DNA from: a virus
DNA length: 64,000 nt
Reading direction: 5' to 3' (one strand)
IMG/VR virus record: IMGVR_UViG_3300047564_002155
Span: 64,001 to 128,000 of that record
Part shown: positions 1 to 64,000 of the stretch, piece by piece
Position numbering within the stretch: the first letter of the stretch is position 1
Layout of the letters: each line of letters opens with the position of its first letter
Notes under the pieces: model-generated
What the model saw: only the letters and a program-made list of their open reading frames with translations
The model's database searches: none
What the model was told of the DNA's origin: nothing
Made by a program: the position numbers and the translations under genes

Positions 1-1
1 T

Positions 2-514
2 GGTAGAGTATATCCAAGAAACATTCTTGAAAGAGAAGTTGAAAAATACAAGGGTAGGGAAATCAAAGAAAACCGAGCATATGGCGAACTTGACCATCCG
101 GAATCATCGGTAATTGAATTGAAAAACACATCGCACGTTGTTCGTGATGTGTGGTGGAATGGTGATGATGTAGTTGGTGCTGTTGAAATCTTAAACACAC
201 CTGCTGGCAAAATCTTACAAGAGTTAATCAAAGCAGAATGTACGGTTGGTATCTCATCAAGAGGTATGGGTTCCGTGAGTCAGATTAAAGAAGATGGAAC
301 TGTTGCTGTTGAAGGTGACTTTGAGTTGATTTGTTGGGACTTTGTTTCTAACCCATCAACGCATGGAGCTTTTATGAGACCTACAAATGAAGGGGTTATC
401 AAAGAGTCAGTTCAAAGAAAACAAACTAATTATAATAAGGTTAATACACTTATGAGAGAAATCATCTGCGAAGTGGGTGGATATTGTGAGTGTGATTTTG
501 GAGATATAAAATGA
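2..514 (+). CDS. Prohead core protease (T4 gp21-like), 5'-truncated by the window edge
   Basis: The frame is open from base 2 (GRVYPRNILEREV...AYGELDHPES...). It contains the GISSRGMGS and WDFVSNPST motifs of gp21-type proteases. Confidence 0.92.
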   Translation, partial: GRVYPRNILEREVEKYKGREIKENRAYGELDHPESSVIELKNTSHVVRDVWWNGDDVVGAVEILNTPAGKILQELIKAECTVGISSRGMGSVSQIKEDGTVAVEGDFELICWDFVSNPSTHGAFMRPTNEGVIKESVQRKQTNYNKVNTLMREIICEVGGYCECDFGDIK

Positions 515-1341
515 AAATGATGTCATTACTAAAAGAAAACGCTAGTAGAACCGCAATGGAAATTGGCGGTTTGACTGGTTTAAACAAAGACGCAATCCAA
601 AAGTTTGTTGATACTCACAATATGGATATTGAGAAGGTTTACCAATATGTTAAAAAGTCAAAGTTAACAGATAGACTTAATTTTGTAACCGCAGTTGTTG
701 GAACTCCTGGAAATCCGGTTCAAAAGAGAATGATTAAGATGTTTGGTGAATCGGTAAACGAATCACAAGACCACGAAGTTTCAATGGCTCAAAATTCATT
801 GGACTCTATTATCAAATACGCTACTGAATTGAAGCAAAAAATGGGTGAGATGGAAAAGGATGTTCCTGCTTGGATTCAAGACCACATCACTAATGCTGAA
901 AACTATGTATCTCAAGCCGCTTCAAACTACCACGAATATGGTAGTGGTATGAACGAGGGTGTATTGAATGAAATGAATCGCCAGTTAAATGTAAAAGTTA
1001 ACAAGATGTTATCATACGAACTTGGTGATATGAGAAAAGGTGGAGCTAATCACTTATGGGCTATTATGCACATTTTGATGGGTGCATTAACCGATGCTAA
1101 CTTCCATTCAGATGCAAAGAAAGTTCCTGCTATCTTCGGTTCAAAAGCAAAATACGAAGGTGACCCACAAGGTGAGAAAGACCTTGAGAAAATGTACGAA
1201 TACGATTTAGGTCCGACCATTGCTGCTCTTGCAAAATGGGATGGTAAAGACATCGTAAACGCAGTTGGTTTTTATGTATCAATGAATGTTGGTAGACCAA
1301 TGGGTGAAAAAATTGAAAAACTTGTTGAAGGTAAAAAATAA
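511..1341 (+). CDS. Hypothetical head-module (internal/core) protein
   Basis: ORF with a GGAG SD, lying between the protease and scaffold genes. It has several L/V-x-E putative gp21 cleavage sites. Confidence 0.55.
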   Translation: MKMMSLLKENASRTAMEIGGLTGLNKDAIQKFVDTHNMDIEKVYQYVKKSKLTDRLNFVTAVVGTPGNPVQKRMIKMFGESVNESQDHEVSMAQNSLDSIIKYATELKQKMGEMEKDVPAWIQDHITNAENYVSQAASNYHEYGSGMNEGVLNEMNRQLNVKVNKMLSYELGDMRKGGANHLWAIMHILMGALTDANFHSDAKKVPAIFGSKAKYEGDPQGEKDLEKMYEYDLGPTIAALAKWDGKDIVNAVGFYVSMNVGRPMGEKIEKLVEGKK

Positions 1342-1352
1342 GGACAACTAAA

Positions 1353-2963
1353 ATGAAAAAATTATCACAACTTCTTAAAGAATCACAAGATTTAGATTAC
1401 CGCAGAATGAATGTTGGTGAAGAAGAAGGTCAGGGTATGACCAAAGAAGAAAAGCGTGCGTTCGTTGAAGCTGTTGCTGCTTACCGTCAATTAGGTGAAA
1501 TGATTTCACACAAAGGTAATTTGGCTGAAATTCACGACTCTATCAAAGGTATCGTAGAAAGTGCTAATAACATTACGTTAAAAGAAACTGGTGATTGGTT
1601 TGATAGAGTAACTGTTCAGAGACATATGAAATCTATGAACGAATCATTCAAGGTATTCTCAAGCACCTTAAAAGAGGTGTCTACTCTTCAACAAAGATTG
1701 GAATCTACTTACGATGAAATTGGTGAGGTTCTTGGTAAATACTACGAAATCAAAGAAGGTAATGAGTTTGGTGCTGAAAGAGCTAAAGCAATTGCTGGTG
1801 GTGAAGATTCATTTGAAGTTGATGGTAAGTCATACAAGGTAACTGGAGTAGACGCTGAAGACAAGAAGAACGCAGAAGAGTTTGCTAATGAATCTATGAA
1901 GTTAACATCTTTAATCAAAAGAAACGAAGAGTTAACTGGTCGTCAAAAAGAATTGGATGTTGATAGTGATGGTGACATTGAAGCTGATGACTTGGCTGAT
2001 TTAAGAGCTGGCAAAAAAGCAGATGAATCAGTAAACGAAGCGGTATCTCCGGCGGATATGGATAAAATTAAAGGGGCAGTAGAAGCAGCATCTTCATTTA
2101 TGAGTGTGGGTAGTGAGTTAAAGAAATTAGGTATGAAATATACTTTCGCTACCGAACCATTACCAATTTATATTATACAACCAACTCCAAATAACAAAGT
2201 TGCTATTGTAAATAAGAAATATGCAACCAAACCTGATTTTGTGGTTGGTGATATTGCAGTAGGTATAATGGAAGGCAAATTAAACGAAGAAGAAATTAAG
2301 TGGAATGCAGTTGAAAACGCAATCATCAACTTCTTAAAGATGAACACCAAAATTTTGGACAAGAGAGTTCAAGCTAAAGATACCGATGGTGTTAAAGGTG
2401 GATTAAAATCTATCATTAGTGGTTTGACTAATGCACAAAGAAATTTGAAGTTAGAATCAGTAAATGAAGCTAGTTATGTGAGTGGATACACTGTAAAAGC
2501 TAAAACTCCATATGAGTTTGTAAATGGCGCATACGCAGTTCTAAATGCATATTTAAGAGATGAAGAACTTGGACCAAAAGGTAAAAAAGAATTACAAGAT
2601 ATCTTAAAGTCATTAGAGTATATGAGAAAGTATTTCTTCTTTAAGTTGAGTGAATCAACCGAATCGGTAAATGAAATCACACTTGCTAGAGGTTTAAAAG
2701 ATTTAATTAAAGGAACAACCTCATCAGTTGAAGGTATTAAAGTTTCTAAAGAATTAGCAAGTGCTATTGCAGGATGGGCTACCGGTTCTACTTATGGTCA
2801 AAGATATGGTAATCAAATGTTGAAGTCTCCGTTTGCTAATGTTTGGCAGATGGTATTTAGTCCTTCATTTGGAGTTGAAGCACATTTGAAAAGATACGAC
2901 AAGGAAGCTTTAAACACTTTGAAGCCCGAACTTATGAAAATCAAGTCAAAATTGGGAATGTAA
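1353..2963 (+). CDS. Modular internal head protein with an EF-hand-like loop
   Basis: Segments are separated by ESVNE. It contains LDVDSDGDIEADDL (DxDxDG-type loop) and lies in the head module. Confidence 0.55.
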   Translation: MKKLSQLLKESQDLDYRRMNVGEEEGQGMTKEEKRAFVEAVAAYRQLGEMISHKGNLAEIHDSIKGIVESANNITLKETGDWFDRVTVQRHMKSMNESFKVFSSTLKEVSTLQQRLESTYDEIGEVLGKYYEIKEGNEFGAERAKAIAGGEDSFEVDGKSYKVTGVDAEDKKNAEEFANESMKLTSLIKRNEELTGRQKELDVDSDGDIEADDLADLRAGKKADESVNEAVSPADMDKIKGAVEAASSFMSVGSELKKLGMKYTFATEPLPIYIIQPTPNNKVAIVNKKYATKPDFVVGDIAVGIMEGKLNEEEIKWNAVENAIINFLKMNTKILDKRVQAKDTDGVKGGLKSIISGLTNAQRNLKLESVNEASYVSGYTVKAKTPYEFVNGAYAVLNAYLRDEELGPKGKKELQDILKSLEYMRKYFFFKLSESTESVNEITLARGLKDLIKGTTSSVEGIKVSKELASAIAGWATGSTYGQRYGNQMLKSPFANVWQMVFSPSFGVEAHLKRYDKEALNTLKPELMKIKSKLGM

Positions 2964-2964
2964 G

Positions 2965-3120
2965 ATGAACGAAATGAACATCCTACAAGACCTATCAGTT
3001 GAGTTTTCTCAAATGATTAAGAAAAACTTACCACAAATCAAAAAGTTATCCCCTTCTACTCAAAGAGAGTTGGGGAAACTTTTTTCTGATTTTAAAAATG
3101 GACTTGATGATTTAAGTTAA
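2965..3120 (+). CDS. Small hypothetical protein (51 aa, not in the ORF track)
   Basis: ATG 1 nt after the upstream stop. Translation: MNEMNILQDLSVEFSQMIKKNLPQIKKLSPSTQRELGKLFSDFKNGLDDLS*. Confidence 0.6.
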   Translation: MNEMNILQDLSVEFSQMIKKNLPQIKKLSPSTQRELGKLFSDFKNGLDDLS

Positions 3121-3155
3121 AAAAATTGTATTTATTACAATATAAAAAACAAGTT

Positions 3156-3407
3156 ATGGAAGAAAACAAAAAATTCAAAAAAGTTAGAAAAGCCGAAATG
3201 GTTATTGTGGGAAAGCCCAACGCTGTGAAGGTAGTAAACAACAACATTGAAGCCGCTTTACGATTCTGGAAAAAGAATATGAAAGAAAGTGGTAAAATTG
3301 AATGGATTAAATCACATAGAGAATATGTGAAACCAACTACGGAAAAAAGAGAGCTACGAAATCAAGCACTCCGTAAAGAGTGGACACGACGCCAACAACA
3401 AGAATAA
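3156..3407 (+). CDS. rpsU: Phage-encoded ribosomal protein bS21 homologue
   Basis: VKVVNNNIEAALRFWKKNMKESGKIEWIKSHREYVKPTTEKR matches the S21 pattern (IE.ALR.FKK....G.......RE.Y.KP...R). It sits beside the capsid genes, as is known for bS21-encoding phages. Confidence 0.8.
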   Translation: MEENKKFKKVRKAEMVIVGKPNAVKVVNNNIEAALRFWKKNMKESGKIEWIKSHREYVKPTTEKRELRNQALRKEWTRRQQQE

Positions 3408-3557
3408 TAAATGGTAAACACTTTATTGTTTCAATAAAAGTTCCCATATTTATTACTAAAAATGTAGTCCCCTAATGGACTATAACTTTATTTATAATTG
3501 TATTATTAAGGTTCACGAATAACCTTATTACCCCGAAGAATAATTTAGGAGTTTAAA

Positions 3558-4565
3558 ATGGCAAAATCAGATTTGCTCAAAGAAGCTATCGCTGACGCAA
3601 AAGCCGTAAAAGAAACTGCTTTAGCTAACGCTAAGTTGGCTTTAGAAGAAGCATTTGCTCCACGAATTCAGTCTATGTTGTCTCACAAACTCGCAGAAGA
3701 ACTTGACGATGAGGAAGTTTCTGAAGAAGAGGAAGAGATGACTGCTGAAGTACCTGCAATGGAAGAAGAGGATGAAATGTCCGCTGACGCTGAAATGGGT
3801 GCTGAAGAAGATATGACTGAAGAAGAGGATGAAATGTATTCTGAAGAAGACCAAATGGGTGCTGAAGAAGAGATGGATATGGCTGCTGACTCTGATGAAG
3901 AAGGTGAAGAATACGAACTTACCGGTGATGAAGAAGAAGACACCGAAGAGGACGACCTTGACCTTGAAGCAGTAATCAGAGAATTAGAAGACGCAATGGC
4001 TTCCGATGAAGAAGAAATGGCATTTGAAGAAGATGAAATGGAAGATGAAATGACATCTGAAGAAGATGAAATGGAAGATGAAATGACATCTGAAGAAGAT
4101 GAAGAAGAACTTGACATCAACGAAATCATCCGTACCTTGAAAGAAATGGAAGGTAATGGCGAAGAAGAGATGACCGAGGAAGAAGAAGACGCTACTGAAG
4201 GTTACAAAGAAGAATTGGAAGAAGCTTATAAGACTATTCAGTCTATGAGAAAAACCATCAACGAAGTAAACTTACTTAACGCAAAACTTCTTTACACGAA
4301 CAAGTTGTTCAGAACTTTTGATTTGAACGAGTCTCAAAAAGTTAAAGTAATTGAAAACTTTGATAGAGCTTCAAACTTGAGAGAAGTAAAATTAGTATTT
4401 GCTACATTAGGTGAAAACTTAAATGTCGCTAGAAAAAAGAAAACAGTTGTTAAAGAATCACTCGCTTCTAAACCAATGAAGTCAACTGCAGCTCCTAAAA
4501 AGATTTTATCTGAAGGTGACGCAGTAGCTGAAAGATTTAAGAAGTTAGCTGGTTTGATTAAATAA
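3558..4565 (+). CDS. Prohead core scaffold protein (gp22-like)
   Basis: Very acidic centre, coiled-coil ends and AGGAG SD. Immediately upstream of the major capsid protein gene. Confidence 0.8.
   Translation: MAKSDLLKEAIADAKAVKETALANAKLALEEAFAPRIQSMLSHKLAEELDDEEVSEEEEEMTAEVPAMEEEDEMSADAEMGAEEDMTEEEDEMYSEEDQMGAEEEMDMAADSDEEGEEYELTGDEEEDTEEDDLDLEAVIRELEDAMASDEEEMAFEEDEMEDEMTSEEDEMEDEMTSEEDEEELDINEIIRTLKEMEGNGEEEMTEEEEDATEGYKEELEEAYKTIQSMRKTINEVNLLNAKLLYTNKLFRTFDLNESQKVKVIENFDRASNLREVKLVFATLGENLNVARKKKTVVKESLASKPMKSTAAPKKILSEGDAVAERFKKLAGLIK
4025..4103 (+). repeat. 33-bp tandem repeat (about 2.4 copies) encoding EEDEMEDEMTS
   Basis: tgaagaagatgaaatggaagatgaaatgacatc at 4025 and 4058, with a partial copy at 4091. 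Confidence 0.85.
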
Positions 4566-4595
4566 TAAAAAACCAAAAAAGAAAAAAGGATTAAA

Positions 4596-6245
4596 ATGAA
4601 AGTAAATAACATTTTAGCTGAATCTGCTGGTTTCAACAAGAGAATGTCTGAAGAGACTAAAGGTATCGTATCTAAATGGGCTAAAACTGGTCTTTTAGAA
4701 GGTTTATCTTCAGATTTTGAAAAGTCAGGAATGGCTACTCTACTTGAAAACCAAGCAAAGCAATTAGTATCTGAAGCATCTGCTACAGGTACATCGGCAA
4801 ACTCTGAAGAGTGGAGCGGTGTCGCTTTACCTTTGGTACGCCGTATCTTCTCTGAAATCGCAGCGAAAGAATTCGTTTCGGTTCAACCTATGAACTTACC
4901 TTCGGGTCTTGTATTCTACTTGGACTTCAAGTATGGTACAGGTCAACCAGGTTTCACTACTGGTTCTGGTAAAAACTCACAAGCTGATTCAGTATTCGGT
5001 ATCACCGAAACTGGTTCAAATGCTACTGGTGGTCTTTACGGAGACGGTCGTTTCGGTTACACTATCAATGAAACTCAATCTGCTGCGTTAGGTTATGGTT
5101 CACTTGGTGCTAGTAACGTAGCTACTAGCTCATTAAGCGAATCAGACTACAACTTTGACACCGCGTGGTCAGCATCAGTTTACGTTAACTACCCAGGTAT
5201 TTCTGGTGGTGTATCTATCCACACTTTGAGCGTATCTGCGTCTTCAATCAGCGGATTTGATTCAAATGGTGTTAAGGCGTTCCAACCAGTTGGTGATGCT
5301 GTAACTGCTTACTACCCACAATTCACTACTTACAACTCTACAACTGAAGTTGTCAAGTTTGTTGTATTGGGTGATGTTGACAATGGTGACACTGTTGTTA
5401 TCAAGTACCAAAAGCAACCAACTGATATCACTCGTGGTGACTTTGAACAATCAACTTCAGGTTTCGCTGCAAACCCAGAAACCGATTTAGGTATTCCTGA
5501 ATTGAACGTAGAGCTTCGTTCTATTCCAATCGTTGCTAAGACTCGTAAGTTGAAGGCACAATGGACTCCAGAATTCGCTCAAGACTTGAACGCATACCAC
5601 TCAATTGACGCTGAAGCTGAATTAACCTCAATGTTGTCAGAGTACATCTCACAAGAAATTGACCTTGAAATCTTGGATATGTTACAACAAAACGCATTGA
5701 CTACTGGTCACTGGTCGGCTAAAGTTGGTTACGAGTGGAATGGTTCATCATTCGCTCAATCTGCGGCTAACTACACTGCATACATCCAAGGTACTTGGTT
5801 TGCTACATTAGGTACTGTTCTTCAGAGAGTATCTAACCAAATCCACGCTAAGACTATGAGAGGTGGAGCAAACTTCTTGGTAGTATCTCCTGATGTTGCA
5901 ACTATCCTTGAGTCTATTCCAGGATACACCGCAAATGGTACAGGTGAAGCAATGCAGTTCGCAATGGGCGTATCTCAAGTAGGTTCATTCGCTAACCGCT
6001 ACACTGTTTACAAGAACCCATACATGCAATCAAATATGATTCTTATGGGCTTCAAAGGTGCTCAATTCCTTGAGACTGGTGCTGTTTACGCTCCATACAT
6101 CCCATTGATTATGACTCCTCTTGTGTACGACCCGAAAAACTTCCAACCTCGTAAGGGTGTAATGACTCGTTACGCGAAGGAAATGATTCGTGGTGAGTTC
6201 TACGGTAAAGTATTCGTTCACGGTCTTGAGACTGTTGGACAATAA
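4596..6245 (+). CDS. Major capsid protein (T4 gp23-like)
   Basis: Motifs VQPMNLPSGLVFYL, AKTRKLKAQWTPEFAQDLNAYH, YAPYIPL and FQPRKGVMTRY. Confidence 0.96.
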   Translation: MKVNNILAESAGFNKRMSEETKGIVSKWAKTGLLEGLSSDFEKSGMATLLENQAKQLVSEASATGTSANSEEWSGVALPLVRRIFSEIAAKEFVSVQPMNLPSGLVFYLDFKYGTGQPGFTTGSGKNSQADSVFGITETGSNATGGLYGDGRFGYTINETQSAALGYGSLGASNVATSSLSESDYNFDTAWSASVYVNYPGISGGVSIHTLSVSASSISGFDSNGVKAFQPVGDAVTAYYPQFTTYNSTTEVVKFVVLGDVDNGDTVVIKYQKQPTDITRGDFEQSTSGFAANPETDLGIPELNVELRSIPIVAKTRKLKAQWTPEFAQDLNAYHSIDAEAELTSMLSEYISQEIDLEILDMLQQNALTTGHWSAKVGYEWNGSSFAQSAANYTAYIQGTWFATLGTVLQRVSNQIHAKTMRGGANFLVVSPDVATILESIPGYTANGTGEAMQFAMGVSQVGSFANRYTVYKNPYMQSNMILMGFKGAQFLETGAVYAPYIPLIMTPLVYDPKNFQPRKGVMTRYAKEMIRGEFYGKVFVHGLETVGQ

Positions 6246-6270
6246 TAATCGTTAGAACAACGAGTAATCT

Positions 6271-6298
6271 AAAGGGGGTCTTCGGACCCCCTTTTTTT
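6271..6298 (+). terminator. Rho-independent terminator with C(UUCG)G loop
   Basis: gggggtc-ttcg-gaccccc followed by a T run, after the capsid gene. Confidence 0.92.
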
Positions 6299-6358
6299 AT
6301 TATACCCAAGATACTTATACTAAAGGTTTTATAATAATAATTTATCTATAAAGGGTTT

Positions 6359-7015
6359 ATGGAGAATACGGAAAAACGAGTTCCAAAAGGTGATATTAAA
6401 TTTTCAATTAATTTATCCGATGAACAAAAACACGCAAAATCACAAATCCTTGAACATCCATTTAATTTTATTTTAGGAAAAGCTGGTAGTGGTAAAACCC
6501 TACTCGCAGTTCAGATTGCATTGGATTTGTATTTCAAAAGAGAAATCAACAAAATTGTTATCACGAGACCTACTGTATCTAATGAGGACAATGGATTTTT
6601 ACCTGGTTCTTTGGAAGAAAAAATGGAACCTTGGTTAGTACCAATCCGTTCTAATATGAAAAAGGTATACGATAAGTGGATTGTCCTTGAAAAAATGGAA
6701 AAAGAAGAAAACATTGAATTGGTTTCTTTAACACATTTTCGTGGTAGAACTTTTGATAATTGTGTATGTATAGTAGATGAGTTTCAAAACTTAACTAAAA
6801 CACAATTAGCAATGGTATTGGGTAGATTGGGTAAGGGGTCTCGTATGATTCTTACAGGTGACGCTCAACAAATTGATTTAAAGTTTTCAAACGATTCAGC
6901 AGTACACGATGTTGCTAAATTAAAAGAATCAAGATTTGTATACACGGTTAATTTAAAAGATAATCACCGACACGAAGCTCTTGATGAAGTTTTAAGACTA
7001 TTATATTCTTTCTAA
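6359..7015 (+). CDS. phoH: PhoH-family ATPase
   Basis: GKAGSGKT Walker A, plus RP, GFLPG, RGRTF, DEFQN and GDAQQID motifs. Confidence 0.93.
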   Translation: MENTEKRVPKGDIKFSINLSDEQKHAKSQILEHPFNFILGKAGSGKTLLAVQIALDLYFKREINKIVITRPTVSNEDNGFLPGSLEEKMEPWLVPIRSNMKKVYDKWIVLEKMEKEENIELVSLTHFRGRTFDNCVCIVDEFQNLTKTQLAMVLGRLGKGSRMILTGDAQQIDLKFSNDSAVHDVAKLKESRFVYTVNLKDNHRHEALDEVLRLLYSF

Positions 7016-7084
7016 TAAGTTATGTTTAATCTCTAACTATTTATTGATTAGAGATACTATTTTATTAAGAGTTGGAGAACTTGT

Positions 7085-10000
7085 ATGGCCGATTACACAG
7101 GGTCTTTTAGTGGTTCATTTGAAGGCACATTTCTTGGTGGTGTAATATCATCATCGGCGCAATTGTCTGTTGATTGGAATGGTAGTGTTATTACTAACAA
7201 ACCAACCACAATTTCCCCATTCCAAGCAAATTCTATTATTTCAAATAATAGATTTAGAGAAACTACGTTTCCACCAATTTCATCATCAATATCATCACGA
7301 CTTACAGCCGTTGAGGTTAGTGTAGGTGCATTTGTTTCCGGTAGTGTTTCTCCGGGAACTATTAGTTCATCTGCTCAAATTTCAGAGTTAGGGTACTTAA
7401 CCTCTGCATCTGCTGCGGCTGCTGGATTTGGTACAGGTGGTGGTGAAACTTACACAGCCGGTCTTGGAATTACAATTTCAAGTAATGTAATAACTTTAGA
7501 CACAAGTTCTACACATTTTATTCAAGGTGTATCTGCATCTGCTGCTGCAAGTGGTTTTGGTGGTGGTGGGGGTTCAAACGCAGCTCCAATCATCAACGAC
7601 CAAACAATGTCAGCAGTTCCCGAAAGTTCATCCGCTGGTTATTCAGTTGGATTGATTACCGCTACGGATACTGAAGGTAATACTATTACATTTGGTGCAT
7701 TTACAATTTCTAATGTTTATTTAAGTTCAAATCCATCGGTAAACTTAACTTCATCATTGGGTGGAACTTCTTTATACGACCCTACTGTAAACCCATTCCA
7801 AGTAAATAGTTCGGGACTTATTACTCGTAAAAATAGTGTTTTCTTAAATTCAGATGTAGCTGATAACTATGTTTATTTAGCTACCGTTACCGACGCATTT
7901 GCAACTACTACTGGTTCCGGATTTGTATACATTCCAATTTCAGCTCATAGTGCTACTACTATTGGTGGTAATAATTCAACTTATTATGTTACTGAATCTG
8001 CTGTTGCTGGAAACAATCTGACTACAAACTCTAATGGTAGAACCGTGAGTGATGTTACATTTACATCAACTGGCGTATCTCAAATGTGGGAAGTTAATTC
8101 AGTTCCAAGTGGATTTATTAGATTTACAAACGGAACCACAATATATACTGGCTCTACATCACTCGCACTTGAAGTTGATTCAAATATCAGCGGTTCAGCT
8201 AAATCCGGAAGTAACACAATTGCAATTCAAATTACTGCGTCTCAAACTGATTTTGAAACAACAAAACAATATAGAGACCATACTTTATACATCGTTAACA
8301 ACGCAGGACCAACGGGTTCTTTCTCCGATACTTCAGCTAACTTAAACACAAATGGCGCTAGACCCGGAAATACCCTATCAACCCTAACTTGGACTGATGT
8401 AGAAAGTGATACATTAGACCACGGAACATTTAATTTCCAAGTTGCTAATGGTGCTAGTATAACTGCAAATAGAAGTGGTAATAACTACTTAATAACCGCA
8501 AGTGCTAATTTAACAGCAGCTACATATTCCTTTACTGCAAGTATCAAGGATGTTCACGGATTTGCTACCGGAACTAAAGCACACTCGTTTGTAATTGCTC
8601 AAGCACCTCTTGGTACTTTAACAACAAATGGCACATTCTATGTTATAGAAACTGCTGTGAGTGGTAATTTGATTTACACAAGTACAAATGGTAGAAGTGG
8701 TACTCAAGGTGATTTAGGAGTGACATATTCACCGCCATACAATTCCGCTGTGGTAGCATCATTCACATCATCAGACGCAAGAGTTAACATAAACGCTGTT
8801 GGAAATTTAAGTGTTACTGGCATAGGTATTAGTGGTTCTGCCGGTGGTTCGTTTCCAGGAACTATAACACCAACGGTTACTTGGAGAGACCAATATAATA
8901 ATGTGGGTAGTAGTTCTATTACAATTAACATTGCAGTTAACAATGCTCCAACTGTAAGTTTGAATAATCCAGATACGGACAATCAAAACACAAACTTAGC
9001 AACCACAGGAACACGACTAACAAGATTAACTTGGACAGACGCTGAAAGTGACGCATTAAGTGTTCAGACATTTACACTAACGGGAGCTGGGGCTGCTTCA
9101 CTATCAAGTTCATATGATGGTTCTAATATATTTGGTATCTATGCAGCTAGTAATTTAGCGGCAGGGACCTATGGGTACACCGCAAGTATCAAAGACACAC
9201 ACCAAATCCGAACAGGTTCATATTTAAATACTATTACTATTTCTCAAGCAAGTAGTGGTTCTTTGTTAAATCCAAGCACTTACTATGTAGTAGAATCTGC
9301 TGTGAGTGGTAACTTTATAACAAGAGATGTAGATGGTAGTGGTTCTGCTGCTAGTGCAAGCGTATCATATCCAGCTGGGATTGGAAACCCAACGGCTACT
9401 AACTTCTCAGCATCAGATGCGTATGGTGTAATTACAATTCATCCAACTACGGCTGTATTGAGTATAAATCAAAATTTTAGCGGTTCAGTATCATTACCAA
9501 CCGAAGGTAATTCGTTTACAGCTAGAATATTTTGGAATGATATATATCAAAGTGGTAGTGGTGATATTAATATTAGTGTAACTAATAACTTAAACCCAAC
9601 CGCAAGTTTTGCAAATGCAAATTTAACTGCGCCCGTTACAACTAATACAACACTTGTAACAGTTACTTTGACTGACCCTGAAGTTGCTACCCCATTTTCA
9701 ATGTCGTTAAGTGGACTATCTGCAATTTCTATGTCAGCAGTTCCTCAAAACGCAGCAAGTTCTTCATATTTGTTAAAAAATAGTGTAGACATAAACGATG
9801 GTGTTACTTTGTCTTACACCGCAAGTGTATTTGACGCTTATAATAACCAAGTTAATTTTAATAGACAATTAATTATTGCAGAACCCGTGGCGGGTTCACC
9901 CGTTGTTTATATTTATCATCACACCGCTGGGTCATCTATTACTACTGAAGCTCAGATGATTTCCGCTCTTGGTGATCCTGACGCAGATGGTATTGCTTTA

Positions 10001-10450
10001 ACAAGTGGTTCTATTTTAGCATATTTAGTAACCGGAACCATAGGTGTTTCTTCATACACAACTCCAGCTGGACTTGGTAGTAGAGTTTTAACATTGGTTA
10101 CAAGTCAAAGTATGGATTCGTTAAGGGCTATAAGCGGTTCTTATGTAAATACTTCTGGTGTTAGTGGTGGTGGTGCTTTATTGGTAATTTTCCCATCATC
10201 ATCATTATTAGCAGATAAACCCACAACTATGTATGATGGAGTTCCGCCAGATGGAACGCCGACAAATGGTGAGTATTATGTTTATGGAAAAGATGCTGCT
10301 ATACCAGGAACAATTGGGTCTGGAGTATACTATTTTACAACCGATGTAGCTGTAAATGGTACGGACCGATGGGGTTTTGTATTTGGTGAAGGTAGAAACA
10401 CTAACAATTCACGATATTTCTTAATGCCTGACTCAGCGTCGGCACCATAA
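7085..10450 (+). CDS. Large virion fibre/decoration protein with cadherin-like repeats
   Basis: Ser/Thr-rich. About four beta-sandwich-like units start NAAP, NNAGP, NNAP or NNLNP and contain a TD(T/V/A/P)E motif. The N-terminus has SSSAQ repeats. Confidence 0.6.
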   Translation: MADYTGSFSGSFEGTFLGGVISSSAQLSVDWNGSVITNKPTTISPFQANSIISNNRFRETTFPPISSSISSRLTAVEVSVGAFVSGSVSPGTISSSAQISELGYLTSASAAAAGFGTGGGETYTAGLGITISSNVITLDTSSTHFIQGVSASAAASGFGGGGGSNAAPIINDQTMSAVPESSSAGYSVGLITATDTEGNTITFGAFTISNVYLSSNPSVNLTSSLGGTSLYDPTVNPFQVNSSGLITRKNSVFLNSDVADNYVYLATVTDAFATTTGSGFVYIPISAHSATTIGGNNSTYYVTESAVAGNNLTTNSNGRTVSDVTFTSTGVSQMWEVNSVPSGFIRFTNGTTIYTGSTSLALEVDSNISGSAKSGSNTIAIQITASQTDFETTKQYRDHTLYIVNNAGPTGSFSDTSANLNTNGARPGNTLSTLTWTDVESDTLDHGTFNFQVANGASITANRSGNNYLITASANLTAATYSFTASIKDVHGFATGTKAHSFVIAQAPLGTLTTNGTFYVIETAVSGNLIYTSTNGRSGTQGDLGVTYSPPYNSAVVASFTSSDARVNINAVGNLSVTGIGISGSAGGSFPGTITPTVTWRDQYNNVGSSSITINIAVNNAPTVSLNNPDTDNQNTNLATTGTRLTRLTWTDAESDALSVQTFTLTGAGAASLSSSYDGSNIFGIYAASNLAAGTYGYTASIKDTHQIRTGSYLNTITISQASSGSLLNPSTYYVVESAVSGNFITRDVDGSGSAASASVSYPAGIGNPTATNFSASDAYGVITIHPTTAVLSINQNFSGSVSLPTEGNSFTARIFWNDIYQSGSGDINISVTNNLNPTASFANANLTAPVTTNTTLVTVTLTDPEVATPFSMSLSGLSAISMSAVPQNAASSSYLLKNSVDINDGVTLSYTASVFDAYNNQVNFNRQLIIAEPVAGSPVVYIYHHTAGSSITTEAQMISALGDPDADGIALTSGSILAYLVTGTIGVSSYTTPAGLGSRVLTLVTSQSMDSLRAISGSYVNTSGVSGGGALLVIFPSSSLLADKPTTMYDGVPPDGTPTNGEYYVYGKDAAIPGTIGSGVYYFTTDVAVNGTDRWGFVFGEGRNTNNSRYFLMPDSASAP

Positions 10451-10465
10451 TTTTTGGAGTAAAAA

Positions 10466-12958
10466 ATGCCAACAACTGCAGGTGATATATATGTAAGAAG
10501 TGGTACCCAGGGCGCATTTACCGAGGTAAAATACGTTCAGGGCGGATGGCTTACTGTTGATTCTTCATCTACTATGGTGAATATAGATGTATCAAGACTA
10601 CAACAAGGCCAATTGGTATTTGTTGAATCTCAAAATAAATTTTATAAAGCTACTGTTATATTAGCGGATTATATAACTATTTTTGACGACTCCGCTTCTT
10701 TTTCAGAGTATAGATTTTTAACATCAAGTATTTCTAATTTTGACAGCGAAGTATCACGTTCAGCTGCTATTGCGGGGTTTGGAAGTGGTGGTGGAAGTGT
10801 ACCTGCTGGGACTGTATCATCATCTGCTCAAACGATTGCAAATTTAAATGGAACCAACATTTTATCGGGTTCTATTCTTACATCAAGTGTAACTAATTTT
10901 GATACTGAAGTTTCTCGTTCAGCCGCAGCAAATGGATTTGGAGCATCAACTCTTCCAAGTGGTGTTGTATCATCATCTGCTCAAGTAAGTTATGTGTTGA
11001 TTTCAAACGTGCCATCGGGTATTGTTTCAAGTTCAACCCAAACTATTGCAAACTTAAATGGTAGTGGTATTCTTTCAGGTTCTTCAAGTGTGCCTGCTGG
11101 AACGATTAGTGGTTCTCAACAAATTACTGATTTAGGTTTTATCAACCAAAGTCAAACATCTTCAATGTCGGTTGCAACTGCTTCATATGTAAGTCCTACA
11201 TTTATTTCAGCATCTGCTGCCGCAAGTGGCTTTGGGTCTTCAACCCTTCCAAGTGGTGTGGTTTCTTCATCCGCTCAGGTTGTTGCAGCTCTACCTGTTG
11301 GAACAATAAGTTCATCGGCTCAGATTTTACCAATCTTAACCTCAAGTGTAACCAATTTTGATACTGAAGTATCACGCTCAGCAGCAACGGCTGGATTTGG
11401 AAGTTCTACTCTTCCAAGTGGTGTTGTATCATCATCCGCTCAAGTTATTAGTAACTTAAATGGCAGTGGTATTCTTTCAGGTTCCATTCCAACTTCAAGC
11501 GTAACCAATTTTGATACCGAAGTTTCTCGTTCTGCTGCTGCAAGTGGCTTTGGAAGTGGTGGTGGAGCTTCTGTTCCGGCCGGTACTATTTCATCATCTG
11601 CTCAAGTAATTGCATCTTTGCCGGCTGGAACTGTATCATCATCAGCTCAAATCCTACCAATACTTACTTCAAGTGTAACTAATTTTGATACTGAAGTTTC
11701 AAGGTCTGCTGCAGCTGCAGGATTTGGAAGTGGTGGTGGTTCAACTGATATTTCAGCACTAAACACATTTACATCTTCTATTCAAAGTGAAGTAAACGCT
11801 TTAAAAGCTGCTACAAGTTCTTATGTAACATCTGCTCAAACAAGTTCGTTTGTTACAAATTCTCAAACATCATCGTTTGCTATCAAAGCAGAAATTAGTG
11901 GTGCTTTTACACAAGACTCAAGTTCTATTTCAACTCGTTTAACATCACTTGAAGGAACGAGCGGTGGTGATGTAACTGCTTTAAATTTGTTTACTTCATC
12001 AATTCAAACGCAGGTTAATAACTTAACCGCTGAAACGAGTTCATATCTAACATCAGCTGATACATCATCATTCATCACAATTAGTCAGACATCTTCAATG
12101 TCGGTGGCTACTGCTTCGTATGTAAGTCCTACATTTATTTCAGCATCAGCTGCTGCAAGTGGATTTGGCTCCACAACTCTTCCAAGTGGTGTGGTTTCTT
12201 CATCTACTCAAATAGTAGCAGCCCTACCTGCTGGAACTGTATCATCATCCGCACAAACGGTTGCAAATTTGGTTGGTCAAAATGTTGTAGTAAATTCTAT
12301 TACTGCTCAACAATATGTGGTATCATCATCGGTATCATTCATTACCACTTCATTCTCAAGTGGTTCAACCGCATTTGGTGATAGTTTATCTGATACACAC
12401 ACATTTACAGGTTCAGTATCAATCACAGGGTCATTAAATATTGGTGGTCCATTTACTGTAAACAATGAAAACTTAAATGTATCAAGTGGTTCTATTATCT
12501 TAACAAATAGTAGTAGTATTGTTGTACTTGATAGTGGTATTATTAGTGGTACTTTTGTTGGTAATTTAAATTACAACTACATCACTAACTTACCTAATTT
12601 GATTTCATCATCAGCTCAAATTGCTGCTCTTGGGGCAGGTTTATTATCAAGTTCGGCTCAAATTGCGAGTGATATTAGTGGAGCATTTACTTCACTATCA
12701 TCTTCGTTTGCAAGTAGAATTACCGCTCTTGAAGGGGCTGGTGGTGGTAGTGGAATTTTCACACTAACTGGTTCATTCTACTCAACAACAAACAATGTTA
12801 AAATTACAGGTTCACTATCAGTTGGTAGTGGTTCATTTAAATCATTTGAAGTTGACTCAAATGGATTTGTGGTGTTAGGTGATATGACTAAAGACTTGAA
12901 TATCGCTCCGATTGGAACAATTGCTTACTCCGGAAGTAACTTTTACCTAATATCTTAA
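10466..12958 (+). CDS. Ser-rich repetitive virion fibre protein
   Basis: Multiple TSSVTNFDTEVSRSAAAxGFGS and SSSAQ repeats. Confidence 0.6.
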   Translation: MPTTAGDIYVRSGTQGAFTEVKYVQGGWLTVDSSSTMVNIDVSRLQQGQLVFVESQNKFYKATVILADYITIFDDSASFSEYRFLTSSISNFDSEVSRSAAIAGFGSGGGSVPAGTVSSSAQTIANLNGTNILSGSILTSSVTNFDTEVSRSAAANGFGASTLPSGVVSSSAQVSYVLISNVPSGIVSSSTQTIANLNGSGILSGSSSVPAGTISGSQQITDLGFINQSQTSSMSVATASYVSPTFISASAAASGFGSSTLPSGVVSSSAQVVAALPVGTISSSAQILPILTSSVTNFDTEVSRSAATAGFGSSTLPSGVVSSSAQVISNLNGSGILSGSIPTSSVTNFDTEVSRSAAASGFGSGGGASVPAGTISSSAQVIASLPAGTVSSSAQILPILTSSVTNFDTEVSRSAAAAGFGSGGGSTDISALNTFTSSIQSEVNALKAATSSYVTSAQTSSFVTNSQTSSFAIKAEISGAFTQDSSSISTRLTSLEGTSGGDVTALNLFTSSIQTQVNNLTAETSSYLTSADTSSFITISQTSSMSVATASYVSPTFISASAAASGFGSTTLPSGVVSSSTQIVAALPAGTVSSSAQTVANLVGQNVVVNSITAQQYVVSSSVSFITTSFSSGSTAFGDSLSDTHTFTGSVSITGSLNIGGPFTVNNENLNVSSGSIILTNSSSIVVLDSGIISGTFVGNLNYNYITNLPNLISSSAQIAALGAGLLSSSAQIASDISGAFTSLSSSFASRITALEGAGGGSGIFTLTGSFYSTTNNVKITGSLSVGSGSFKSFEVDSNGFVVLGDMTKDLNIAPIGTIAYSGSNFYLIS

Positions 12959-12967
12959 TATTTATTC

Positions 12968-12985
12968 TTGATATCAAAAAAGTTT
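12968..12985. repeat. 18-bp direct repeat, copy 1 (TTGATATCAAAAAAGTTT)
   Basis: Identical to 14047-14064 and contains the palindrome TTGATATCAA. Confidence 0.85.
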
Positions 12986-13018
12986 CGTTAATGCATTAAC
13001 AAAAATGGAGAACTAAAA

Positions 13019-14044
13019 ATGCCAAATATTCAAAAAATTGTAGTTAGTGGAAGTAGTATTTCACAACTATTCAACGATGCAGGATACCTTGCATCTGCTG
13101 GTAATGGAATCGTATCATCATCAGCTCAAGTATTAGCTAATTTAAATGCGTCGGGTATTGTATCATCATCTGCCCAAATTGACGATTTATTTAATATTGA
13201 CGGTCTGATTTCATCATCAGCTCAAATCGCTGCTCTTGGTGCTGGAATTGTATCATCATCCACTCAATTAGAGGGTGCATTTGATACTCGTTATTTAAAC
13301 ACAACGGGTGATAGTGTTGTATCATCATCCGCTCAAATCAATGTAACAAACGCTATTGTAGACGCTGCTGCTGGTATTGTTTACACTAAATTAAACTTTG
13401 ATGGTTCGGGATTCCTATCATCATCTGGTCAGCTTGGCGTAAACGATACTCAAATTTCATTATCAGGTTCTAATGGTGTAAGTATTAATGGTGGAACTGA
13501 TGGTTCATTTACACTTAACCAATCTACTACGGCATCATTTAATATCGCTATTCCAAGTGGTGTAGTATCTGCTTCAGCATTCTCATCACCATCACAAGGT
13601 ACGGTTCGTGCTACAATCAATGGTGTTCAAACCGATGTGGATACCGGTCTTCAAACAGGCGACTCACCACAATTCACAAACTTAACCTTAACTGGTGATT
13701 TATTTGTAGGTGGTGATACAGTCACAATAAACACGGCAAACTTAAACATTGAAGATAAGTTTATCTTATTAAACTCCGGTTCAGGTGGTTCTTCTGCTGA
13801 AGGTGGTATTATTGTTGAGTCATCTGGTTCAGTTGGAACGGGTAACGCATTCTACTATGACGCATCAGATGCTCGTTGGGCGTTAAAAGCTGGATTAAGT
13901 GCTACAAACACCGGCGCTGTAACCGCTGAAGCGTTTATGAGTGTTGCTGTTGTTGATACTTTTGCTAACGCAACTGGTAGTGCTTACTACAAAACAGGTA
14001 ACATTATTATTGATGGTCAAGACATTTACATTGTAACTGTATAA
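13019..14044 (+). CDS. Virion fibre-like protein (SSSAQ family)
   Basis: The N-terminus MPNIQKIVVSGS is paralogous to the gene at 14378. The NLNIEDKFILLN segment is typical of phage fibre proteins. Confidence 0.6.
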   Translation: MPNIQKIVVSGSSISQLFNDAGYLASAGNGIVSSSAQVLANLNASGIVSSSAQIDDLFNIDGLISSSAQIAALGAGIVSSSTQLEGAFDTRYLNTTGDSVVSSSAQINVTNAIVDAAAGIVYTKLNFDGSGFLSSSGQLGVNDTQISLSGSNGVSINGGTDGSFTLNQSTTASFNIAIPSGVVSASAFSSPSQGTVRATINGVQTDVDTGLQTGDSPQFTNLTLTGDLFVGGDTVTINTANLNIEDKFILLNSGSGGSSAEGGIIVESSGSVGTGNAFYYDASDARWALKAGLSATNTGAVTAEAFMSVAVVDTFANATGSAYYKTGNIIIDGQDIYIVTV

Positions 14045-14046
14045 TA

Positions 14047-14064
14047 TTGATATCAAAAAAGTTT
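14047..14064. repeat. 18-bp direct repeat, copy 2
   Basis: Identical to 12968-12985. Confidence 0.85.
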
Positions 14065-14070
14065 TGATTT

Positions 14071-14238
14071 ATGGCAAAAAACGATTCTCCAAAAGAAGTG
14101 GAACTCAAGCTCTCAACACGAGAGCTTGAGGCCCTTCTAATCGGATTGGGTGAGGTTCCCTTTAAAGGTAAAGACATTGAGTTTGTCTACCGACTCGCAG
14201 TCAAACTTCAAGAAGGAATCCTAAAGTCAAAATCCTAA
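14071..14238 (+). CDS. Small hypothetical protein (55 aa, not in the ORF track), possibly a fibre chaperone
   Basis: MAKNDSPKEVELKLSTRELEALLIGLGEVPFKGKDIEFVYRLAVKLQEGILKSKS*, followed by a terminator. Confidence 0.65.
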   Translation: MAKNDSPKEVELKLSTRELEALLIGLGEVPFKGKDIEFVYRLAVKLQEGILKSKS

Positions 14239-14242
14239 AAAG

Positions 14243-14268
14243 AAACCCTCCCAAGTGGAGGGTTTTTT
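14243..14268 (+). terminator. Rho-independent terminator
   Basis: aaaccctcc-caagt-ggagggttt followed by Ts. Confidence 0.85.
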
Positions 14269-14313
14269 ATTTGATATCTATCTATTTATTTAAGATTATA
14301 ATCATAAAAATCT

Positions 14314-14360
14314 TGGTTGTTGGCCCGAAAGGGAAGTGGGCACGAAAGTGTTACCAACCA
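14314..14360 (+). ncRNA. Putative structured cis-regulatory RNA (three-way junction with two GAAA tetraloops)
   Basis: A gttgg/ccaac stem encloses ccc-GAAA-ggg and ggcac-GAAA-gtgtt. This is a GC-rich island in an AT-rich 5' UTR. Confidence 0.55.
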
Positions 14361-14377
14361 CAATAAAGGATGGGGAT

Positions 14378-16540
14378 ATGCCAAACTGGAAAAAAGTCGT
14401 AGTTAGTGGGAGTAATGTCTCACAACTTTTAAATGATGGTGTTTATTTAAGAACCACGGGTGATGGGGTTATTTCATCATCAGCTCAAATTGCGGGTGAA
14501 ATTAGTGGTGCGTTTACTGCAACATCCGCTTCTTTAAGTGGTAGAATTGATAATTTAAGTTCATCATCTACTGTGTTTGCAAGTACGGGTTCAAACACTT
14601 TCAACGGAGACCAAACTTTTAGTGGTTCTTTATTACCCGACACGACTGAAGTATTTAGTTTAGGTTCGCCTGACAAAGTATGGGAAAGTCTTTATGTAGA
14701 TGGGCAATCCATTTATATGAGAGATACTGCAACAAACACATTTGTTACAATGTCGGCTAATTCAGGTGTCCTTACCTTTAACAACACAAGATTAAATGTT
14801 CCACTTGGAATTACATCATCCAATTTAATACTAACTTCGGTAGTTAATGCTGGAACAAATACAGGTAAATTTCTTGTATTAGACTCTAATGGTAATGTAG
14901 ATTTTAGAACTGAAGTAGAGGTTCGCTCTGATATTGGTGCTCAAAGTTTATCTGCTGGTACATTATCTTCATCCGCACAAATCCAAGCATATGACATTTT
15001 CTTGGAAAAATTGGGTGATAATGTTATTTCATCATCAGCTCAATTAACAACCGAATTTGACACAAGATATCTAAATACAAGTGGTGATGGTGTAATATCA
15101 TCATCCGCTCAAGTTGACCACGATTCAACAACTAACTTTGTAGCAAACGAACACATAGACCACACCACAGTATCTATTTCAGCTGGTAGTGGTTTAAGTG
15201 GTGGTGGAACTATTGCTAGTACACGAACTTTAGCATTAGACACTTCATCTGCTCACTTTACGGATGGTGTAAAAACAAAATTAAATACTGAAGGTGTTAT
15301 TTCATCATCTGCTCAATTAACAGGTACTTTTGATACCCGTTACCTAAACACCACCGGTGATAATGTATTATCTTCATCAGCTCAAATTGCAGGTGAAATT
15401 AGTGGTGCTTTCACCGCTGCATCAGGTGGTTTCTCAACAAGAATTACTTCATTAGAAGCTGCAGGTGGAACTACATTCTCATCTTCGGTTTCTACAAGAT
15501 TAACAAATGTTGAAGGTTACACTCTTGATAATGTAACTGATAATGGTTCATCAACTACCAATGGGATTACAATTGGTGGTTTGACGGTGAATGGTAATGC
15601 TACAATTACAGGTACACTTACCGCACAACAATTTAATACTGAATTTGTATCTTCATCAATTATTTTTGAGTCCGGCTCAACAAAATTTGGTGACTCCGTA
15701 GATGATATTCATTCATTCACAGGTTCAGTAAAGTTAAATACCCAAACTGCTGCTACAACGGATACTGATAAGTTCTTGGTGTTTGATACCGGTGGTGAAA
15801 TTAAATATAGAACTGGTGCAGAAGTTTTAAGTGATATAAATCCTGGTGGTTTAATCTCATCATCTGCTCAACTTACAACCGAGTTTGATACTCGTTACCT
15901 AAATACAACAGGCGATGGAGTTATTTCATCATCAGCCCAATTAACATCCACTTTTGATACCCGTTACTTAAACACCACCGGTGATAATGTATTATCTTCA
16001 TCAGCTCAAATTGCAAGTGAAATTAGTGGTGCTTTTACTGGCGCTGGGTTTGTTGATGTTGGTAGTGCTGCGAGTGCGTCAAGGTTAGCTGTATGGCAAG
16101 ACGGAAACACTATCAGAGGGTATGAGAATATTACAATACACAATAATTCGGTAATTGAGGCTGGTTTATATTTAAGTGGCGGTTCATCCGGAATTGGTCG
16201 TAAAGTATTGCATGGTTCTGGTGGTGGTACTGGTGCTGGACAATTTTCAATATTAAATTGTGGAAACCCGGCGGATTCAATCGGAGCGCATGTTTCATAC
16301 ACAGTGCATGTCTACGGAAATAGAAATGCCGGCTTTAAAGCCGGAACTATTTTAGCAGTGTGGGATACTTCGGGTGGTAATATTCAATATTACGAAACCT
16401 CTACAAGCACATATGGTACATTACCAACCCACCAAGTTTATCCTTTTTTGACTGGAGGGTCTGTATATATTGTTTTAGCAAATAATAGTGGAACCTCATT
16501 GTATGTAACCGCTAACGCTGATATAATGACAACAATATAA
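14378..16540 (+). CDS. Tail fibre-like protein (SSSAQ family)
   Basis: The ATG at 14378 (MPNWKKVVVSGS) follows AGGA. It has FDTRYLNTTGDxVISSSAQ repeats and a distinct C-terminal tip domain. Confidence 0.65.
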   Translation: MPNWKKVVVSGSNVSQLLNDGVYLRTTGDGVISSSAQIAGEISGAFTATSASLSGRIDNLSSSSTVFASTGSNTFNGDQTFSGSLLPDTTEVFSLGSPDKVWESLYVDGQSIYMRDTATNTFVTMSANSGVLTFNNTRLNVPLGITSSNLILTSVVNAGTNTGKFLVLDSNGNVDFRTEVEVRSDIGAQSLSAGTLSSSAQIQAYDIFLEKLGDNVISSSAQLTTEFDTRYLNTSGDGVISSSAQVDHDSTTNFVANEHIDHTTVSISAGSGLSGGGTIASTRTLALDTSSAHFTDGVKTKLNTEGVISSSAQLTGTFDTRYLNTTGDNVLSSSAQIAGEISGAFTAASGGFSTRITSLEAAGGTTFSSSVSTRLTNVEGYTLDNVTDNGSSTTNGITIGGLTVNGNATITGTLTAQQFNTEFVSSSIIFESGSTKFGDSVDDIHSFTGSVKLNTQTAATTDTDKFLVFDTGGEIKYRTGAEVLSDINPGGLISSSAQLTTEFDTRYLNTTGDGVISSSAQLTSTFDTRYLNTTGDNVLSSSAQIASEISGAFTGAGFVDVGSAASASRLAVWQDGNTIRGYENITIHNNSVIEAGLYLSGGSSGIGRKVLHGSGGGTGAGQFSILNCGNPADSIGAHVSYTVHVYGNRNAGFKAGTILAVWDTSGGNIQYYETSTSTYGTLPTHQVYPFLTGGSVYIVLANNSGTSLYVTANADIMTTI

Positions 16541-16584
16541 TAATTAAACAATCTGTTTGGAAAGTGAAAAACGGAAGGAACTAA

Positions 16585-17199
16585 ATGGCAAACGAATTTA
16601 TAATTAAAAATGGACTGATTATTCAAGGTGGTGGTGGACTACAAATGTCCGGCTCACTTGGAATTACTGGTTCATTAAACATATCAAGTGTAGTAAACGC
16701 AGGAACTGATACTGATAAGTTCTTGGTATTGGACTCTAATGGTAATGTAGATTTTAGAACAGGTACCGAAGTTCTTTCCGACATTGGTGCAGCCGCATCA
16801 TCCGTAAAAAACTATATAGATTTTAATAATGTAGTTGATTTTAAAACAATTGCTGATGGATACGCACCAATGTGTGGTATTACGGATATCCAAACAAGTG
16901 TAAATTCACCATTTGCACATTGGATTGCACCTTCGGATGGTTATATTGAACGAATTGAAGTAATGGTGGGTGAAACTAATACGGTGACTGATACTTTTTC
17001 AATTCAACCATATAAAAATGGTTCTGTATTGGGGTCATCGGTAGGTAATACACTGGGTGCTGTGAGAACTGTAACTGAATATGTGTTTAGCGCAACATAC
17101 TCATTCTCAAAAAGAGATAAAATTCAGTTTTATATGTCCAAAGGAACCAATACATCAGATTTGTATACATTCAATGTTTACTTCTTCGCTACAACCTAA
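16585..17199 (+). CDS. Virion fibre-associated protein
   Basis: Starts [10 protein letters not shown] and shares the [18 protein letters not shown] module with the upstream gene. Confidence 0.55.
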
Positions 17200-17219
17200 T
17201 TATTCTAAAGGATAAAAAA

Positions 17220-20200
17220 ATGAGTTTGATACACGCATTACACGAAGATACTTTGTTAGAGGTTAATGGAATACTAACCCCTATCAAGGATATCCAAATT
17301 GGCGATGTAGTAAAAAGTTACAATACTGAAGCCCAAACTATCGGTGAAAGTAAGGTTGTTTCTAAACACATCGGTTTTGATAGTGAATACTACCACATAA
17401 ATTTTAGTGATGGTTCACAATTAAAAACATCCATCAAATCACTTTTCTATTCACAAGATGGTGAATGGTTAACTCCTTTAGATGTATACCACTTAAAAAA
17501 ATCACTCCTTAACGGATTAGAAATCACCTCACTAAAATTAGTTGATGGTGATATTTCTTTTATTAGTATTGAAGTAGAACCCGACCACAACTATTTTGTA
17601 GGTAATCTATTAGTACACAACACAGGTCCTACGGGTCCTACGGGTCCTACTGGAGCTCAAGGTCCTAAAGGTCCCACCGGCTCTACCGGTTCAACGGGCC
17701 CTACCGGCGGTACTGGTCCTCAAGGTCCTATTGGCCCTAAAGGTCCAACCGGACCCGCTTCATCACCTCAAGGTGCTCAAGGTCCAAAAGGTCCTATGGG
17801 TAACTCACCACAAGGTCCAACGGGTCCTACTGGCCCAACAGGTCCTACCGGCCCAACTGGTCCTACTGGAGCTCAAGGTCCCAAAGGACCAACGGGTCCA
17901 ACTGGTCCTACTGGTCCACAAGGTCCAACAGGTCCAACGGGACCAACCGGCCCTACGGGGTCTTCACCACAAGGTCCTGCTGGTCCAAAGGGACCTACGG
18001 GTCCTACTGGCGCAACTGGCCCAACGGGTCCTACTGGTCCTACTGGCGCTAAAGGACCACAAGGTCCTACGGGTCCAACCGGTGGCACGGGTCCAAAAGG
18101 ACCACAAGGTCCTACGGGTCCAACAGGTCCAACAGGTCCTACTGGCCCTACTGGTGCAAAAGGACCACAAGGTCCTACTGGCCCACAAGGTAACCAAGGG
18201 CCAGTTGGCCCATCACCTCAAGGAGCTCAAGGTCCTAATGGACCAACAGGTCCAACCGGCCCTAAAGGACCAACGGGACCAACAGGCCCCACTGGTGCAA
18301 AAGGTCCACAAGGAGGAACAGGTCCTACTGGCCCAACCGGTGGTCAAGGTGCTACTGGCGCTCAAGGTTTCCAAGGACCAACCGGTCCTACCGGACCTAC
18401 TGGCGCAAAGGGTCCACAAGGACCCACTGGTCCACAAGGTAACCAAGGTCCTTCAGGTTCTTCACCCCAAGGTGCTCAAGGTCCAAAAGGACCAACCGGT
18501 CCAACTGGCGCTCAAGGTCCTGTTGGACCAACGGGTCCTACTGGACCAAAAGGACCTCAAGGTCCCACAGGTCCCACAGGCCCAACAGGAAACCAAGGTC
18601 CGATTGGACCAAAGGGTCCGCAGGGGCCAACGGGTGGAACTGGCCCTCAAGGTGGAGTAGGTCCTCAAGGTCCAAAGGGCGACCAAGGTAATTCACCACA
18701 AGGTGCACAAGGTCCGATAGGACCACAAGGAGCTAAAGGACCTGCGGGTTCTTCACCTAAAGGAGACCAAGGTCCACAAGGTGCTCAAGGTCCTAAAGGT
18801 CCCCAAGGAGCTAACCCACAAGGAGACCAAGGACCACAAGGTCCACAAGGTCCTAAAGGACCAACCGGGTCTTCACCTCAAGGAGCTCAAGGTCCTAAAG
18901 GACCACAAGGTCCACAAGGTAACCAAGGACCCGCACCTCAAGGTGACCAAGGTCCTAAAGGCCCACAAGGTCCACAAGGTAATCAAGGACCCGCACCTCA
19001 AGGTGACCAAGGTCCTAAAGGTCCACAAGGTCCACAAGGACAACAAGGACCTGCGCCACAAGGTGACCAAGGTCCTAAAGGTCCACAAGGTGCTCAAGGT
19101 CCGATGGGTAATTCACCTCAAGGACCACAAGGTGCAAAAGGACCACAAGGTGATAAAGGTAATACGGGCTCTTCGCCCAAAGGTGACCAAGGACCACAAG
19201 GCGCTCAAGGTCCTAAAGGTCCTCAAGGAGCTAACCCACAAGGTGACCAAGGACCACAAGGTCCACAAGGTCCTAAAGGTCCTACTGGCTCTTCACCGCA
19301 AGGTGCTCAAGGTCCTAAAGGTCCACAAGGTCCACAAGGTCAACAAGGACCCGCACCTCAAGGTGACCAAGGTCCTAAAGGCCCACAAGGTCCACAAGGT
19401 AATCAAGGACCCGCACCTCAAGGTGACCAAGGTCCTAAAGGACCACAAGGACCACAAGGACAACAAGGTCCAGCGCCTCAAGGTGACCAAGGTCCTAAAG
19501 GTCCACAAGGGCCAAAGGGTGACCAAGGTAATTCACCTCAAGGTGCTCAAGGTCCAACAGGTGCTCAAGGTGATAAAGGTAATACAGGGTCTTCACCTAA
19601 AGGAGACCAAGGTCCACAAGGTGCTCAAGGTCCTAAAGGCCCTCAAGGAGCTAACCCACAAGGTGACCAAGGTCCACAAGGCCCACAAGGTCCTAAAGGT
19701 CCTACTGGGTCTTCACCACAAGGCGCTCAAGGTCCTAAAGGTCCTCAAGGTGATAAAGGTCCAACTGGGTCTTCACCGCAAGGTGCTCAAGGTCCTAAAG
19801 GACCACAAGGTCCACAAGGTAACCAAGGTCCTGCTCCTCAAGGTGACCAAGGTCCTAAAGGTCCTCAAGGCGCTCAAGGTAATCAAGGACCGCAAGGTCC
19901 AATTGGACCTCAAGGTCCTAAAGGCCCTCAAGGTCCTAAAGGTCCTCAAGGAGACAAGGGTCCTCAAGGAGCTGCTCCTCAAGGTGACCAAGGTCCACAG
20001 GGACCAAAGGGTGACCAAGGTAATTCACCTCAAGGCGCTCAAGGTCCTAAAGGTCCTCAAGGAGACAAAGGACCACAGGGTGCGGCACCTCAAGGTGCTC
20101 AAGGTCCTAAAGGTCCACAGGGGGATAAAGGACCACAAGGTTCAATAGGTAACCAAGGAGACCAAGGTCCACAAGGTCCGCAAGGACCAAAGGGTGATGC

Positions 20201-21311
20201 TGGAACCTCACCACAAGGTGCTCAAGGTCCTAAAGGTCCTCAAGGAGACAAAGGTCCTCAAGGAGCTTCACCACAAGGAGCTCAAGGTCCACAAGGTGTT
20301 AAAGGACCACAAGGTCCTAAAGGAACTTCACCTCAAGGTGACCAAGGTCCACAAGGTGCTCAAGGTCCTAAAGGTCCTCAAGGTGATTCACCACAAGGAG
20401 ACCAAGGACCACAAGGTCCTAAAGGAGACCAAGGTAATTCACCTCAAGGTGCTCAAGGTCCTATTGGGGCTCAAGGTCCTAAAGGTCCTCAAGGAGACAA
20501 AGGTCCTCAAGGTGCAAAAGGTCCTCAAGGAGACAAAGGTCCTCAAGGAGACAAGGGTCCTCAAGGAGCTAATCCACAAGGTGACCAAGGTCCACAAGGT
20601 GAAAAAGGACCACAGGGGGATAAGGGAACCTCACCACAAGGTGCTCAAGGTCCTAAAGGTCCTCAAGGAGACAAAGGTCCTCAAGGAGCTTCACCACAAG
20701 GAGCGCAAGGCCCACAAGGTGTTAAAGGACCACAAGGTCCTAAAGGAACTTCACCTCAAGGTGACCAAGGTCCACAAGGTGCTCAAGGTCCTAAAGGTCC
20801 TCAAGGTGATTCACCACAAGGAGACCAAGGACCACAAGGTCCTAAAGGAGACCAAGGTAATTCACCTCAAGGTGCTCAAGGTCCTATTGGGGCTCAAGGT
20901 CCTAAAGGTCCTCAAGGAGACAAAGGTCCTCAAGGTGCAAAAGGTCCTCAAGGAGACAAAGGTCCTCAAGGAGACAAGGGTCCTCAAGGAGCTAATCCAC
21001 AAGGTGACCAAGGTCCTCAAGGACCACAAGGTGCTCAAGGTCCTAAAGGAACGTCACCACAAGGTCCACAAGGAGCTAAAGGTCCTCAAGGTCCTAAAGG
21101 AACTTCACCTCAAGGTGCTCAAGGACCACAAGGTCCTCAAGGAGACAAAGGTCCTCAAGGAGACAAAGGTCAAAAGGGAGAGGCTGCTCTTGGAACTTTA
21201 ATTAGTGGTGTATCACCAGGATTAACTTGGAACGGGTCTCGTGGATTTTTAAGTTTCAATAATGGTGGTGCTACATATGTAATTCATATGTATGTAAGTG
21301 GTTCATTCTAA
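17220..21311 (+). CDS. Collagen-like protein 1 with N-terminal Hint (intein-like) domain
   Basis: Residues 6-134 (ALHEDTLL...[11 protein letters not shown]...[17 protein letters not shown]) are followed by about 1190 aa of Gly-X-Y and a short C-terminal domain ending YVSGSF. Confidence 0.9.
18740..21020 (+). repeat. Higher-order tandem duplications in collagen 1 (60-, 420- and 423-bp periods)
   Basis: Blocks recur at 18751, 19171 and 19591 (420 bp) and at 20202 and 20625 (423 bp). 60-bp units occur at 18901, 18961 and 19021. Confidence 0.85.
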
Positions 21312-21334
21312 TCCAAAAATAAAGAAGTTCTCTT

Positions 21335-24300
21335 ATGAGTGTTAAAAACGGACAATTAGTCAGATTATATGATGGAAGTGAAACCGCTATTGAAAATCTC
21401 ATTAGTGGTTCTTCCATTGTAGCTGGTGTTGCTTTACCTGGACTTGGATTGGGTGAAACTGATTATAAAACTTGGTCTTCTACTGATATATCATCCACGA
21501 CATTACAACCCGCAAATGTTGTAACAAGAAATACTTTCATCAATTCAGCTATTGAAAAAATTGAATTTAACGATGGTAATCTTGTCGTATCACCAATGCA
21601 AGAAATCCTTGTAAAAGGTGGTGATAATGTATATCTTTTTAAAAGAGCAAAAGATGTAGTCTTAAATTCAGACCATTTAGTAAAATGGAATGGTTCTTCA
21701 CTTGTAGATGAACTAATTACTGAAGCTTATACCATAGACCCGGAAGACGCTTCAAACCTAAACATTGAAGACCTTGATGTTTACCTTGTAAATGGGTATG
21801 TAGTTCACAACGCAGGGACTTCTTATTTTACATCAGATTGTTTAACTTCAGATAATCTTGGTTGTGGTAACTGGCCTAATTTTGATCCTGGCTCATACTC
21901 CAACACTTGTTATTATGTATCGGGTGCTCCTGGAACTGATTGTGCTTATACTTGTGCCACTTGTGAAGAGATTGAATTTGATGCAAACTCCGATGGTGAA
22001 CCTTGTGGTTCTAATAATGAGTGTGACGCAGATACATCACAAGGTCCAACAGGTCCAACAGGTCCTCAAGGTGCAGTCGGTCCTAAAGGTGATAATGGGC
22101 CAACTGGTGGAACGGGCCCGACCGGTCCTCAAGGTGCTGTGGGTCCAATCGGCCCTACGGGTGATACTCCTGACGCACTAACGGGTCCTCAAGGTCCCGT
22201 AGGTCCAAAAGGACCATCGGGTAATTTGGGACCACAAGGTCCCACGGGACCAACAGGTCCAACGGGTGGACAAGGTGGGCAAGGTTCTCAAGGTGCTGTG
22301 GGGCCTGTGGGAGATTCTCCAACCGGAGGACAAGGTAACCAAGGACCTGTTGGTCCTACTGGCCCAACGGGGCCCGCAGGAGCATTAGGTCCGGTAGGAC
22401 CTATCGGACCAACCGGCGACCAAGGACCCACCGGACCAACCGGCCCAACGGGCGCTTCACCCACTGGCCCAGGTGGTGACCAAGGTCCAACGGGCGGAAC
22501 GGGTCCAACCGGTCCTGGTGGAGACCAAGGTCCAACAGGCCCAACAGGTGCAACGGGTGCTTCACCCACTGGTGGTGGTGGTGACCAAGGTCCTGTGGGA
22601 CCTCAAGGGCCAAAAGGACCTTCGGGTAATTTAGGAGCTCAAGGACCTGTTGGCCCAACCGGCCCAACTGGTCCTGTTGGACCTACTGGCGATACAGGTG
22701 CCTCACCAACCGGTCCAGGCGGTGACCAAGGACCCACCGGCCCTACGGGTCCTACGGGCCCCACTGGCGATAGAGGTCCACAAGGTCCTATGGGACCAAC
22801 GGGTGCTTCCCCAACAGGTGGTGGTGGAGACCAAGGACCAACAGGCGCTCAAGGACCTGTTGGTGGAACTCCAGGTCCTGGTGCAGCGGGTCCAATAGGA
22901 CCAGGTGGCGACCAAGGTTCACAAGGTCCTCAAGGTCCAATTGGGGCTTCCCCAACAGGTGGTGGTGGAGACCAAGGACCTCAAGGAGGTCAAGGTTCGC
23001 AAGGACCTACTGGAGATATTGGTGTTGGTGGCGACCAAGGTCCAACTGGCGGACAAGGTAATCAAGGTCCACAAGGATTACAAGGTCCAAAAGGACCTTC
23101 GGGTAATTTAGGTCCTCAAGGACCAATAGGACCTACCGGAGCTGGTGGACCTGCTGGGGATAATGCTCCTAAAGGCGCTCAAGGAGACCAAGGAAATACA
23201 GGTCCTATTGGACCCACCGGTGATGCTGGCCCCAAAGGAGCTCAAGGTGCTCAAGGAAATCAAGGAAATCAAGGTCCAACTGGTGATGCTGCTTTAACAG
23301 GTCCTCAAGGACCAATTGGAGGTGGGGGTGACCAAGGTCCTCAAGGACCTGCAGGAGCAAAAGGTGCTCAAGGTCCAGTTGGTGGTCAAGGAGACCAAGG
23401 CCCTCAAGGACCCGCTGGTCCTAAAGGTGCTCAAGGACCAATTGGAGGTGGAGGTAACCAAGGTCCTCAAGGACCTGCTGGCGGTAAGGGTGCTCAAGGT
23501 CCAATTGGCGGTCAAGGAGACCAAGGTCCTATGGGACCTTCGGGTAATTTAGGCGCTCAAGGACCAATGGGTCCTAAAGGTGACCAAGGTCCAACTGGTG
23601 ATGCAGCCCCAAAAGGTGCTCAAGGAGACCAAGGAAATACAGGTCCTATTGGACCCACCGGTGATGCTGGCCCCAAAGGAGCTCAAGGTGCTCAAGGAAA
23701 TCAAGGTAACCAAGGTCCAACAGGTGATGCTGCTTTAACAGGTCCTCAAGGACCTGTGGGTGTGAAGGGTGACCAAGGTCCTCAAGGACCTGCTGGAGGT
23801 AAAGGCTCTCAAGGTCCTATTGGTGGACAAGGAGACCAAGGTCCTCAAGGGCCTGCTGGGGCTAAAGGTGCCCAAGGTCCAACAGGCGCTGGTGGTGACC
23901 AAGGTCCTCAAGGACCTGCTGGTGGTAAAGGTGCTCAAGGTCCTATTGGTGGGCAAGGCGACCAAGGTCCTAAAGGACCATCGGGTAATTTAGGCCCCCA
24001 AGGTCCAACGGGTGTAAAAGGTAATCAAGGTCCAACCGGCGATGCTGCTGCTAAAGGTGCTCAAGGGGACCAAGGAAATACAGGTCCTATTGGTCCAACT
24101 GGCGATGCTGGTCCTAAAGGTGCTCAAGGTGCTCAAGGTAACCAAGGTAACCAAGGACCAACCGGCGATGCTGCATTAACAGGCGCTCAAGGTCCTATGG
24201 GACCTAAAGGTGACCAGGGTCCAGTGGGTACACCCGCCGAAACCGGGGCTCAAGGTCCTGTTGGCGTAAAAGGTGACCAAGGTCCTCAAGGGCCTGCTGG

Positions 24301-25918
24301 GGCTAAAGGTGCTCAAGGACCTGTTGGTGGACAAGGTGACCAAGGTCCTCAAGGACCACAAAGTGTAGCTACCGAAGGTGGTGATGGATATACTGGTGGA
24401 CCACAAGGTGCTGTTGGTCCAACGGGTGACCAAGGACCTAAAGGTGATGTGGGTCAAAAAGGTGATGATGGTCCTAAAGGGGCTCAAGGTCCTCAAGGAT
24501 TACAAGGTCCTAAAGGTCCTTCGGGAAATTTAGGAGCTCAAGGTCCTGTTGGTGTAAAGGGTGATACTGGTCAAAAAGGTGATGATGGTCCTAAAGGAGA
24601 CCAAGGACCAACTGGTGTTAAGGGAGACCAAGGACCTGCAGGAGAACAAGGACCTAAAGGACCTCAAGGAGCTCAAGGTAATCAGGGTAGACAAGGACCA
24701 ACCGGAGATGCTGCTCTAACAGGCGCTGCTGGTCCAATTGGACCCAAAGGTGACCAAGGTCAAAAAGGTGATGATGGTCCTAAAGGCGCTCAAGGTCCTC
24801 AAGGTAGAGTAGGCCCGCAAGGAGACCAAGGTGATGCTTTTGACGCTTTAACACCACAAGGACCTCAAGGAAATATAGGACCTGTTGGAGTTAAAGGTGA
24901 TGCTGGTCCTAAAGGCGCTCAAGGTCCTCAAGGACTTCAAGGTCAAAAAGGACCATCTGGAAACACGGGCGCTCAAGGACCTCAAGGACCACAAAGTGAT
25001 AAGGGTTCTACGATTGGACCTAAAGGGGACCAAGGATTTTCAGGCGATTATGAAGACACTGCGCCTAAAGGTGACCAAGGTCAAAAGGGTGACCAGGGTC
25101 AAAAGGGGGCTGATGGTCCAAAGGGTGCTCAAGGGGCTCAAGGATTTCAAGGTCCCAAAGGTGACCAAGGACCCACCAATTTAACAGGCCCACAAGGTGC
25201 TGTTGGTGTAAAAGGTGATGTTGGTGTAAAAGGTGATGATGGTCCTAAAGGCGCTCAAGGTCCTCAAGGTAGAGTAGGTCCGCAAGGTGACCAAGGTGAT
25301 GCTTTTGACGCTTTAACCCCACAAGGACCTCAAGGAAATGTAGGACCTGTTGGAGTTAAAGGTGATGCTGGTCCCAAAGGAGCTCAAGGTCCTCAAGGAT
25401 TACAAGGTCCAAAAGGACCGTCTGGAAACGCCGGTGCTCAAGGACCTCAAGGACCACAAAGTGATAAGGGTTCTACCATCGGTCCTAAAGGAGACCAAGG
25501 ATTTTCAGGCGATTATGAAGACACTGCACCCAAAGGCGATGTTGGACCTCAAGGTGACCAAGGTCAAAAGGGGGCTGATGGTCCTAAAGGAGCTCAAGGT
25601 GCCGCGGGAAATCAAGGACCACAAGGTGGCCAAGGAACATCCGCATTATCGGGCGCTGAAGGTGCTGTTGGACCACAAGGTGAACAAGGACCAACGGGAG
25701 ATTCTCCAACTGCTGAACAAAATGGACCACAAGGAGCACAAGGTATAGCTCCGGGTCCTAAAGGTGATTTTGGTCAAAAAGGTGAAAAGGGAAGTCAACT
25801 TGAAGGTGGTTACTTTGAGTGGAGTGATACTGATAATAAACTATACTTTAAAGAGTATGGTTGGACTGCCGGTGATAGATTATTTGTTGTAGAATTATAC
25901 AGGTCAGGTTCATTTTAA
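21335..25918 (+). CDS. Collagen-like protein 2 with N-terminal Hint domain and Cys-rich linker
   Basis: Residues 2-159 ([21 protein letters not shown]...[14 protein letters not shown]) are followed by an 8-Cys segment, a long Gly-X-Y region and a C-terminus ending YRSGSF. Confidence 0.9.
23080..25600 (+). repeat. Higher-order tandem duplications in collagen 2 (441- and 465-bp periods)
   Basis: Blocks recur at 23171, 23612 and 24053 (441 bp) and at 24781 and 25246 (465 bp). Confidence 0.85.
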
Positions 25919-25932
25919 TACATTCAATTCCA

Positions 25933-25940
25933 TATTTATA
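25933..25940 (+). promoter_or_regulatory. Putative phage late promoter TATTTAT(A/T), representative copy
   Basis: The same motif occurs at about 3129, 3447, 7038, 14283, 29602, 32175, 32509, 34918, 35503, 36888 and 46717, each shortly before a gene start. Confidence 0.7.
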
Positions 25941-25966
25941 ATAAAGTTTAAAAAATAAGTTTTGTT

Positions 25967-26572
25967 ATGGAAAAGAAATTTATATTCAATCAAGACCCAT
26001 CACGATTTTCAGCTGACCATACCAATTATTATTGGTTTCAAAATGGATTTACTGCTGAAGAATTGGCTACGATTGAACAAATGACTTCCAATTTACCATT
26101 TGAAGCCGCGGGCGTTGGTGAGTTGGATAAATCACGAGTAGAAAGCGAATATCGTAAATCATCAATTAAATGGTGTCCTCAAAACGAAGAGTGGGAATGG
26201 GTTTACGATAAGCTTGGAACTATGATTTCTGAAGCAAACAACAATATGTGGAAATTTGATTTGACTCATATGAGAGAACAAATCCAATATACTGAATACT
26301 ACGAAGGTGGTGGTCAGTATGACTGGCATATGGATTGTGGTATTGGTATTCAAGCCCAACGCAAAGTTTCGGTTACTGTTCAATTATCACAACCTGATGA
26401 ATACGAGGGTGGTGATTTACAATTTATGTTAGGTGCTGGTCAGATTTGGGCTCCACGAGTTCAAGGGGCTGCTGTTATTTTCCCATCATTTTTCTTACAC
26501 CGAGTTACGCCTGTAACCAAGGGGACTCGTAAGTCATTTGTTCTTTGGGTTGGTGGAGAACCATATAGATAA
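25967..26572 (+). CDS. 2OG-Fe(II) oxygenase (prolyl hydroxylase/PKHD-like)
   Basis: HxD (WHMD), RKVSVTVQLS..EYEGGDL, and HRVTPVTKGTRKS with the distal His and Arg. Confidence 0.9.
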   Translation: MEKKFIFNQDPSRFSADHTNYYWFQNGFTAEELATIEQMTSNLPFEAAGVGELDKSRVESEYRKSSIKWCPQNEEWEWVYDKLGTMISEANNNMWKFDLTHMREQIQYTEYYEGGGQYDWHMDCGIGIQAQRKVSVTVQLSQPDEYEGGDLQFMLGAGQIWAPRVQGAAVIFPSFFLHRVTPVTKGTRKSFVLWVGGEPYR

Positions 26573-26575
26573 TCT

Positions 26576-27874
26576 ATGAGAAAAACTAAATTACCATCTG
26601 CATTAGTTTATGGGTGGGATAAGTTTGGTGAATTCTCCATCCCATCTACACTATCAGAACACGAAGGACTTGTAGAAGATGTAGTGATTTTCTCTTGCGA
26701 AGACCATTTTAATTTTTATGTTGATTTTTCAAAATATCAGCCAGATGTAATTATTACATTTGGTGATAAAAATCAATATGAATCTATTTTAGAAGCTTCT
26801 GATGAAAACCTTGTAAATACAAAGTGGACTCACATTGATGAAATTTTAAGTGATGAGGAGCTTGCAAATAAAGTAGATGAATTGTCTACCTATTGGAGTT
26901 GTGGTTCAAATCAAAATGTTTTTGGTTCTAAAGACCTACCATTCTTTTCAGCATTTACCGGAACTTACAAAACCGGTGATAGAATTTTCAGAACCTATAA
27001 TGGTCTAAAAAATCAAACTTATAAAAATTGGGAATGGGTTGTTATTGATGACTCGCCTGAAGATGATTTTGATACTTGGAATAAACTACAAGAAATCGCA
27101 TCCCGAGACCATAGAGTAAAAATTCATAGAATTACACCAAATACGGGCGGTAATGTTGGTGAGGTTAAACACCGAGCTGCTATGTTATGTAATGGTGATT
27201 GGTTATTGGAGTATGACCATGATGATGTGATTGCATCAACATACTTTGAAGAGTGTGTCAAAGCATCAAAGCAATATCCTGATGCTGGATTTATTTTTAC
27301 CGGATGTGCTGAACTTTACGAAGATGGTAAACACAAACAATATGGTCCAATTGACCCAACGGGTTATGGTAGATATGGTTTTAATAACTACACTTGGGCT
27401 TATTCGTGGCACGAATGGGTGGAAATTGATGGTAAAAAATATATTGGAGGATTTGCTCCAAGTATAAATCCAAAAACTATTAGATATAATATGGGTATGC
27501 CAAATCACGCACGAATGTGGCATAGAGATGTGTATCATAAAGTCAGAGGTCACAATAGATATATTTCCGTAGCAGATGATTTTGAACTGATTGTAAAAAC
27601 ATTCCTAACAACACGAATGTTAAAAATTGATAAAATCCTATATATGCAATGGAATAATTATTCAAGCACTGTTGATATGAACTTAACTGATATTAATAGA
27701 AGAGCACGAATAATTAGAAATTACTATGATAAAGCTATTCACGAGCGAATCCTTGAACTTGGAAAAGAAGATTGGGATTGGGATGAAGAAACTCAAAAAT
27801 GCCATCACGCTTGGTGGATAGATAGAAGTAGATATTTTGAAAAAGAACAAGTTTTAAATTACACGATAAAATAA
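26576..27874 (+). CDS. Glycosyltransferase family 2 (GT-A)
   Basis: NQTYKNWEWVVIDDS, GDWLLEYDHDD (DxD) and ADDFEL motifs. Confidence 0.88.
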   Translation: MRKTKLPSALVYGWDKFGEFSIPSTLSEHEGLVEDVVIFSCEDHFNFYVDFSKYQPDVIITFGDKNQYESILEASDENLVNTKWTHIDEILSDEELANKVDELSTYWSCGSNQNVFGSKDLPFFSAFTGTYKTGDRIFRTYNGLKNQTYKNWEWVVIDDSPEDDFDTWNKLQEIASRDHRVKIHRITPNTGGNVGEVKHRAAMLCNGDWLLEYDHDDVIASTYFEECVKASKQYPDAGFIFTGCAELYEDGKHKQYGPIDPTGYGRYGFNNYTWAYSWHEWVEIDGKKYIGGFAPSINPKTIRYNMGMPNHARMWHRDVYHKVRGHNRYISVADDFELIVKTFLTTRMLKIDKILYMQWNNYSSTVDMNLTDINRRARIIRNYYDKAIHERILELGKEDWDWDEETQKCHHAWWIDRSRYFEKEQVLNYTIK

Positions 27875-27882
27875 GGAACAAT

Positions 27883-29595
27883 ATGAAAGTTTTGTTTGTA
27901 GTTGGATATCAGAAAACCCCATTTAATCCTTTTGTTTGGATTAAAGAAGGAATTGGTGGTTCTGAATACGCTGTTATAAAATTAGCTCATCAAATGTCAA
28001 AGCAGGGTGATGAGGTTGTTGTCACAGGTCAAGTTGTTCCGTGTGAAGTTGAGGGTATTAAGTATATACCATATGAATCCCTTGGAACAAATCAACATTA
28101 TGATGTTGTAATTGCTACAAATTATATTCACTATATTAATGAACTTGACTCACGAGAAATAACTTTTGACAAATCTTATTTTTGGATTCATAATAATGAA
28201 TATTACGCATATTGGAATGGTCAAATATTAGAGGATTTTGGAAAAGAACATTTACAAAATTCAAGGATGACTAATGTGATTGCAGTATCGGATTACTCCG
28301 CAAAAATACTTGAAGAAAAGTATACTGAAATGGTGGGAAAGGTCAGAGTTATTCCAAACGCTATTGACCCAACTGACTGGAATGGTATCCGATTTGATAA
28401 CAAACGAAAAAACAAATTTGTATATACATCCGCTGCTGATAGAGGTTTAAAAAACCTACTTGAAATCTGGCCGCAGATTCGTGACGCCAGACCCGAAGCG
28501 ACTCTTTGGGTAGCAAGTCCACCATACGCATTAGATTGGTATGAAGACTATAAGGGATTCTATGATGGTGTTCATTTTGTGGATAATCTACCACCAAGAG
28601 AATTATATGAGTTGATTGCTTCATCGGAGTATTGGGTATATCCATCACAATACGATGAAACCTATTGTATTACAGCATTGGAAATGATGATGGGTGAGGT
28701 TTCAATCATAACAACCGATACCGGAAATTTAGCAAGTATCATTCCAGCGCGAGGTGCTGTGGTATCTTCTGAAAGTGATGTTGAAACTTTAAAAAAACAA
28801 ATTTTAGAAAAACTTGAATTTGTAGAATCGGATGCTGCTTTTAGAAAGTTTTCAAAAGAAAATGCTAAATCTTTTGTTCTAAAACAAACTTGGGAAAATG
28901 TAGAAAAAATTTGGAGAAATCTTATGAACGAAACACAACCCAACCGACAAGAACAAACTGATATGTTAGCTTTACATCCTGAATTATATTCTTACAAATA
29001 TGACAAAATTGGATGGTTGGAACGATTTGTAACCTATGATGCGAGAATTAGAGAATGGGATTTGATTTCAGATGAACAATTTGATGGATGTTTTACATTT
29101 CCATTATTTACTGAAGAATTTTGTAAGATGATTCGTGAAGAGGCAGAACATTCAAAAAAATGGACTTACAAAAGACACGAATATTATCCAACCACGGATA
29201 TGCTATTATCTGAATTGGGATTGAATGAAATTTACTATGAAGTTCTCCAAACCTATGTAATGCAATTTATGATTCACAAATTTGGTTTAGAAGGTAGGGG
29301 ATGGGATTCTTTAAATTCTGAAAACTTTTTAGCAAGATACACACCAGACACTCAAGGTCATCTTTCAATACACCACGACTCTTCTGATTTAACTTGTTTA
29401 GTCCAACTATCAGACCTTGATGAATATGAAGGTGGTGGAACTTGGTTTTGGAGACAAAAAAAATTAATAAAAGGTGGAATCGGATATTGTACGGTACATC
29501 CTGGAAATATAACTCACAAGCACGGAGCAAGACCTGTAAGTAAGGGAAGTCGTTATATTATTGTATCGTTTATGAAAAATTTGGAAAGATATTAA
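27883..29595 (+). CDS. Fusion of a GT-B glycosyltransferase and a procollagen lysyl hydroxylase (PLOD)-like 2OG-Fe(II) domain
   Basis: N-terminal GT4-like motifs: GIGGSE, IPNAID, YPSQYDETYCITALE. C-terminal PLOD-like domain: FPLFTEEFC...YPTTD...FLARYTPDTQGHLSIHHDSS...YEGGG...HPGNITHKHG...GSRYIIVSF. Confidence 0.85.
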   Translation: MKVLFVVGYQKTPFNPFVWIKEGIGGSEYAVIKLAHQMSKQGDEVVVTGQVVPCEVEGIKYIPYESLGTNQHYDVVIATNYIHYINELDSREITFDKSYFWIHNNEYYAYWNGQILEDFGKEHLQNSRMTNVIAVSDYSAKILEEKYTEMVGKVRVIPNAIDPTDWNGIRFDNKRKNKFVYTSAADRGLKNLLEIWPQIRDARPEATLWVASPPYALDWYEDYKGFYDGVHFVDNLPPRELYELIASSEYWVYPSQYDETYCITALEMMMGEVSIITTDTGNLASIIPARGAVVSSESDVETLKKQILEKLEFVESDAAFRKFSKENAKSFVLKQTWENVEKIWRNLMNETQPNRQEQTDMLALHPELYSYKYDKIGWLERFVTYDARIREWDLISDEQFDGCFTFPLFTEEFCKMIREEAEHSKKWTYKRHEYYPTTDMLLSELGLNEIYYEVLQTYVMQFMIHKFGLEGRGWDSLNSENFLARYTPDTQGHLSIHHDSSDLTCLVQLSDLDEYEGGGTWFWRQKKLIKGGIGYCTVHPGNITHKHGARPVSKGSRYIIVSFMKNLERY

Positions 29596-29634
29596 CCATA
29601 CTATTTATATATTGAGGTATAAAAAGGAGAGTTA

Positions 29635-30831
29635 ATGGCAATTCAAATTCCAATATGGCCAGGTAGTAGTTCATTTTCTTCAATATCTGCGTCTTTTTAC
29701 ACAGATTCATCCACAACTAAACCAACACCATTTGGTTTTTTTGATAGTGATTCTACGTTTAAGTCAGATGCTGATAATGTAGCCAATTGGTGCGCAAACC
29801 GATTGGGTTATCCCATTGTTGATATTGAATTACAAGATATAAACTTTTTTGCTTGTTTTGAAGAAGCCGCTAACGAATATTCTTCACAAATCAATCAGTA
29901 TAGAGCAAAAGAAAATCTTTTGTCTCTTCAAGGTTCAAGTTTAAACAACACACTTGCTAGTAAGCAACTAAATAGTAATATGCAGGGTGTAGTAAATCTT
30001 GCGAAAGATTACGGAACCGAAGCAAAAAGTGGTGGTAGATTAACACACTATACCGGTTCATTCACTATGGTAGAGGGTCAACAAATCTACAATCTAAATG
30101 ATAGTAGTGTTGTATCACTTGAATCAGGTTCAGTTACAAATGGACTTACCATTCGTAAAGTATTCCACGAAGCACCGCCTGCGATTGTAAGATACTTTGA
30201 CCCATTCGTTGGAACAGGTATGGGTTCTCAACAAATGATGGATACTTTTGGGTGGGGTAACTATTCACCGGGTGTATCATTTTTAATGCAACCAATGTAT
30301 GATGACTTACTTCGTTTACAAGCAATTGAGTTTAACGACCAAATTCGTAAATCTCAATATTCATTTCAATTAGTTAATAATCGTATTAAAATATTCCCAC
30401 TTCCGGTTTCAGGTGATGGTGGTGTAAAAATATACTTTGAATATACATTAGATACTGAAGCAAATAATCCAATTATAGCATCAAATGTGGTTAGTGATTT
30501 TTCTAATGCTCCGTTTGAAAGATTAACATATACTTCAATCAATTCAGCTGGTAGACAATGGATTACCAAGTATACTCTTGCATTAGCTAAAGAAGTTCTT
30601 GGTGCGGTAAGAGCAAAGTTCTCCGCTATTCCAATTCCGGGAGCAGACATCACATTGGATGGTGGTGACCTTCGTAACGAAGCTGCTGCAGAAAAAGAAG
30701 CACTCCTAACTCAATTAAAAGAAATGTTAGAAGCTACATCTAAAAAAGCATTGATGGAAGCCAAACGAGATGAGGCTGAATTCCTTGAGTCTACACTTGC
30801 AAGAATTCCAAGACCAATTTATATAGGATAA
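29635..30831 (+). CDS. Neck protein (gp13-like)
   Basis: RLGYPIVDIEL and WITKYTLALAKEVLG..R.KF..IP.PG..ITLDG motifs. First gene of the neck-tail block. Confidence 0.8.
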   Translation: MAIQIPIWPGSSSFSSISASFYTDSSTTKPTPFGFFDSDSTFKSDADNVANWCANRLGYPIVDIELQDINFFACFEEAANEYSSQINQYRAKENLLSLQGSSLNNTLASKQLNSNMQGVVNLAKDYGTEAKSGGRLTHYTGSFTMVEGQQIYNLNDSSVVSLESGSVTNGLTIRKVFHEAPPAIVRYFDPFVGTGMGSQQMMDTFGWGNYSPGVSFLMQPMYDDLLRLQAIEFNDQIRKSQYSFQLVNNRIKIFPLPVSGDGGVKIYFEYTLDTEANNPIIASNVVSDFSNAPFERLTYTSINSAGRQWITKYTLALAKEVLGAVRAKFSAIPIPGADITLDGGDLRNEAAAEKEALLTQLKEMLEATSKKALMEAKRDEAEFLESTLARIPRPIYIG

Positions 30832-30835
30832 TCCA

Positions 30836-31366
30836 ATGGCGTTATTTGGTGGTCAGAGAGATATGTCTTTGTTTAGAACATTAAACAAGGAACTTATCAA
30901 TGATATTATTGATACTGAAGTTTATTTTTTTAAATTCGCTATAAGTGAAACAAAAAACAATTTATACGGAGAAAGTAAAAATAAACAATATTACAATCCT
31001 GTAAAAATTCCGTGTCTAATAGAGTACAATACCCTTGAACAAATTTCAGATGAGTTTGGTCAGTATTATTCAAGAAATGTTGAATTTAGATTTCTTCGTG
31101 ATACTTTAAAAGATGACAAAGATATACATCCGGATGTGGGTGATATTGTTGAATGGAATCACGAATATTTCCAAATTGATTCGGTAGCAGAATCTCAATT
31201 ATTTGCAGGTAAGAATCCAGATACTTGGGATGGTGGTGAAAGTCAAGGTTATTCAATATCATTTATATGTGCTGCACATATGACACGACAATCTACTATT
31301 AATTTAGTTGATAACCGATTTGGTAATTCTAATAACACAACTAATACAATACCGGTGGGAATTTAA
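30836..31366 (+). CDS. Neck/head-closure protein (gp14-like)
   Basis: NLYGES and PDVGDIV motifs, and synteny. Confidence 0.65.
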   Translation: MALFGGQRDMSLFRTLNKELINDIIDTEVYFFKFAISETKNNLYGESKNKQYYNPVKIPCLIEYNTLEQISDEFGQYYSRNVEFRFLRDTLKDDKDIHPDVGDIVEWNHEYFQIDSVAESQLFAGKNPDTWDGGESQGYSISFICAAHMTRQSTINLVDNRFGNSNNTTNTIPVGI

Positions 31367-32169
31367 TGGCAAATCGTTATAGAGTAGTTGACCCTAATAA
31401 GCCGGACTTGAGACAAACACAAAGTTCTACTCAAGATGACCCTGTATTAAACAAAGCGAACCAGGTTCGTAGAGATACTGATAATGTTAAAAACATTTCA
31501 ATTGGATTATACGATATTGACCTTGCGTTTAAAGATTTTTTGGAAAGAGATGTAAAGCCAATGGTCAATGAAAATGGCCAGTTAGTTCAAGTTCCGGTGA
31601 TGTATGCAAATCCAGAGAAGTGGAAATCTGCCCAACAAGACCTTTTTATGAGGGATGATAATGGAATGATTTTAACACCTGTGATTGTATTTAAAAGAAA
31701 TTCTATGTCTCCAAATACGGATATGGCAAAACTAAAAGTTATAAATGCTGAAGATGCTAATCAGATGTTTGAAAGAACATATACAAGGGACAATAGATAC
31801 GACCAATTTTCAATATTGACAGGTCAAAAACCTTCTAAAGAATACTATGCTGTTGAAAAGCCGGATTATGTAAACGTGGAATATTCTACCATTGTTTGGT
31901 GTGATTACCAAGAGCAAGTAAATAAAATTGTAGAACAAATTGTATTTTTCCAAGGTCGTTCTTTTGGTGATAGATATAAATTTGTAGTAAAGTCAGATTC
32001 TTATCAATTTGAAACTATTGCAGATTTAGGTCAAGATAGAATAACCAAAGCCGAAATTACTCTACAAGTAAAAGCATACCTATTGCCAGAATTCGCTGGA
32101 ATTAAAAACAATACCAGAAAAACATTTTCAGTTGGTAAAATTATATGGAATGAAAGTTACGACCTGTAA
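31366..32169 (+). CDS. Tail terminator/sheath stabiliser (gp15-like)
   Basis: VPVMYANPEKW motif, and position before the sheath gene. Confidence 0.65.
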   Translation: MANRYRVVDPNKPDLRQTQSSTQDDPVLNKANQVRRDTDNVKNISIGLYDIDLAFKDFLERDVKPMVNENGQLVQVPVMYANPEKWKSAQQDLFMRDDNGMILTPVIVFKRNSMSPNTDMAKLKVINAEDANQMFERTYTRDNRYDQFSILTGQKPSKEYYAVEKPDYVNVEYSTIVWCDYQEQVNKIVEQIVFFQGRSFGDRYKFVVKSDSYQFETIADLGQDRITKAEITLQVKAYLLPEFAGIKNNTRKTFSVGKIIWNESYDL

Positions 32170-32203
32170 TTCTATATTTATACTATATTAAAGAGATTTT
32201 ATT

Positions 32204-32482
32204 ATGGAAAAAACAGTTATATCACTTACCGAAGAAGAAGTAACAAAGATAAATGTGTTACAATCGGGTATCTTACAATCACTTGCTAGATTAGGCGAAA
32301 TTGAAATAGAGAAGCTTGAACTTGAGAGTGTTTATAAGTCTTTGAACGAAGAAACCGACCAACTCATAAGTCGTTACAACACTTTAAAAGAAAATGAAGG
32401 AAAACTCGCACAAGAATTAAAACAAAAGTATGGCGAGGGTGGGGTAGATTTAGAAAACAATACTTTCGTTCCTAAACAATAA
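32204..32482 (+). CDS. Hypothetical coiled-coil protein
   Basis: ORF with a late-type promoter motif and the C-terminus KYGEGGVDLENNTFVP. Confidence 0.6.
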   Translation: MEKTVISLTEEEVTKINVLQSGILQSLARLGEIEIEKLELESVYKSLNEETDQLISRYNTLKENEGKLAQELKQKYGEGGVDLENNTFVPKQ

Positions 32483-32557
32483 TTATTGTGTTTCCCTAAT
32501 TTTCTTGGTATTTATTAGTAAGGAAAATTCCAAAAATAGAACATTAGGAGAAAAATA

Positions 32558-34903
32558 ATGGCTGAAAGAATTGTTAGTCCAGGTGTCTTCACAAGAGAAA
32601 AAGACCTCTCATTCTTACCTGCGGGTATTGCTGAGATTGGTGGTGCTCTTATCGGACAAACTATCAAGGGTCCTGCATTCGTTCCAACGAGAGTAGAATC
32701 ATTTAACGAGTTTCAACAAAAATTTGGTGGTTTGACCGAAGATTCATATCTTCCTTACACCGCACAATCATACTTACAAGACGCTTCAAACGCAACTATC
32801 GTTAGAGTATTGGGTTCCGCTGGTTATACCGCACAACCAATCGCGTTGGTAGTTTCGGGTGCTGCTGGTCAAAAAGTAGCTGCTGTGTTACACCCAACCA
32901 CGACTACATTTGGTGGGGATTATGTAGGTTCATCACTTTCGGTTGTAGGTGCAAGTGGATTAAATACCGCTTCATTATTCCTTTTGAATTTAACAGGTAG
33001 TTCTATCCCAGCTAATACAACGGTAAGTGCTTCTTTAAATCCAAGTTCAGAAAATTACTTTACAAAAGCTTACGGATATGCTCCTAAATCTACAAAGGCT
33101 GCATACACCTATATGAATTTTTCTACATTTCAGTCAGCATCTTTTGCAGCTTCAAATTCATCTTCAATAACTTTTGTAACCGCTTCAGTTGATTTAACGA
33201 ACGAATATTCACACGCATCAACTCCGTACATTAAATCACAAAAAGTTGGTGGTGTAGCTACGAACTTATTCAAAGTTCACACCCTTTCACACGGTAATGC
33301 TACAAACTACGAGTTTAAAGTTGGTATCCGTGATATCAAACCCGCTTCTGAAGTTCCAGGTTCTGAATACGGAACATTCACTTTACAAGTTCGTAGAGTA
33401 GATACTGCAAAAGTTCCTTACTCTATTTTTGGAACAAATGTCCAAGACGCAGACACACGACCAAACATCGTAGAAGAGTTTACAGGTCTTAACCTTGACC
33501 CAAATTCACCAAATTACATCGCAAGAGTAATTGGTGACCAATACATTACGGTTGATGCAAATGGTAAATTATCAACAAATGGTGATTATCCCAACGCATC
33601 TGCTCACATCCGTGTTGAAATGGAAGCTGATGTAACAAATGGTGCTATTGACCCATCTTTAGTTCCTTTTGGATTCGGTGCTTTAACAAACCCACTTAAT
33701 AGTTCATATACTTTGCCAGACCCATCTTATGTTGTATCTCAATCTTTAGGTGGTGTAGTAAATACTAAAGTATTCCTTGGATACGATTACGACTTTAGTA
33801 CAACTGACAATTTGAACTTCTTATTACCACTTGGTTCTACAACTGTTGTTGGTTCTGACTTTGATTTGGCTACTTGTCACTCAAATGGTTCTACAATCTC
33901 TTTAACATCTGATGTAGATGCTAAAAAATTCATCGTACCTTTCCAAGGTGGTTTTGATGGTTGGGAACCAAACCGAGTAATTCTTACCGGTAATTCTATT
34001 GTTGCTGGTAACACTCAAGGTTTAGATTGTTCTTCCGCTACCGCTGCTGGTACGGTTGCAGTAAGAAAAGCTATCAACGCAATTTCAAACCCTGATGAAT
34101 TTGACATCAATATGGTTGTTCTTCCGGGTATTTTACATAGATTACACTCATCAGTAACCACATTCGCTAAAGATATGTGTGAAGATAGACAAGATTGTTT
34201 CTATGTAATGGACGCTGGTGAATATGGTAATTCAAACGCTACGGTTGTAAACGCTTTAACTTCGTTTGACTCTAACTATGTTGCTACTTACCATCCTTGG
34301 GTTAAAATCCTTGATACTGACAAAAACAAGCCAGTATGGGTTCCGCCAAGTGTTGTTCTTCCTGGCGTGATTGCTTTCAACGATTCAGTTGCTGCTGAAT
34401 GGTACGCTCCCGCAGGTTTGAATCGTGGTGGTTTGACTGATGTAATTGAAGTTAAGACTCGTTTGACTCACGCTGAAAGAGATACACTTTACGAAGGTCG
34501 TGTAAACCCAATCGCTACATTCCCTGGCCAAGGTGCTACGGTATTCGGTCAAAAGACCTTACAAGCTAGACCATCCGCTTTGGATAGAATTAATGTAAGA
34601 AGATTGTTGATTGCTGTTAAGAAATACATCGCATCTTCTACAAGATACTTGGTATTTGAACAAAACACCGCTGCTACAAGAAACCGCTTCTTGTCAATCG
34701 TAAACCCATACTTGGAATCAATCCAACAAAGAAATGGTCTTTACGCTTTCCGTGTGGTAATGGATGAAACTAATAATACTCCAGATGTAATTGATAGAAA
34801 CATCTTGGTAGGTGAAATTTACTTACAACCTACAAAGACTGCTGAATTTATTGTCTTGGATTTCAACATTCTTCCTACGGGTGCTGCATTCCCTGGAGCA
34901 TAA
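32558..34903 (+). CDS. Tail sheath protein (gp18-like)
   Basis: SPGVFTREKD, WYAPAGLNRG, FGQKTLQ, DRINVRRL and PTKTAEFI motifs. Confidence 0.95.
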   Translation: MAERIVSPGVFTREKDLSFLPAGIAEIGGALIGQTIKGPAFVPTRVESFNEFQQKFGGLTEDSYLPYTAQSYLQDASNATIVRVLGSAGYTAQPIALVVSGAAGQKVAAVLHPTTTTFGGDYVGSSLSVVGASGLNTASLFLLNLTGSSIPANTTVSASLNPSSENYFTKAYGYAPKSTKAAYTYMNFSTFQSASFAASNSSSITFVTASVDLTNEYSHASTPYIKSQKVGGVATNLFKVHTLSHGNATNYEFKVGIRDIKPASEVPGSEYGTFTLQVRRVDTAKVPYSIFGTNVQDADTRPNIVEEFTGLNLDPNSPNYIARVIGDQYITVDANGKLSTNGDYPNASAHIRVEMEADVTNGAIDPSLVPFGFGALTNPLNSSYTLPDPSYVVSQSLGGVVNTKVFLGYDYDFSTTDNLNFLLPLGSTTVVGSDFDLATCHSNGSTISLTSDVDAKKFIVPFQGGFDGWEPNRVILTGNSIVAGNTQGLDCSSATAAGTVAVRKAINAISNPDEFDINMVVLPGILHRLHSSVTTFAKDMCEDRQDCFYVMDAGEYGNSNATVVNALTSFDSNYVATYHPWVKILDTDKNKPVWVPPSVVLPGVIAFNDSVAAEWYAPAGLNRGGLTDVIEVKTRLTHAERDTLYEGRVNPIATFPGQGATVFGQKTLQARPSALDRINVRRLLIAVKKYIASSTRYLVFEQNTAATRNRFLSIVNPYLESIQQRNGLYAFRVVMDETNNTPDVIDRNILVGEIYLQPTKTAEFIVLDFNILPTGAAFPGA

Positions 34904-34946
34904 TTTGAAGAATGATATATTTATAAGAAAGATTAGGAGAATTTAA

Positions 34947-35435
34947 ATGGCAAATTTACTCACACCGCAGGAGATAATGTTTACGAACTTTGAACCTAAA
35001 ATGTCAAACAGGTTCATTATGTATATTGAAGGAATTCCAGCATATCTCATCAAAGCGGCTAACCGCCCTGAAATTCAGAATGGTAAAGTGACTATTGACC
35101 ATATCAACACTCGTAGATATGTAAAAGGTCGTTCTGAATGGCAAGATTTAACCATCAGTTTGTATGACGCAGTTGTTCCATCTGCGGCTCAAGCTGTAAT
35201 GGAGTGGGTTCGTTTGACTCACGAATCGGTAACAGGTCGTGATGGTTATTCAGATTTCTACAAAAAAGACATCGTGTTTAACTCATTAGGTCCGGTTGGT
35301 GATAAAGTTGAAGAATGGACATTGAAAGGTGCTTTTATTCAGACTGCAAAATTTTCTGATATGGATTACACCGGTGAAGATTTGGCTACTGTAGATTTAA
35401 CATTGACTTACGATTACGCTATCTTACAATACTAA
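34947..35435 (+). CDS. Tail tube protein (gp19-like)
   Basis: Follows the sheath gene and contains WQDLTISLYD, YKKDI and EEWTLKGAF. Confidence 0.88.
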   Translation: MANLLTPQEIMFTNFEPKMSNRFIMYIEGIPAYLIKAANRPEIQNGKVTIDHINTRRYVKGRSEWQDLTISLYDAVVPSAAQAVMEWVRLTHESVTGRDGYSDFYKKDIVFNSLGPVGDKVEEWTLKGAFIQTAKFSDMDYTGEDLATVDLTLTYDYAILQY

Positions 35436-35454
35436 TTTAGGATTGAAAAATGAG

Positions 35455-35480
35455 AAACCCCACTTCGGTGGGGTTTTTTT
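35455..35480 (+). terminator. Rho-independent terminator with C(UUCG)G loop
   Basis: aaaccccac-ttcg-gtggggttt followed by a T run. Confidence 0.92.
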
Positions 35481-35536
35481 GTTTTAAAAAGTTTTATTTT
35501 GATATTTATACATAGTTTAATTAAACGGAGACTAAA

Positions 35537-35776
35537 ATGATTAATATCGTTAGAAACAGAGATACCAAAATCGTATATGCTGTTGTAGGTGAGGGTAATT
35601 TGGTTATTACCGAAGGTACTACTACATATGATGGTGATATTTTTACAATTGATTCAGAATTTCCATATACTTGGGAATTTGGATATGAATGTGTTCAAGC
35701 AGAAGTTGAAGTACCTGAAGAATGGCACGGTTCAAAATACATTTTTGATAATGGAACTTGGACACTTGTAGTATAA
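35537..35776 (+). CDS. Hypothetical protein
   Basis: ORF with a GGAG SD and an upstream TATTTATA. Confidence 0.6.
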   Translation: MINIVRNRDTKIVYAVVGEGNLVITEGTTTYDGDIFTIDSEFPYTWEFGYECVQAEVEVPEEWHGSKYIFDNGTWTLVV

Positions 35777-35792
35777 TAAAAAAGAATAAGTT

Positions 35793-36659
35793 ATGACTCA
35801 AAATTTAAATGATGACTACTCAAACGAAAATGTAGTTGACCAATTAAGAAAAGAACACGAAATTAAGGAACTAAAAAACTATCAGTTTCCAACTGAAGTT
35901 ATTGAACTACCATCTCGTGGTCTAATATACCCTTCAGACAATCCGCTTTCAAGTGGTAAGGTTGAAATGAAATATATGACTGCAAAAGAAGAAGATATTC
36001 TTACAACACAATCGTATATTAAGGATGGTTCAGTTCTTGACCGATTATTTCAATCACTTATTGTTTCTAATGGTAATGGTCAACCTATTAAGTATGTTGA
36101 TTTGGTTACGGGCGACAAAAACGCAATTATGATTGCTGCTCGTGTATTGGGATATGGTAAAGACTACCAGGTAGAAGTAAACGACCCATTTACAGGCAAA
36201 AAGCAAAAAGAAACTATTGACCTTACTCAATTTGATAACAAACCATACGATGGCTCTGCTCAAGTAGCACCCCATACCAATGAGTTTGAATTTACCTTAC
36301 CTCGTTCTCAAAGAGCCGTAACCTTTATGGCTATGACTGAATCAAAAGAGCGTAGAGTAAAACACCAAGTTGAGGAGTTGAATAAAGCAAATCGTAAATT
36401 GAAGGATGAAACATCACGAGAACTTACGACTCGTTTAAAAACGATGATTCTTTCAGTTGATGGTGAAACTGATAGTAGAGTAATCAGTCAATTTGTAGAT
36501 AATGAATTATTTGCAGTTGACTCAAAAGCATTAAGAAACTATATCAACGAAGTTGTCCCTGATATTGACCTTAATTGGGAATTCATTTCAGAGGAAACGG
36601 GGGAAAGGAGGGAGATGATTCTACCGATGGATGTGACCTTTTTTTGGCCTAACTCCTGA
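35793..36659 (+). CDS. Baseplate hub assembly protein / tail assembly chaperone (gp26-like)
   Basis: ELPSRGLIY, MTAKEEDIL and GDKNAIMIAARVLGYG motifs, ending TFFWPNS. Confidence 0.75.
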   Translation: MTQNLNDDYSNENVVDQLRKEHEIKELKNYQFPTEVIELPSRGLIYPSDNPLSSGKVEMKYMTAKEEDILTTQSYIKDGSVLDRLFQSLIVSNGNGQPIKYVDLVTGDKNAIMIAARVLGYGKDYQVEVNDPFTGKKQKETIDLTQFDNKPYDGSAQVAPHTNEFEFTLPRSQRAVTFMAMTESKERRVKHQVEELNKANRKLKDETSRELTTRLKTMILSVDGETDSRVISQFVDNELFAVDSKALRNYINEVVPDIDLNWEFISEETGERREMILPMDVTFFWPNS

Positions 36660-36855
36660 ATATAGAAAACATCTTCATACTCACATTTTTGAATTGATAT
36701 ACCACGGAAATGGTGGATTTAATTTTAATGATGTTTACAATATGCCGGTTTGGGCCAGATTGTTTTATATTGGTAAAATAATTGAGTTTAAACAGCAAGA
36801 AAAGCAAGCTCACGACAAAGAAGCTGCTAAAATTCGTTCAAAAACAAGAAGATAA
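36640..36855 (+). CDS. gp51-like domain probably reached by a programmed frameshift from the upstream gene
   Basis: The +1 frame reads FFGLTPEYRKHLHTHIFELIYHGNGGFNFNDVYNMPVWARLFYIGK...RR*. It is bounded upstream by TGA at 36634, has no start codon near its 5' end and overlaps a T7 run. Confidence 0.7.
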   Translation, partial: FFGLTPEYRKHLHTHIFELIYHGNGGFNFNDVYNMPVWARLFYIGKIIEFKQQEKQAHDKEAAKIRSKTRR

Positions 36856-36856
36856 G

Positions 36857-36885
36857 GAATACCCGACACATTTGTTGGGTATTTC
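36857..36885 (+). terminator. Stem-loop, probable terminator
   Basis: gaatacccgaca-catt-tgttgggtattt. Confidence 0.55.
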
Positions 36886-36917
36886 TATATTTATACTATA
36901 TGATTAGAGGGAAAACT

Positions 36918-37124
36918 ATGAAATCACAAAAAATAGAAACCATTATTGAATCACTTCACAAAAGAGGTATGACCGAAGGTGGTATCCGTGATTTTTTAAA
37001 AAAGATTCAACTAGCTATCAAGACAAAACAACTTGATAAATTGACCAATGACCCTGAATATCAAAAAATCATAAAGCAATATAACATTAAGCCGGTTGAT
37101 TGGACTAAAAACTACGACTATTGA
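36918..37124 (+). CDS. Hypothetical protein
   Basis: ATG at 36918 after GAGGG; a late motif lies upstream. Confidence 0.55.
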   Translation: MKSQKIETIIESLHKRGMTEGGIRDFLKKIQLAIKTKQLDKLTNDPEYQKIIKQYNIKPVDWTKNYDY

Positions 37125-37138
37125 GTTTAAAGGTATAA

Positions 37139-39286
37139 ATGGCCAATAAAGATACTCAAGATAGAATAAACGCCTTACGACAAGAGGAACAACTTCAGCG
37201 TAATCTTCAGACTATGCTGAATGACAGACTTACGACCTCTGGTAAGTTAACCAAAGCTCAAGAAGAGCTATCTCAATCTTTATTGCAAACAAGTGACCTT
37301 GAAGATAAGCTTTTAACCATTCAAAACAAAAAGGATGAAATCCTTAAAAAATATAATGGTAATCAAAAAGAATTAGGTAAAAAGTTGTTAGAACAACTTG
37401 AAACTATGGAAGAATACCTAAAAATTGAAAAGAAGCGAAAAGATAAAGCAGATGAAATAAAAGATTTGATAGATGGTACACGAGATAGTCTATTAGAATC
37501 GGTTGGTCTTTCATCTGAAATGTTTAAAAACGGAATCAAGTTTGGTCTTGGTATGATGGTTGCTAAAAAGGCAGCTGATATGGTATCAACCGCATTTGAA
37601 TCTACAGTGGGTCTTGCTAAAGAAATGTATCTCAATATGGGAACTACCGCAGGTGAAGCTGCGAGAGTTGGTGCTGAAGTGACTCAAGCAAGTTTATCTA
37701 TGACCGGACTTTTATATGGGTCTGAAGCGGTTGCCGAAGCTGCAAAGTCAACCGCCGAATACTTTGGAAGCACGCACGTGATTAGTTCAGATATGTTAAA
37801 AAATGTAACTGAATTAGCTGCAATGATGGGTGATGGTGCTGGTGCTGCACAAATGAGCCAGATACTTCAAAGTGCAAGTGGTGATGCTGCAGGAATGACT
37901 GCTGAAATTAAAGAAATTGCCCAAGGTGTGGGTGTTGATGCTTCTGAAGTTTTTAAAGAAATGGGTAAAAATGCTAACTTATTAGTTGGTAAGTCAAAAG
38001 AAGAAATTAAGATACTTGCTAAAAAGACCGCTGAGTTGAAAAAACAAGGTATGTCAATGGATTTAATGAATTCGGTATCAGAAAATATGTTGGATATTGA
38101 GTCTTCGTTAAAAGCCGAAATGAAAGCTCGTGCGTTTGGTATGGATGTAAATACAGCCGCAATGCGTGAAGCTGCTCTTGCATATCAACAAACAGGTGAT
38201 GCTACTGCCTTGAGTAAAGCTTTAGAAGAACAAATCGGAACCGCTGAGGAGTTTGGTAAAATGGGTCCAATGCAGCAAAGAATTTACGCAGATTCTTTGG
38301 GTATGACTGCTGAAGAAATTACTCAAATGTTGACTAAACAAGAAGCCCTAGCTAATCAAATAGAAATACTTGGTGAAGACGGTGCAAACGCATATAACAA
38401 AATAAAAGAAGGCGCTATGGGATTTGGTAGTGCTATGATGGGTGTATTACCCGTTTTAGCTCAATCGGTGGGCCTTATGAAAGGGCTTGGAGTTAAGACC
38501 GAAATATTTGGTGGTATTGGTAAAAAAGGCGGAGCGGCTCCAACCCCAGCACCAGGTGGTGGTGAAAAGAGTGGTGGTATGATGAAGGGTATGACTGATG
38601 CTATATCCAAAATTGATGCTAAAAAATTACTTGCCGGTGGTGCTGCTCTTGTATTAGTTGCAGCTTCAGTATTTGTATTCGCTAAAGCAGTTCAAGAATT
38701 TATGAATGTTTCTTGGGAAGCTGTGGGTATGGCAGTTGTATCTATGTTGGCTCTTGTTGGAGCGCTCGCATTGGTGGGTGCTATAATGATGAGTGGTGTA
38801 GGTGCTGTTGCTATTCTTGCTGGTGCTGCTGCTATGTTGGTAATCGCTGCTGCTTTATTTGTTCTTGGTAAAGCTATCCAAGAAATAGCTACCGGATTTG
38901 GAATGATGGGTGAACTAACCACACAATTAACCGCATTGGTGTTAATTGCTCCGGGTCTGATGGCTTTGGCTGGTATTTTTGGAATGTTGGGTATTGGGTT
39001 AGTAGGTATGAGTGTGGGACTTGCTGCAGTGACTTTATTTCTACCAACTTTATTATTACTCGCAGCTACTTTACCTTTGATTTCATCCGCACTTGGAATG
39101 GGTGGTGGTGATGGTGGTGCTGCTAGTGGTGGTGGAAATGCTAACGACCCATTATTAGAAGAGATTAAAGGTCTCCGAGCAGACATTCAGTCACAACCAA
39201 TAGTTATTAAAGTAAACGACAAGTTAGTCACGGAAATGAGCCGAGCTAATTCTCGTATGGAAACCGTAAGAAGACAACATAGATAA
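37139..39286 (+). CDS. Tape measure protein
   Basis: Long Ala/Gly-rich helical protein with a hydrophobic C-terminal region, downstream of the tube and chaperone genes. Confidence 0.8.
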   Translation: MANKDTQDRINALRQEEQLQRNLQTMLNDRLTTSGKLTKAQEELSQSLLQTSDLEDKLLTIQNKKDEILKKYNGNQKELGKKLLEQLETMEEYLKIEKKRKDKADEIKDLIDGTRDSLLESVGLSSEMFKNGIKFGLGMMVAKKAADMVSTAFESTVGLAKEMYLNMGTTAGEAARVGAEVTQASLSMTGLLYGSEAVAEAAKSTAEYFGSTHVISSDMLKNVTELAAMMGDGAGAAQMSQILQSASGDAAGMTAEIKEIAQGVGVDASEVFKEMGKNANLLVGKSKEEIKILAKKTAELKKQGMSMDLMNSVSENMLDIESSLKAEMKARAFGMDVNTAAMREAALAYQQTGDATALSKALEEQIGTAEEFGKMGPMQQRIYADSLGMTAEEITQMLTKQEALANQIEILGEDGANAYNKIKEGAMGFGSAMMGVLPVLAQSVGLMKGLGVKTEIFGGIGKKGGAAPTPAPGGGEKSGGMMKGMTDAISKIDAKKLLAGGAALVLVAASVFVFAKAVQEFMNVSWEAVGMAVVSMLALVGALALVGAIMMSGVGAVAILAGAAAMLVIAAALFVLGKAIQEIATGFGMMGELTTQLTALVLIAPGLMALAGIFGMLGIGLVGMSVGLAAVTLFLPTLLLLAATLPLISSALGMGGGDGGAASGGGNANDPLLEEIKGLRADIQSQPIVIKVNDKLVTEMSRANSRMETVRRQHR

Positions 39287-39294
39287 AGGTTGAT

Positions 39295-41865
39295 GTGGCG
39301 TTAATAGATTTAAAATCAGACCTTTCAAAGTGGAGAAAGCCCGTGGAAAAACCTCTGGCTGATAGTCCACGCAAAGAAGTCCCAAAATCAACAAATCAAA
39401 CACCACTTTCAGAACTTATAAATGGAGTTCCAACACCACAACGACCTGGCCAAACCGCAACCAAGTCTGGTGTAACTCCTAAAGCATATAATAATACTGA
39501 AAAGTTCAAAGGTGAAACAAAAACAAAACCTTTAGAACAAACTCAAAAGTTTTTAGGCGAAACAACCCCAACACTAGCATCTCAAGTAGAAAAGTTTAAG
39601 GGTGAAACAAGCCCAACGCTTGCATCTCAAGTGGAAAAATTTAAAGGTGAAACTACACCAACTCTTGCATCACAAGTAGAAAGGTTCAAGGGTGAGACTA
39701 CGCCAAAGTTATATGATAATACCGAAGAGTTCAAAGGTGAAACTACTCCAAAGTTGTATGATAATACTGAAGAATTTAAGGGTGAAACTACACCAACTCT
39801 TGTAAATCAAAATGAAAAGTTTAAAGGTGAAACCACACCAAAGCCATTCACGTTCCAAGAGAGATTTTTAGGTGAAACTGACCCAACTCGTGTAGAACAG
39901 GGTGATAAAGATAAAGGTGAGACTACACCAAGATTATTTACATCCAATAGGTTGCCTGACCTTGAAGACCAAGCAAAGGACTTTGGGGTGGTTGATTTTT
40001 TTACAAACGATAAAGCGGTTGGATTTACTCCAAAAATAAATACCAACTCAAAATTTGTTGGTGTTAATCCTTCAGGAACTATATTTGATACCACAACTTC
40101 AATTCGCTCCCTAAAAGGTAACCCATCTTTGTATAAGATATCCTTACAACTTGATAATGGGTTGCGCAAGAATTACAATGATAGTGTATTAAAAGACACC
40201 TACAATGGTAAAACTAATAAGTCGGGTGGTAATGCTCACGGATTATTAAAAGAAGATTCATTCAATACTTGGATGAGTAAACAGCCATTCATTGTTACAG
40301 GTATTCAAAATGGTAAGGGTAAAGAATTCAATTATGGATTTGGTGGTTTATCATTTATTCGTGGCGGTGCTGTAACCTCAACCACAAGAGCTGCTCTTGA
40401 TGTTGCAAGAATTTCACAATTCCTATTAACTCCTCGTGGTATTGTTTGGGGATTAAAGCAAGTTGGAATGCAGAGAAGTCAAAGGTGGGGTAAGGTTTGG
40501 ACCCCAGCCAATTTATTGGCTACTATTGGTGGACAACATATTGGATTTAGACCCGATAGACAAGGTGTGTATCCAAGTGATGATAGAGGTAGATATCAAC
40601 CATATTTGACTGATATATATAATACTTTCAAATTAACACCAAATCTTGCTGTTTTACCATTACGAGTTGACCTACGAGGTGGATTTGACTCCGTTTATGG
40701 TATTGGTGTAACTACATATAATAGGCAACATAATACATTTTCCGACCCAAATAGACTGGATAACGATGATAAGGCAAACTTTACACAAAAAATAAACCCA
40801 TTTGATGTCAAGTTTCTTCCTACATTTGATTCATATGAAAGAAATTTATCAGAAAATGGTAATCTTGTATCTCAAACCGAAGAACAATCACCAATTCCAA
40901 TTGATGTTAAAAACGAAACAAAAACAAATCTATTAAAGTCGGATGGATTTTATGGTACTCAACCGGATGTTGCTGATTATGAGTTTTTGTCGTATGGTAA
41001 GATTAAGAAAAGAGCTGAAGGTTTTGCAACAACATCACCTACCGATTTTAGAAGTTTGTATGATAAAGGAAACAAAAAAGCACTTTCACAAGACACCGAT
41101 TATGTAAGCGAAAATATTCATTCCATCTATCGTGTACCAAATCCATTGGCTGAAAAAAATCCAAAATATTTGAGTGGTAAAGATTCTACAAAGACATTTT
41201 CCGGTGATACTTCTATTGACCCATTAAACAATACCATATTTAATCAAAGTGGTAGAGTAAATTCTGACCTTGTAACTCTATTCTTTGCATACGATAATAG
41301 AAGTGGAGCTCAAGATAGTTCAAAAATACTTCAGTTCCGTTCAACCATTTCCGGTCTTACTGAAACCTATTCACCATCATATAATCCAATTAAATATCCA
41401 GGTCGTGCTGACCAAGGGTATATGTATGAGTCTTTTGAACGAACACTTACATTCAACTTTAAGGTTTATGCTAACTCACGAAGAGAAATGAAAAATATGT
41501 GGTTAAAAGTGCAAGAACTTGCAAAATTAACCCTACCTGATTATTCAGGTGGACCATACTCCGGACAATTGGTATTTTTCAGATTAGGTGACCTTTGGGG
41601 ACAAGGTGCAAGTGGTATTCCTTCAATTATTACCGCATTGACTTATACTTATAACGATGACCATCCGTGGGATGTAAACTATGATGGTCAATTAGGCGAA
41701 CTTCCAATGGGATTGGATGTAAATATTAGTTTAACTTTACTTCCGGGAACTGCTGCTGGTGGTAGAAGATATGATGTAAATGGACTTGGATTATATTCAT
41801 TTAGTAGTGAATTTGGTTCAACTCCATCACAAGGTTTATCTAAATCTCTTACACCAATTACTTGA
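39295..41865 (+). CDS. Baseplate/tail tube initiator-like protein with a repeat insertion
   Basis: The C-terminal LTETYSPSY...YPGRAD..YMYESFERTLTFNF motif is tube-initiator-like, and the synteny fits. Confidence 0.6.
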   Translation: MALIDLKSDLSKWRKPVEKPLADSPRKEVPKSTNQTPLSELINGVPTPQRPGQTATKSGVTPKAYNNTEKFKGETKTKPLEQTQKFLGETTPTLASQVEKFKGETSPTLASQVEKFKGETTPTLASQVERFKGETTPKLYDNTEEFKGETTPKLYDNTEEFKGETTPTLVNQNEKFKGETTPKPFTFQERFLGETDPTRVEQGDKDKGETTPRLFTSNRLPDLEDQAKDFGVVDFFTNDKAVGFTPKINTNSKFVGVNPSGTIFDTTTSIRSLKGNPSLYKISLQLDNGLRKNYNDSVLKDTYNGKTNKSGGNAHGLLKEDSFNTWMSKQPFIVTGIQNGKGKEFNYGFGGLSFIRGGAVTSTTRAALDVARISQFLLTPRGIVWGLKQVGMQRSQRWGKVWTPANLLATIGGQHIGFRPDRQGVYPSDDRGRYQPYLTDIYNTFKLTPNLAVLPLRVDLRGGFDSVYGIGVTTYNRQHNTFSDPNRLDNDDKANFTQKINPFDVKFLPTFDSYERNLSENGNLVSQTEEQSPIPIDVKNETKTNLLKSDGFYGTQPDVADYEFLSYGKIKKRAEGFATTSPTDFRSLYDKGNKKALSQDTDYVSENIHSIYRVPNPLAEKNPKYLSGKDSTKTFSGDTSIDPLNNTIFNQSGRVNSDLVTLFFAYDNRSGAQDSSKILQFRSTISGLTETYSPSYNPIKYPGRADQGYMYESFERTLTFNFKVYANSRREMKNMWLKVQELAKLTLPDYSGGPYSGQLVFFRLGDLWGQGASGIPSIITALTYTYNDDHPWDVNYDGQLGELPMGLDVNISLTLLPGTAAGGRRYDVNGLGLYSFSSEFGSTPSQGLSKSLTPIT
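39499..39930 (+). repeat. 45-bp tandem repeat x10 (EKFKGETTPTLASQV-like)
   Basis: GET codons recur at 39511, 39556, 39601 and so on to 39916. Confidence 0.88.
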
Positions 41866-41867
41866 TT

Positions 41868-42167
41868 ATGGAACGATATACTGACATAGAAATTAGAAAA
41901 ACCTCAACAGGTAGAAGGTTTCGTAGGACTGTTCAATATCCTGTGATTGAACCATCATTTGAGGATACATACATCATTGGTATGGAATCGGACCGATTGG
42001 ATAATTTAGCTTGGAAATATTACAAAGATACATCCCTTTGGTGGATTATTGCAAGAGCAAATGGAATTGGTAAGGGTGACTTATCAGTTCCAGTTGGTTC
42101 CCAAATTCGTATTCCTGCAAATCCTTTGGATATCGTAACTAAATTTAACGAACTAAATAGTATATAA
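41868..42167 (+). CDS. LysM-like baseplate wedge protein (gp53-like)
   Basis: DRLDNLAWKYYKDTSLWWIIARAN...GSQIRIP. Confidence 0.8.
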   Translation: MERYTDIEIRKTSTGRRFRRTVQYPVIEPSFEDTYIIGMESDRLDNLAWKYYKDTSLWWIIARANGIGKGDLSVPVGSQIRIPANPLDIVTKFNELNSI

Positions 42168-42171
42168 AATT

Positions 42172-43944
42172 ATGGGAATTTTAACTCCTGGTGGTTTTGG
42201 AGCGGCCGGAACTCTGGCTGCAAGAGAAGGTTGGATTGCGGGTAATTCCGTTTCAGCTCGTGCTTTAGAGTGGTTACACCAACGAAGGGCATATGGTTCG
42301 GTTAGTTTTACAGGAGCTAATGATGGTTTTACTTGTAAAGCTAAAGCATATACTTTAACATTTGGAACGGGTGATGAAGCTGCTTTAAAAAGAGCCGGTA
42401 GATATGTTCCAAGACCACACTTAACTTCAATCACAACAAAAAACCAAGGTAGCGGTGATATTTCAGACATTGCTATGTGGGATATTTCATTTGAGTATGT
42501 AGTGTATTCAAGTGGTGACTTTAACGCAGCTACTGCTGCTTTTATGATTCCTGGCAACTTTGTAAATGTTAAATTTGGATGGACTAATGGGTTTGGTGAA
42601 GTTTCAATCAATGAAGCTGCCATTTATAACTTCGGGTGGACTTATAATTTAGATGGGTCTTGGACTTGTAATGCAAGTGCTTTGGCTAAAACGGCCATTG
42701 CAGGCGGTTTTATTATCAAACCATCAGCACAAGCACAAACTTCAAAAGACTCTGAAGGTGCTGAAACAAAGTATTACGGAGTAGGTGCAAAATTACAAGC
42801 AAAATGTGATGAAGCTTTGGGTTTGGGTAGAGATGAAAATGGTGCGGTGACGAATGATGGATTGGAAGAAGGTCAAGCACGAGCATCCGGTACTTATGGT
42901 GTAATTAAATTACAAAAAGAAGCTGGTGCTATGGATATGCTACTTTCGTTTGGTAGTGCAAACGAATTAGTTGTTTCATTTGTTCAACTAAAGTTATTGG
43001 TTTCTTTTTTAAACTCAACATCAATGGGTGATGCTGGAAAAATTGTATCAAACGAAGCAACCTTTTTAAACAATTATCTTTTAAAATCAGCCGACCCTGG
43101 AAAAATTCTAATGCCAGGTATTGGTGCTAATTATAAACAAACAGGTGGAACTGTAAATGATTTTAGTGCTATTGGTGGAACTTTTGGTAAAGTGGAAGAT
43201 ATTTGGATTTCAACAGGTTTAATAATTGAAGTTGAAAATAAATTATTAGAGCGTAAAAAAGAAGGTGAAGAGGCTTCTTATACAGTTCACCAATTTATGA
43301 GTCAAATATTAAAAGAGATAGAAACCGAAACGGGTTCCGTTGTGAACTGTTATTTACAATCAGACCCACAATCAAGTGGTATTAAAACCTACACCATAGT
43401 AAACCGACATAATGATATTGGTGGTGGAACTGGAGTTGGATACACATTCAAAACCCTTACACCAAATTCTATTATAAAAGGAATTAGTATGTCATCAAAC
43501 TTGGACGCTGAGATGTCTGCGATTGCATACACCGGCGGTGGTGGTAAGTATCCAAGTAATGCAATTAAGAATGTTTTTAATTGTACTCCAAAAAATCCAA
43601 ATGGTGCTGCTGGTGCTTTAGACAATACTAACCAAGCACTCAAAGAAAAAATTACGCAAATGGGTAATAACTATAACTCAAATGAAGTTTCTGATTTTAG
43701 AAAGGTTTTAAGAAAACACTTTATGAGTAAATTATTTCCATCTGCAAAAAGTATTCCATACGCAATTAACTTGAGCGTAACTTTTGATGGAGTAGATGGT
43801 ATTCAGTTTTTTAACACATTTACGGTAGATAATCTGCCAGGTGGTTTTGGTGATGTGTTTTTTGCAGTAGGTGAGATTGAGCATTCGGTTTCAAGTGGTA
43901 ATTGGGACACGACTATTGTTGGTTATATGATGATTAACACATAA
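42172..43944 (+). CDS. Putative baseplate hub protein
   Basis: FGW motif, C-terminal IEHSVSSGNWDTTI, and synteny after the LysM protein. Confidence 0.55.
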   Translation: MGILTPGGFGAAGTLAAREGWIAGNSVSARALEWLHQRRAYGSVSFTGANDGFTCKAKAYTLTFGTGDEAALKRAGRYVPRPHLTSITTKNQGSGDISDIAMWDISFEYVVYSSGDFNAATAAFMIPGNFVNVKFGWTNGFGEVSINEAAIYNFGWTYNLDGSWTCNASALAKTAIAGGFIIKPSAQAQTSKDSEGAETKYYGVGAKLQAKCDEALGLGRDENGAVTNDGLEEGQARASGTYGVIKLQKEAGAMDMLLSFGSANELVVSFVQLKLLVSFLNSTSMGDAGKIVSNEATFLNNYLLKSADPGKILMPGIGANYKQTGGTVNDFSAIGGTFGKVEDIWISTGLIIEVENKLLERKKEGEEASYTVHQFMSQILKEIETETGSVVNCYLQSDPQSSGIKTYTIVNRHNDIGGGTGVGYTFKTLTPNSIIKGISMSSNLDAEMSAIAYTGGGGKYPSNAIKNVFNCTPKNPNGAAGALDNTNQALKEKITQMGNNYNSNEVSDFRKVLRKHFMSKLFPSAKSIPYAINLSVTFDGVDGIQFFNTFTVDNLPGGFGDVFFAVGEIEHSVSSGNWDTTIVGYMMINT

Positions 43945-43945
43945 G

Positions 43946-44515
43946 ATGAGTAGACAAAGAATATATTACCCAGAAGGAAAAATCCAAAAAGGATTATACA
44001 CCATCGGAAAACAATGGATGACCGAAGATGGTAAAGAGTATATTGGTGGGTATCATACCTACACCACCGGTGAAGTTTTTACTCAAGCATCTTATATCAA
44101 AGATGTATCAAAAAAACTCATACCATACAAAGATGTAAGTCAACAATCAGTAAAAGAAGTATTTGATTATGACGCTTTGCCAAAAAAGTCAAATCTAGCA
44201 GAACACTTTTTTCCAACTTACTCAAAAGCAACTCCAATTGAAAGTGATTACCTAAAAGGATTTGTAAAACGATACTATGTTAGAAGTATGTTGAATGGTA
44301 TCATTATGGAAACTTCTATAAGAGATTATAGTAAAGTTAGACCGGAAGTATTTGAAAAAACAACAATCACTTGGAAAATAACAGGTCCAATTAATGACTC
44401 CGGCTCCGAGCCCGGAATTGAAGACACGAACCGAAGATTGGTAAATTTGGCTGAAAGAGAAGTCAAAGGGATAACAAACTACATAACAAACTTTACCGAG
44501 TTCAGAAAGATTTAA
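43946..44515 (+). CDS. Hypothetical (baseplate-associated) protein
   Basis: Coupled ORF at the end of the structural block. Confidence 0.55.
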   Translation: MSRQRIYYPEGKIQKGLYTIGKQWMTEDGKEYIGGYHTYTTGEVFTQASYIKDVSKKLIPYKDVSQQSVKEVFDYDALPKKSNLAEHFFPTYSKATPIESDYLKGFVKRYYVRSMLNGIIMETSIRDYSKVRPEVFEKTTITWKITGPINDSGSEPGIEDTNRRLVNLAEREVKGITNYITNFTEFRKI

Positions 44516-44535
44516 CAATTTGATAACATTGAGGG

Positions 44536-44566
44536 CTTGTCAGTTCAAATAGTTTTCGTATCTTTG
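44536..44566 (+). promoter_or_regulatory. Bacteroidota sigma70-type promoter (-33/-7)
   Basis: CTTG-N19-TATCTTTG. Confidence 0.75.
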
Positions 44567-44585
44567 TTAAGTAAGTGATAAACAA

Positions 44586-44867
44586 ATGAAAACTATGAAT
44601 TACGCTGAACTGACCAAGATGTCTCTTGAAGACCTCCGTATGTTGAACAATCGTGTGGTTGAAGTCATCAAGATGAAACGCAAAGAATCTTCTTTGGAAA
44701 AGAAGTTTGAACTCCAAGTTGGAATGCAGGTAAAGGTCAACCACCCTAAACTGATGGGTATGAAGTTGGTAGTTAATGAAATTCGCCGAACCAAGGCGTC
44801 TCTTCGGGTGTTGGATGGTTTTGCTAGTTACAGCGTCCCCATCAATATGATTGAAGTTGTAAAATAA
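44586..44867 (+). CDS. Hypothetical early protein
   Basis: ORF directly after a host-type promoter. Confidence 0.65.
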   Translation: MKTMNYAELTKMSLEDLRMLNNRVVEVIKMKRKESSLEKKFELQVGMQVKVNHPKLMGMKLVVNEIRRTKASLRVLDGFASYSVPINMIEVVK

Positions 44868-44873
44868 TTAGAT

Positions 44874-45092
44874 ATGGCTATTGTAAATAAACCCAAAACA
44901 CGAGGTATTGAGATTGACCTCACAGGTCCTCAAGGTAACGCATTCTTCCTTCTTGGAACCGCAAGTAATCTTGCTAAACAATTAGATTTGGATGGTAAAA
45001 AGATTGTAGAAGAAATGAAGAGTGGTAACTACGAAAACCTCCTTCAAGTCTTTGACCGACACTTTGGTTCATTCGTAACCCTTTACCGATAA
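44874..45092 (+). CDS. Hypothetical phage protein
   Basis: IDLTGPQGNAFFLLG...SGNYENLL; coupled ORF. Confidence 0.65.
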   Translation: MAIVNKPKTRGIEIDLTGPQGNAFFLLGTASNLAKQLDLDGKKIVEEMKSGNYENLLQVFDRHFGSFVTLYR

Positions 45093-45093
45093 T

Positions 45094-45456
45094 ATGGAAC
45101 TATCAGAACTTCAAGGTAAAATTGTTAAGGTGGTCGTGCCTGTTAAAGGTAAGTTGTTCTCAATGAATTTGAAAGTATGTCGTGTTAAAGCACGTTCAGT
45201 TCTATTCATTGAAGTAATTAAGCCAGAACGAAAGAACATATTTCGTAAAGCATCTATGAAAATGTTAGATTCGTTTAATGAATCAACAATCACATTCAAA
45301 GATAGCACTTTGCTTGATAAATGGGAATCTTCTTGGGATTCTATTGGTCAACTCACACCATCATACTCTCGCCAAGTTTTTAGTAAGCACTCAAGGGGGT
45401 GGGCGCCAAGACTACCATCAACAACAAACTCATCTGCTGGGTTTCCAATGGTTTAA
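45094..45456 (+). CDS. Hypothetical protein
   Basis: Coupled ORF. Confidence 0.55.
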   Translation: MELSELQGKIVKVVVPVKGKLFSMNLKVCRVKARSVLFIEVIKPERKNIFRKASMKMLDSFNESTITFKDSTLLDKWESSWDSIGQLTPSYSRQVFSKHSRGWAPRLPSTTNSSAGFPMV

Positions 45457-45488
45457 TTTGGTGATATCAAAATAATTTCGTATATTTG
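45457..45488 (+). promoter_or_regulatory. Bacteroidota sigma70-type promoter
   Basis: TTTG-N20-TATATTTG. Confidence 0.8.
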
Positions 45489-45492
45489 TAGT

Positions 45493-46716
45493 GTGAAAAT
45501 AGTAGACACGCAGGAAGAATTACATAAACATCTCTCTCAACTTTCCGAGAAGGTCGTGGTGTTCCCCATTCTATCAAGTTTGGAGAAACACCCACGGCTT
45601 TCTCGTATATCTGCTATTTTGATTTCTGATGGTGAATTGGATTTGTTTGTAAACTACCACAATATAGAAGCGTCTACAATTTCAGAAAAGATTGACTTTA
45701 ACCCATTCAAAGAGGTATGCGTAGTGGGTTTAAAAGACTTTCTACACCATTACGAGTTCTTACCTAATATGTACGACCTTGAGATGTCGTTATTCCATCA
45801 GGCGTCAAATTTTGAGGTAGATGAGAAACCAATCTATACGGTATTTCGTAGGAGAAAAGCTCCAAGAGGAAACGACCTTATCCCCATTTGGAAACACTAC
45901 GAACAATTTCAAGATTGGAAAAACTTGTGGTCTCAAAATGCGACCTCAAGTAAGTTTGCACAATTATATGTAAAAACATTAGTAAACCTGGAAAAATCAG
46001 GTCTTTATACGGATTCACATATAACGGAATATACACAATACAACACATTGACCACAACTTCAAGACCATCCAATACATTTGGTGGGGTCAACTATGCGGC
46101 TCTACCAAAAGATGGTGATGTTCGTAAGAGGTTCATATCACGATTTGAGGGGGGTAAATTGTATCAACTTGACTTTGATGGATACCACCCACGACTGATT
46201 GGTAAACTGATTGGGGTAGACATTCCATTGGATATAAAAGCACACCAATGGTTGGCTGACCAATATGGGGCAGATATCAAAGACGCAAAAGCTATTACCT
46301 TCCGGCAATTATATGGTGGGGTCCAAGATGAATACAAACATATTCCGTTTTTTAGTAAAACCGCAGAGTATATTGAGACCCTATGGCGTCAGTTTTTGGT
46401 AGATAGGGTAGTTTATACACCAATATTCAAACGAAAGATAGTTTTTTCTGATGATTTAAACAAAAATAAACTATTTAACTACATTCTGCAGTCCGTTGAG
46501 ACTGAAAGGAATATAATTATACTTGATAAATTGTCTAAACTAAAACCCCAGCACTCTTTACCAATACTTTACACATACGACTCAATTTTATTTGATATCC
46601 ACAAAGATGATATAAATTATATTAGTGAAGTAAAATCCATAATGGAAAATGATGGATTCCCTGTTGGTGTTGAAGTAGGTGACAACTATAAAGAAATGGT
46701 TACAACACATATTTGA
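45493..46716 (+). CDS. Compact family A DNA polymerase-like protein
   Basis: Motif A LDFDGYHPRL, motif B AKAITFRQLYGG, motif C YTYDSILFD, and T.TSRPS upstream. Confidence 0.8.
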   Translation: MKIVDTQEELHKHLSQLSEKVVVFPILSSLEKHPRLSRISAILISDGELDLFVNYHNIEASTISEKIDFNPFKEVCVVGLKDFLHHYEFLPNMYDLEMSLFHQASNFEVDEKPIYTVFRRRKAPRGNDLIPIWKHYEQFQDWKNLWSQNATSSKFAQLYVKTLVNLEKSGLYTDSHITEYTQYNTLTTTSRPSNTFGGVNYAALPKDGDVRKRFISRFEGGKLYQLDFDGYHPRLIGKLIGVDIPLDIKAHQWLADQYGADIKDAKAITFRQLYGGVQDEYKHIPFFSKTAEYIETLWRQFLVDRVVYTPIFKRKIVFSDDLNKNKLFNYILQSVETERNIIILDKLSKLKPQHSLPILYTYDSILFDIHKDDINYISEVKSIMENDGFPVGVEVGDNYKEMVTTHI

Positions 46717-46727
46717 TATTTATACTT

Positions 46728-48353
46728 ATGAAGAAACTCATTGAACGTATTTCCAAAAAATGGTGGAATGAAGTCGGATACGAACTTTACAACAATCCTT
46801 TAAGCGAAAGGTCTGTTGCGGGATTGTATTCAGTTCTATTAGAAGAGTTTGATGAGAAGAGAGCCAAAGAGTTAGTATTGGCTATTTTAGAGGGTGGAAG
46901 TCCAATCCCACCTAAAAAAGAAGAAGACCCTACTGAAAAGGAACTTGACCAATACGATATGTTAACTCAAGCCGAAAAAGATGAGTTAAAGAAAAAAGAA
47001 AAAGACCTTGATGAGGATAGTTGGGTAAAGAATAAAAAGTCGGGTAATGTCTACACGGTTAAAAAACCAAATCCCGAAACCCACGTTACACCAAGTAAGG
47101 GTGAAATTGAAAAGGCCGAAAAAGAAAAGCAAGATAAGCCAGAAGGTGAAGTAAAACCATTCTCATCAGCTACCGCAAAATCGGAACAAGCTAAATTAGC
47201 TAAAATTGATGAACTATTGGCTGGTCAAGATGATAATACTTTACAAAGAGCTGAAGTTCTAAAACAAAATTGGGACCAATTTGTAAATGCAAAAACTCGT
47301 GAAGAACGAGTTCAAGCGGTTCGTGAATTAGCTGACAATAACTTGATTGAAGGTCACGCTGGTGGTAAGAAAATCTATCTATCACCAAACTCAGCCCTAC
47401 CATACAAACACCTAACAGGTGCAAGTGGAACTTCGGTTAGTGAAGAAATGAACAAAATTATCCAAGAAGAGGGTATTGATGTTCCTATGAGGGGTGGTGC
47501 AAAAGACCGAGCGTTGGCTGATATGAGTGGTAAACACAATGAAGCTGGGGTGGTTGCATATCTATTCCCTTCAGATGAAAATAAAAAGGCATATCAATCT
47601 ACTCAAAACACATTGAAAGAATTGGGTGGTGATGAAGCCAAGTTTGACGCAATCAATAAAAAGGCAGCCGAGGTAATGAAATCATCTTTACCGGAGGGCT
47701 CACAAATTACAGGCGCTCAACAAGTCGGTGGTGTTGGTAAAAACGCATTGGCTCAATTAGGTATTGACCCTAAAGTTGACCCAACGGATTTGATTATTCA
47801 GTATAAAGATAAAGATGGAAACGACCAAATTATGAAAGTTTCTGCAAAAACCTATACTGACCCCAAAAATATCACAATGAAGAATTCTGGTGTTAATAAC
47901 GCAGGTGCTACTTATTTGGGTGATATTGGTAAAGACCTTGATGCAAAAGTTGGTGAGTTAAGAAAGAAATATGCTTGGAACGATTCTATGTCTGACCAAG
48001 AAAAAGCTGACCAAAAGAAAAATTTAAAGCAAGCATACCTTGGTGAGTTTTCTTCTAAAATGGAAGAATTGTCTAAAACCAGAGAAGGTCAACAAAAATT
48101 GACTGATATGTGGAAAGATGTTCACGGGTGTGGTAAAAATGTTCACACCCAAGTAATCAACAAAAAAACAGGTGATGTTCAAATGAAGTCGCCCGACCAT
48201 TATTGTAATCCAACTCCACCATTTGGAGTAAAATTTGATGGTGTTAAACTTGTAATCAATATGGGTGGTAAAGATGACTCATTCCTACAAGTAGATATGA
48301 AGACCGAGGATAAGGGCTCGCCCAAGATACTATTTAGACATAGAACAAAATAA
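46728..48353 (+). CDS. Hypothetical protein, possible PD-(D/E)xK nuclease
   Basis: KHNE...DPTDLII...KVSAKT. TATTTATA late motif at about 46717. Confidence 0.45.
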   Translation: MKKLIERISKKWWNEVGYELYNNPLSERSVAGLYSVLLEEFDEKRAKELVLAILEGGSPIPPKKEEDPTEKELDQYDMLTQAEKDELKKKEKDLDEDSWVKNKKSGNVYTVKKPNPETHVTPSKGEIEKAEKEKQDKPEGEVKPFSSATAKSEQAKLAKIDELLAGQDDNTLQRAEVLKQNWDQFVNAKTREERVQAVRELADNNLIEGHAGGKKIYLSPNSALPYKHLTGASGTSVSEEMNKIIQEEGIDVPMRGGAKDRALADMSGKHNEAGVVAYLFPSDENKKAYQSTQNTLKELGGDEAKFDAINKKAAEVMKSSLPEGSQITGAQQVGGVGKNALAQLGIDPKVDPTDLIIQYKDKDGNDQIMKVSAKTYTDPKNITMKNSGVNNAGATYLGDIGKDLDAKVGELRKKYAWNDSMSDQEKADQKKNLKQAYLGEFSSKMEELSKTREGQQKLTDMWKDVHGCGKNVHTQVINKKTGDVQMKSPDHYCNPTPPFGVKFDGVKLVINMGGKDDSFLQVDMKTEDKGSPKILFRHRTK

Positions 48354-48367
48354 TTACGGAGAGATGA

Positions 48368-48757
48368 GTGAGAACCCAATTGTTATGTACCTTCACAAAC
48401 GAAGAATCATTTGAAAATATTGTAGACACTATTCTGAAAACCTATGAGTTATTCAGCAGAAAAATCTTTATCCTAAAATTAGAACCATCAAAAGAATTGG
48501 TAATTAGCTACAATATTATTCCAGCAACCGAAAACTCGTTCTTACCAAATACTATAATGGTTCACCGAAAAAAAGAGTCAAATACAATGTATACCATCAA
48601 TGCGTTAAATAGACTAATTTCAGACCTAAACAAAGGTGTGGTAGATAAGTCTTTTCAAGTTGATTGGGATATTTATAGAAACAGTGTGATACTCACCAAT
48701 GGTGATTCATACAAGGTTTTGAAAACAAGTTTGTTTCGCATCGTAGATGTAAAATAA
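48368..48757 (+). CDS. Hypothetical protein
   Basis: GTG start with GGAG; contains HRKKESNTMYTINALN. Confidence 0.6.
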   Translation: MRTQLLCTFTNEESFENIVDTILKTYELFSRKIFILKLEPSKELVISYNIIPATENSFLPNTIMVHRKKESNTMYTINALNRLISDLNKGVVDKSFQVDWDIYRNSVILTNGDSYKVLKTSLFRIVDVK

Positions 48758-48780
48758 AAAATAAAAAATATTGGAATACA

Positions 48781-48812
48781 TTTGGAATTGTCAGCCAAAT
48801 GTTGTATATTAG
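48781..48812 (+). promoter_or_regulatory. Bacteroidota-type promoter variant
   Basis: TTTG-N20-TATATTAG. Confidence 0.65.
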
Positions 48813-48851
48813 TGACAAGTTAATGTTTAACAATTAAAAAATGGTACAATT

Positions 48852-49619
48852 ATGGCTATTGATTTAAACGCAATCCGCAACCGTCTGAATTCTCTTCAGA
48901 CAAAAGTCCAAAAAACGGACAACCTTTGGAAGCCGACTCCCGGCAAACAACAAGTACGAATCCTTCCGTACATCCACAACCCCAATAACCCTTTTATTGA
49001 ACTTTACTTCCACTTTGATTTGGGTGGTAAGAATGTCATCTCTCCGATGTCGTTTGGTGAGGCTGACCCTATTGTAGAGTTTGCTGAAAAGTTGAAGGCA
49101 ACTGGCAATCGTGAGGATTGGAACCTTGCAAAACAACTCACCCCCAAGATGCGAACTTATGTTCCGGTATTGGTTCGTGGTGAAGAGTCTGAAGGTGTTA
49201 AGTTTTGGGGATTTGGTAAGCAAGTTTACCAAGAACTTCTTGGTTTCTTCGCTGACCCTGACTATGGTGATTTGACCGACCCTGTGAATGGTCGTGATGT
49301 TACGGTAGATTTCAAAACCGCAGCTGAAGTTGGTAAGTCTTACCCTGAAACTTCAATCCGTGTTAAACCAAACACAACCCCTATTTCGGAAGATAAGAAC
49401 ATCTTGGAATTGGCAAAAGACCAAATTGATTTGTCAACTATGTTCAAGCGTGTATCTTACGATGAAATGGAGTCTATGCTCCAACAATGGTTGGAAACTG
49501 GTAAAGTAGAAGATGGTCAAGCTGAAACTGCTGATGTTTCACAACCATCAACTCCGGCTCAAACAACCTCTAAAGCTTCTAATGTTAAAGAAGCGTTTGA
49601 TGACCTTTTCAACGACTAA
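48852..49619 (+). CDS. Single-stranded DNA-binding protein (gp32-like)
   Basis: VRILP, GVKFWGFGK and DLTDPVNGRD motifs with an acidic tail (FDDLFND). Confidence 0.85.
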   Translation: MAIDLNAIRNRLNSLQTKVQKTDNLWKPTPGKQQVRILPYIHNPNNPFIELYFHFDLGGKNVISPMSFGEADPIVEFAEKLKATGNREDWNLAKQLTPKMRTYVPVLVRGEESEGVKFWGFGKQVYQELLGFFADPDYGDLTDPVNGRDVTVDFKTAAEVGKSYPETSIRVKPNTTPISEDKNILELAKDQIDLSTMFKRVSYDEMESMLQQWLETGKVEDGQAETADVSQPSTPAQTTSKASNVKEAFDDLFND

Positions 49620-49622
49620 TTT

Positions 49623-50759
49623 ATGGCTAAAAAAGTAGAATCATCTCGTGATGAACTATCTTCAATTCTAGCTGCTAATCTCAACAAGAAGTTTAAGTCC
49701 GCCCACAAGGTGGCTTTCTTCTTGGATGGGTCAGAACAAACCCCTACCGATTTGGATGAGTGGGTTTCAACTGGCTCACCGATGTTAGACCTCGCCATTG
49801 CAAACCGACCCCACGGCGGTTTGCCGGTGGGTCGCATTACCGAGATTACGGGCTTGGAAGGAAGTGGTAAATCACTACTCGCAGCTCACGCTATTGCAGA
49901 TACTCAAAAGAAGGGTGGACTTGGTGTTTATATTGACACCGAGAACGCACTGAACCAAGAGTTTCTTGAGGCGATTGGAGTTGACATCAAAAAGATGTTG
50001 TATGTTCCATTGGAAACCGTGGAAGACATCTTTGAAGCAATTGATTCTATCATTGAATCAGTCCGTGCCGCCGATGGTGAAAAGAAGAAATTGGTAACTA
50101 TTGTAGTTGACTCCGTTGCCGGGGCTTCTACAAAAGTTGAAATTTCTGCTGACTACGACCAAGCTGGATACGCAACTCAAAAAGCTATTATTATTTCTAA
50201 AGCGATGAGAAAGGTCACGAACTTGATTGGTCGTGAACGAATCTCTCTAATCTTTACAAACCAACTTCGTACTCGTTTGGGTGTATCTTTTGGTGACCCT
50301 TGGACAACAAGTGGTGGTAAGGCAATCGCATTCCACTCATCGTGTCGTATCCGACTCAAACAAATGGGTCAGTTGAAAGCAAAGGTTGGTGGTGTAGACC
50401 AAGTAGTAGGTATTAAGACTCGTGCTCAAGTGATTAAAAATCGTATGGGTCCACCTCTCCGTTCTATTGATTACGATATCTACTTTGATAGTGGTATTGA
50501 CAATTATGGTTCGTGGTTGGAAATGATGAAGACCTACAAACTTGTAAATCAGACAGGCGCTTGGTATACCTATGTAGATACTGAAACTGGCGAAGAAATT
50601 AAGTTCCAAGCCAAGAACTTTGAAGAAATGATGGAGTCACGACCAGAACTGAAAGAGTCAATCTATCAGAAAATTTGTGATACTTACATTATGTCTTACA
50701 AAGAGTCAAGTGCTGAATCAAACATTGATAATATTGAAGTAACCGATTTTGATGATTAG
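49623..50759 (+). CDS. uvsX: RecA/UvsX recombinase
   Basis: STGS..LD, GGLPVGRITEITGLEGSGKS, VVDSV, FTNQLR and TSGGKA motifs. Confidence 0.95.
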   Translation: MAKKVESSRDELSSILAANLNKKFKSAHKVAFFLDGSEQTPTDLDEWVSTGSPMLDLAIANRPHGGLPVGRITEITGLEGSGKSLLAAHAIADTQKKGGLGVYIDTENALNQEFLEAIGVDIKKMLYVPLETVEDIFEAIDSIIESVRAADGEKKKLVTIVVDSVAGASTKVEISADYDQAGYATQKAIIISKAMRKVTNLIGRERISLIFTNQLRTRLGVSFGDPWTTSGGKAIAFHSSCRIRLKQMGQLKAKVGGVDQVVGIKTRAQVIKNRMGPPLRSIDYDIYFDSGIDNYGSWLEMMKTYKLVNQTGAWYTYVDTETGEEIKFQAKNFEEMMESRPELKESIYQKICDTYIMSYKESSAESNIDNIEVTDFDD

Positions 50760-51798
50760 TAAATACGCAGAACTCCTTAAAGAAGTTAAGAAAGAACATT
50801 TAGAGGTTAAAGATGAACACCTAAATGATAGAGTGCTTATTGTAGATGGGCTGAATCAGTTTATTCGTGTCTTTGGGGCAGTTCCTGCGTTAAATGACGA
50901 TGGTGAACACTGTGGTGGTATAACAGGTTTCTTGTTATCCACCGCAGCCTCCATCCGAACTCTTAAACCAACTCGTGTAGTTGTTGTATTTGATGGTAAG
51001 GGTGGTTCCCAGCGTAGAAAATCAAAATATAGTGGTTATAAAGAGGGTCGTACTGGTCTTACCAAAATCAACCGATTGGCTGGTTATGAAGACTTGGAAG
51101 ACCAACAACAATCAATGCGATATCAGTTCTCACGACTGATTGAATACCTACAAGTATTGCCGGTATCATTAACATATATTGACCACGTTGAAGCGGATGA
51201 TATCATTGCATATCTTGCAAATCATTATTTCCAAAAAGAAGTAGTAATTGTATCATCCGATAAGGATTTTCTTCAATTGGTAAATCCACGAATTAAAGTG
51301 TGGTCTTCTAATAAAAAGAAAATGTATGATGAGTCATTAGTTAGACAAGAATATGGTGTAATACCACAAAATCTTGTATTTTATCGTGTTCTAACCGGAG
51401 ACGCTTCTGATAATATCAAAGGTGTTAAAGGTGTTGGTGATAAAACCATAGAGTCTAAAATGTCATTCTTAAATAATGGTGAATTAGAGTTAGATGAGTT
51501 TATAAACGAATGTTCTAATGTAGATGAAAAGTTATCAAAAAAATTGATGGATAACATAGATGTTATACGAATGAACTTTGACCTTATGCAGCTACGAGAC
51601 CCTGAAATTGCATCATCTATAAAATCTAATGTTAGAGCCATTATGGATAATGGGACCAATCAATTGGATATGATTGAGTTTAAGAAAATGTTTATGGGTG
51701 ATAAATTATATACCGCTTTTGCTGATGTTGATTCTTGGTTAAGAAATTCTTTTCTAAATTTAGATACCCTCATTAAGAAGCATTTAAATGGTAAATGA
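50749..51798 (+). CDS. 5'-3' exonuclease / RNase H (FEN family)
   Basis: LIVDG, VFDG, YKEGR, EADD, SSDKDFLQL and GDASDNIKGVKGVG motifs. Confidence 0.92.
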   Translation: MMISKYAELLKEVKKEHLEVKDEHLNDRVLIVDGLNQFIRVFGAVPALNDDGEHCGGITGFLLSTAASIRTLKPTRVVVVFDGKGGSQRRKSKYSGYKEGRTGLTKINRLAGYEDLEDQQQSMRYQFSRLIEYLQVLPVSLTYIDHVEADDIIAYLANHYFQKEVVIVSSDKDFLQLVNPRIKVWSSNKKKMYDESLVRQEYGVIPQNLVFYRVLTGDASDNIKGVKGVGDKTIESKMSFLNNGELELDEFINECSNVDEKLSKKLMDNIDVIRMNFDLMQLRDPEIASSIKSNVRAIMDNGTNQLDMIEFKKMFMGDKLYTAFADVDSWLRNSFLNLDTLIKKHLNGK

Positions 51799-52330
51799 TT
51801 TTGATACACGAGTTTGGTATGGGTCAATACAATACGGACCATTCTCCGCTACTAATTGGTTTTCAATTGGTGGTGTAGAACACCCATTATTTAAAACTCT
51901 AATATCAAGGATAAAATCTGAAGTATCGGAAGTATATAACTTTGAGTTATACACTATGGGTGGTATTTTAGAAGATTGGATGAGCTGGGATGTTGACTTT
52001 GCTTTAATAGGTGAATACAAACCAGAACTAATTAAAAAGTGTTTTGAGGGTATTGTTGGTATAGCGTTTGATTTACATTTGTATGTGGATTTACAATATC
52101 AAGAAAAATTATGGCGAATTGATGAATTCTCAAAAACAGGTCAACTAAACGAAATACACGAAAACTACGAATTATCAAACTATTTTGTAAGAGATGGTCA
52201 GATTGAAGACCTCAGCCACTATCAATTGGTTGATGGAATCTACAAGCGTAATGTAATATATCCATTTCCAAAACACATTGAAAAATATGCAGAAGGTTAT
52301 GTTTATAAATCACCACTTCGTTTGGTTTAA
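51788..52330 (+). CDS. Hypothetical protein, possible nucleotidyltransferase fold
   Basis: MGGIL.....WDVDF resembles hG[GS]...DhD. Confidence 0.45.
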   Translation: MVNDFDTRVWYGSIQYGPFSATNWFSIGGVEHPLFKTLISRIKSEVSEVYNFELYTMGGILEDWMSWDVDFALIGEYKPELIKKCFEGIVGIAFDLHLYVDLQYQEKLWRIDEFSKTGQLNEIHENYELSNYFVRDGQIEDLSHYQLVDGIYKRNVIYPFPKHIEKYAEGYVYKSPLRLV

Positions 52331-52332
52331 GA

Positions 52333-52364
52333 TTTGGATAATTCAAAATAAAGTCGTATATTAG
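52333..52364 (+). promoter_or_regulatory. Bacteroidota-type promoter variant
   Basis: TTTG-N20-TATATTAG. Confidence 0.65.
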
Positions 52365-52369
52365 TGTCT

Positions 52370-53728
52370 ATGGAAAAATTCGGAAGTAAATACGGAACCT
52401 CGTTCCAAAATAAAATTATATCGGCGCTGTTAGGTGATAGGAGTTTTTCTCGCCAAGTATTTGACATCCTAAAACCAGAATACTTTGATTCAGAATCATC
52501 GGAGTGGCTGGTTCGTGAGGTTATGTCTTATGTTGAAGAATACGAAAAACTACCAACGCTGGATGTGTTGAAAGTCCGAATCAATACCATAGATAGGGAT
52601 GTTCTAAAAACAACTGTTGTAGACACACTTAAATTTGCGTGGAATCACCTTGAAAGTGATGACTTGGAGTATGTTAAAGAACAAACCCTTGACTTTTGTA
52701 AAAATCAATGTATTAAGAATGCTATCCTTGATTCCGTAGAGTTATTAGAACAAGGTAAGTATGAAGTGATTAAAAAGAAAGTTGATGATGCTATGAAAGC
52801 AGGTCAAGATTCTGATTTAGGTCACGAATACAAAACTATGATTACTGAACGATACGAAGATTCTATCAGAAATGTAGTATCAACGGGATGGCAGGTTATT
52901 GATGAAATTACGCAAGGTGGTTTTGGAAAAGGTGAGTTGGTTTTATTTGCCGCCCCTCCTGGCATCGGTAAGTCGTGGTCTTTAGTTAACATCGGCGTGG
53001 CGGCTATGAAATTAGGTAAGACTGTGGCTCACTACACCCTTGAATTAAATGAAGGGTATGTAGGACAAAGATACGATGCTGTTTTGAGTAAGATTGCAGT
53101 TGCAAATCTGAAATACAATATGGAAGATGTTAAAAAATCAGTTACGAGTGTAAAAGGAGACCTGATTGTAAAACATTACCCAACCAAAACCGCCAGCGTG
53201 ACTTCATTGAAAGCCCATATGGATAAGATGATTTTACAAGGTAAAAAACCTGATGTTGTAATAGTGGACTACGCTGACCTACTTCGTGGACCATCAAATA
53301 AGGAACGACACGAAGAATTAGAGACTATTTTTGAAGACTTGAGGGGTATGGCTGGTGAGTATGAAGTCCCTATCTATACAGCATCTCAAATCAATCGTAG
53401 TGGAGCAGAAGATGACATTATTACAGGCACAAAAATCGCAGGTTCATTCTCCAAAATGATGACTGCTGACTTTGTAGTATCCCTTTCTCGTAAGATTGAA
53501 GACAAACTTGCTGGGACAGGAAGATGGCACGTTATTAAGAATCGTTTTGGTCCTGATGGTATGACTTTCCCATCAAAAGCTAACTTCTCTACGGGCGAAA
53601 TTTCCATCTATAATGAAGATTCCATTTCTGGTCAACAAACCAAAAAAGAGATGAAAGGTGGGGAGAGTTTAGTAAGAAAAGAACTTGCTCAAAAATATAA
53701 AGAAATGAAGGGTGAAATAGATTTTTAA
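52370..53728 (+). CDS. Replicative DnaB-like helicase (gp41-like)
   Basis: APPGIGKS, TLEL, IVDYADL, TASQINR and IKNRFG motifs. Confidence 0.93.
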   Translation: MEKFGSKYGTSFQNKIISALLGDRSFSRQVFDILKPEYFDSESSEWLVREVMSYVEEYEKLPTLDVLKVRINTIDRDVLKTTVVDTLKFAWNHLESDDLEYVKEQTLDFCKNQCIKNAILDSVELLEQGKYEVIKKKVDDAMKAGQDSDLGHEYKTMITERYEDSIRNVVSTGWQVIDEITQGGFGKGELVLFAAPPGIGKSWSLVNIGVAAMKLGKTVAHYTLELNEGYVGQRYDAVLSKIAVANLKYNMEDVKKSVTSVKGDLIVKHYPTKTASVTSLKAHMDKMILQGKKPDVVIVDYADLLRGPSNKERHEELETIFEDLRGMAGEYEVPIYTASQINRSGAEDDIITGTKIAGSFSKMMTADFVVSLSRKIEDKLAGTGRWHVIKNRFGPDGMTFPSKANFSTGEISIYNEDSISGQQTKKEMKGGESLVRKELAQKYKEMKGEIDF

Positions 53729-53785
53729 CTACTATGTATATTCACCCACACCAAAATATGTCTAACAATTTAACGGAGAAATCGC

Positions 53786-54778
53786 ATGTCACTATTTGAT
53801 GAACGAATCCCATACAAACCCTTTGAGTATCCTGTTTACTATACCGAAGGTTGGCTGAAACAAGCTCAAGCATTCTGGCTACACACCGAAATCCCAATGC
53901 AAGGGGATGTGAAAGATTGGAATGAAAATATGTCAGTTTCCGAAAAAAACTTGGTAGGAAACATTCTTTTAGGATTCGCTCAAACTGAATGTGCTGTCTC
54001 TGATTATTGGACTACAATGGTAACCAATTGGTTTCCAAAGCACGAAATCAAACAAATGGCTATGATGTTTGGTTCACAAGAAACTATTCACGCTACGGCT
54101 TACTCATATTTAAACGAAACTCTTGGTCTTGAAGACTTTGAAGCGTTCCTACACGAGCCCGCTACTGCTGAAAAGTTTGAATTGTTGATTCAGACCAAAG
54201 CAGAGTACAACCACGAAGATTTAAAGTGGAACAAAGACGCACGAGAGGATGTTGCTCGTTCACTTGCAATCTTCTCCGCTTTTGCAGAAGGTGTATCACT
54301 TTACTCATCATTTGCGGTTCTTTACTCATTCCAAATGAGAAATCTTTTGAAGGGTATTGGTCAACAAATGAAGTGGTCGGTTCGTGATGAATCACTACAC
54401 TCAAAAATGGGATGCCAACTTTTCAGACATATGTGTGATGAGTTTCCTGGTCTGAAGGGTGATGTTAGAGATTCAGTTATTGAAGCAGCTGAGCTAATTG
54501 TAAAGTTGGAAGAAAACTTTATTGACAAAATGTTTGAAATGGGTGACCTTGAAAATCTTAACTCAAAAGATTTAAAAAACTTCATCCGTAAGCGTGCTAA
54601 TGAAAAATTAGTGGAGTTGGGATACGAACCTCACTTCAACTACGAAAAGGAATCTGCTGATGAATTAGAGTGGTTCTATCACTTAACAGGTGGTTTGACT
54701 CATACCGACTTCTTTGCACTCCGACCAACCGATTACTCCAAGGCTAACGAGGGTGAAAATTGGGATGATATATTCTAA
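53786..54778 (+). CDS. nrdB: Ribonucleotide reductase class Ia beta subunit
   Basis: ETIHATAYS, EGVSLYSSF, RDESLH and HTDFF motifs. Confidence 0.95.
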   Translation: MSLFDERIPYKPFEYPVYYTEGWLKQAQAFWLHTEIPMQGDVKDWNENMSVSEKNLVGNILLGFAQTECAVSDYWTTMVTNWFPKHEIKQMAMMFGSQETIHATAYSYLNETLGLEDFEAFLHEPATAEKFELLIQTKAEYNHEDLKWNKDAREDVARSLAIFSAFAEGVSLYSSFAVLYSFQMRNLLKGIGQQMKWSVRDESLHSKMGCQLFRHMCDEFPGLKGDVRDSVIEAAELIVKLEENFIDKMFEMGDLENLNSKDLKNFIRKRANEKLVELGYEPHFNYEKESADELEWFYHLTGGLTHTDFFALRPTDYSKANEGENWDDIF

Positions 54779-54787
54779 ATAAATTAT

Positions 54788-55096
54788 ATGAAAACATTTG
54801 ATGAACTAATTGAAAACATCACTCAATGGGCTGATGATAAGGGAATCCTATCCCAAGAAAATGCTCCAAAACAATCTATGAAGGTTGTAGAGGAGTTAGG
54901 AGAAACGATGGGAGCAATCCTAAAAAGTAAAGATGAAGAAATTAAAGATGGATTGGGTGATACTTTTGTCACTTTGATTATTCTGTCTAAACAATTAGGA
55001 TACGAACCATCCGAATGTTTAGAAGCTGCGTGGAATGAAATCAAAGACCGAAAAGGTAAAACTCAAAACGGAATTTTTGTAAAAGAGGAAAACTAA
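54788..55096 (+). CDS. MazG-like nucleotide pyrophosphohydrolase
   Basis: EELGE...DGLGD, and AWNEIKDRKG. Confidence 0.85.
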   Translation: MKTFDELIENITQWADDKGILSQENAPKQSMKVVEELGETMGAILKSKDEEIKDGLGDTFVTLIILSKQLGYEPSECLEAAWNEIKDRKGKTQNGIFVKEEN

Positions 55097-56883
55097 TGGC
55101 TAAGAATTATGGTGAAGAGCTAGGGTGGGAACTTGGTGTAGATTTCCCAATTTGGGGTAATACTGAAATTTATGTTAAAACAATCTCAAAGGGATACTTA
55201 CTCGCAGGAGAAACCCCAAAAGACGCATATTGGAGGGTATCAACCGCTGTTGCACGCAGGTTGGGTAAACCTCATCTTGCTAGCAAGTTTTTTGATTATA
55301 TTTGGCGTGGCTGGCTTAACCTTGCTACTCCTGTACTTTCTAATACTGGCACCGATAGGGGTCTTCCGATATCTTGTTTCGGTATTGATGTCGGTGATTC
55401 AATCCAAGAAATTGGTACGAAAAACCTTGAAATGATGCTACTCGCCAAACACGGTGGCGGTGTTGGTATTGGTGTAAATCAGATTAGAGCGGCTGGTAGT
55501 AAAATCACCGGAAACGGAACATCTGATGGTGTAGTTCCATTTTGTAAAATCTACGACTCAACGATTCTCGCTACAAGCCAAGGGTCAGTTCGTAGGGGAG
55601 CTGCTTCAATCAACCTAAACATTGAACACGGTGATTTTGATGAGTGGATTGAAATTCGTGAACCAAAGGGTGATGTAAACCGCCAGTCTTTGAACCTACA
55701 CCAAGCGGTAATCATCGGTGATAAGTTTATGAGAAAACTTGAAGAGGGTGACGCTGAAGCAAGACGCAAGTGGGGTAAGGTTCTTCAAAAGAGAAAAGCT
55801 ACTGGCGAACCTTATATTATGTTTAAGGGTAATGTAAACAAGAACAACCCCGAAGCATACAAACAAAATGGGTTGAAAGTCTTTATGACTAACATTTGTT
55901 CGGAGATTACACTTCACACGGATGAATCACACTCTTTTGTATGTTGTTTATCATCAGTCAATTTGGCTAAATACGATGAGTGGAAAGACACCGACCTTAT
56001 CTACACCGCAATTTGGTTTTTGGATGGTGTATTGGAAGAATTCATTCAGAGAGCCAAGAATATGAGAGGATTTGAAAATTCTATCCGTTCTGCTGAAAAG
56101 GGCCGTGCTTTAGGACTTGGAGTTCTTGGATGGCATACTTACTTACAACAACGAGGTCTACCATTTGAAGGTCTACAAGGTCAGTTTGAAACTCGTAGAA
56201 TTTTTTCTGGCATTCGTATTGAAGCTGAAAGAGCAAGTAGAGATATGGCTGAAGAATATGGTGAACCACTATGGTGTGTTGGTACGGGTATGAGAAATAC
56301 TCACTTGATGGCTATCGCTCCGACTGTATCAAACTCAAAATTGAGTGGTAATGTATCTGCTGGAATTGAACCTTGGGCTGCAAATGTATTTACGGAACAA
56401 ACCGCTAAAGGAACTTTTATTCGTAGAAACCCTGAATTGGAAAAGGTATTCCGTAAAATTGGTATCAACAATAAAGATACTTGGGATAAAATTTTACAAG
56501 ATGGTGGTTCAGTTCAAGATATTGCTGAATTAGACAATTGGGGATACCTCAATGGTAAGTTAACCAATCGTTCAGATATGACCGAATCTAATTTTCAAAA
56601 TAAAGAAATTGATTGGGTAAAGGATGTATTCAAAACATTCAAAGAAATTAACCAATTAGATTTGGTAAAACAAGCTGGAATTCGCCAACAATATGTGGAC
56701 CAATCGGTTTCTCTAAATCTGGCGTTTCCATCTCAAGCAACTCCAAAGTGGATTAACCAAGTCCATATGGAAGCTTGGAAGCAGGGAATTAAAACCTTGT
56801 ATTATATGAGAACGGAGTCGGTTCTTCGTGGTGATATCGCTATAAAAGCTACCGACCCTGATTGTTTAAGTTGTGATGGATAG
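55096..56883 (+). CDS. nrdA: Ribonucleotide reductase class Ia alpha subunit
   Basis: PISCF, TNICSEI, CCLSS, APTVS, KTLYY and C-terminal CLSCDG motifs. Confidence 0.95.
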   Translation: MAKNYGEELGWELGVDFPIWGNTEIYVKTISKGYLLAGETPKDAYWRVSTAVARRLGKPHLASKFFDYIWRGWLNLATPVLSNTGTDRGLPISCFGIDVGDSIQEIGTKNLEMMLLAKHGGGVGIGVNQIRAAGSKITGNGTSDGVVPFCKIYDSTILATSQGSVRRGAASINLNIEHGDFDEWIEIREPKGDVNRQSLNLHQAVIIGDKFMRKLEEGDAEARRKWGKVLQKRKATGEPYIMFKGNVNKNNPEAYKQNGLKVFMTNICSEITLHTDESHSFVCCLSSVNLAKYDEWKDTDLIYTAIWFLDGVLEEFIQRAKNMRGFENSIRSAEKGRALGLGVLGWHTYLQQRGLPFEGLQGQFETRRIFSGIRIEAERASRDMAEEYGEPLWCVGTGMRNTHLMAIAPTVSNSKLSGNVSAGIEPWAANVFTEQTAKGTFIRRNPELEKVFRKIGINNKDTWDKILQDGGSVQDIAELDNWGYLNGKLTNRSDMTESNFQNKEIDWVKDVFKTFKEINQLDLVKQAGIRQQYVDQSVSLNLAFPSQATPKWINQVHMEAWKQGIKTLYYMRTESVLRGDIAIKATDPDCLSCDG

Positions 56884-56893
56884 AGATATAAAA

Positions 56894-57892
56894 ATGAAAC
56901 ATAAAGTAGAATATGTTTGGTTAGATGGTTATAAGCCAGAACCAAACCTCCGCTCTAAAACAAAGATTGTAGATGGTGCTGGTGGGTTGAAATTAGAAGA
57001 TTTGCCTGAATGGGGATTTGATGGTTCATCAACCCAACAGGCGGAAGGACACTTTTCGGATTGTCTTCTAAAACCTGTAAAGTTGGTGATAGACCCACAA
57101 CGAACCAATGGTTGGATTGTATTGTGTGAAGTTCTGAATCCAGATGGAACACCACACCCATCAAATATGAGAGCACACTTGGAAGACCATCCAAATAATT
57201 GGTATGGGTTTGAGCAAGAATACACTTTTGTAGAAGATGGTAGACCGGTCGGATTCCCCAAAGATGGATACCCTGCACCACAAGGACAATACTATTGTGG
57301 AGTTGGTGGTGGATTGGTATCTGCAAGAAATGTAGTTGAAGAACACTTGGTTGTGTGTTTAGCTGCAGGATTAGATATTACCGGTATCAACGCTGAAGTG
57401 ATGTTGGGGCAATGGGAGTTCCAAGTTATGGGTAAGGGTAATAAGGATGCTTGCGACCAATTGTGGATTGCAAGATACTTTCTACATAGAATTTCCGAAG
57501 ACTATGATTTTAAAGTAGAGTTTCATCCAAAACCAATGGTTGGTGATTGGAATGGTTCCGGTCTACATACTAACTTCTCAACCAAAGAAATGAGAGAAGT
57601 AGGTGGTAAAGAACTATTTGATAATATCTTTTCAGCATTTGAAAGAAACCATATCAAGCACATTGCAAACTATGGTTCATCAAACGAAATGAGATTGACC
57701 GGTAGACACGAAACTCAATCAATTGATAAGTTCAGTTGGGGAGTTTCGGATAGAGGTTCTTCTATCCGAGTTCCACAAGCAACTGCTAAAGAGTGGATTG
57801 GTTACTTGGAAGATAGAAGACCTGCGTCAAACGCTGACCCCTACCGAATCGTAAGGGTTATTGAACAATCTTTGAAAGAGGTAAATTTATGA
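56894..57892 (+). CDS. glnII: Glutamine synthetase type II
   Basis: EYVWLDG, LRSKT, WGFDGSST, GFEQEY, GINAEVMLGQWEFQ, WNGSGLHTNFS, RLTGRHET and EDRRPASN motifs. Confidence 0.93.
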   Translation: MKHKVEYVWLDGYKPEPNLRSKTKIVDGAGGLKLEDLPEWGFDGSSTQQAEGHFSDCLLKPVKLVIDPQRTNGWIVLCEVLNPDGTPHPSNMRAHLEDHPNNWYGFEQEYTFVEDGRPVGFPKDGYPAPQGQYYCGVGGGLVSARNVVEEHLVVCLAAGLDITGINAEVMLGQWEFQVMGKGNKDACDQLWIARYFLHRISEDYDFKVEFHPKPMVGDWNGSGLHTNFSTKEMREVGGKELFDNIFSAFERNHIKHIANYGSSNEMRLTGRHETQSIDKFSWGVSDRGSSIRVPQATAKEWIGYLEDRRPASNADPYRIVRVIEQSLKEVNL

Positions 57893-58455
57893 TTATTATT
57901 GATAATTTTATTAAAGACCAAGAGTTTCTAAACAAGATTAGAAACGACAAAACTTTTTTTGATACAAAAGGATATCATTGGTGGGATGGTTGGTGGAGTT
58001 CTCCAGCGGATACTATCAAAAAACAATTGATTGAGTATATTTGGAGAGATAATTGTCCACCGGACCACATCTATGAATTGTATGGGTTTGAGTATTGGAT
58101 TGGAACGTATTCAGCATCCGAAGTTGGTGATGGTAATACTGACAATCTAAATATGCACTTTGATAAAGATGAGTTTTGGTTCAAAGAGACTGGTGAGTTA
58201 CGAGTCCCTATTATGGGTACGGTTTTCTATCCGTGGGAACACGATATTGATGGTGGATACCTTGAAGTATTTTCAAAAGAAGGTGAAGAGCCAGAACGAA
58301 TTGCTGCCGTTCCAAATAGGTTGATTATTTTTCCTGCTGGAAAGTATCCACATAAAGTTACTCAAGTGACTCGTGGAACCAGATACGCAATTGCAATTAA
58401 TTTGTGGGATGTTCTACCGTCTGGAGTTTCCAACGGGCAAATGATGTATGAATGA
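57889..58455 (+). CDS. 2OG-Fe(II) oxygenase
   Basis: HFDKDE (HxD), GGYL, NRLIIF and HKVTQVTRGTR motifs. Confidence 0.82.
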   Translation: MIIIDNFIKDQEFLNKIRNDKTFFDTKGYHWWDGWWSSPADTIKKQLIEYIWRDNCPPDHIYELYGFEYWIGTYSASEVGDGNTDNLNMHFDKDEFWFKETGELRVPIMGTVFYPWEHDIDGGYLEVFSKEGEEPERIAAVPNRLIIFPAGKYPHKVTQVTRGTRYAIAINLWDVLPSGVSNGQMMYE

Positions 58456-58466
58456 TAACATTTAGA

Positions 58467-58670
58467 ATGTCGTTACGAGGAGAATCACACCCACAACATA
58501 AACTAACGGAAGACCAAGTAAAATCTATTCGTAAGTTGTGGGCTATTGGGCATAGAAACATTCGTGTTCTTGCACGAAACAATGGCGTATCATCCGCTAA
58601 CATTCGTAAGATTGTAAAAGGTGAAACTTGGACTCATATTCTTTTTGGTGAATTCAATGACTACCAATGA
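58467..58670 (+). CDS. Stand-alone HTH resembling the C-terminal DNA-binding module of HNH homing endonucleases
   Basis: RGESHPQHKLTEDQVKSIR...LARNNGVS...I..IVKGETW.H. Confidence 0.65.
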   Translation: MSLRGESHPQHKLTEDQVKSIRKLWAIGHRNIRVLARNNGVSSANIRKIVKGETWTHILFGEFNDYQ

Positions 58671-59428
58671 AAGTAGAAGGTAAGATATATTTTGACCCAT
58701 CCAAATTTTCAGTAAGACCTATTGCAAAATCAGTTGCAAAGGACATTATTGTAAACAACCATTATAGTGGTATTTGGACAAAAGTATCTTATGCTTTAGG
58801 GCTTTTTTACAAGTCGGAAACGGAACACCAATTTTTTAGTGGAGTCAACGAAGAGTTGGTCGGAGTTGCTACTTATGGAGACCCCATCGGTAGACATTCC
58901 GGCCAATCTATTTCGCCACTACTTGACCGAACTGAAGTCCTTGAACTTACACGACTATTTGTTTTTGATGGCTATGGGTGTAATGTAGAGAGTTGGTTTG
59001 TTAGTCAGACCTTTAAGTGGTTAAGGGAAAACGCCCCACACATTAGAGGGTTGATTTCATACTCTGACCCCAAGGTAGGTCATAAGGGGACGGTTTATAT
59101 GTCTACCAATTGGATTTATCAAGGTAATCGTATTAGACCCAACGACTCGTGGTTATTCAAGTGGGAAGAGGGTGGTGAGTGGACACATTCACGAACATCA
59201 TATGTAAAGTTTGGAACCAATAATCCAAAAAAAATCCAAGAGATGACCGCCGCTCCATTTTGGATAAAAAAGGAACTTCGCAAACATCGGTATGTTTATA
59301 TTTTGGATAATTCAAAAAAAAGTCGTATATTGAAGAACCTAAAATATCCATCATTACCATATCCAACGGAAAACGAGGAGTTCATAGAAGAAATCTACAA
59401 ATTAGACCCAATTGAAAGAGGACAATAA
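58667..59428 (+). CDS. Mom-like (GNAT) DNA-modification protein, paralogue 1
   Basis: NHYS, LELTRL and ISYSDPKVGHKGTVYMSTNW motifs. Confidence 0.75.
   Translation: MKVEGKIYFDPSKFSVRPIAKSVAKDIIVNNHYSGIWTKVSYALGLFYKSETEHQFFSGVNEELVGVATYGDPIGRHSGQSISPLLDRTEVLELTRLFVFDGYGCNVESWFVSQTFKWLRENAPHIRGLISYSDPKVGHKGTVYMSTNWIYQGNRIRPNDSWLFKWEEGGEWTHSRTSYVKFGTNNPKKIQEMTAAPFWIKKELRKHRYVYILDNSKKSRILKNLKYPSLPYPTENEEFIEEIYKLDPIERGQ
59302..59333 (+). promoter_or_regulatory. Promoter-like copy inside coding sequence
   Basis: tttggataattcaaaaaaaagtcgtatatt differs at one base from 52333-52362. Confidence 0.55.
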
Positions 59429-60206
59429 GACATATGTAGACACTTCACGAGTTACCATTCGTGAAATCAACAAAGCCATCGCAAAGGATATGATTGTGAC
59501 CTATCACTATTCCCACGCTTGGACTATGTGTAGATACGCATTGGGTATTTTTTACAAAACCGATGAAAAGGACATTCTTGGAAATGATGAGCAATTGATT
59601 GGAGTTGCTGTGTATGGATTTCCTGTTGGTAGGTCGGCTGTGACCTCTATCATTGATGGGTTGGGTAATGACCAATGTTTGGAGCTAACACGATTGTTCA
59701 TCCACGATGGTTATGGGTCAAATATTGAATCATACGCATTGGGACAAACATTTAAGTGGATGAGGGAACACGCCCCCAACATCAAAATGTTATTGTCGTA
59801 TTCAGACCCATTCCAAGGTCATTTGGGTGGTATCTATCGTGCTACCAATTGGTTATTCCAAGACACCAACAAAATCCAATTGATGCCGAACTATGGTATT
59901 TCATTAGAAGGTGAAAATGGAACTTATATTCACTCACGAACTGTATTTTCAAAGTGGGGCTCGCATAATCTTGAACATTTGAAAACTGAAATTGGTAAGG
60001 ATGGGTATAAAGAGTTCTGGCGTAGAAAAGAAATGTCTAAACTACGATACATTCAGATTCTACCAACAAACAAAGGTGAGAAGAAGAAACTGATGAACTC
60101 ACTTAAACATCCGTGTGAAACTCCACCAAAGGATATCAGCGACATCTTACCAAAGAGTGAACGATACGAAACTTACGAGCCAGAAAATATGGTTAGTTTT
60201 TGGTAG
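59412..60206 (+). CDS. Mom-like (GNAT) DNA-modification protein, paralogue 2
   Basis: YHYS, LELTRL and LSYSDPFQGHLGGIYRATNW motifs; TTG start. Confidence 0.75.
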   Translation: MKEDNKTYVDTSRVTIREINKAIAKDMIVTYHYSHAWTMCRYALGIFYKTDEKDILGNDEQLIGVAVYGFPVGRSAVTSIIDGLGNDQCLELTRLFIHDGYGSNIESYALGQTFKWMREHAPNIKMLLSYSDPFQGHLGGIYRATNWLFQDTNKIQLMPNYGISLEGENGTYIHSRTVFSKWGSHNLEHLKTEIGKDGYKEFWRRKEMSKLRYIQILPTNKGEKKKLMNSLKHPCETPPKDISDILPKSERYETYEPENMVSFW

Positions 60207-60233
60207 ACTTTGACCAAAAAAATACTAAATAAT

Positions 60234-60264
60234 TTTGGCAGTTCAAAAATATTTCGTATATTTG
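60234..60264 (+). promoter_or_regulatory. Bacteroidota sigma70-type promoter
   Basis: TTTG-N19-TATATTTG. Confidence 0.8.
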
Positions 60265-60336
60265 TATAGTAATGATTGAGAAAGTTCTCCGATTCTCAAT
60301 TTAGTAAACAGGAGAGTAATTTTAAAAACCCCCACG

Positions 60337-60831
60337 ATGAGTAATTATCACAAGCGAGTTCCCTTCCACTCCCTAAACGAAGGTCAAATTGAATATCATC
60401 CCATTTTGAGTGGTATTCGGTATCAACAAAACAAAAAAAGTTTTACAACTTACAATGTTAAAAGTAGGTTAGCTGCTGCAATCTACGAGAACAATGGTAA
60501 CTGGGATGTTATGTTATGTCCAGCCGGTGCTAGACCCGATGGTTCAACTAATCATTCTCAAAATCATTCCACGGTAAAGGCTGACGCTCCGTTGTTACTT
60601 CAATATCTTAAAATTAAAGGATTTGACAACAGAAACCGAAATCTTAAATTTAAAGACCTTCCTTTTTCTTTTGAAAAATTTGAAGACGCATTAGCTTGTT
60701 TTCAACTTTATGAAGAAGTGGTTTTAAATACACCACTATTGGATTTGGATAAAGTTAATTTACAATCAAATCCTTGGACAAAACGAGATTTTGAAAATTT
60801 AAAAAATAATCGTATATTTGTTAACCAATAA
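60337..60831 (+). CDS. Hypothetical protein
   Basis: ORF after a host-type promoter. Confidence 0.6.
   Translation: MSNYHKRVPFHSLNEGQIEYHPILSGIRYQQNKKSFTTYNVKSRLAAAIYENNGNWDVMLCPAGARPDGSTNHSQNHSTVKADAPLLLQYLKIKGFDNRNRNLKFKDLPFSFEKFEDALACFQLYEEVVLNTPLLDLDKVNLQSNPWTKRDFENLKNNRIFVNQ
60790..60820 (+). promoter_or_regulatory. Bacteroidota sigma70-type promoter
   Basis: TTTG-N19-TATATTTG at the end of the upstream gene. Confidence 0.7.
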
Positions 60832-60834
60832 AAA

Positions 60835-62631
60835 TTGAAAGATATGAGAAGTTTAAAAGAAGCTTTAGTGTGGGTTGGTGAGAACAAAGCAAAGCCCGCT
60901 ATTTTCGTTAGAACATTGGGTGTTGTTACATTTCAAATGTGTCGTGAGTTGATTGATAGTGGTGCTCTTGATAATGAGGCTAACCGAGATGAGGATTTGG
61001 ACACTCATAAAAAGTATTGGGGTAAACTTCATCACTTGATTCGCTTCGTAAGCGGTATCTCCGAAAAGGGTCAGTTATTGGTGTCTATCTTAAAGGACAA
61101 AGTGGGTGATGTTGGTTTCATTCGTGATAACGGAACATTGTTTTCCTTGTTGTTTGGTAAATACTACGATAGTAGTGTTCTAACAGGTAATGAATGGTTA
61201 ATGATGTGTGAGGACATTATTAAAGATTATGACATCACGAATGAGGATGATAAGTGTGTAATCAATATGATTACTGACTATTTCAACAAGAAGACACCAC
61301 AGGAACTTGATATTAAGTATTCTTTAAAACATTTGATAGATGGCTCTGATGAGTTTCGTGAATTCTTTGACAATAGTCAAATTGCATTTGTTGTTAATTT
61401 ACACACTGTAAAACAATTTGAGAAGGATATGATTAATTGTAACCGACAACCAAATCCGTGGTTGGCTTACAACTACTATATGACTCCTTTGAAACGAACG
61501 GATGAGTACAAAACTTATTTTTGTGGTGACCAACTTTTAGAATATTTTACTAATAAGGTAGGTGCTGATGAATTTACACGAGGTGGGTTGATGTCGGGTC
61601 ATAAAGGATATGCCGAGAAACACAAAGTAGCAAAGATGATACCAATCCTTCAGGCGTACATTGGTTCTCACTATTGTGATACCATTGATGAGTTTAAAAA
61701 GTTTAACGATATGGTCGTTAGTTTTGAAAACGGAACAACCGATGGTAAGGAAACCGAATACTGGCAATCTATGTTTAAGCGTGTCATTTCGGAAGTAAGT
61801 TATGGTGAGTTGACCAAGTGGTACGAAAGTACATATGTGAAGGTGTTTGAATCGGATGATTGGAAGACAATCACCACTACCATTAACAAGATTGTAACCA
61901 ACAATCTAAATGGGAAGCGAATAACGGCTATGGAAGACCTTCACATTAAAAAGTATCATACAGGAATTTTGTTATTCACCTTTGTTTTACACTTCAAACG
62001 AACCAAGAAGTCAGTTGGGATATCAAAGTTAACATCCAAAGTAGTCAATGAGTATTGTAAACTGTTGAATGGTAATGTTGACCACGAAGGTAATCAAATT
62101 AGTGTATGGGAGTATTTTGGAACACAATCTTCGGTTTACTCATCAACGAGTGCCAATGTTAGATTTGAAAAGTTGTTCAAATATGTTTTTAAGAATGTTG
62201 AATCTAACTTGAAAGCTGGCTCTAAAGACCGTGACCATCAATCCGAATATCGTGAGCAGTCACTAAAACGAATTTCAACCTTCCTTGAGTCCGAGGGAAT
62301 GCCTCAACGACTGAAACTATACCCACTATCTACCGATGTGTTGAGTGTTGTAAACTTCAAGACTGGCGAGGGTGTCCAATGGTTACATAAATCACCCAAC
62401 TCAACCGGGGGTGATGCTAAAGATGGGTTTTTGGGTATGACTGATGATAACCTAACGGGTAATCAAAAATACAAGAATTGGAATTGTACACCAAACGAGT
62501 ATTGGGAGATGTTGGTTGAACATAATGAGAAGATGTCTGGCAATTTGAGTCCAATTGAAAAACGGATTGTCGCTTCATCAATTAATACAATTTACCAAAT
62601 CCTTGAAACGGGTTTAAATTTTGGAGCATAA
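60835..62631 (+). CDS. Hypothetical protein, possibly a divergent DUF262/HNH (GmrSD-like) protein
   Basis: Long ORF whose C-terminal WLHKSPNSTGG...DDN is weakly HNH-like. Confidence 0.4.
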   Translation: MKDMRSLKEALVWVGENKAKPAIFVRTLGVVTFQMCRELIDSGALDNEANRDEDLDTHKKYWGKLHHLIRFVSGISEKGQLLVSILKDKVGDVGFIRDNGTLFSLLFGKYYDSSVLTGNEWLMMCEDIIKDYDITNEDDKCVINMITDYFNKKTPQELDIKYSLKHLIDGSDEFREFFDNSQIAFVVNLHTVKQFEKDMINCNRQPNPWLAYNYYMTPLKRTDEYKTYFCGDQLLEYFTNKVGADEFTRGGLMSGHKGYAEKHKVAKMIPILQAYIGSHYCDTIDEFKKFNDMVVSFENGTTDGKETEYWQSMFKRVISEVSYGELTKWYESTYVKVFESDDWKTITTTINKIVTNNLNGKRITAMEDLHIKKYHTGILLFTFVLHFKRTKKSVGISKLTSKVVNEYCKLLNGNVDHEGNQISVWEYFGTQSSVYSSTSANVRFEKLFKYVFKNVESNLKAGSKDRDHQSEYREQSLKRISTFLESEGMPQRLKLYPLSTDVLSVVNFKTGEGVQWLHKSPNSTGGDAKDGFLGMTDDNLTGNQKYKNWNCTPNEYWEMLVEHNEKMSGNLSPIEKRIVASSINTIYQILETGLNFGA

Positions 62632-62632
62632 T

Positions 62633-63751
62633 ATGAGAGTTTTAGTTATACCAAATTACACCAACTTTGGGGCTGTTAAAGACATCAATAGGGATTCGTT
62701 CCTATTGGTGTTCAAGTCCTTTTTAGATAATACGCAAATTGGTAAAGAGTGGGAGTGGATTCTACCTTATCCTGATTTAGATAATCATCCTGGTATCATC
62801 AACGCATTTGAATACCCGAATGTTCAGTTGGTAAAAATGGATGGATTGGATTCATTTCCACCCAAAATGAGGGTAGATTATCCTCACAAGTTTTTCAATA
62901 GAATCATTGAAAAATACAAAGGTGAATTCAATTTGATTTGGAGTCATTTGCCTGAATGGACTAATGAGTTTAAAGTAACTCGTATCTATAATAAAACTCA
63001 ACCTATTATTGGATATTGTCATTGGTGGGAAATCAAAGATAATGGTGCAAGAGATGATAATTCATTTTGGCGTAATGTCAAGGGTATGTTAGAAATGAAA
63101 GTGTGTGGTGTAAACTCACAATGGGTAAAAGATTTAGTAATCAAACGAGCATCTGAATCATTTCAACCACATATCATTGAGCAATTAGAACAAATTATTC
63201 AACCTTGGTATCTTGGATGTGATTCCGCAACTCCAACATCTACATACGAACCTAAAACTATTTTGTATAATCATAGATGGGGTGTGTATACGGGTTCGGA
63301 ATTCTTTTTTGAGGTAATGGATGAATTATGGAAAACTCGTAAAGATTTCCAAGTGTGGACTACCTTAAAAGAAATGGGTAAACCATATACCAAATATATT
63401 GGTCACGCTGATAGAGATGTATATATGAATCAAATGTCAAAAGCACATTTTGGTGTAGGTACGTTCCAAGGATATTCCGCTTGGTCTATGTCAGCAACTG
63501 ATGGTTTATCTCGTGGAGTTCCATATTTACTACCAAATGATTTTTGTTATCCTGAAATGGTAGGCACTGATTACCCTTTACTTTATAATGGTAAAGAAGA
63601 ATTTAAACAAATGGTTGTAAAACTATTGGATGGTGATATTGAACGACCTGATGTAACTCATATTGCAGAATCCTTGCTTTGGGAACACCAACTAAAAAGT
63701 TGGAATGTAGAAGAAAACTTTGTTAATACCGCACGAAAAGATTTTAATTAA
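62633..63751 (+). CDS. GT-B glycosyltransferase next to the DNA polymerase
   Basis: WSHLPE, YNHRW and SAWSMSATDGLSRGVPYLLP (GT-B C-lobe) motifs. Confidence 0.7.
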   Translation: MRVLVIPNYTNFGAVKDINRDSFLLVFKSFLDNTQIGKEWEWILPYPDLDNHPGIINAFEYPNVQLVKMDGLDSFPPKMRVDYPHKFFNRIIEKYKGEFNLIWSHLPEWTNEFKVTRIYNKTQPIIGYCHWWEIKDNGARDDNSFWRNVKGMLEMKVCGVNSQWVKDLVIKRASESFQPHIIEQLEQIIQPWYLGCDSATPTSTYEPKTILYNHRWGVYTGSEFFFEVMDELWKTRKDFQVWTTLKEMGKPYTKYIGHADRDVYMNQMSKAHFGVGTFQGYSAWSMSATDGLSRGVPYLLPNDFCYPEMVGTDYPLLYNGKEEFKQMVVKLLDGDIERPDVTHIAESLLWEHQLKSWNVEENFVNTARKDFN

Positions 63752-64000
63752 TGTATCAAAATGTATACTATGAAAAGGAAAATGGTATCATCCATTGCTG
63801 GGATGACCAAAAAGGTTATTTTACAAGCAAGTACCGTAGATACGCATATGTTAGAGATGGGAATGGTTCTTTTACTTCTATTCACGGAGAGCGTCTTAAA
63901 AAGATAAACTTTTGGAAGCAAGAGGATAATCTTAAACTTTACGAAAGTGATGTAAACGAAATGACTCGTTTTCTGATTGACCAATATGGTGATTCAGATG
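63751..64000 (+). CDS. Family B DNA polymerase N-terminus (truncated by the window edge)
   Basis: MYQNVYY...IHCWDD...SIHGERLKK...LYESDVNEMTRFLIDQYGDSD, with the frame open to the end of the window. Confidence 0.7.
   Translation, partial: MYQNVYYEKENGIIHCWDDQKGYFTSKYRRYAYVRDGNGSFTSIHGERLKKINFWKQEDNLKLYESDVNEMTRFLIDQYGDSD

Follow-up and report, generated by a model that had tools for sequence, protein, structure and literature searches.

The DNA stretch analysed here, which we refer to as the window (64,000 nt), comprises bases 64001-128000 and represents the central part of the 168-kb genome of a T4-like myovirus; all positions refer to its plus strand unless labelled as genome coordinates. 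A gene for ribosomal protein bS21 is located in the head module, followed by structural genes, many of which are preceded by short purine-rich motifs resembling Shine-Dalgarno (SD) sequences (Table 1). The major capsid protein matches phrog_138 (E = 2e-72).

Table 1. Features of the window relevant to the bS21 gene, the SD motifs and the two promoter classes
Feature	Position	Strand	Remarks
Late-promoter-like TATTTATT, copy of TATTTAT[AT]	3129-3136	+	19 nt upstream of bS21 ATG
bS21 gene	3156-3407	+	83 aa; PF01165 and TIGR00030 profile matches
Basic N-terminal extension of bS21	3156-3212	+	19 codons; absent from host bS21
Arg73 of bS21	3372-3374	+	column of Bacteroidia Tyr54
Trp76 of bS21	3381-3383	+	column 57, three residues past Arg73
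Putative late promoter TATTTATA	3489-3496	+	TATTTAT[AT] motif of gene 3558
AGGAG	3547-3551	+	6 nt before ATG of 335-aa head-module gene 3558-4565
AAGGA	4586-4590	+	5 nt before major capsid gene 4596-6245
GGAG	7074-7077	+	large virion gene 7085
GGAG	10456-10459	+	large virion gene 10466
GGAG	13007-13010	+	large virion gene 13019
AAGGA	14366-14370	+	large virion gene 14378
AAGGA	16575-16579	+	large virion gene 16585
AAGGA	17208-17212	+	collagen-like fibre gene 17220
AAGGA	27873-27877	+	tail-module gene 27883
AAGGAG	29624-29629	+	adaptor-like gene 29635; TATTTAT[AT] at 29602
AGGAG	32546-32550	+	sheath gene 32558; TATTTAT[AT] at 32509
AGGAG	34935-34939	+	tube gene 34947; TATTTAT[AT] at 34918
GGAG	35527-35530	+	tail-module gene 35537; TATTTAT[AT] at 35503
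Host-type promoter TTGA...N...TATCTTTG	44524-44566	+	-7 box 44559-44566; before SD-less gene 44586
Replication and nucleotide-metabolism module	44586-63751	+	PHROGs
Host-type promoter copy, -7 box	45481-45488	+	4 nt before GTG at 45493
SSB; UvsX; exonuclease; DnaB	48852; 49623; 50752; 52370	+	replication module; PHROGs
RNR (two genes); Mom-like	53786 and 55096; 58667	+	replication module; PHROGs
Host-type promoter copies, -7 boxes	60237-60244 and 60813-60820	+	similar to the copy at 44524-44566

The phage protein is a true bS21, as the preliminary description had proposed: it exceeds both curated profile cut-offs, scoring 35.3 bits against PF01165 (cut-off 27; profile positions 2-53 of 55) and 38.2 bits against TIGR00030 (cut-off 28.95). 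Its best sequence matches are bS21 chains in the PDB (S. aureus, Pseudomonas, E. coli), while F. johnsoniae bS21 (7JIL_z) matches less well (16.8 bits as compared to about 22 for E. coli and S. aureus). Alignment with 30 Bacteroidia bS21 proteins revealed several differences. Bacteroidia-type bS21 is short and begins directly with the first beta-strand (M-I-I-V-P-V-K), a trait that the phage protein does not share. It carries 19 additional N-terminal residues with a net charge of +5 (family median +20 residues; 0 in 30/30 host proteins), and a basic extension of roughly 20 aa is present in nearly all phage bS21s of the family. Positions 23-26, which read F-E-K-T in the host proteins, are V/M/L-K-D/E-S in every phage bS21 of the family. 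Tyr54, which is specific to Bacteroidia and, stacking on A1534, directs the anti-SD to its pocket (PMC7797042, PMC13000457), is found in 29 of the 30 sampled Bacteroidia proteins, whereas the phage protein has Arg73 in this column; Arg or Lys occupies position 54 in this phage and 30 relatives.

Two promoter classes can be distinguished in the genome. The Bacteroidota promoter consensus consists of -33 TTTG and -7 TAnnTTTG, and the phage early genes carry both elements of this host-type sigma-A signal in the arrangement TTTG-N19-TAnnTTTG. About a dozen intergenic copies of the consensus TTTGGATAATTCAAAATAATTTCGTATATTTG were found, all of them in early/replication regions, and copies of the form TTTGG...N...CGTATATTTG precede early genes. 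The late genes and bS21 lie behind a second motif, TATTTAT[AT], which occurs 36 times on the plus strand versus seven times on the minus strand, with 25 of the 36 plus-strand copies falling within non-coding DNA, which makes up 4% of the genome. The T4 late promoter TATAAATA is an AT-rich, -10-like element, from which the phage motif differs in sequence. Late expression of bS21, as claimed earlier, fits with the presence of this virion-gene motif upstream of its start codon. The phage very probably infects a member of the Bacteroidota, because the -33/-7 promoters, a T9SS C-terminal sorting domain (PF18962, Por_Secre_tail; 40.5 bits, cut-off 27) in the protein encoded at genome positions 154810-156729 and a cultured Flavobacterium-phage relative all agree; the preliminary description had likewise assumed a host from this phylum rather than from outside it. 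Among the relatives, the closest one whose host has been verified is a Flavobacterium phage, the host link of the present phage being indirect, and there are near-identical RNR contigs that were binned in Flavobacteriales MAGs. The host is probably a member of the Flavobacteriales.

SD usage was counted on a gene call blind to SDs, scoring the short motifs AGGA/GGAG with a motif start at -12 to -9. In the whole genome, 27/48 late-block genes carry an SD as compared to 9/98 early/replication genes (Fisher p = 1.9e-9), an enrichment that had been set beforehand as a refutable expectation. Within the window, the corresponding numbers are 14/22 genes in the span 3156-35540 and 5/23 genes in the span 44516-64000 (p = 0.007). 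Decoys scored 4% for internal ATGs and 5% for random positions; AGGA, GGAG, AAGGA or AGGAG precede 56% of the late genes versus 4% of the decoy ATGs. Motif starts are most frequent between -12 and -9, and the frequency of G at -11 to -8 amounts to 0.35-0.54 in late genes versus 0.17-0.22 in early genes. Judged by their complementarity to the 16S 3' tail (CCUCCU core), their spacing of 4-11 nt and their enrichment, the late motifs appear to be classic SDs. All ten sites that had been singled out before exist, at or no more than 1 nt from where they had been placed, and no AGGA/GGAG/GAGG is present at a spacing of 4-11 nt before genes 44586, 44874, 45094, 48852, 49623 and 60337 or before bS21, as had also been stated. 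Where TATTTAT[AT] accompanies the SD at genes 29635, 32558, 34947 and 35537, the SD lies 21-41 nt downstream. SDs are not universal among late genes, those for TerL, portal, fibre 2 and bS21 being devoid of one, and the replication block contains a few SDs, namely before both RNR subunit genes as well as before 48368, 57889 and 62633. SDs are a feature of the late virion and lysis genes, and this observation is confirmed and reaches beyond the window.

Neither of the two candidate starts of the bS21 gene is preceded by an SD. The same applies to most related phages, as only 3/53 bS21 genes carry one (6/53 when any start is allowed) as compared to 46% of the neighbouring genes. Lacking an SD, the bS21 gene should therefore be readable by ordinary host ribosomes. 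However, bS21 and its presumed targets are under control of one promoter class and bS21 would therefore have no temporal head start.

To place this genome in context, head-region genes were scored for SDs in 158 assessable related contigs. Among these relatives, bS21 and SD-rich late genes are found together near-perfectly: 85 contigs are bS21-positive and SD-high, 66 are bS21-negative and SD-low, and seven are exceptions. In pooled counts, SDs precede 702/1519 genes (46%) in bS21-positive and 81/1044 genes (8%) in bS21-negative contigs. All six bS21-negative clades score at most 18% and all nine bS21-positive clades at least 22%, i.e. 15/15 uniform clades separate, with several of the negative clades being represented by fragments, outside of which bS21 could be encoded; the bS21 state changed independently only about six times, too few for a paired sign test to become significant. 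The major capsid orthologue has an SD in 39/43 bS21-positive versus 8/53 bS21-negative relatives. The late-only pattern recurs in G049, an independent bS21-positive genome that is complete (21/38 late versus 3/49 early homologues, p = 4e-7), and in G052 (11/27 versus 4/34), and is weaker in G051 (29% versus 15%) and Mel-JY01 (56% late, 42% early). Among the exceptions, L078 is bS21-positive with an SD on 1/19 genes, and L300 and L304 score 22%. The complete bS21-free genome G053 scores 0/26, and Bacteroidia genomes reach 4% on the same measure. A natural negative control is provided by Flavobacterium phage vB_FspM_immuto (MW353176), which belongs to the same virus family (53% major capsid identity, syntenic head module) and grows on a cultured Flavobacterium host: its complete genome lacks bS21, and SDs are found on 1/46 late and 4/82 early genes. 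The TATTTATA motif likewise precedes late genes in both G053 and immuto.

The preliminary description had ascribed the presumed effect of the phage protein to its divergent C-terminus. The replacement of Tyr54 by Arg73 bears out the divergence, but it is not the common denominator, as the phages of 23 related bS21s that retain Tyr/Phe54 are as SD-rich as those with Arg54 (50% versus 42%). The C-terminal part of Bacteroidia-type bS21 is characterized as less basic than that of other phyla; in the phage protein, the net charge after Pro41 is +3, equal to the host median of +3 (medians of phage relatives, +5 to +6). One Bacteroidia genome, in which bS21 naturally has Arg at position 54, shows no SD usage. 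The ascribed role of the C-terminus is therefore not supported in the form given. The bS21 of L110 has no N-terminal extension, yet this contig has an SD score of 58%.

The closest known cases are the freshwater Bacteroidetes myoviruses of Chen et al. 2022 (ISME Commun, PMC9723584). There, bS21 is likewise encoded in the head module together with TerL, portal, prohead protease and major capsid genes, the predicted hosts are Bacteroidota, bS21 is expressed with the late genes (in our phage, this is suggested by the promoter motif), and the authors propose that phage bS21 substitutes for host bS21. However, their bS21 genes are in reverse orientation whereas ours is co-directional with its neighbours, and position 54 is aromatic in all of their proteins as compared to Arg73, with Trp three residues on, in ours. 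On a term search, that article does not deal with SDs of phage genes and draws no comparison with relatives devoid of bS21. Autoregulation of rpsU in F. johnsoniae (McNutt 2023, PMC9976891; Arpin 2026, PMC13000457) shares the principle that the anti-SD is free or not depending on the state of the 30S subunit with respect to bS21, which in turn decides on efficient translation of SD-led and poor translation of SD-less mRNAs. In the host, a single gene, rpsU, with a very long SD (9-13 bp, below -13 kcal/mol) is controlled and the active species lacks bS21, whereas the phage has dozens of late genes with short SDs, an SD-less bS21 gene and a proposed active species containing a variant bS21. The bS21 paralogues of Francisella tularensis (PMC9578407) and the bS21 of Pelagibacter phage HTVC008M are alternative bS21 proteins as well, which enter ribosomes and alter the set of translated mRNAs, but their hosts do not sequester the anti-SD and no switch between SD-led and SD-less translation is involved. 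Mizuno is said to have reported in 2019 that the Pelagibacter phage protein can be incorporated into ribosomes of E. coli. In the literature searched, no paper linking phage bS21 to SD-bearing phage genes was found.

How could the two traits be connected? When bS21 is lost or the pocket weakened, the anti-SD becomes free, which increases SD-led and decreases SD-less translation, whereas only very strong SDs (pairing energy below -13 kcal/mol) suffice on wild-type ribosomes (PMC9976891, PMC13000457). We tentatively propose, while rating it somewhat short of an even chance, that phage bS21 frees the anti-SD. In this scenario, early and replication genes would be transcribed from host-type sigma-A promoters and translated by the SD-independent mode of the host, whereas virion, lysis and bS21 genes would be transcribed from the phage late-type promoter (TATTTATA-like). 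The late SDs, being only 4-6 nt long, would be too weak against the anti-SD pocket of normal Bacteroidia ribosomes. Phage bS21 would accumulate late and enter the 30S subunit, replacing or competing with host bS21, and the 16S 3' tail would be shifted from the sequestered to the free state. The short SDs would then become functional, favouring SD-led virion mRNAs and disfavouring SD-less host mRNAs. Counting against such a release, Chen et al. took the conservation of the aromatic residue to mean that the anti-SD remains blocked (PMC9723584).

As proposed by Chen et al., phage bS21 could keep the anti-SD blocked like host bS21 and select phage mRNAs via its altered N-terminal helix, the SD-like motifs being recognized otherwise or freed by another phage factor. 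Indeed, the phage-specific residues shared throughout the family map to the N-terminal helix (positions 23-26) and to the extension but not to the C-terminal helix, and many members retain an aromatic residue at position 54. We nevertheless regard this as improbable, since the motifs complement the 16S 3' tail at canonical spacing, position 54 is Arg/Lys in this phage and the 30 relatives mentioned above, and no other reader of AGGAG is known to us. It is equally unlikely that the late SDs are read by bS21-less ribosomes, whose share could rise once host bS21 is shut off or removed in the course of infection, leaving phage bS21 with tasks such as translation of SD-less phage mRNAs, stabilization of bS1/uS2 on the subunit or blunting of rpsU autoregulation. 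Such ribosomes exist in Bacteroidia and are efficient on SD-led but poor on SD-less mRNAs, and bS21 can be evicted as the SD-anti-SD helix forms (PMC13000457). McNutt et al. (PMC9976891) speculate on phage factors that remove host bS21, and phage bS21s keeping Tyr54 look capable of sequestering the tail like the host protein. However, this explanation does not account for the near-restriction of SD-rich late genes to bS21-carrying phages nor for the lack of SDs in bS21-free relatives including two complete genomes, and no candidate bS21-removing factor was identified.

The association might also merely reflect ancestry or host, with bS21-positive lineages infecting SD-capable hosts and negative ones infecting SD-blind hosts in the absence of any causal link. 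The traits are clumped on the capsid tree (about six changes, paired tests not significant), and one bS21-positive member has been deposited as a Microcystis phage, whose early genes are also AGGA-rich. Against this stand the SD-poor early genes (6-12%) within bS21-positive genomes, which are unexpected for an SD-reading host, the Bacteroidota-type promoters and T9SS sorting domain of the present phage, the same type of promoters in the 'Microcystis' phage, and the fact that bS21-negative SD-poor clades are sister to bS21-positive SD-rich clades at several places in the tree; we assign this possibility a low probability. Far less plausible still is that the purine motifs are no ribosome-binding sites but another kind of late-mRNA signal, e.g. 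a processing site, a site bound by a phage protein or an element of the late promoter. Although they are short (4-6 nt) and many are located downstream of TATTTAT[AT], they keep a constant distance to the start codon (motif start at -12 to -9) but a variable one, 14-61 nt, to the promoter motif, and they also precede operon-internal genes without a promoter motif.

Taken together, release of the anti-SD by phage bS21 remains our preferred, albeit tentative, reading. Phage bS21 and the SD-led late genes may form a co-evolved and portable switch of the ribosome mode, in which loss of the protein entails loss of the SDs, a view we hold with slightly more doubt than conviction. If true, one small protein would turn SD-blind Bacteroidota ribosomes into SD-reading ones, thereby upregulating the late regulon and downregulating host mRNAs, and the commonest phage-encoded ribosomal protein would gain a testable job.

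In a gene call made without regard to Shine-Dalgarno (SD) motifs, which comprises 183 genes (longest ORFs, with the start nearest to the preceding stop) and from which two ORFs overlapping tRNAs (genome 12107 and 13248) were dropped, SD motifs are concentrated in late genes. We scored AGGA, GGAG or GAGG ending 4–11 nt upstream of the start and delimited the late blocks by annotation only, that is from TerL to baseplate hub, the baseplate block, and the endolysin and surface genes. An SD is present at 27 of 48 late-block genes as compared to 9 of 98 genes in the replication/metabolism arm and the left arm (Fisher p = 1.9e-9), so that the late enrichment noted in the preliminary description now has statistical support. 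All ten SD sites named there are present in the SD-blind call, and the genes described as lacking a motif indeed lack one. The background rate is 4% at internal ATGs and 5% at random positions. Motif starts cluster at -12 to -9, and the G frequency at -11 to -8 is 0.35–0.54 in late as compared to 0.17–0.22 in early genes. AAGGA, AGGA, GGAG and AGGAG account for most of these short motifs, among which GGAGG never occurs; the estimated duplex energy for pairing with the anti-SD of 16S rRNA is about -5 to -9 kcal/mol. The best ones belong to abundant virion proteins (AGGAG before the head gene at 3558, sheath and tube; AAGGA before the capsid gene), and the endolysin gene also has AGGAG. TerL, portal, fibre 2 and bS21 are without SD. 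In early genes, A is raised at -12 (0.60) and -13 (0.51), two of the positions important for SD-independent initiation in Flavobacterium johnsoniae (PMC13000457). Both RNR subunit genes carry an SD inside the otherwise SD-poor replication module and may be expressed or needed late.

The virus record comprises 168,128 bp at an estimated completeness of 94%, of which the window spans bases 64001–128000. Nearly all genes lie on the + strand and, judged by PHROG matches, the phage is a T4-like myovirus. Megablast returned no close relative of the window among GenBank phages. Local GC reaches 57% at the giant collagen-like fibre genes, the genome average being ~37%. The endolysin/surface block behaves as late, as four of its first five genes have SDs; lectin and cohesin-domain proteins are encoded by Flavobacterium phage vB_FspM_immuto, a cultured relative, as well.

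Features of the phage genome and their positions
Feature	Position	Remarks
Left arm, small genes and ten tRNAs	left part of genome	
tRNA cluster, ten genes (Leu, Arg, Pro, Tyr, Glu, Ser, Thr, Ala, Gly, Gln)	genome 11511-13229 (locus L002), upstream of window	early left arm
Baseplate block	from genome 29.6 kb	PHROG
TerL, portal, prohead protease	immediately upstream of window	PHROG
bS21	window 3156-3407	83 aa
Head gene, 335 aa	window, after bS21, before major capsid gene	gene at 3558
Major capsid gene	window 4596	PHROG
PhoH and large virion proteins	window, after major capsid gene	PHROG
Two giant collagen-like fibres	window 17220-25918	with hydroxylase and glycosyltransferase genes
Collagen-like fibre region	window 17220-29595	fibre genes of 1363 and 1527 aa, then 2OG-Fe(II) oxygenase and glycosyltransferase genes
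Adaptor-like gene	window 29635	PHROG
Sheath	window 32558	PHROG
Tube	window 34947	PHROG
Baseplate hub	window 35793	PHROG
Replication module: SSB, UvsX, exonuclease, DnaB, RNR	window 44.5 kb onward	DNA polymerase beyond window
RNR subunits	window 53786; 55096	SD GGAG; AGGA
Endolysin and surface-protein genes	genome 153.9-162 kb	downstream of window
Endolysin, then cohesin-domain protein with T9SS sorting domain and C-type lectin protein	genome 153902-161713 (locus L007)	
TATTTAT[AT] copies	window 3129, 3489, 7038, 12959, 25933, 29602, 32175, 32509, 34918, 35503, 36888, 46717	
Promoter boxes 1-5 nt before start	window 45481-45495; genome 130295-130309, 135800-135815, 165770-165781	
Similar box-to-start arrangement	window 36888-36902, 46717-46730	

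Early and late genes also differ in their upstream motifs. A long consensus, TTTGGATAATTCAAAATAATTTCGTATATTTG, recurs at about a dozen intergenic sites, each of them upstream of an early or replication gene; it is composed of -33 TTTG and -7 TAnnTTTG, the promoter form of Bacteroidota sigma-A. Several of these sites end only 1–5 nt before the start codon. A strict pattern, TTG-N17-21-TAnnTTTG, was discarded as host marker, being too unspecific in AT-rich DNA, with matches on the minus strand; it is nearly missing from phage immuto. The host argument therefore stands on the long conserved intergenic consensus. The second motif, TATTTAT[AT], occurs in 36 copies on the + strand as compared to 7 on the - strand of the whole genome, and 25 of the 36 fall into non-coding DNA, which makes up 4% of the genome. 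It lies upstream of the capsid operon, adaptor, sheath, tube, portal and other virion genes as well as 19 nt before the bS21 ATG, and from this distribution we infer a putative late promoter. The motif is also present in phage immuto. Its reverse complement reads as the T4 late promoter TATAAATA, yet the motif itself is found on the coding strand. The boxes close to start codons include both the host-type -7 box TATATTTG and the late-type TATTTATA; genes with boxes 1–5 nt from the start probably give rise to leaderless or near-leaderless mRNAs.

Across relatives, SD content follows the presence of bS21. Four IMG/VR scans with capsid proteins of the family, together with two GenBank genomes, yielded 213 distinct capsid sequences, 158 of them from assessable loci, i.e. 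with at least seven genes and an upstream flank long enough for calling bS21. When SDs on 30% of genes or more are taken as high, 85 bS21-positive loci are SD-high and 4 SD-low, whereas 3 bS21-negative loci are SD-high and 66 SD-low. Pooled, 702 of 1519 genes (46%) have an SD in bS21-positive loci as compared to 81 of 1044 (8%) in bS21-negative ones; for the capsid gene the counts are 39/43 and 8/53, respectively. The capsid tree resolves into 15 maximal clades of uniform bS21 state with disjoint ranges of SD content, 0–18% in the six bS21-negative clades, several of which are known from fragments only, and 22–64% in the nine bS21-positive ones. bS21 is certainly absent from two complete genomes, immuto and G053 (terminal repeats). 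SDs occur at 1/46 late and 4/82 early genes of immuto and at 0/26 late homologues of G053, and both phages retain the TATTTATA motif upstream of late genes. The late-versus-early contrast is also seen in G049, a complete bS21-positive genome (21/38 vs 3/49, p = 4e-7), and in G052 (11/27 vs 4/34) and is weak in G051 (7/24 vs 4/27).

Exceptions to the association are the loci L078 and L300/L304. L078 is the one clearly bS21-positive yet SD-poor phage (SDs on 1/19 genes). Its bS21 (L078:5894-6131) is of a different, more host-like type, with an extension of only 7 aa and Arg at position 54, and is encoded ~4 kb upstream of the capsid gene rather than adjoining it. No bS21 was found in the contig fragments of the clade L099–L129 (L104, L111, L118, L125, L128 and others), which keeps the capsid gene SD at a low overall SD content of 10–27%; this clade may have lost bS21 recently, or the gene may lie outside the sequenced fragments.

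The phage bS21 exceeds the curated cut-off of both PF01165 and TIGR00030. A tblastn search with the 83-aa protein gave no match among GenBank phages, a homologue search retrieved only near-identical bS21 proteins, and an exhaustive search of representatives yielded 76 mostly phage-like bS21 proteins. In Bacteroidia, the class-specific Tyr54, stacked on A1534, directs the anti-SD toward the bS18/bS6 pocket (Jha et al.; Arpin et al., PMC13000457). Tyr54 is found in 29 of 30 bS21 proteins from genomes of this class, and all 30 lack an N-terminal extension. The phage protein carries Arg73 in the Tyr54 column, Trp76 one helical turn on and a basic N-terminal extension of 19 residues. Its match to F. 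johnsoniae bS21 is poorer than those to the bS21 proteins of S. aureus, Pseudomonas and E. coli. Among phage relatives, position 54 is Arg/Lys in 31 members (23 of these with Trp or Tyr at 57), and another 23 members keep Tyr/Phe; both groups are SD-rich (42% and 50%, respectively). One Bacteroidia genome, G040 (L033), encodes a bS21 with Arg for Tyr54 (NRAIRRQELY), which matches the phage protein better than any other bacterial bS21 sampled, and makes no use of SDs (2/48 genes). Since Tyr/Phe54 phages are SD-rich and an Arg54 Bacteroidia genome is SD-less, loss of Tyr54 cannot be the general cause of SD use, and the part given to the divergent C-terminus in the earlier proposal is not supported. 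What the phage proteins have in common is found at other sites: V/M/L-K-D/E-S takes the place of host F23-E24-K25-T26 in all phage bS21s (K24 in 96%), and a basic extension with a median of 20 residues that of the host N-terminus, in agreement with the N-terminal divergence already noted by Chen et al. (PMC9723584). The extension is not the sole determinant either, as locus L110 is SD-rich without it; L078, with its short extension, agrees with such a role. The phage bS21 genes themselves are nearly SD-less (3/53, or 6/53 if any possible start is allowed, as compared to 46% of neighbour genes). This is the reverse of Flavobacteriales rpsU, for which an extended SD has been reported in many members; in our sample, it was present in only 2 of 30 Bacteroidia.

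Four lines of evidence, i.e. promoters, a T9SS sorting domain, binning of RNR-bearing contigs and the relative immuto, point to a Bacteroidota host. The protein at genome 154810-156729 has a C-terminal type IX secretion sorting domain (PF18962, 40.5 bits; cut-off 27). Contigs whose RNR shares 75–83% protein identity were binned mostly in Flavobacteriales or Bacteroidia MAGs, and among relatives whose host is verified, immuto is the nearest (53% capsid identity). Microcystis phage Mel-JY01 (GenBank PP395634; L132, L133), of the same family and with bS21 in its head module, is slightly closer (57%). However, its early region contains about ten Bacteroidota-type promoters (TTGCATAC...TTTCGTAAATTTGTA), which casts doubt on the host label; the phage may in fact infect a member of the Bacteroidota present in the Microcystis culture. 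In Mel-JY01, 23 of 55 early genes are preceded by ACAGGAA at SD spacing. The Bacteroidia genomes sampled score 4% on the same SD measure, confirming both the host baseline and the measure itself.

How could short SDs be of use in such a host? Wild-type F. johnsoniae ribosomes respond only to very strong SDs (pairing < -13 kcal/mol), whereas the anti-SD is free in ribosomes that lack bS21 or have a weakened pocket, and these translate SD-led mRNA well and SD-less mRNA poorly (PMC9976891, PMC13000457). The phage SDs are far weaker than this limit, and ordinary host ribosomes should thus be unable to use them. The simplest account of the data, which we put forward tentatively and at slightly less than an even chance, is that ordinary ribosomes would make phage bS21 from its SD-less late mRNA, and that the protein would then join 30S subunits and shift the 16S tail toward the free state, thereby rendering the late SDs functional and penalizing host mRNAs.

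Alternatively, the purine motifs might not be SDs at all. The distance from TATTTAT[AT] to the start varies from 14 to 61 nt while that from the SD is fixed, which argues that the motifs are ribosome-binding sites and not part of the promoter. A host or lineage effect could also underlie the co-occurrence of bS21 and SDs: parsimony requires only about six changes of bS21 state on the capsid tree, and independent contrasts are too few for a phylogenetic paired sign test of bS21 versus SD content to reach significance. On the other side, bS21-negative, SD-poor clades adjoin bS21-positive, SD-rich ones at several places of the tree, e.g. L115 and L257–259 (0–10% SD) next to the Mel-JY01 clade (38–60%). 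The late SDs may also be read by bS21-free ribosomes, whose anti-SD is free in F. johnsoniae, phage bS21 having another role, a reading to be set against the association of SDs with the phage gene. Finally, the model of Chen et al. may apply, with another factor freeing the tail. Release of the tail by phage bS21 itself remains our preferred reading.

Phage bS21, its late expression, the idea of substitution and anti-SD sequestration have all been published previously. In the literature collection searched, we found no report of SD-bearing late genes in Bacteroidota phages, of their confinement to bS21-encoding lineages, or of an SD-less phage bS21 gene. Of all ribosomal proteins, bS21 is the one that phages encode most frequently. 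It has been proposed to take the place of host bS21 to the benefit of phage mRNAs, but this published idea does not specify a feature by which mRNAs could be selected. Short SDs on late genes only, in a phylum that hides the anti-SD behind bS21, supply a candidate for this feature. As phages with bS21 have SDs and those without lack them, the idea becomes directly testable at the bench with the reporters, strains and cryo-EM pipelines that exist for F. johnsoniae. If true, the phage would offer a clear example from nature of a virus that resets which mRNAs the ribosome chooses; the finding could help to explain why Bacteroidia have kept a canonical anti-SD, and would provide an SD-dependent expression switch for Bacteroidota genetics.

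Follow-up and report, generated by a model that had tools for sequence, protein, structure and literature searches.

The window analyzed here, a stretch of 64,000 nucleotides from an uncultured marine T4-like phage, contains a block of five genes which, to judge from their sequences, probably serves the phage as its own module for maturing collagen-like fibres that it also encodes. Two giant collagen-like ORFs are followed by modification enzymes, in the order: Hint-collagen 1 (P0001), Hint-collagen 2 (P0002), a 2OG-Fe(II) oxygenase (P0003), a GT2 glycosyltransferase (P0004) and a fusion of a GT-B glycosyltransferase with a lysyl hydroxylase (LH; P0005); neck, sheath and tube genes are found just 3'. 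All five ORFs, placed by the earlier note between 17220 and 29595, lie on the + strand at the coordinates it gave. Its description of the block, two Gly-X-Y genes of 1363 and 1527 aa, each with an N-terminal Hint domain, then a 2OG-Fe(II) oxygenase, a GT2 and a GT-B/PLOD-like fusion, was borne out: the enzymes are identified by Pfam and phmmer matches, while the second Hint domain is recognized by transitive homology only. An assembly artefact is excluded, because the block recurs in many independent contigs. The wider claim, a phage analogue of the collagen pathway, is supported in part: it holds as regards LH homology, the restriction of Lys to Y positions, synteny and the co-occurrence of LH with Lys, but canonical prolyl 4-hydroxylation had to be abandoned, and P0003 and GT2 are set apart as a pair not tied to Lys. 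Literature searches found no published collagen maturation system of this kind in a bacteriophage, in agreement with the novelty originally claimed.

The first collagen gene (P0001, 17220-21311, 1363 aa) contains 367 Gly-X-Y triplets and the second (P0002, 21335-25918, 1527 aa) 383, when triplets are counted in runs of 3 or more: 750 together, with longest runs of up to 34 triplets in each collagen. In collagen 1 the Gly-X-Y region starts at Thr135 (17622..21179) and is followed by a conserved C-terminal non-collagen domain of about 43 aa, with an SGSF end (21180..21311, stop codon included). In collagen 2 a Cys-rich linker (aa 160-236, 10 Cys; 21812..22042) leads from the predicted cleavage site to the first Gly-X-Y of the collagen region (22043..25792), beyond which lies a conserved C-terminal domain of about 41 aa, also ending in SGSF (25793..25918, stop codon included). 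Collagen 1 contains long tandem duplications of 420-423 bp; those of collagen 2 measure 441-465 bp.

Lys is confined to the Y position, with Y:X counts of 77:0 in collagen 1 and 52:0 in collagen 2, generating 129 G-X-K-G sites; X-position Lys is near 0% also in about 50 homologous collagens. This distribution fits PLOD-type enzymes, since such enzymes act at Y. In bacterial collagens, Y-position Lys preceding Gly-Asp/Glu also stabilizes Hyp-free helices via salt bridges, so that Y-only Lys is by itself no proof of hydroxylation. Pro is found in Y in none of the 367 triplets of collagen 1 and in 2 of the 383 of collagen 2 (0-5% in homologues): the substrate for canonical collagen prolyl 4-hydroxylation, anticipated by analogy with animal collagens, is therefore missing. 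Within the triplets of collagen 1 Pro occurs in X only, and this chain also carries 42 G-x-[S/A/N]-P-x-G interruptions. Thr occupies 66 Y positions in collagen 1 and 57 in collagen 2, and G-P-T triplets are abundant.

The C-terminal domain of P0005 (28933..29595, + strand) is a true homologue of PLOD-type lysyl hydroxylases, with sequence-level conservation of the catalytic residues. Residues 360-564 (about 205 residues) match human LH3 with a phmmer E-value of 3e-26 and mimivirus L230 with 2e-22; the motifs HHDSS, HPG..TH.H and RYI.VSF align with LH3, and H497, D499, H545, H547 and R557 are invariant in 14 homologues (41-66% identity). The N-terminal half (27883..28932) is a GT-B glycosyltransferase of the GT4 type, matching Pfam Glyco_trans_1_4 (1.2e-11) and Glycos_transf_1 (3.6e-11), both above cut-offs; E259 and E267 of its E-x7-E motif are invariant in the same homologues. 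A collagenous X-Lys-Gly substrate is tied to the enzyme, as indicated by the 129 sites in the window and by the Lys-free collagens of LH-less relatives. Hydroxylation of lysines in the phage collagens is considered probable, and subsequent glycosylation of hydroxylysine by the fused glycosyltransferase somewhat more likely than not. GT25, to which the collagen galactosyltransferases COLGALT1/2 of animals belong, was not found by Pfam (PF01755) in P0004 or P0005; more distant P0005 relatives of about 800 aa add such a domain and read GT4 + GT25 + LH (PF01755 at 1e-17 to 1e-18).

A search for conserved synteny, suggested as a check in the earlier note, found the module in dozens of IMG/VR phage contigs. 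Contigs whose enzymes are 46-99% identical repeat the order Hint-COL1, Hint-COL2, OG201 (the place of P0003), an optional GT2, GTB-LH, neck, sheath. The presence of the LH fusion tracks that of Lys-bearing collagens: in 29 LH-bearing entries 4-46% of collagen Y positions are Lys, while in six distinct loci, where GT2 leads straight to the neck gene and LH is missing, the value is 0-2%. The link extends to a close relative of the window phage (L093, neck 94% identical), which has neither LH nor collagen Lys, and to Mel-JY01, where LH and P0003 are missing and the collagen has no Lys. In a phylogeny of the short OG201 protein the best tree requires 4 changes of the LH label, of which only 1 is imposed by branches with good support; the number of independent LH/Lys co-changes thus lies between 1 and 4.

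On the 3' side, the proposed position between fibre and neck genes is confirmed by neck-like genes of 398 aa, 176 aa and 267 aa (29635..32169, + strand), one matching phrog_211 (1e-12) and the last being gp15-like (sub-threshold), with sheath and tube genes beyond. The fibre side is plausible only: a family search with the upstream genes (7085-17199) gave no match, and these genes have in common only internal repeat segments, with weak atlas leads. A promoter-like motif, ATATTTATA (25932..25940, + strand), is located 34 nt 5' of the P0003 start and 29-33 nt 5' of the neck, U92 and tube gene starts, on the coding strand in all 9 of its occurrences. Since, read on that strand, it is the reverse complement of T4's TATAAATA, the term "late-type", applied earlier to the promoter before the enzymes, stands for its association with structural genes; the T4 consensus itself is not what it matches.

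Hint domain 1 (P0001 aa 1-134, 17220..17621) scores 25.5 bits against Pfam PT-HINT, slightly below the 27.7 cut-off; a profile built from 12 homologues matches Hint domains of solved structure, namely 6y75 (6e-8), the gp41-1 intein 6qaz (6e-7) and the BIL domain 2lwy (7e-6). In all 12 sequences position 1, which lies a mere 5 residues from the protein's start, carries Ala or Gly in place of the Cys, Ser or Thr nucleophile of inteins, and block B reads T-S-[IV]-[KD], lacking the His of Thr-x-x-His. The features of the other end are kept: blocks F/G, the terminal Asn with the His before it, and a nucleophile at +1. Hint domain 2 (P0002 aa 1-159, 21335..21811), which retains these features in part, gives no sequence match in Pfam or PDB, is weakly linked to Hint 1 (hhalign probability 15%), and its AF2 model (pLDDT 52) is too poor for use. 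Its profile, however, retrieves 308 relatives among 1.84 billion proteins, and in those sampled Pfam labels the matched region as Intein_splicing, PT-HINT or Hint_2, hence its assignment as a divergent Hint by transitive homology. It starts, at residue 2, with Ser, Ala or Gly. As the N-terminal nucleophile is missing and the terminal His-Asn is kept, both domains appear designed for C-terminal cleavage only. The predicted sites, N134|T135 and N159|A160, named already in the earlier note as mature N-termini, coincide with the invariant terminal His-Asn of both Hint families.

P0003 (25967..26572, + strand) matches 2OG-FeII_Oxy_3 (1.6e-14), with H121, D123, H178 and R188 invariant. Its model (pLDDT 82) has the DSBH fold of prolyl hydroxylases: the nearest folds are PPHD 4iw3 (TM 0.73), PHD2 and an algal P4H bound to (Ser-Pro)5; the fold by itself leaves the substrate unfixed. 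P0004 (26576..27874, + strand; core aa 122-253) matches GT2 (6e-13), of the GT-A type, and is facultative in the module. Relatives that have lost LH, and whose collagens contain no Lys, still retain P0003 and GT2, which indicates a separate, lysine-independent pair. Their likeliest target, X-position Pro or the recurrent G-x-S-P-x-G interruptions, can be proposed only tentatively: in some carrier phages (L113, L115) collagens have almost no Pro in either X or Y, and not all carry the S-P interruption motif.

The enzymes might instead be auxiliary genes acting on other targets, such as glycans or proteins of the host envelope or further proteins of the virion; adjacency to the collagens would then reflect only that all lie in one hypervariable structural region. 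In marine myophages, glycosyltransferases encoded in such hypervariable regions have been interpreted as host-surface modifiers (PMC7029224), and homologues are annotated at source as "glycosyltransferase involved in cell wall biosynthesis". Independence from collagen genes, listed in the earlier note among the outcomes that would speak against a module, is observed for the bacterial GT-B/LH fusion homologues (41-45% identity), which stand alone, and for most of the more distant GT2 relatives, but not for P0003: of 80 loci of its family, 79 have a collagen ORF within reach and 72 have LH. Such a reading is considered improbable: the LH domain falls specifically within the collagen lysyl hydroxylase family, its presence follows the Lys content of the collagens even where close relatives are compared, three divergent arrangements, GT25 fusions included, preserve the order collagen, OG201, LH fusion, and the promoter-like motif is common to enzymes and structural genes. 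A role outside collagen has more weight for P0003 taken singly, which could have a small molecule or some other protein as its substrate, like the solved enzymes closest to it, of PiuC/YbiX type and EF-Tu prolyl hydroxylases, and like the many 2OG oxygenases of marine myophages. Its best sequence matches are PKHD-type hydroxylases (1e-10; NCBIfam sub-threshold), phrog_61, which it also matches, is labelled just 2OG-Fe(II) oxygenase in the auxiliary-gene category, and the scarcity of suitable Pro, noted above for Y positions and for some carriers, points the same way. Yet no other protein of the module is as conserved as P0003 (mean column identity 71%), its apparent exceptions to collagen adjacency have a giant collagen 6-7 kb upstream, and it is missing from Mel-JY01; a non-collagen substrate is, on these grounds, regarded as rather unlikely.

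For the Hint domains, the alternative to cleavage is that of degenerate folds, kept as permanent structure, for instance for virion attachment or as the distal fibre end. The residues found at position 1 and the loss of the block B His may denote inactivity, and at +1 Hint 2 sequences have A, V, F, K or at times Pro. On the other hand, the residues that Asn cyclisation requires, block F Asp-His (D122-H123 in Hint 1), the penultimate His and the terminal Asn (H133-N134|T135; His158-Asn159), are invariant in both families despite about 45-50% identity elsewhere, and in collagen 1 the terminal motif directly abuts the first Gly-X-Y. Moreover, distant-clade collagens without a Hint bear a C-terminal Peptidase_S74 self-cleaving chaperone instead (1.3e-13), suggesting a removable assembly domain as the common theme. 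Permanent, non-cleaving Hints therefore seem doubtful; a self-removing prodomain, acting via Asn cyclisation, is favored for collagen 1, and for collagen 2 is given somewhat less than an even chance.

In the preferred reading, of a maturation module, the two giant chains would be made late, alongside other structural genes. The PLOD-type domain of P0005 would hydroxylate the Y-Lys of G-X-K-G on unfolded chains, using Fe2+, 2-oxoglutarate and O2, and the fused GT4 domain would then add a sugar to the new hydroxyl, while P0003 and GT2 would act as a second hydroxylase/glycosyltransferase pair, independent of lysine. The conserved C-terminal domain, about 40 residues long, would register three chains and nucleate the triple helix; the Hint domains, having neither position-1 nucleophile nor N-extein, would remove themselves by cyclisation of the terminal Asn. 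The fullest version, a complete cytoplasmic "procollagen" pathway, combining protease-free loss of Hint propeptides, Y-Lys hydroxylation with fused GT-B glycosylation, decoration of Pro in G-x-S-P-x-G by the prolyl-hydroxylase-like enzyme and GT2, as in plant and algal Hyp-glycoproteins, and a helix-nucleating C-terminal knob, is speculative and, taken whole, rather unlikely. If true, heavily glycosylated collagen fibres would be a common feature of abundant marine myophages, and the chemistry of "animal" collagen would have its origin, or one of its reservoirs, among phages and bacteria.

The glycosyltransferase of mimivirus L230 is of GT-A type, related to LH3, while that of P0005 is GT-B. 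The two proteins share the combination of a viral glycosyltransferase and a PLOD-type LH in one polypeptide, and Acanthamoeba polyphaga mimivirus also encodes collagen-like proteins. L230 is described, in Luther et al. 2011 as reported in PMC8968730, as a bifunctional collagen lysyl hydroxylase/hydroxylysine glucosyltransferase, with its LH domain in PDB 6ax6. Unlike mimivirus, the phage infects a bacterium rather than an amoeba, its enzyme genes stand in direct synteny with those of the substrates, and it has in addition a further oxygenase, a GT2 and Hint prodomains. The human route, with LH3/PLOD3 and COLGALT1/2, leads from Lys to Hyl, Gal-Hyl and Glc-Gal-Hyl; P0005 shares with LH3 the LH domain, with its Fe/2OG residues, and the X-Lys-Gly sites, but has neither GT25 nor the N-terminal GT-A and accessory domains of LH3, and would act in the cytoplasm, not in the endoplasmic reticulum.

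Inteins and BIL domains with a terminal His-Asn cut the downstream peptide bond by succinimide formation. The phage Hints resemble mini-inteins and A-type BIL domains (gp41-1 6qaz; C. thermocellum 2lwy) in fold, blocks F/G and terminal His-Asn; unlike them, they lack Cys/Ser at position 1 as well as the block B His, and have practically no N-extein, which makes splicing and N-terminal cleavage impossible; moreover, they form the very N-terminus of a structural fibre. The layout recalls engineered C-terminal-cleaving intein tags; no natural class is known to feature it. Peptidase_S74 (PF13884) chaperones of tail spikes and fibres, found on the distant-clade collagens with an OG201/LH module, are likewise terminal self-cleaving domains of trimeric phage fibres, but are C-terminal, with Ser-Lys chemistry and an unrelated fold, and are absent from the collagens of the window. 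Bacillus BclA-type exosporium collagens have GPT repeats, O-glycosylated Thr and dedicated glycosyltransferases, but no lysyl hydroxylase; the phage collagens share the prokaryotic context, the many G-P-T triplets and the dedicated glycosyltransferases, and differ by the presence of LH. By this analogy, glycosylation of Thr by GT2 is a possibility.

Trimer formation was evaluated by modelling the collagen C-terminal domain in 3 copies. The model, an intertwined trimer for collagen 2, scores 0.60, against 0.00 for the best of 3 controls; a score at that mark was obtained for 20 of 30 proteins solved as one-chain pairs and for 1 of 23 whose solved form is a single chain. Contact agreement between runs is at least 83%, with partner pLDDT of at least 59. 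The model supports binding by the domain, rather than demonstrates it. The collagen-like packing seen in the trimer model may be remembered from solved structures.

In marine T4-like phages, giant collagen genes are accompanied by a PLOD-type hydroxylase and by glycosyltransferases, in a module that is conserved and widespread. In the window, its five ORFs lie at exactly the positions reported in the earlier note: Hint-collagen 1 (P0001, 17220-21311) and Hint-collagen 2 (P0002, 21335-25918), both on the + strand, are followed by P0003 (25967-26572), a 2OG-FeII_Oxy_3 protein, P0004 (26576-27874), a GT2 glycosyltransferase, and P0005 (27883-29595), composed of GT-B (GT4) domains, an 'OGFOD2-like' region and a 2OG oxygenase. 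The parent IMG/VR phage record is 168,128 bp long, with a completeness estimate of 94%, and the window carries its T4-type structural module: a gp23-like capsid protein, PhoH, then neck-like genes, sheath and tube. No near-identical DNA was found among deposited phages, the nearest being Microcystis phage Mel-JY01 (sheath identity 58%). In this phage a neck homologue (49% identical) directly follows the PhoH gene, and the window ORFs between 7085 and 29595 have no counterpart at the corresponding site. A block of about 22.5 kb is missing there; the module therefore sits in a block that is variable within the phage group.

In plain phmmer searches of PDB sequences, a C-terminal stretch of 205 residues in P0005 matches human LH3/PLOD3 (E 3e-26) and the lysyl hydroxylase (LH) domain of mimivirus L230 (E 2e-22), with the Fe(II) and 2OG motifs in register. 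Among 14 homologues, 41-66% identical, residues H497, D499, H545, H547 and R557 are invariant; in the E-x7-E motif of GT4, E259 and E267 do not vary either. The C-terminal domain of P0005 genuinely belongs to the collagen lysyl hydroxylase family; the glycosyltransferase fused to it has a different fold from those of LH3 and L230. A distant phage group keeps collagen, the P0003 family (OG201) and a fusion of about 800 aa beside the sheath gene. This fusion consists of GT4, GT25 and LH, with PF01755 scoring 1e-17 to 1e-18. The animal hydroxylysine galactosyltransferases belong to GT25, and the recurrence of this family in fusion with LH argues for hydroxylysine as the target of the glycosyltransferases.

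Collagens of the distant clade (L031:585-7922, L024:1-2994, L028:3-1115) reach 2446 aa, are made mostly of G-T-S/G-S-S triplets and start with a non-Hint N-terminal domain, with OG201 and the GT4+GT25+LH triple fusion located downstream. GT-B/LH fusions are also found in bacteria, as isolated genes 41-45% identical to P0005 (L062:10001-11662, L063:10001-11635), carried by a 3.5 Mb bacterial contig and by a Chromatiales bacterium from Bugula neritina. Neither has a collagen gene closer than 10 kb, which indicates that the enzyme is not restricted to a collagen context. A further arrangement is seen in four loci (L189, L194, L195, L221), where a GT2 relative (34% identical) is followed, about 3.3 kb downstream, by a separate LH-like gene (48% identical), as in L189:5302-7164 and 10509-11879; these loci feature neither a GT-B domain nor a collagen.

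Gly-X-Y triplets in runs number 367 in P0001 (1363 aa) and 383 in P0002 (1527 aa). Lysine is confined to the Y position (Y:X 77:0 in collagen 1, 52:0 in collagen 2), generating 129 G-X-K-G sites, while proline is almost entirely at X (X:Y 217:0 and 170:2, respectively). The same bias extends to about 50 homologous collagen ORFs, with X-position Lys near 0%, Y-position Pro at 0-5% and X-position Pro ranging from 1% to 62%. X-Lys-Gly is the recognition motif established for the animal lysyl hydroxylases. Yet the position of the lysines is, alone, no proof of hydroxylation, because a Y-position Lys followed by Gly-Asp/Glu also stabilizes triple helices devoid of hydroxyproline.

Related loci were collected by querying IMG/VR with P0005, the Hint 1 domain, the P0003 family and P0004, which returned more than 200 loci. 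The module order, which the earlier note had proposed to follow through phage metagenomes, does recur in related contigs. In the clade of the window (contigs of 166-180 kb) capsid, PhoH and four or five large ORFs of unknown function precede Hint-collagen 1, Hint-collagen 2, OG201, GT2 (not always present) and the GT-B/LH fusion, and these are followed by neck, sheath and tube; the enzymes are 46-99% identical. Among the best 80 loci of the P0003 family, a collagen ORF is in reach in 79 and an LH is present in 72. Loci L173-L177 looked like counter-examples, with GT2 and OG201 lacking a collagen, until a collagen of 1323-1706 aa was found 6-7 kb upstream.

In the exceptional loci the neck gene directly follows GT2 and the LH fusion is absent. 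Y-position Lys is 0-2% in these LH-less loci, whereas it is 4-46% in 29 distinct LH-bearing rows. One of the LH-less loci, L093, comes from a phage closely related to that of the window (neck 94%, Hint 2 81% identical); Mel-JY01 lacks both LH and P0003, and the collagen it encodes is Lys-free. When LH presence is mapped on the OG201 tree, the best tree needs four changes and well-supported branches force one: the association between LH presence and collagen lysine, perfect in the sequences compared, thus rests on one to four independent events. Setting LH-less relatives against their Lys-free collagens ties enzyme to substrate with unusual directness, and in a way that can be tested. In the Lys-free collagens of LH-less close relatives (L093:1-5302, L095:2-1228), aromatic and hydrophobic residues are unusually frequent at X, with Phe, Tyr and Leu up to 10-23%, an odd composition for a triple helix.

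No protein of the module is better conserved than P0003, which has a mean column identity of 71% and in which H121, D123, H178 and R188 are invariant. The closest folds to its model (pLDDT 82) are protein prolyl hydroxylases, namely Pseudomonas PPHD (TM 0.73), HIF PHD2 and an algal P4H with a (Ser-Pro)5 peptide, while its best sequence matches are PKHD-type hydroxylases. Collagen prolyl 4-hydroxylases target Y-position Pro; a canonical activity of this kind is ruled out for P0003 by the absence of such residues. A role as a second lysyl hydroxylase is likewise ruled out as a general case, as is hydroxylysine dependence for the GT2: both OG201 and GT2 are retained beside Lys-free collagens, and so neither depends on lysine. 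An attractive candidate target for P0003 is the G-x-[S/A/N]-P-x-G motif, which accounts for all 42 interruptions of collagen 1. It is not a universal one, since the collagens of L051 and of the distant clade are devoid of G-x-S-P-x-G interruptions.

For Hint 1 (P0001 aa 1-134), a profile built on 12 sequences matches Hint domains of solved structure, among them a bacterial intein-like domain and the cyanophage-like gp41-1 intein. In the alignment, Gly or Ala replaces the Cys1 nucleophile of intein block A, five residues from the start codon, and the block B His is missing. Blocks F/G are invariant, and the domain ends with His133-Asn134; Thr135 and the first Gly-Pro-Thr come next. Hint 2 (P0002 aa 1-159) is much more divergent, with an hhalign probability of 15% between the two. 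It has no Pfam match, its profile found none among PDB sequences, and its AF2 model, from 7 sequences, is too poor (pLDDT 52) for a fold search. Its profile retrieves 308 proteins; in the relatives sampled the matched region is annotated by Pfam as Intein_splicing, PT-HINT or Hint_2, often at the extreme C-terminus. Hint 2 begins at residue 2 and ends with an invariant His158-Asn159, the following residue being variable. In established intein chemistry, Asn cyclization cuts the bond after the terminal Asn. The Asn-cyclization machinery is, as far as sequence indicates, all that Hint 1 and Hint 2 keep. The mature N-termini T135 and A160, predicted in the earlier note, fit this anatomy. Distant-clade collagens have no Hint and carry instead a C-terminal Peptidase_S74 self-cleaving intramolecular chaperone (1.3e-13), which supports the need, common to both clades, for a removable assembly domain.

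At the other end of both collagens a non-collagen domain of about 40 residues, ending in ...SGS[FY], is conserved. Modelled in three copies, the collagen 2 C-terminus scores 0.60, and the best of three controls scores 0.00; the 0.60 mark is attained by 20 of the 30 proteins whose solved form is a pair of one chain, and by 1 of the 23 with a single-chain structure. Between runs, 83% or more of the contacts agree, partner pLDDT is 59 or higher, and the confident contacts fall within the non-collagen part: the model supports, but does not show, trimerization of this domain.

Both collagen genes have been expanded by recent tandem duplications of long period (420, 423, 441 and 465 bp, 83-94% identity; 18659-21091 and 23081-25599), hence the large length spread of the homologues (about 940 to 1990 aa). 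Long alternative-frame ORFs, read within these genes at 17731-18660, 18781-20148 and 20194-21201 (+ strand) and at 24176-24496 (- strand), are most likely by-products of a repetitive, stop-poor Gly/Pro codon composition, not genes. A 77-residue segment with 10 Cys (21812-22042, P0002 aa 160-236) separates the predicted Hint 2 cleavage site from the first Gly-X-Y, and in several Hint 1 homologues (L053, L059, L060) the Hint domain is interrupted by a Cys-rich insert of C-x-C-x-x-C-x-C type; such segments could be disulfide or metal staples.

The motif ATATTTATA occurs nine times in the window (3488-48677), always on the coding strand, for example at 25932-25940, 29601-29609, 32174-32182 and 34917-34925. 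At four sites it lies just 5' of a gene start, 34 nt from that of P0003 and 29-33 nt from those of neck, tube and the ORF U92; none of the nine copies precedes a collagen gene. It is a candidate late promoter of the phage group. The T4 late promoter TATAAATA is not present on the coding strand, the recurring ATATTTATA being the reverse complement of the T4 late consensus, and scans for sigma-70 promoters and terminators stayed at chance level. Since ATATTTATA is common to P0003 and structural genes, the enzymes appear to be transcribed together with the latter.

Hydroxylysine and the glycosides derived from it count as hallmarks of animal collagens; mimivirus is, to our knowledge, the single proven viral exception. 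No description of a PLOD-type enzyme, of hydroxylysine in fibres or of Hint-capped collagens in bacteriophages was found in the literature. The nearest precedents are mimivirus L230 and bacterial hydroxylase/collagen-like operons involving other dioxygenase families, predicted by Iyer et al. (PMC2938197). Viral hydroxylation and glycosylation of collagen lysines is of a known kind, and its putative version in the window is supported by comparative evidence. New are the GT-B/LH architecture, the contrast with LH-less relatives, a second, lysine-independent hydroxylase/glycosyltransferase pair and the predicted N-terminal, cleavage-only Hint prodomains on both collagen substrates. The module would bring hydroxylysine chemistry into bacteriophages and the bacterial cytoplasm, and would bear on the origin of collagen-modifying enzymes. 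It suggests glycans on phage fibres, with possible effects on the recognition of hosts, on stability or on stickiness in seawater. Being compact and expected to express in bacteria, its proteins are candidates for making recombinant collagen in E. coli that is both hydroxylated and glycosylated, and the Hint domains would be natural counterparts of engineered intein tags with C-terminal cleavage, which biotechnology had to devise itself.

Upstream of the collagens, at 7085-17199, five large ORFs (1121, 830, 341, 734 and 204 aa) share internal repeat segments and have no Pfam or PHROG match. They are kept in this position in related contigs and are missing at this site in Mel-JY01. One of them, U734, matches in the protein atlas solely unnamed viral clusters, along with weak tail-fibre/baseplate leads; the five are probably fibre or baseplate-periphery proteins.

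What the first reader, a model, noticed from the sequence alone, without database searches (positions are those of the whole stretch)
17220..21811. N-terminal Hint domains degenerate for splicing but intact for C-terminal cleavage, acting like self-removing propeptides
Seen: Hint 1 (17235-17621) has Ala at the nucleophile position (ALHEDTLL) and no block-B His (LKTSIKSLF), and ends VHN|T. Hint 2 (21338-21811) starts at Ser2 with no N-extein, also lacks the block-B His (VSPMQEIL), and ends VHN|A, so the +1 residue is not a nucleophile. Known: a terminal His-Asn is sufficient for Asn-cyclisation C-cleavage, whereas N-terminal chemistry needs Cys/Ser1 and TxxH. Inference: both domains are cleave-only modules. 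They may act as folding or trimerisation chaperones, or as timers that expose a new N-terminus.
Basis: partly seen in the sequence, partly recalled or inferred. Interest (0 to 1): 0.85.

Follow-up and report, generated by a model that had tools for sequence, protein, structure and literature searches.

The report
Self-cutting intein-like caps on phage collagen fibres
Two giant collagen-like fibre proteins of an uncultured marine T4-like phage each begin with an intein-type (Hint) domain that has lost the residues for cutting at its front end but kept those for cutting at its back end. It therefore most likely snips itself off the fibre, an untested natural counterpart of the engineered self-cleaving intein tags used in biotechnology.

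Summary
Both ORFs (17220-21311, 21335-25918) start with genuine Hint domains. The Hint 1 family profile matches solved Hint, BIL and intein chains (E 5e-8). Hint 2 has no Pfam hit, but folds at pLDDT 94 with a deep alignment and matches only inteins, BIL and Hedgehog domains.

Relatives strengthen the cleave-only reading. Hint 2 belongs to a family that usually sits at the C-terminus of fibre-like proteins. Those 46 relatives keep Cys1 (45/46), the block-B His (45/46) and His-Asn (46/46). The nine N-terminal collagen caps have Ser/Ala at position 1 and Gln/Glu in place of the His, yet His-Asn in 9/9. In the Hint 1 family, 77% of the block F/G segment is invariant against 13% of the middle.

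Cleavage itself is untested. The trimerisation-chaperone idea found no support; a conserved ~43-residue C-terminal domain is the better nucleation candidate. Whether the two caps degenerated independently is unresolved (AU p = 0.31).

This scan had already noted the C-terminal Hint caps on phage fibres in other genomes, but not this N-terminal form. I rate it a new variant of type-A BIL domains. I found no paper describing it.

The parts
17220..21311 (+). Collagen-like fibre gene 1 (1363 aa): leader, Hint 1, about 1185 aa of collagen, C-terminal domain
   Evidence: ORF and translation. The collagen part has 318 regular G-X-Y steps and 41 G-xxxx-G interruptions. Full-length relatives share the architecture.
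17220..17234 (+). Five-residue leader MSLIH before Hint position 1; Ile4 and His5 are invariant in the family
   Evidence: Alignment A1. The leader is also M-S-A-I-H in L041 and M-N-Y-N-L-I-H in P0137. Its role is unexplained.
17235..17621 (+). Hint 1 (Ala6-Asn134), PT-HINT/BIL-like, with no N-terminal nucleophile and no block-B His
   Evidence: The A3 profile hits it at E 2.3e-9.
17565..17630 (+). Block F/G segment S116-P137 ([19 protein letters not shown]|TGP); 17 of 22 positions invariant, including His123, His133, Asn134 and Thr135
17619..17624 (+). Predicted scissile junction Asn134|Thr135
   Evidence: Invariant HN|TGP in 14 non-redundant relatives plus P0135, P0137 and L041. Cleavage itself is inferred.
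21180..21308 (+). Conserved C-terminal non-collagen domain of gene 1 (43 aa, ends SGSF), a candidate trimerisation or attachment domain
21335..25918 (+). Collagen-like fibre gene 2 (1527 aa): Hint 2, Cys-rich linker, collagen, C-terminal domain
   Evidence: relatives.
21338..21811 (+). Hint 2 (Ser2-Asn159), a derived member of the C-terminal fibre-cap BIL family
21809..21814 (+). Predicted scissile junction Asn159|Ala160
   Evidence: His158 and Asn159 are the only invariant columns among 55 family members. The +1 residue is A, V, P or E in the caps.
21812..22042 (+). Cys-rich linker (77 aa, 8 Cys) between Hint 2 and the first Gly-X-Y triplet; it would be the mature N-terminus after cleavage
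   Evidence: Similar Cys-rich linkers occur in relatives.
25793..25915 (+). C-terminal non-collagen domain of gene 2 (41 aa, ends SGSF), homologous to that of gene 1
16585..17199 (+). 204-aa gene directly upstream, conserved (41% identity) in front of a distant Hint 1-collagen gene; context only

Best explanation
Both domains are BIL/intein-derived Hint domains that now act only at their C-terminal junction. After translation, the side-chain amide of the last residue (Asn134 in fibre 1, Asn159 in fibre 2) attacks its own backbone carbonyl. The penultimate His assists, together with the block-F His123 in Hint 1 or Asp148 in Hint 2. A succinimide forms and the peptide bond to Thr135 or Ala160 breaks.

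The Hint cap is released. The mature fibre then starts at TGPTGP... (fibre 1) or at the Cys-rich linker (fibre 2). Nothing can happen at the N-terminal junction, because there is essentially no N-extein, no position-1 Cys, and no block-B His.

Shown here: the Hint fold, the residue pattern, and its conservation across relatives. Inferred: that the bond is really cut, and why. I judge the most likely purpose to be a removable N-terminal cap that keeps the long, late-folding Gly/Pro-rich chain soluble and unassociated. The triple helix would nucleate at the conserved C-terminal domain and zip back towards the cap. That would make the cap a self-contained analogue of the procollagen N-propeptide.
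For: 1. Genuine Hint domains.
2. True N-terminal position with no upstream frame.
3. Natural comparison within the Hint 2 family. The 46 internal or C-terminal relatives have Cys1 in 45/46, block-B His in 45/46 and His-Asn in 46/46. The 9 N-terminal collagen caps have Ser or Ala at position 1 (6/3), Gln or Glu at the His position (6/3) and His-Asn in 9/9. His158 and Asn159 are the only invariant columns among the 55 sequences.
4. Hint 1 family. Position 1 is Gly, Ala or Ser, and the block-B His position is Ile, Ala, Ser, Val or Leu. The block F/G segment is 77% invariant against 13% for the middle of the domain. His123, His133, Asn134 and Thr135 are invariant at about 45% overall identity.
5. 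The nearest non-cap relatives of Hint 1 are PT-HINT domains with Cys/Ser1 and the block-B His.
6. Chemistry has precedent. Type-A BILs cut at His-Asn without a +1 nucleophile (PMC4031507 and PMC7765530). An Ssp DnaB C1A mini-intein still cleaves its C-terminus (PMC4339811).
7. Every complete protein recovered through the shared C-terminal domain starts with the cap (7 loci from 5 distinct proteins, plus the window).
8. A complete 494-aa relative combines the Hint 2-type cap with a C-terminal Peptidase_S74 self-cleaving chaperone. Self-removing end modules are therefore a theme in these fibres.
Against: - No cleavage product has been observed, and no proteomic or N-terminal sequence data exist.
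- Intein C-cleavage is slower in a C1A mutant. In inteins generally (my own knowledge) C-cleavage is often coupled to, and sped up by, the N-terminal step and the block-B His. Lacking both, the cut could be very slow or need a trigger.
- Within the nine-member cap 2 clade, 47 of 171 columns are invariant. His-Asn invariance inside that clade alone is weak evidence; the argument rests on the contrast with Cys1 and the block-B His.
- The two caps may share one origin (AU p = 0.31), so they may not be independent replicates.
- The invariant Ile4-His5 leader of family 1 and the invariant Thr at +1 are not explained by simple C-cleavage.
- Four of nine cap 2 relatives have Pro at +1. Its effect on the rate is unknown. 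From my own knowledge, Asn-Pro bonds can break through the same succinimide route.
Confidence: 0.6

Rival explanations
1. Catalytically silent structural domain. The Hint fold is kept as a permanent N-terminal head of the fibre, for example an adaptor that docks the fibre on the virion. His-Asn would be conserved for packing or through recent ancestry, not for chemistry.
For: Phage fibres usually attach through N-terminal domains (general knowledge). The cap is obligatory in the family. Cap-specific conserved surface motifs exist away from the active site: QLVRL, LPGL and STDISS in cap 2, and the Ile-His leader in cap 1. The N-junction catalysts have already decayed.
Against: His-Asn is tied specifically to Asn cyclisation. 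From my own knowledge, Hint lineages without C-cleavage (Hedgehog Hint; type-B BILs, PMC4031507) lack it. Here it is the only invariant pair over 55 sequences, and it survives in the very clade that replaced Cys1 and the block-B His in 9/9. In cap 1 the catalytic F/G blocks are the most conserved part, 77% against 13%.
Confidence: 0.22
2. Class-2-intein-like splicing in fibre 1. Thr135 attacks the His5-Ala6 bond directly, the Hint is excised, and MSLIH is ligated to TGPTGP...
For: Ala or Gly at position 1 together with an invariant +1 Thr and an invariant short N-extein (...IH) resemble the class 2 layout. Two relatives have Ser at position 1.
Against: There is no block-B His to activate the N-terminal scissile bond. 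Position 1 is Gly in most relatives. A five-residue N-extein has no evident function. This cannot apply to Hint 2, which has no N-extein and Ala, Val or Pro at +1. HN|T also occurs in ordinary PT-HINT relatives.
Confidence: 0.05
3. Cleavage followed by ligation. The alpha-amine exposed at Thr135 or Ala160 attacks a thioester made by a Cys1-bearing C-terminal Hint cap on another structural protein. This would be a type-A-BIL splice carried out in trans, covalently joining fibre parts.
For: The proposed type-A BIL splicing mechanism is exactly this aminolysis (PMC4031507). Hint 2's relatives are Cys1-bearing C-terminal caps on fibre-like proteins, some with collagen repeats.
Against: This 94%-complete genome holds no third Hint domain. 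Only the two caps are found, with the A3 profile at a permissive E limit of 10 and with PF14890. No thioester donor is therefore encoded.
Confidence: 0.03

Closest known systems
Type-A bacterial intein-like (BIL) domains (Amitai 2003; Dassa 2004; C. thermocellum BIL, PDB 2lwy)
   Same: Hint fold, C-terminal His-Asn, cleavage expected by Asn cyclisation without need of a +1 nucleophile, and a non-homing, host-adapted domain in variable surface or structural proteins. 2lwy is the best single-sequence PDB hit of Hint 1 and a Foldseek hit of Hint 2.
   Different: Type-A BILs have Cys1 and the block-B His and lie between two flanks, so they cut both junctions or splice. Here position 1 is Ala (Hint 1) or a non-conserved Ser (Hint 2), the block-B His is gone, and there is no N-flank.
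C-terminal Hint/BIL caps of phage fibre-like proteins
   Same: Direct homologues of Hint 2 (E 1e-14 to 1e-3), sharing IDVE..DVY.ANG..VHN. Several sit on proteins with collagen repeats.
   Different: Those sit at the C-terminal end (37 of 46 have at most 25 residues after the domain) and keep Cys1 and xEHP, so they can cut at their N-junction through a thioester. The window's version is at the opposite end of the protein and can act only at its C-junction.
Pfam PT-HINT (PF07591), pretoxin Hint of polymorphic toxins
   Same: Best Pfam match of Hint 1. Its nearest non-cap relatives carry PT-HINT and the same HNYFVG...HN motif. The careful tree joins them at 99/96.
   Different: The score is below the gathering cut-off (25.3 against 27.7). 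PT-HINT domains are internal, precede a toxin module, and keep Cys/Ser1 and the block-B His.
Engineered C-cleaving intein tags (e.g. Ssp DnaB mini-intein C1A)
   Same: The same logic: an N-terminal Hint domain with Ala at position 1 releases the downstream protein by Asn cyclisation (PMC4339811). The Ssp DnaB mini-intein is the top structural match of Hint 2.
   Different: Those are man-made point mutants that keep the block-B His. Here the state is natural, conserved across a family, and lacks that His.
Class 2 inteins (e.g. Mja KlbA)
   Same: No nucleophile at position 1, with a hydroxyl or thiol residue at +1 (Hint 1 only).
   Different: From my own knowledge, class 2 inteins retain the block-B His, and they splice a functional host protein. 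Here there is no such His, a five-residue N-extein, and mostly Gly at position 1.
Peptidase_S74 intramolecular chaperone domains of phage tail spikes and fibres
   Same: A self-removing terminal module on a trimeric phage fibre. One relative (P0008) carries both a Hint 2-type cap and an S74 domain.
   Different: Unrelated fold and chemistry. The S74 domain is C-terminal, and from my own knowledge it has a demonstrated trimerisation role.

Membership tests
Hint (Hedgehog/intein) superfamily | Hint fold | tested here: met
   Hint 2: the AF2 model has pLDDT 94.1, and all 50 Foldseek matches listed are intein, BIL or Hedgehog domains, TM 0.53-0.79 normalised by target length. Its family profile matches PDB Hint domains at E 5e-8, 10 of 14 members hit PT-HINT and 10 of 14 hit Intein_splicing, and the A3 profile hits it at E 2.3e-9.
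Type-A BIL domain | C-terminal His-Asn | tested here: met
   His133-Asn134 and His158-Asn159 are invariant in both families.
Type-A BIL domain | No nucleophile at the +1 position | tested here: inconclusive
   Hint 2: Ala here, and A, V, P or E in relatives, so met. Hint 1: invariant Thr, a possible nucleophile.
Type-A BIL domain | N-terminal Cys (thioester formation) and block-B TxxH | tested here: not met
   Position 1 is Ala6 in Hint 1 and Ser2 in Hint 2 (Ala in 3 of 9 relatives). The block-B His is replaced by Ser74 and Gln89. Neither domain contains Cys.
Type-A BIL domain | Embedded between two flanking polypeptides | tested here: not met
   Five residues (Hint 1) or only Met1 (Hint 2) precede the domain, with a stop 4 codons upstream.
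Class 1 intein | Cys/Ser/Thr at position 1, block-B His, +1 Cys/Ser/Thr, insertion in a conserved host protein | tested here: not met
   Hint 1 lacks the position-1 nucleophile and the His. Hint 2 lacks the His, the +1 nucleophile and any N-extein.
Class 2 intein | No nucleophile at position 1, +1 nucleophile attacks the N-junction, block-B His present | tested here: not met
   Hint 1 has Ala6 and Thr135 but no block-B His. This is not applicable to Hint 2.
Class 3 intein | WCT motif with a block-F Cys nucleophile | tested here: not met
   Neither domain contains any Cys. The residue before His-Asn is Val, not Thr.
Pfam PT-HINT (PF07591) | Score at or above the gathering cut-off of 27.7 bits | tested here: not met
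   Hint 1 scores 25.3 bits, E 2e-5. Hint 2 has no hit.
Intein-type asparagine peptide lyase | Demonstrated peptide-bond scission by Asn cyclisation | not testable with these tools
   This needs protein expression with mass spectrometry, or N-terminal sequencing.

The most novel reading that the evidence does not exclude
The caps are assembly-gated fuses. The His-Asn junction abuts the first Gly-X-Y triplet directly in fibre 1. It would become cleavage-competent only when the triple helix, nucleated at the conserved C-terminal domain, has zipped through more than 1,100 residues and reaches the cap. Cap release would then report completed, in-register folding and license the fibre for virion attachment. 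That would be a Hint domain re-used as a folding checkpoint, with the invariant Ile4-His5 leader replacing the lost block-B His as the regulatory or catalytic element.
Probability: 0.15. Interest if true: 0.8.

Novelty: new variant of a known kind. Interest (0 to 1): 0.6.

Why it matters
Hint domains are known as splicers (inteins), as N-junction cleavers and lipid transferases (Hedgehog), and as double-ended cleavers (BILs). A natural, conserved family that sits at the very start of a protein and retains only the Asn-cyclisation half-reaction would add a fourth use: a built-in, protease-free propeptide.

It would also show that phages mature collagen-like fibres by self-processing at the N-terminus. 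In one relative this happens at both ends, with an S74 chaperone at the C-terminus.

Practically, these domains are natural, Cys-free, C-cleaving tags that evolved without the block-B His. They could serve as scaffolds for traceless tag removal and as test cases for what minimally drives Asn cyclisation.

The contrast with the Cys1/His-bearing C-terminal relatives offers a clean system to study how the two intein half-reactions are uncoupled in evolution.

Tried and rejected
- Word-index protein searches with either N-terminal region among proteins of similar length found nothing.
- Megablast of the region and tblastn of Hint 2 against deposited phages found nothing. tblastn of Hint 1 found only C-terminal Hint domains in Erwinia and Yersinia jumbo-phage structural proteins.
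- AF2 of Hint 2 with only 5 sequences failed (pLDDT 34). It succeeded only with the 55-sequence alignment.
- A three-copy complex prediction of Hint 2, run to probe the trimerisation idea, returned 'no answer'. It counts neither for nor against.
- The quick ML tree separated the caps, but the constrained tree scored higher, so the quick tree was unreliable. The careful tree again separates them (cap 1 with PT-HINT at 99/96), but the AU test does not reject one origin (p = 0.31). I therefore do not claim independent degeneration.
- A class 3 intein mechanism is rejected, because neither domain contains Cys.
- A trans-ligation partner is rejected for this genome, because it holds no third Hint domain.
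- The 2OG oxygenase downstream is not conserved next to the distant Hint 1-collagen gene in L007, so it is not an obligate partner of the cap.
- Literature searches found no description of such caps: Hint domain + collagen + phage; intein-like + tail fiber; HINT + collagen-like + intein; Hint domain + bacteriophage + virion.

Full report
**Setting.** The window is bases 64001-128000 of a 168-kb, about 94%-complete IMG/VR virus record. It carries a T4-type major head protein. That protein is 53-57% identical to those of Microcystis phage Mel-JY01 and the Flavobacterium 'immuto' phages. The finding lies in a run of + strand structural genes:
- a 734-aa fibre protein (14336-16540)
- a 204-aa protein (16585-17199)
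- two giant collagen-like ORFs (17220-21311, 1363 aa; 21335-25918, 1527 aa)
- a 2OG-Fe(II) oxygenase (25967-26572)
- a glycosyltransferase fused to a 2OG-oxygenase (27883-29595)

**Observation.**
- Fibre 1 starts MSLIH|ALHEDTLL, and its Hint domain ends VHN134|T135, followed at once by GPT repeats.
- Fibre 2 starts M-S2-VKNGQLVRL, and its Hint domain ends VHN159|A160.
- Each ATG is preceded by only four in-frame codons and then a stop, here and in all relatives. The domains are therefore truly N-terminal.
- Neither domain contains a cysteine.

**Are they Hint domains?** Hint 1 is one by sequence:
- Pfam PT-HINT at E 2e-5, just under the gathering score.
- BIL 2lwy at E 2e-4 with the single sequence.
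- The 14-member family profile reaches E 5e-8 to 5e-6 against BIL2 of Tetrahymena, the gp41-1 intein and 2lwy.
- Ten of 14 members hit PT-HINT and ten of 14 hit Intein_splicing.
- The nearest language-model clusters are viral PT-HINT/Intein_splicing clusters.

Hint 2 has no Pfam, PHROG or PDB sequence hit, and a shallow-alignment fold failed. An exhaustive profile search then found 129 relatives. Several match Intein_splicing, Hint_2, Hint and PT-HINT, one of them above the curated cut-off. With a 55-sequence alignment (A3) AlphaFold gave pLDDT 94.1 and pTM 0.89. All 50 Foldseek matches listed are inteins, BIL domains or Hedgehog Hint, with the best E at 1e-7. The same profile hits Hint 1 in the genome at E 2.3e-9. 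The refutation criterion 'not a Hint fold' is therefore not met.

**What the relatives show for Hint 2.** The 46 more distant relatives in A3 carry the domain inside, or much more often at the very end of, proteins of 165-1711 aa. Thirty-seven have at most 25 residues after it, and several have collagen repeats near their N-terminus. They are canonical type-A-BIL-like domains:

| Feature | 46 internal or C-terminal relatives | 9 N-terminal collagen caps |
|---|---|---|
| Position 1 | Cys 45/46 | Ser 6, Ala 3 |
| Block-B Thr | Thr 43/46 | Ser 7, Trp 1, Glu 1 |
| Block-B His | His 45/46 | Gln 6, Glu 3 |
| Terminal His-Asn | 46/46 | 9/9 |
| +1 residue | non-nucleophilic in 45/46 | A, V, P or E |

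(All counts are.) The nine caps are the window, L026-L030 and P0006-P0009. His158 and Asn159 are the only invariant columns in the whole 55-sequence alignment. The lineage that moved to the N-terminus therefore dropped exactly the two residues that serve the N-terminal junction, and kept the two that serve the C-terminal one.

**What the relatives show for Hint 1.** Twenty-four IMG/VR loci and several metagenomic proteins share the architecture leader, Hint, collagen, C-terminal domain. The proteins range from 327 to 1363 aa.
- Position 1 is Gly in most, Ala in the window's clade, and Ser in two lineages.
- The block-B Thr is an invariant Ser. The His position is Ile, Ala, Ser, Val or Leu.
- The block F/G segment S116-P137 is invariant at 17 of 22 positions, including the block-F His123, His133, Asn134 and Thr135. 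The middle of the domain (residues 18-103) is invariant at 11 of 86.
- The nearest non-cap relatives are PT-HINT domains of toxin-like proteins with Cys or Ser at position 1, the block-B His, and the same HNYFVG...HN motif.
- Every complete protein recovered through the shared C-terminal domain begins with this cap: 7 loci from 5 distinct proteins, plus the window. I found no uncapped form.

**One origin or two?** The careful ML tree puts cap 1 with PT-HINT (99/96) and cap 2 inside the C-terminal cap family. However, the AU test does not reject a tree with all caps together (lnL 6.9 lower, p = 0.31). An earlier quick tree was worse than the constrained tree. The two genes are adjacent, and their C-terminal domains are homologous. 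A tandem duplication of an already degenerate ancestor therefore remains possible. I do not count the two caps as independent replicates.

**Mechanism.** Established chemistry supports C-cleavage without the N-terminal step:
- Type-A BILs cleave at His-Asn by Asn cyclisation without a +1 nucleophile (PMC4031507; PMC7765530).
- An Ssp DnaB mini-intein with Cys1 changed to Ala still releases its C-terminal partner, though more slowly (PMC4339811).

The window's domains are the natural equivalent. I infer that Asn134 and Asn159 cyclise, release the caps, and leave fibres starting at Thr135 and Ala160.

The purpose is less certain. Trimerisation is more plausibly nucleated by the conserved ~43-residue C-terminal domain. 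In relative P0008 that role would fall to a C-terminal Peptidase_S74 chaperone; P0008 is a complete 494-aa gene. I therefore favour a removable N-terminal cap for a chain that folds from its far end.

Two features remain unexplained: the invariant Ile4-His5 leader and the invariant Thr135 in family 1. Three ideas are compatible with them, and I rank all three low or unproven:
- an auxiliary catalytic role for His5
- assembly gating of the cut
- class-2-like splicing, which I consider unlikely given the missing block-B His

**Known or new?** The closest known kinds are type-A BIL domains, PT-HINT, the C-terminal Hint caps of phage fibres, and engineered C-cleaving intein tags. This scan has noted the C-terminal caps repeatedly on other genomes, and I recovered them independently. 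The window's domains fail defining BIL and intein features: a position-1 nucleophile, the block-B His, and an N-flank. So they work like the C-terminal half of a BIL but are not ordinary members. Four literature searches found no description of N-terminal Hint caps on collagen-like or other phage fibres. The searchable library excludes much subscription literature.

**Verdict.**
- Observation: confirmed.
- Cleave-only interpretation: the best-supported reading (about 0.6), but untested.
- Chaperone or trimerisation role: unsupported.
- Class: a new variant of a known kind.
- Interest: moderate to high for intein and phage-assembly specialists.

Noticed in passing
window 25967-26572 and 27883-29595: A 2OG-Fe(II) oxygenase and a glycosyltransferase fused to a 2OG-oxygenase lie directly downstream of the two collagen genes. 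They are possible collagen hydroxylase and glycosylase genes. The oxygenase is not found after the distant Hint 1-collagen gene in L007.
   Followed up: partly
window 14336-16540 and 16585-17199: The 734-aa fibre protein has many repeats of a (V/L)ISSSAQ(I/L) motif. It shares an N-terminal motif ([22 protein letters not shown]) with the 204-aa protein. That small protein is conserved (41% identity) directly upstream of a distant Hint 1-collagen gene, so it may be a fibre partner.
   Followed up: partly
L006, L008, L014, L017-L024 (loci), about residues 95-110 of their Hint 1 domains: Many Hint 1 relatives carry a 7-14-residue insert with four Cys (e.g. SCGCGDCKCG). Two members get weak Pfam metallothionein hits. 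The window's copy lacks the insert. It could be a metal-binding knuckle in the loop where inteins usually carry insertions.
   Followed up: no
window 21812-22042: A 77-residue linker with 8 Cys lies between Hint 2 and the collagen repeats. Comparable Cys-rich linkers occur in all cap 2 relatives. It could be an interchain disulfide knot or a metal site at the mature N-terminus.
   Followed up: no
window 21180-21308 and 25793-25915: Both collagens end in a small homologous non-collagen domain of 41-43 aa that ends SGSF. It is conserved across the Hint 1-collagen family. It is a candidate foldon-like trimerisation or attachment domain with no Pfam or PHROG family.
   Followed up: partly
P0008 / L063:629-2113: A complete 494-aa metagenomic relative combines the Hint 2-type N-terminal cap, a Cys-rich linker, collagen and a C-terminal Peptidase_S74 intramolecular chaperone. 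It is a fibre with predicted self-removing modules at both ends.
   Followed up: partly
window 17622-21179: The collagen region of fibre 1 has 318 regular G-X-Y steps broken by 41 G-xxxx-G interruptions, mostly G-(S/N/A/P)(S/A/N)PQ-G, at fairly regular spacing. Fibre 2 shows a more irregular pattern.
   Followed up: no
L031:1466-2908 (Yersinia phage fHe-Yen9-02) and Erwinia jumbo phages: Annotated virion structural or tail proteins end in a Hint domain with block-B THEH and ...VLVHN followed by 10 residues. These are cultured-phage examples of the C-terminal cap type that could be tested by proteomics.
   Followed up: partly
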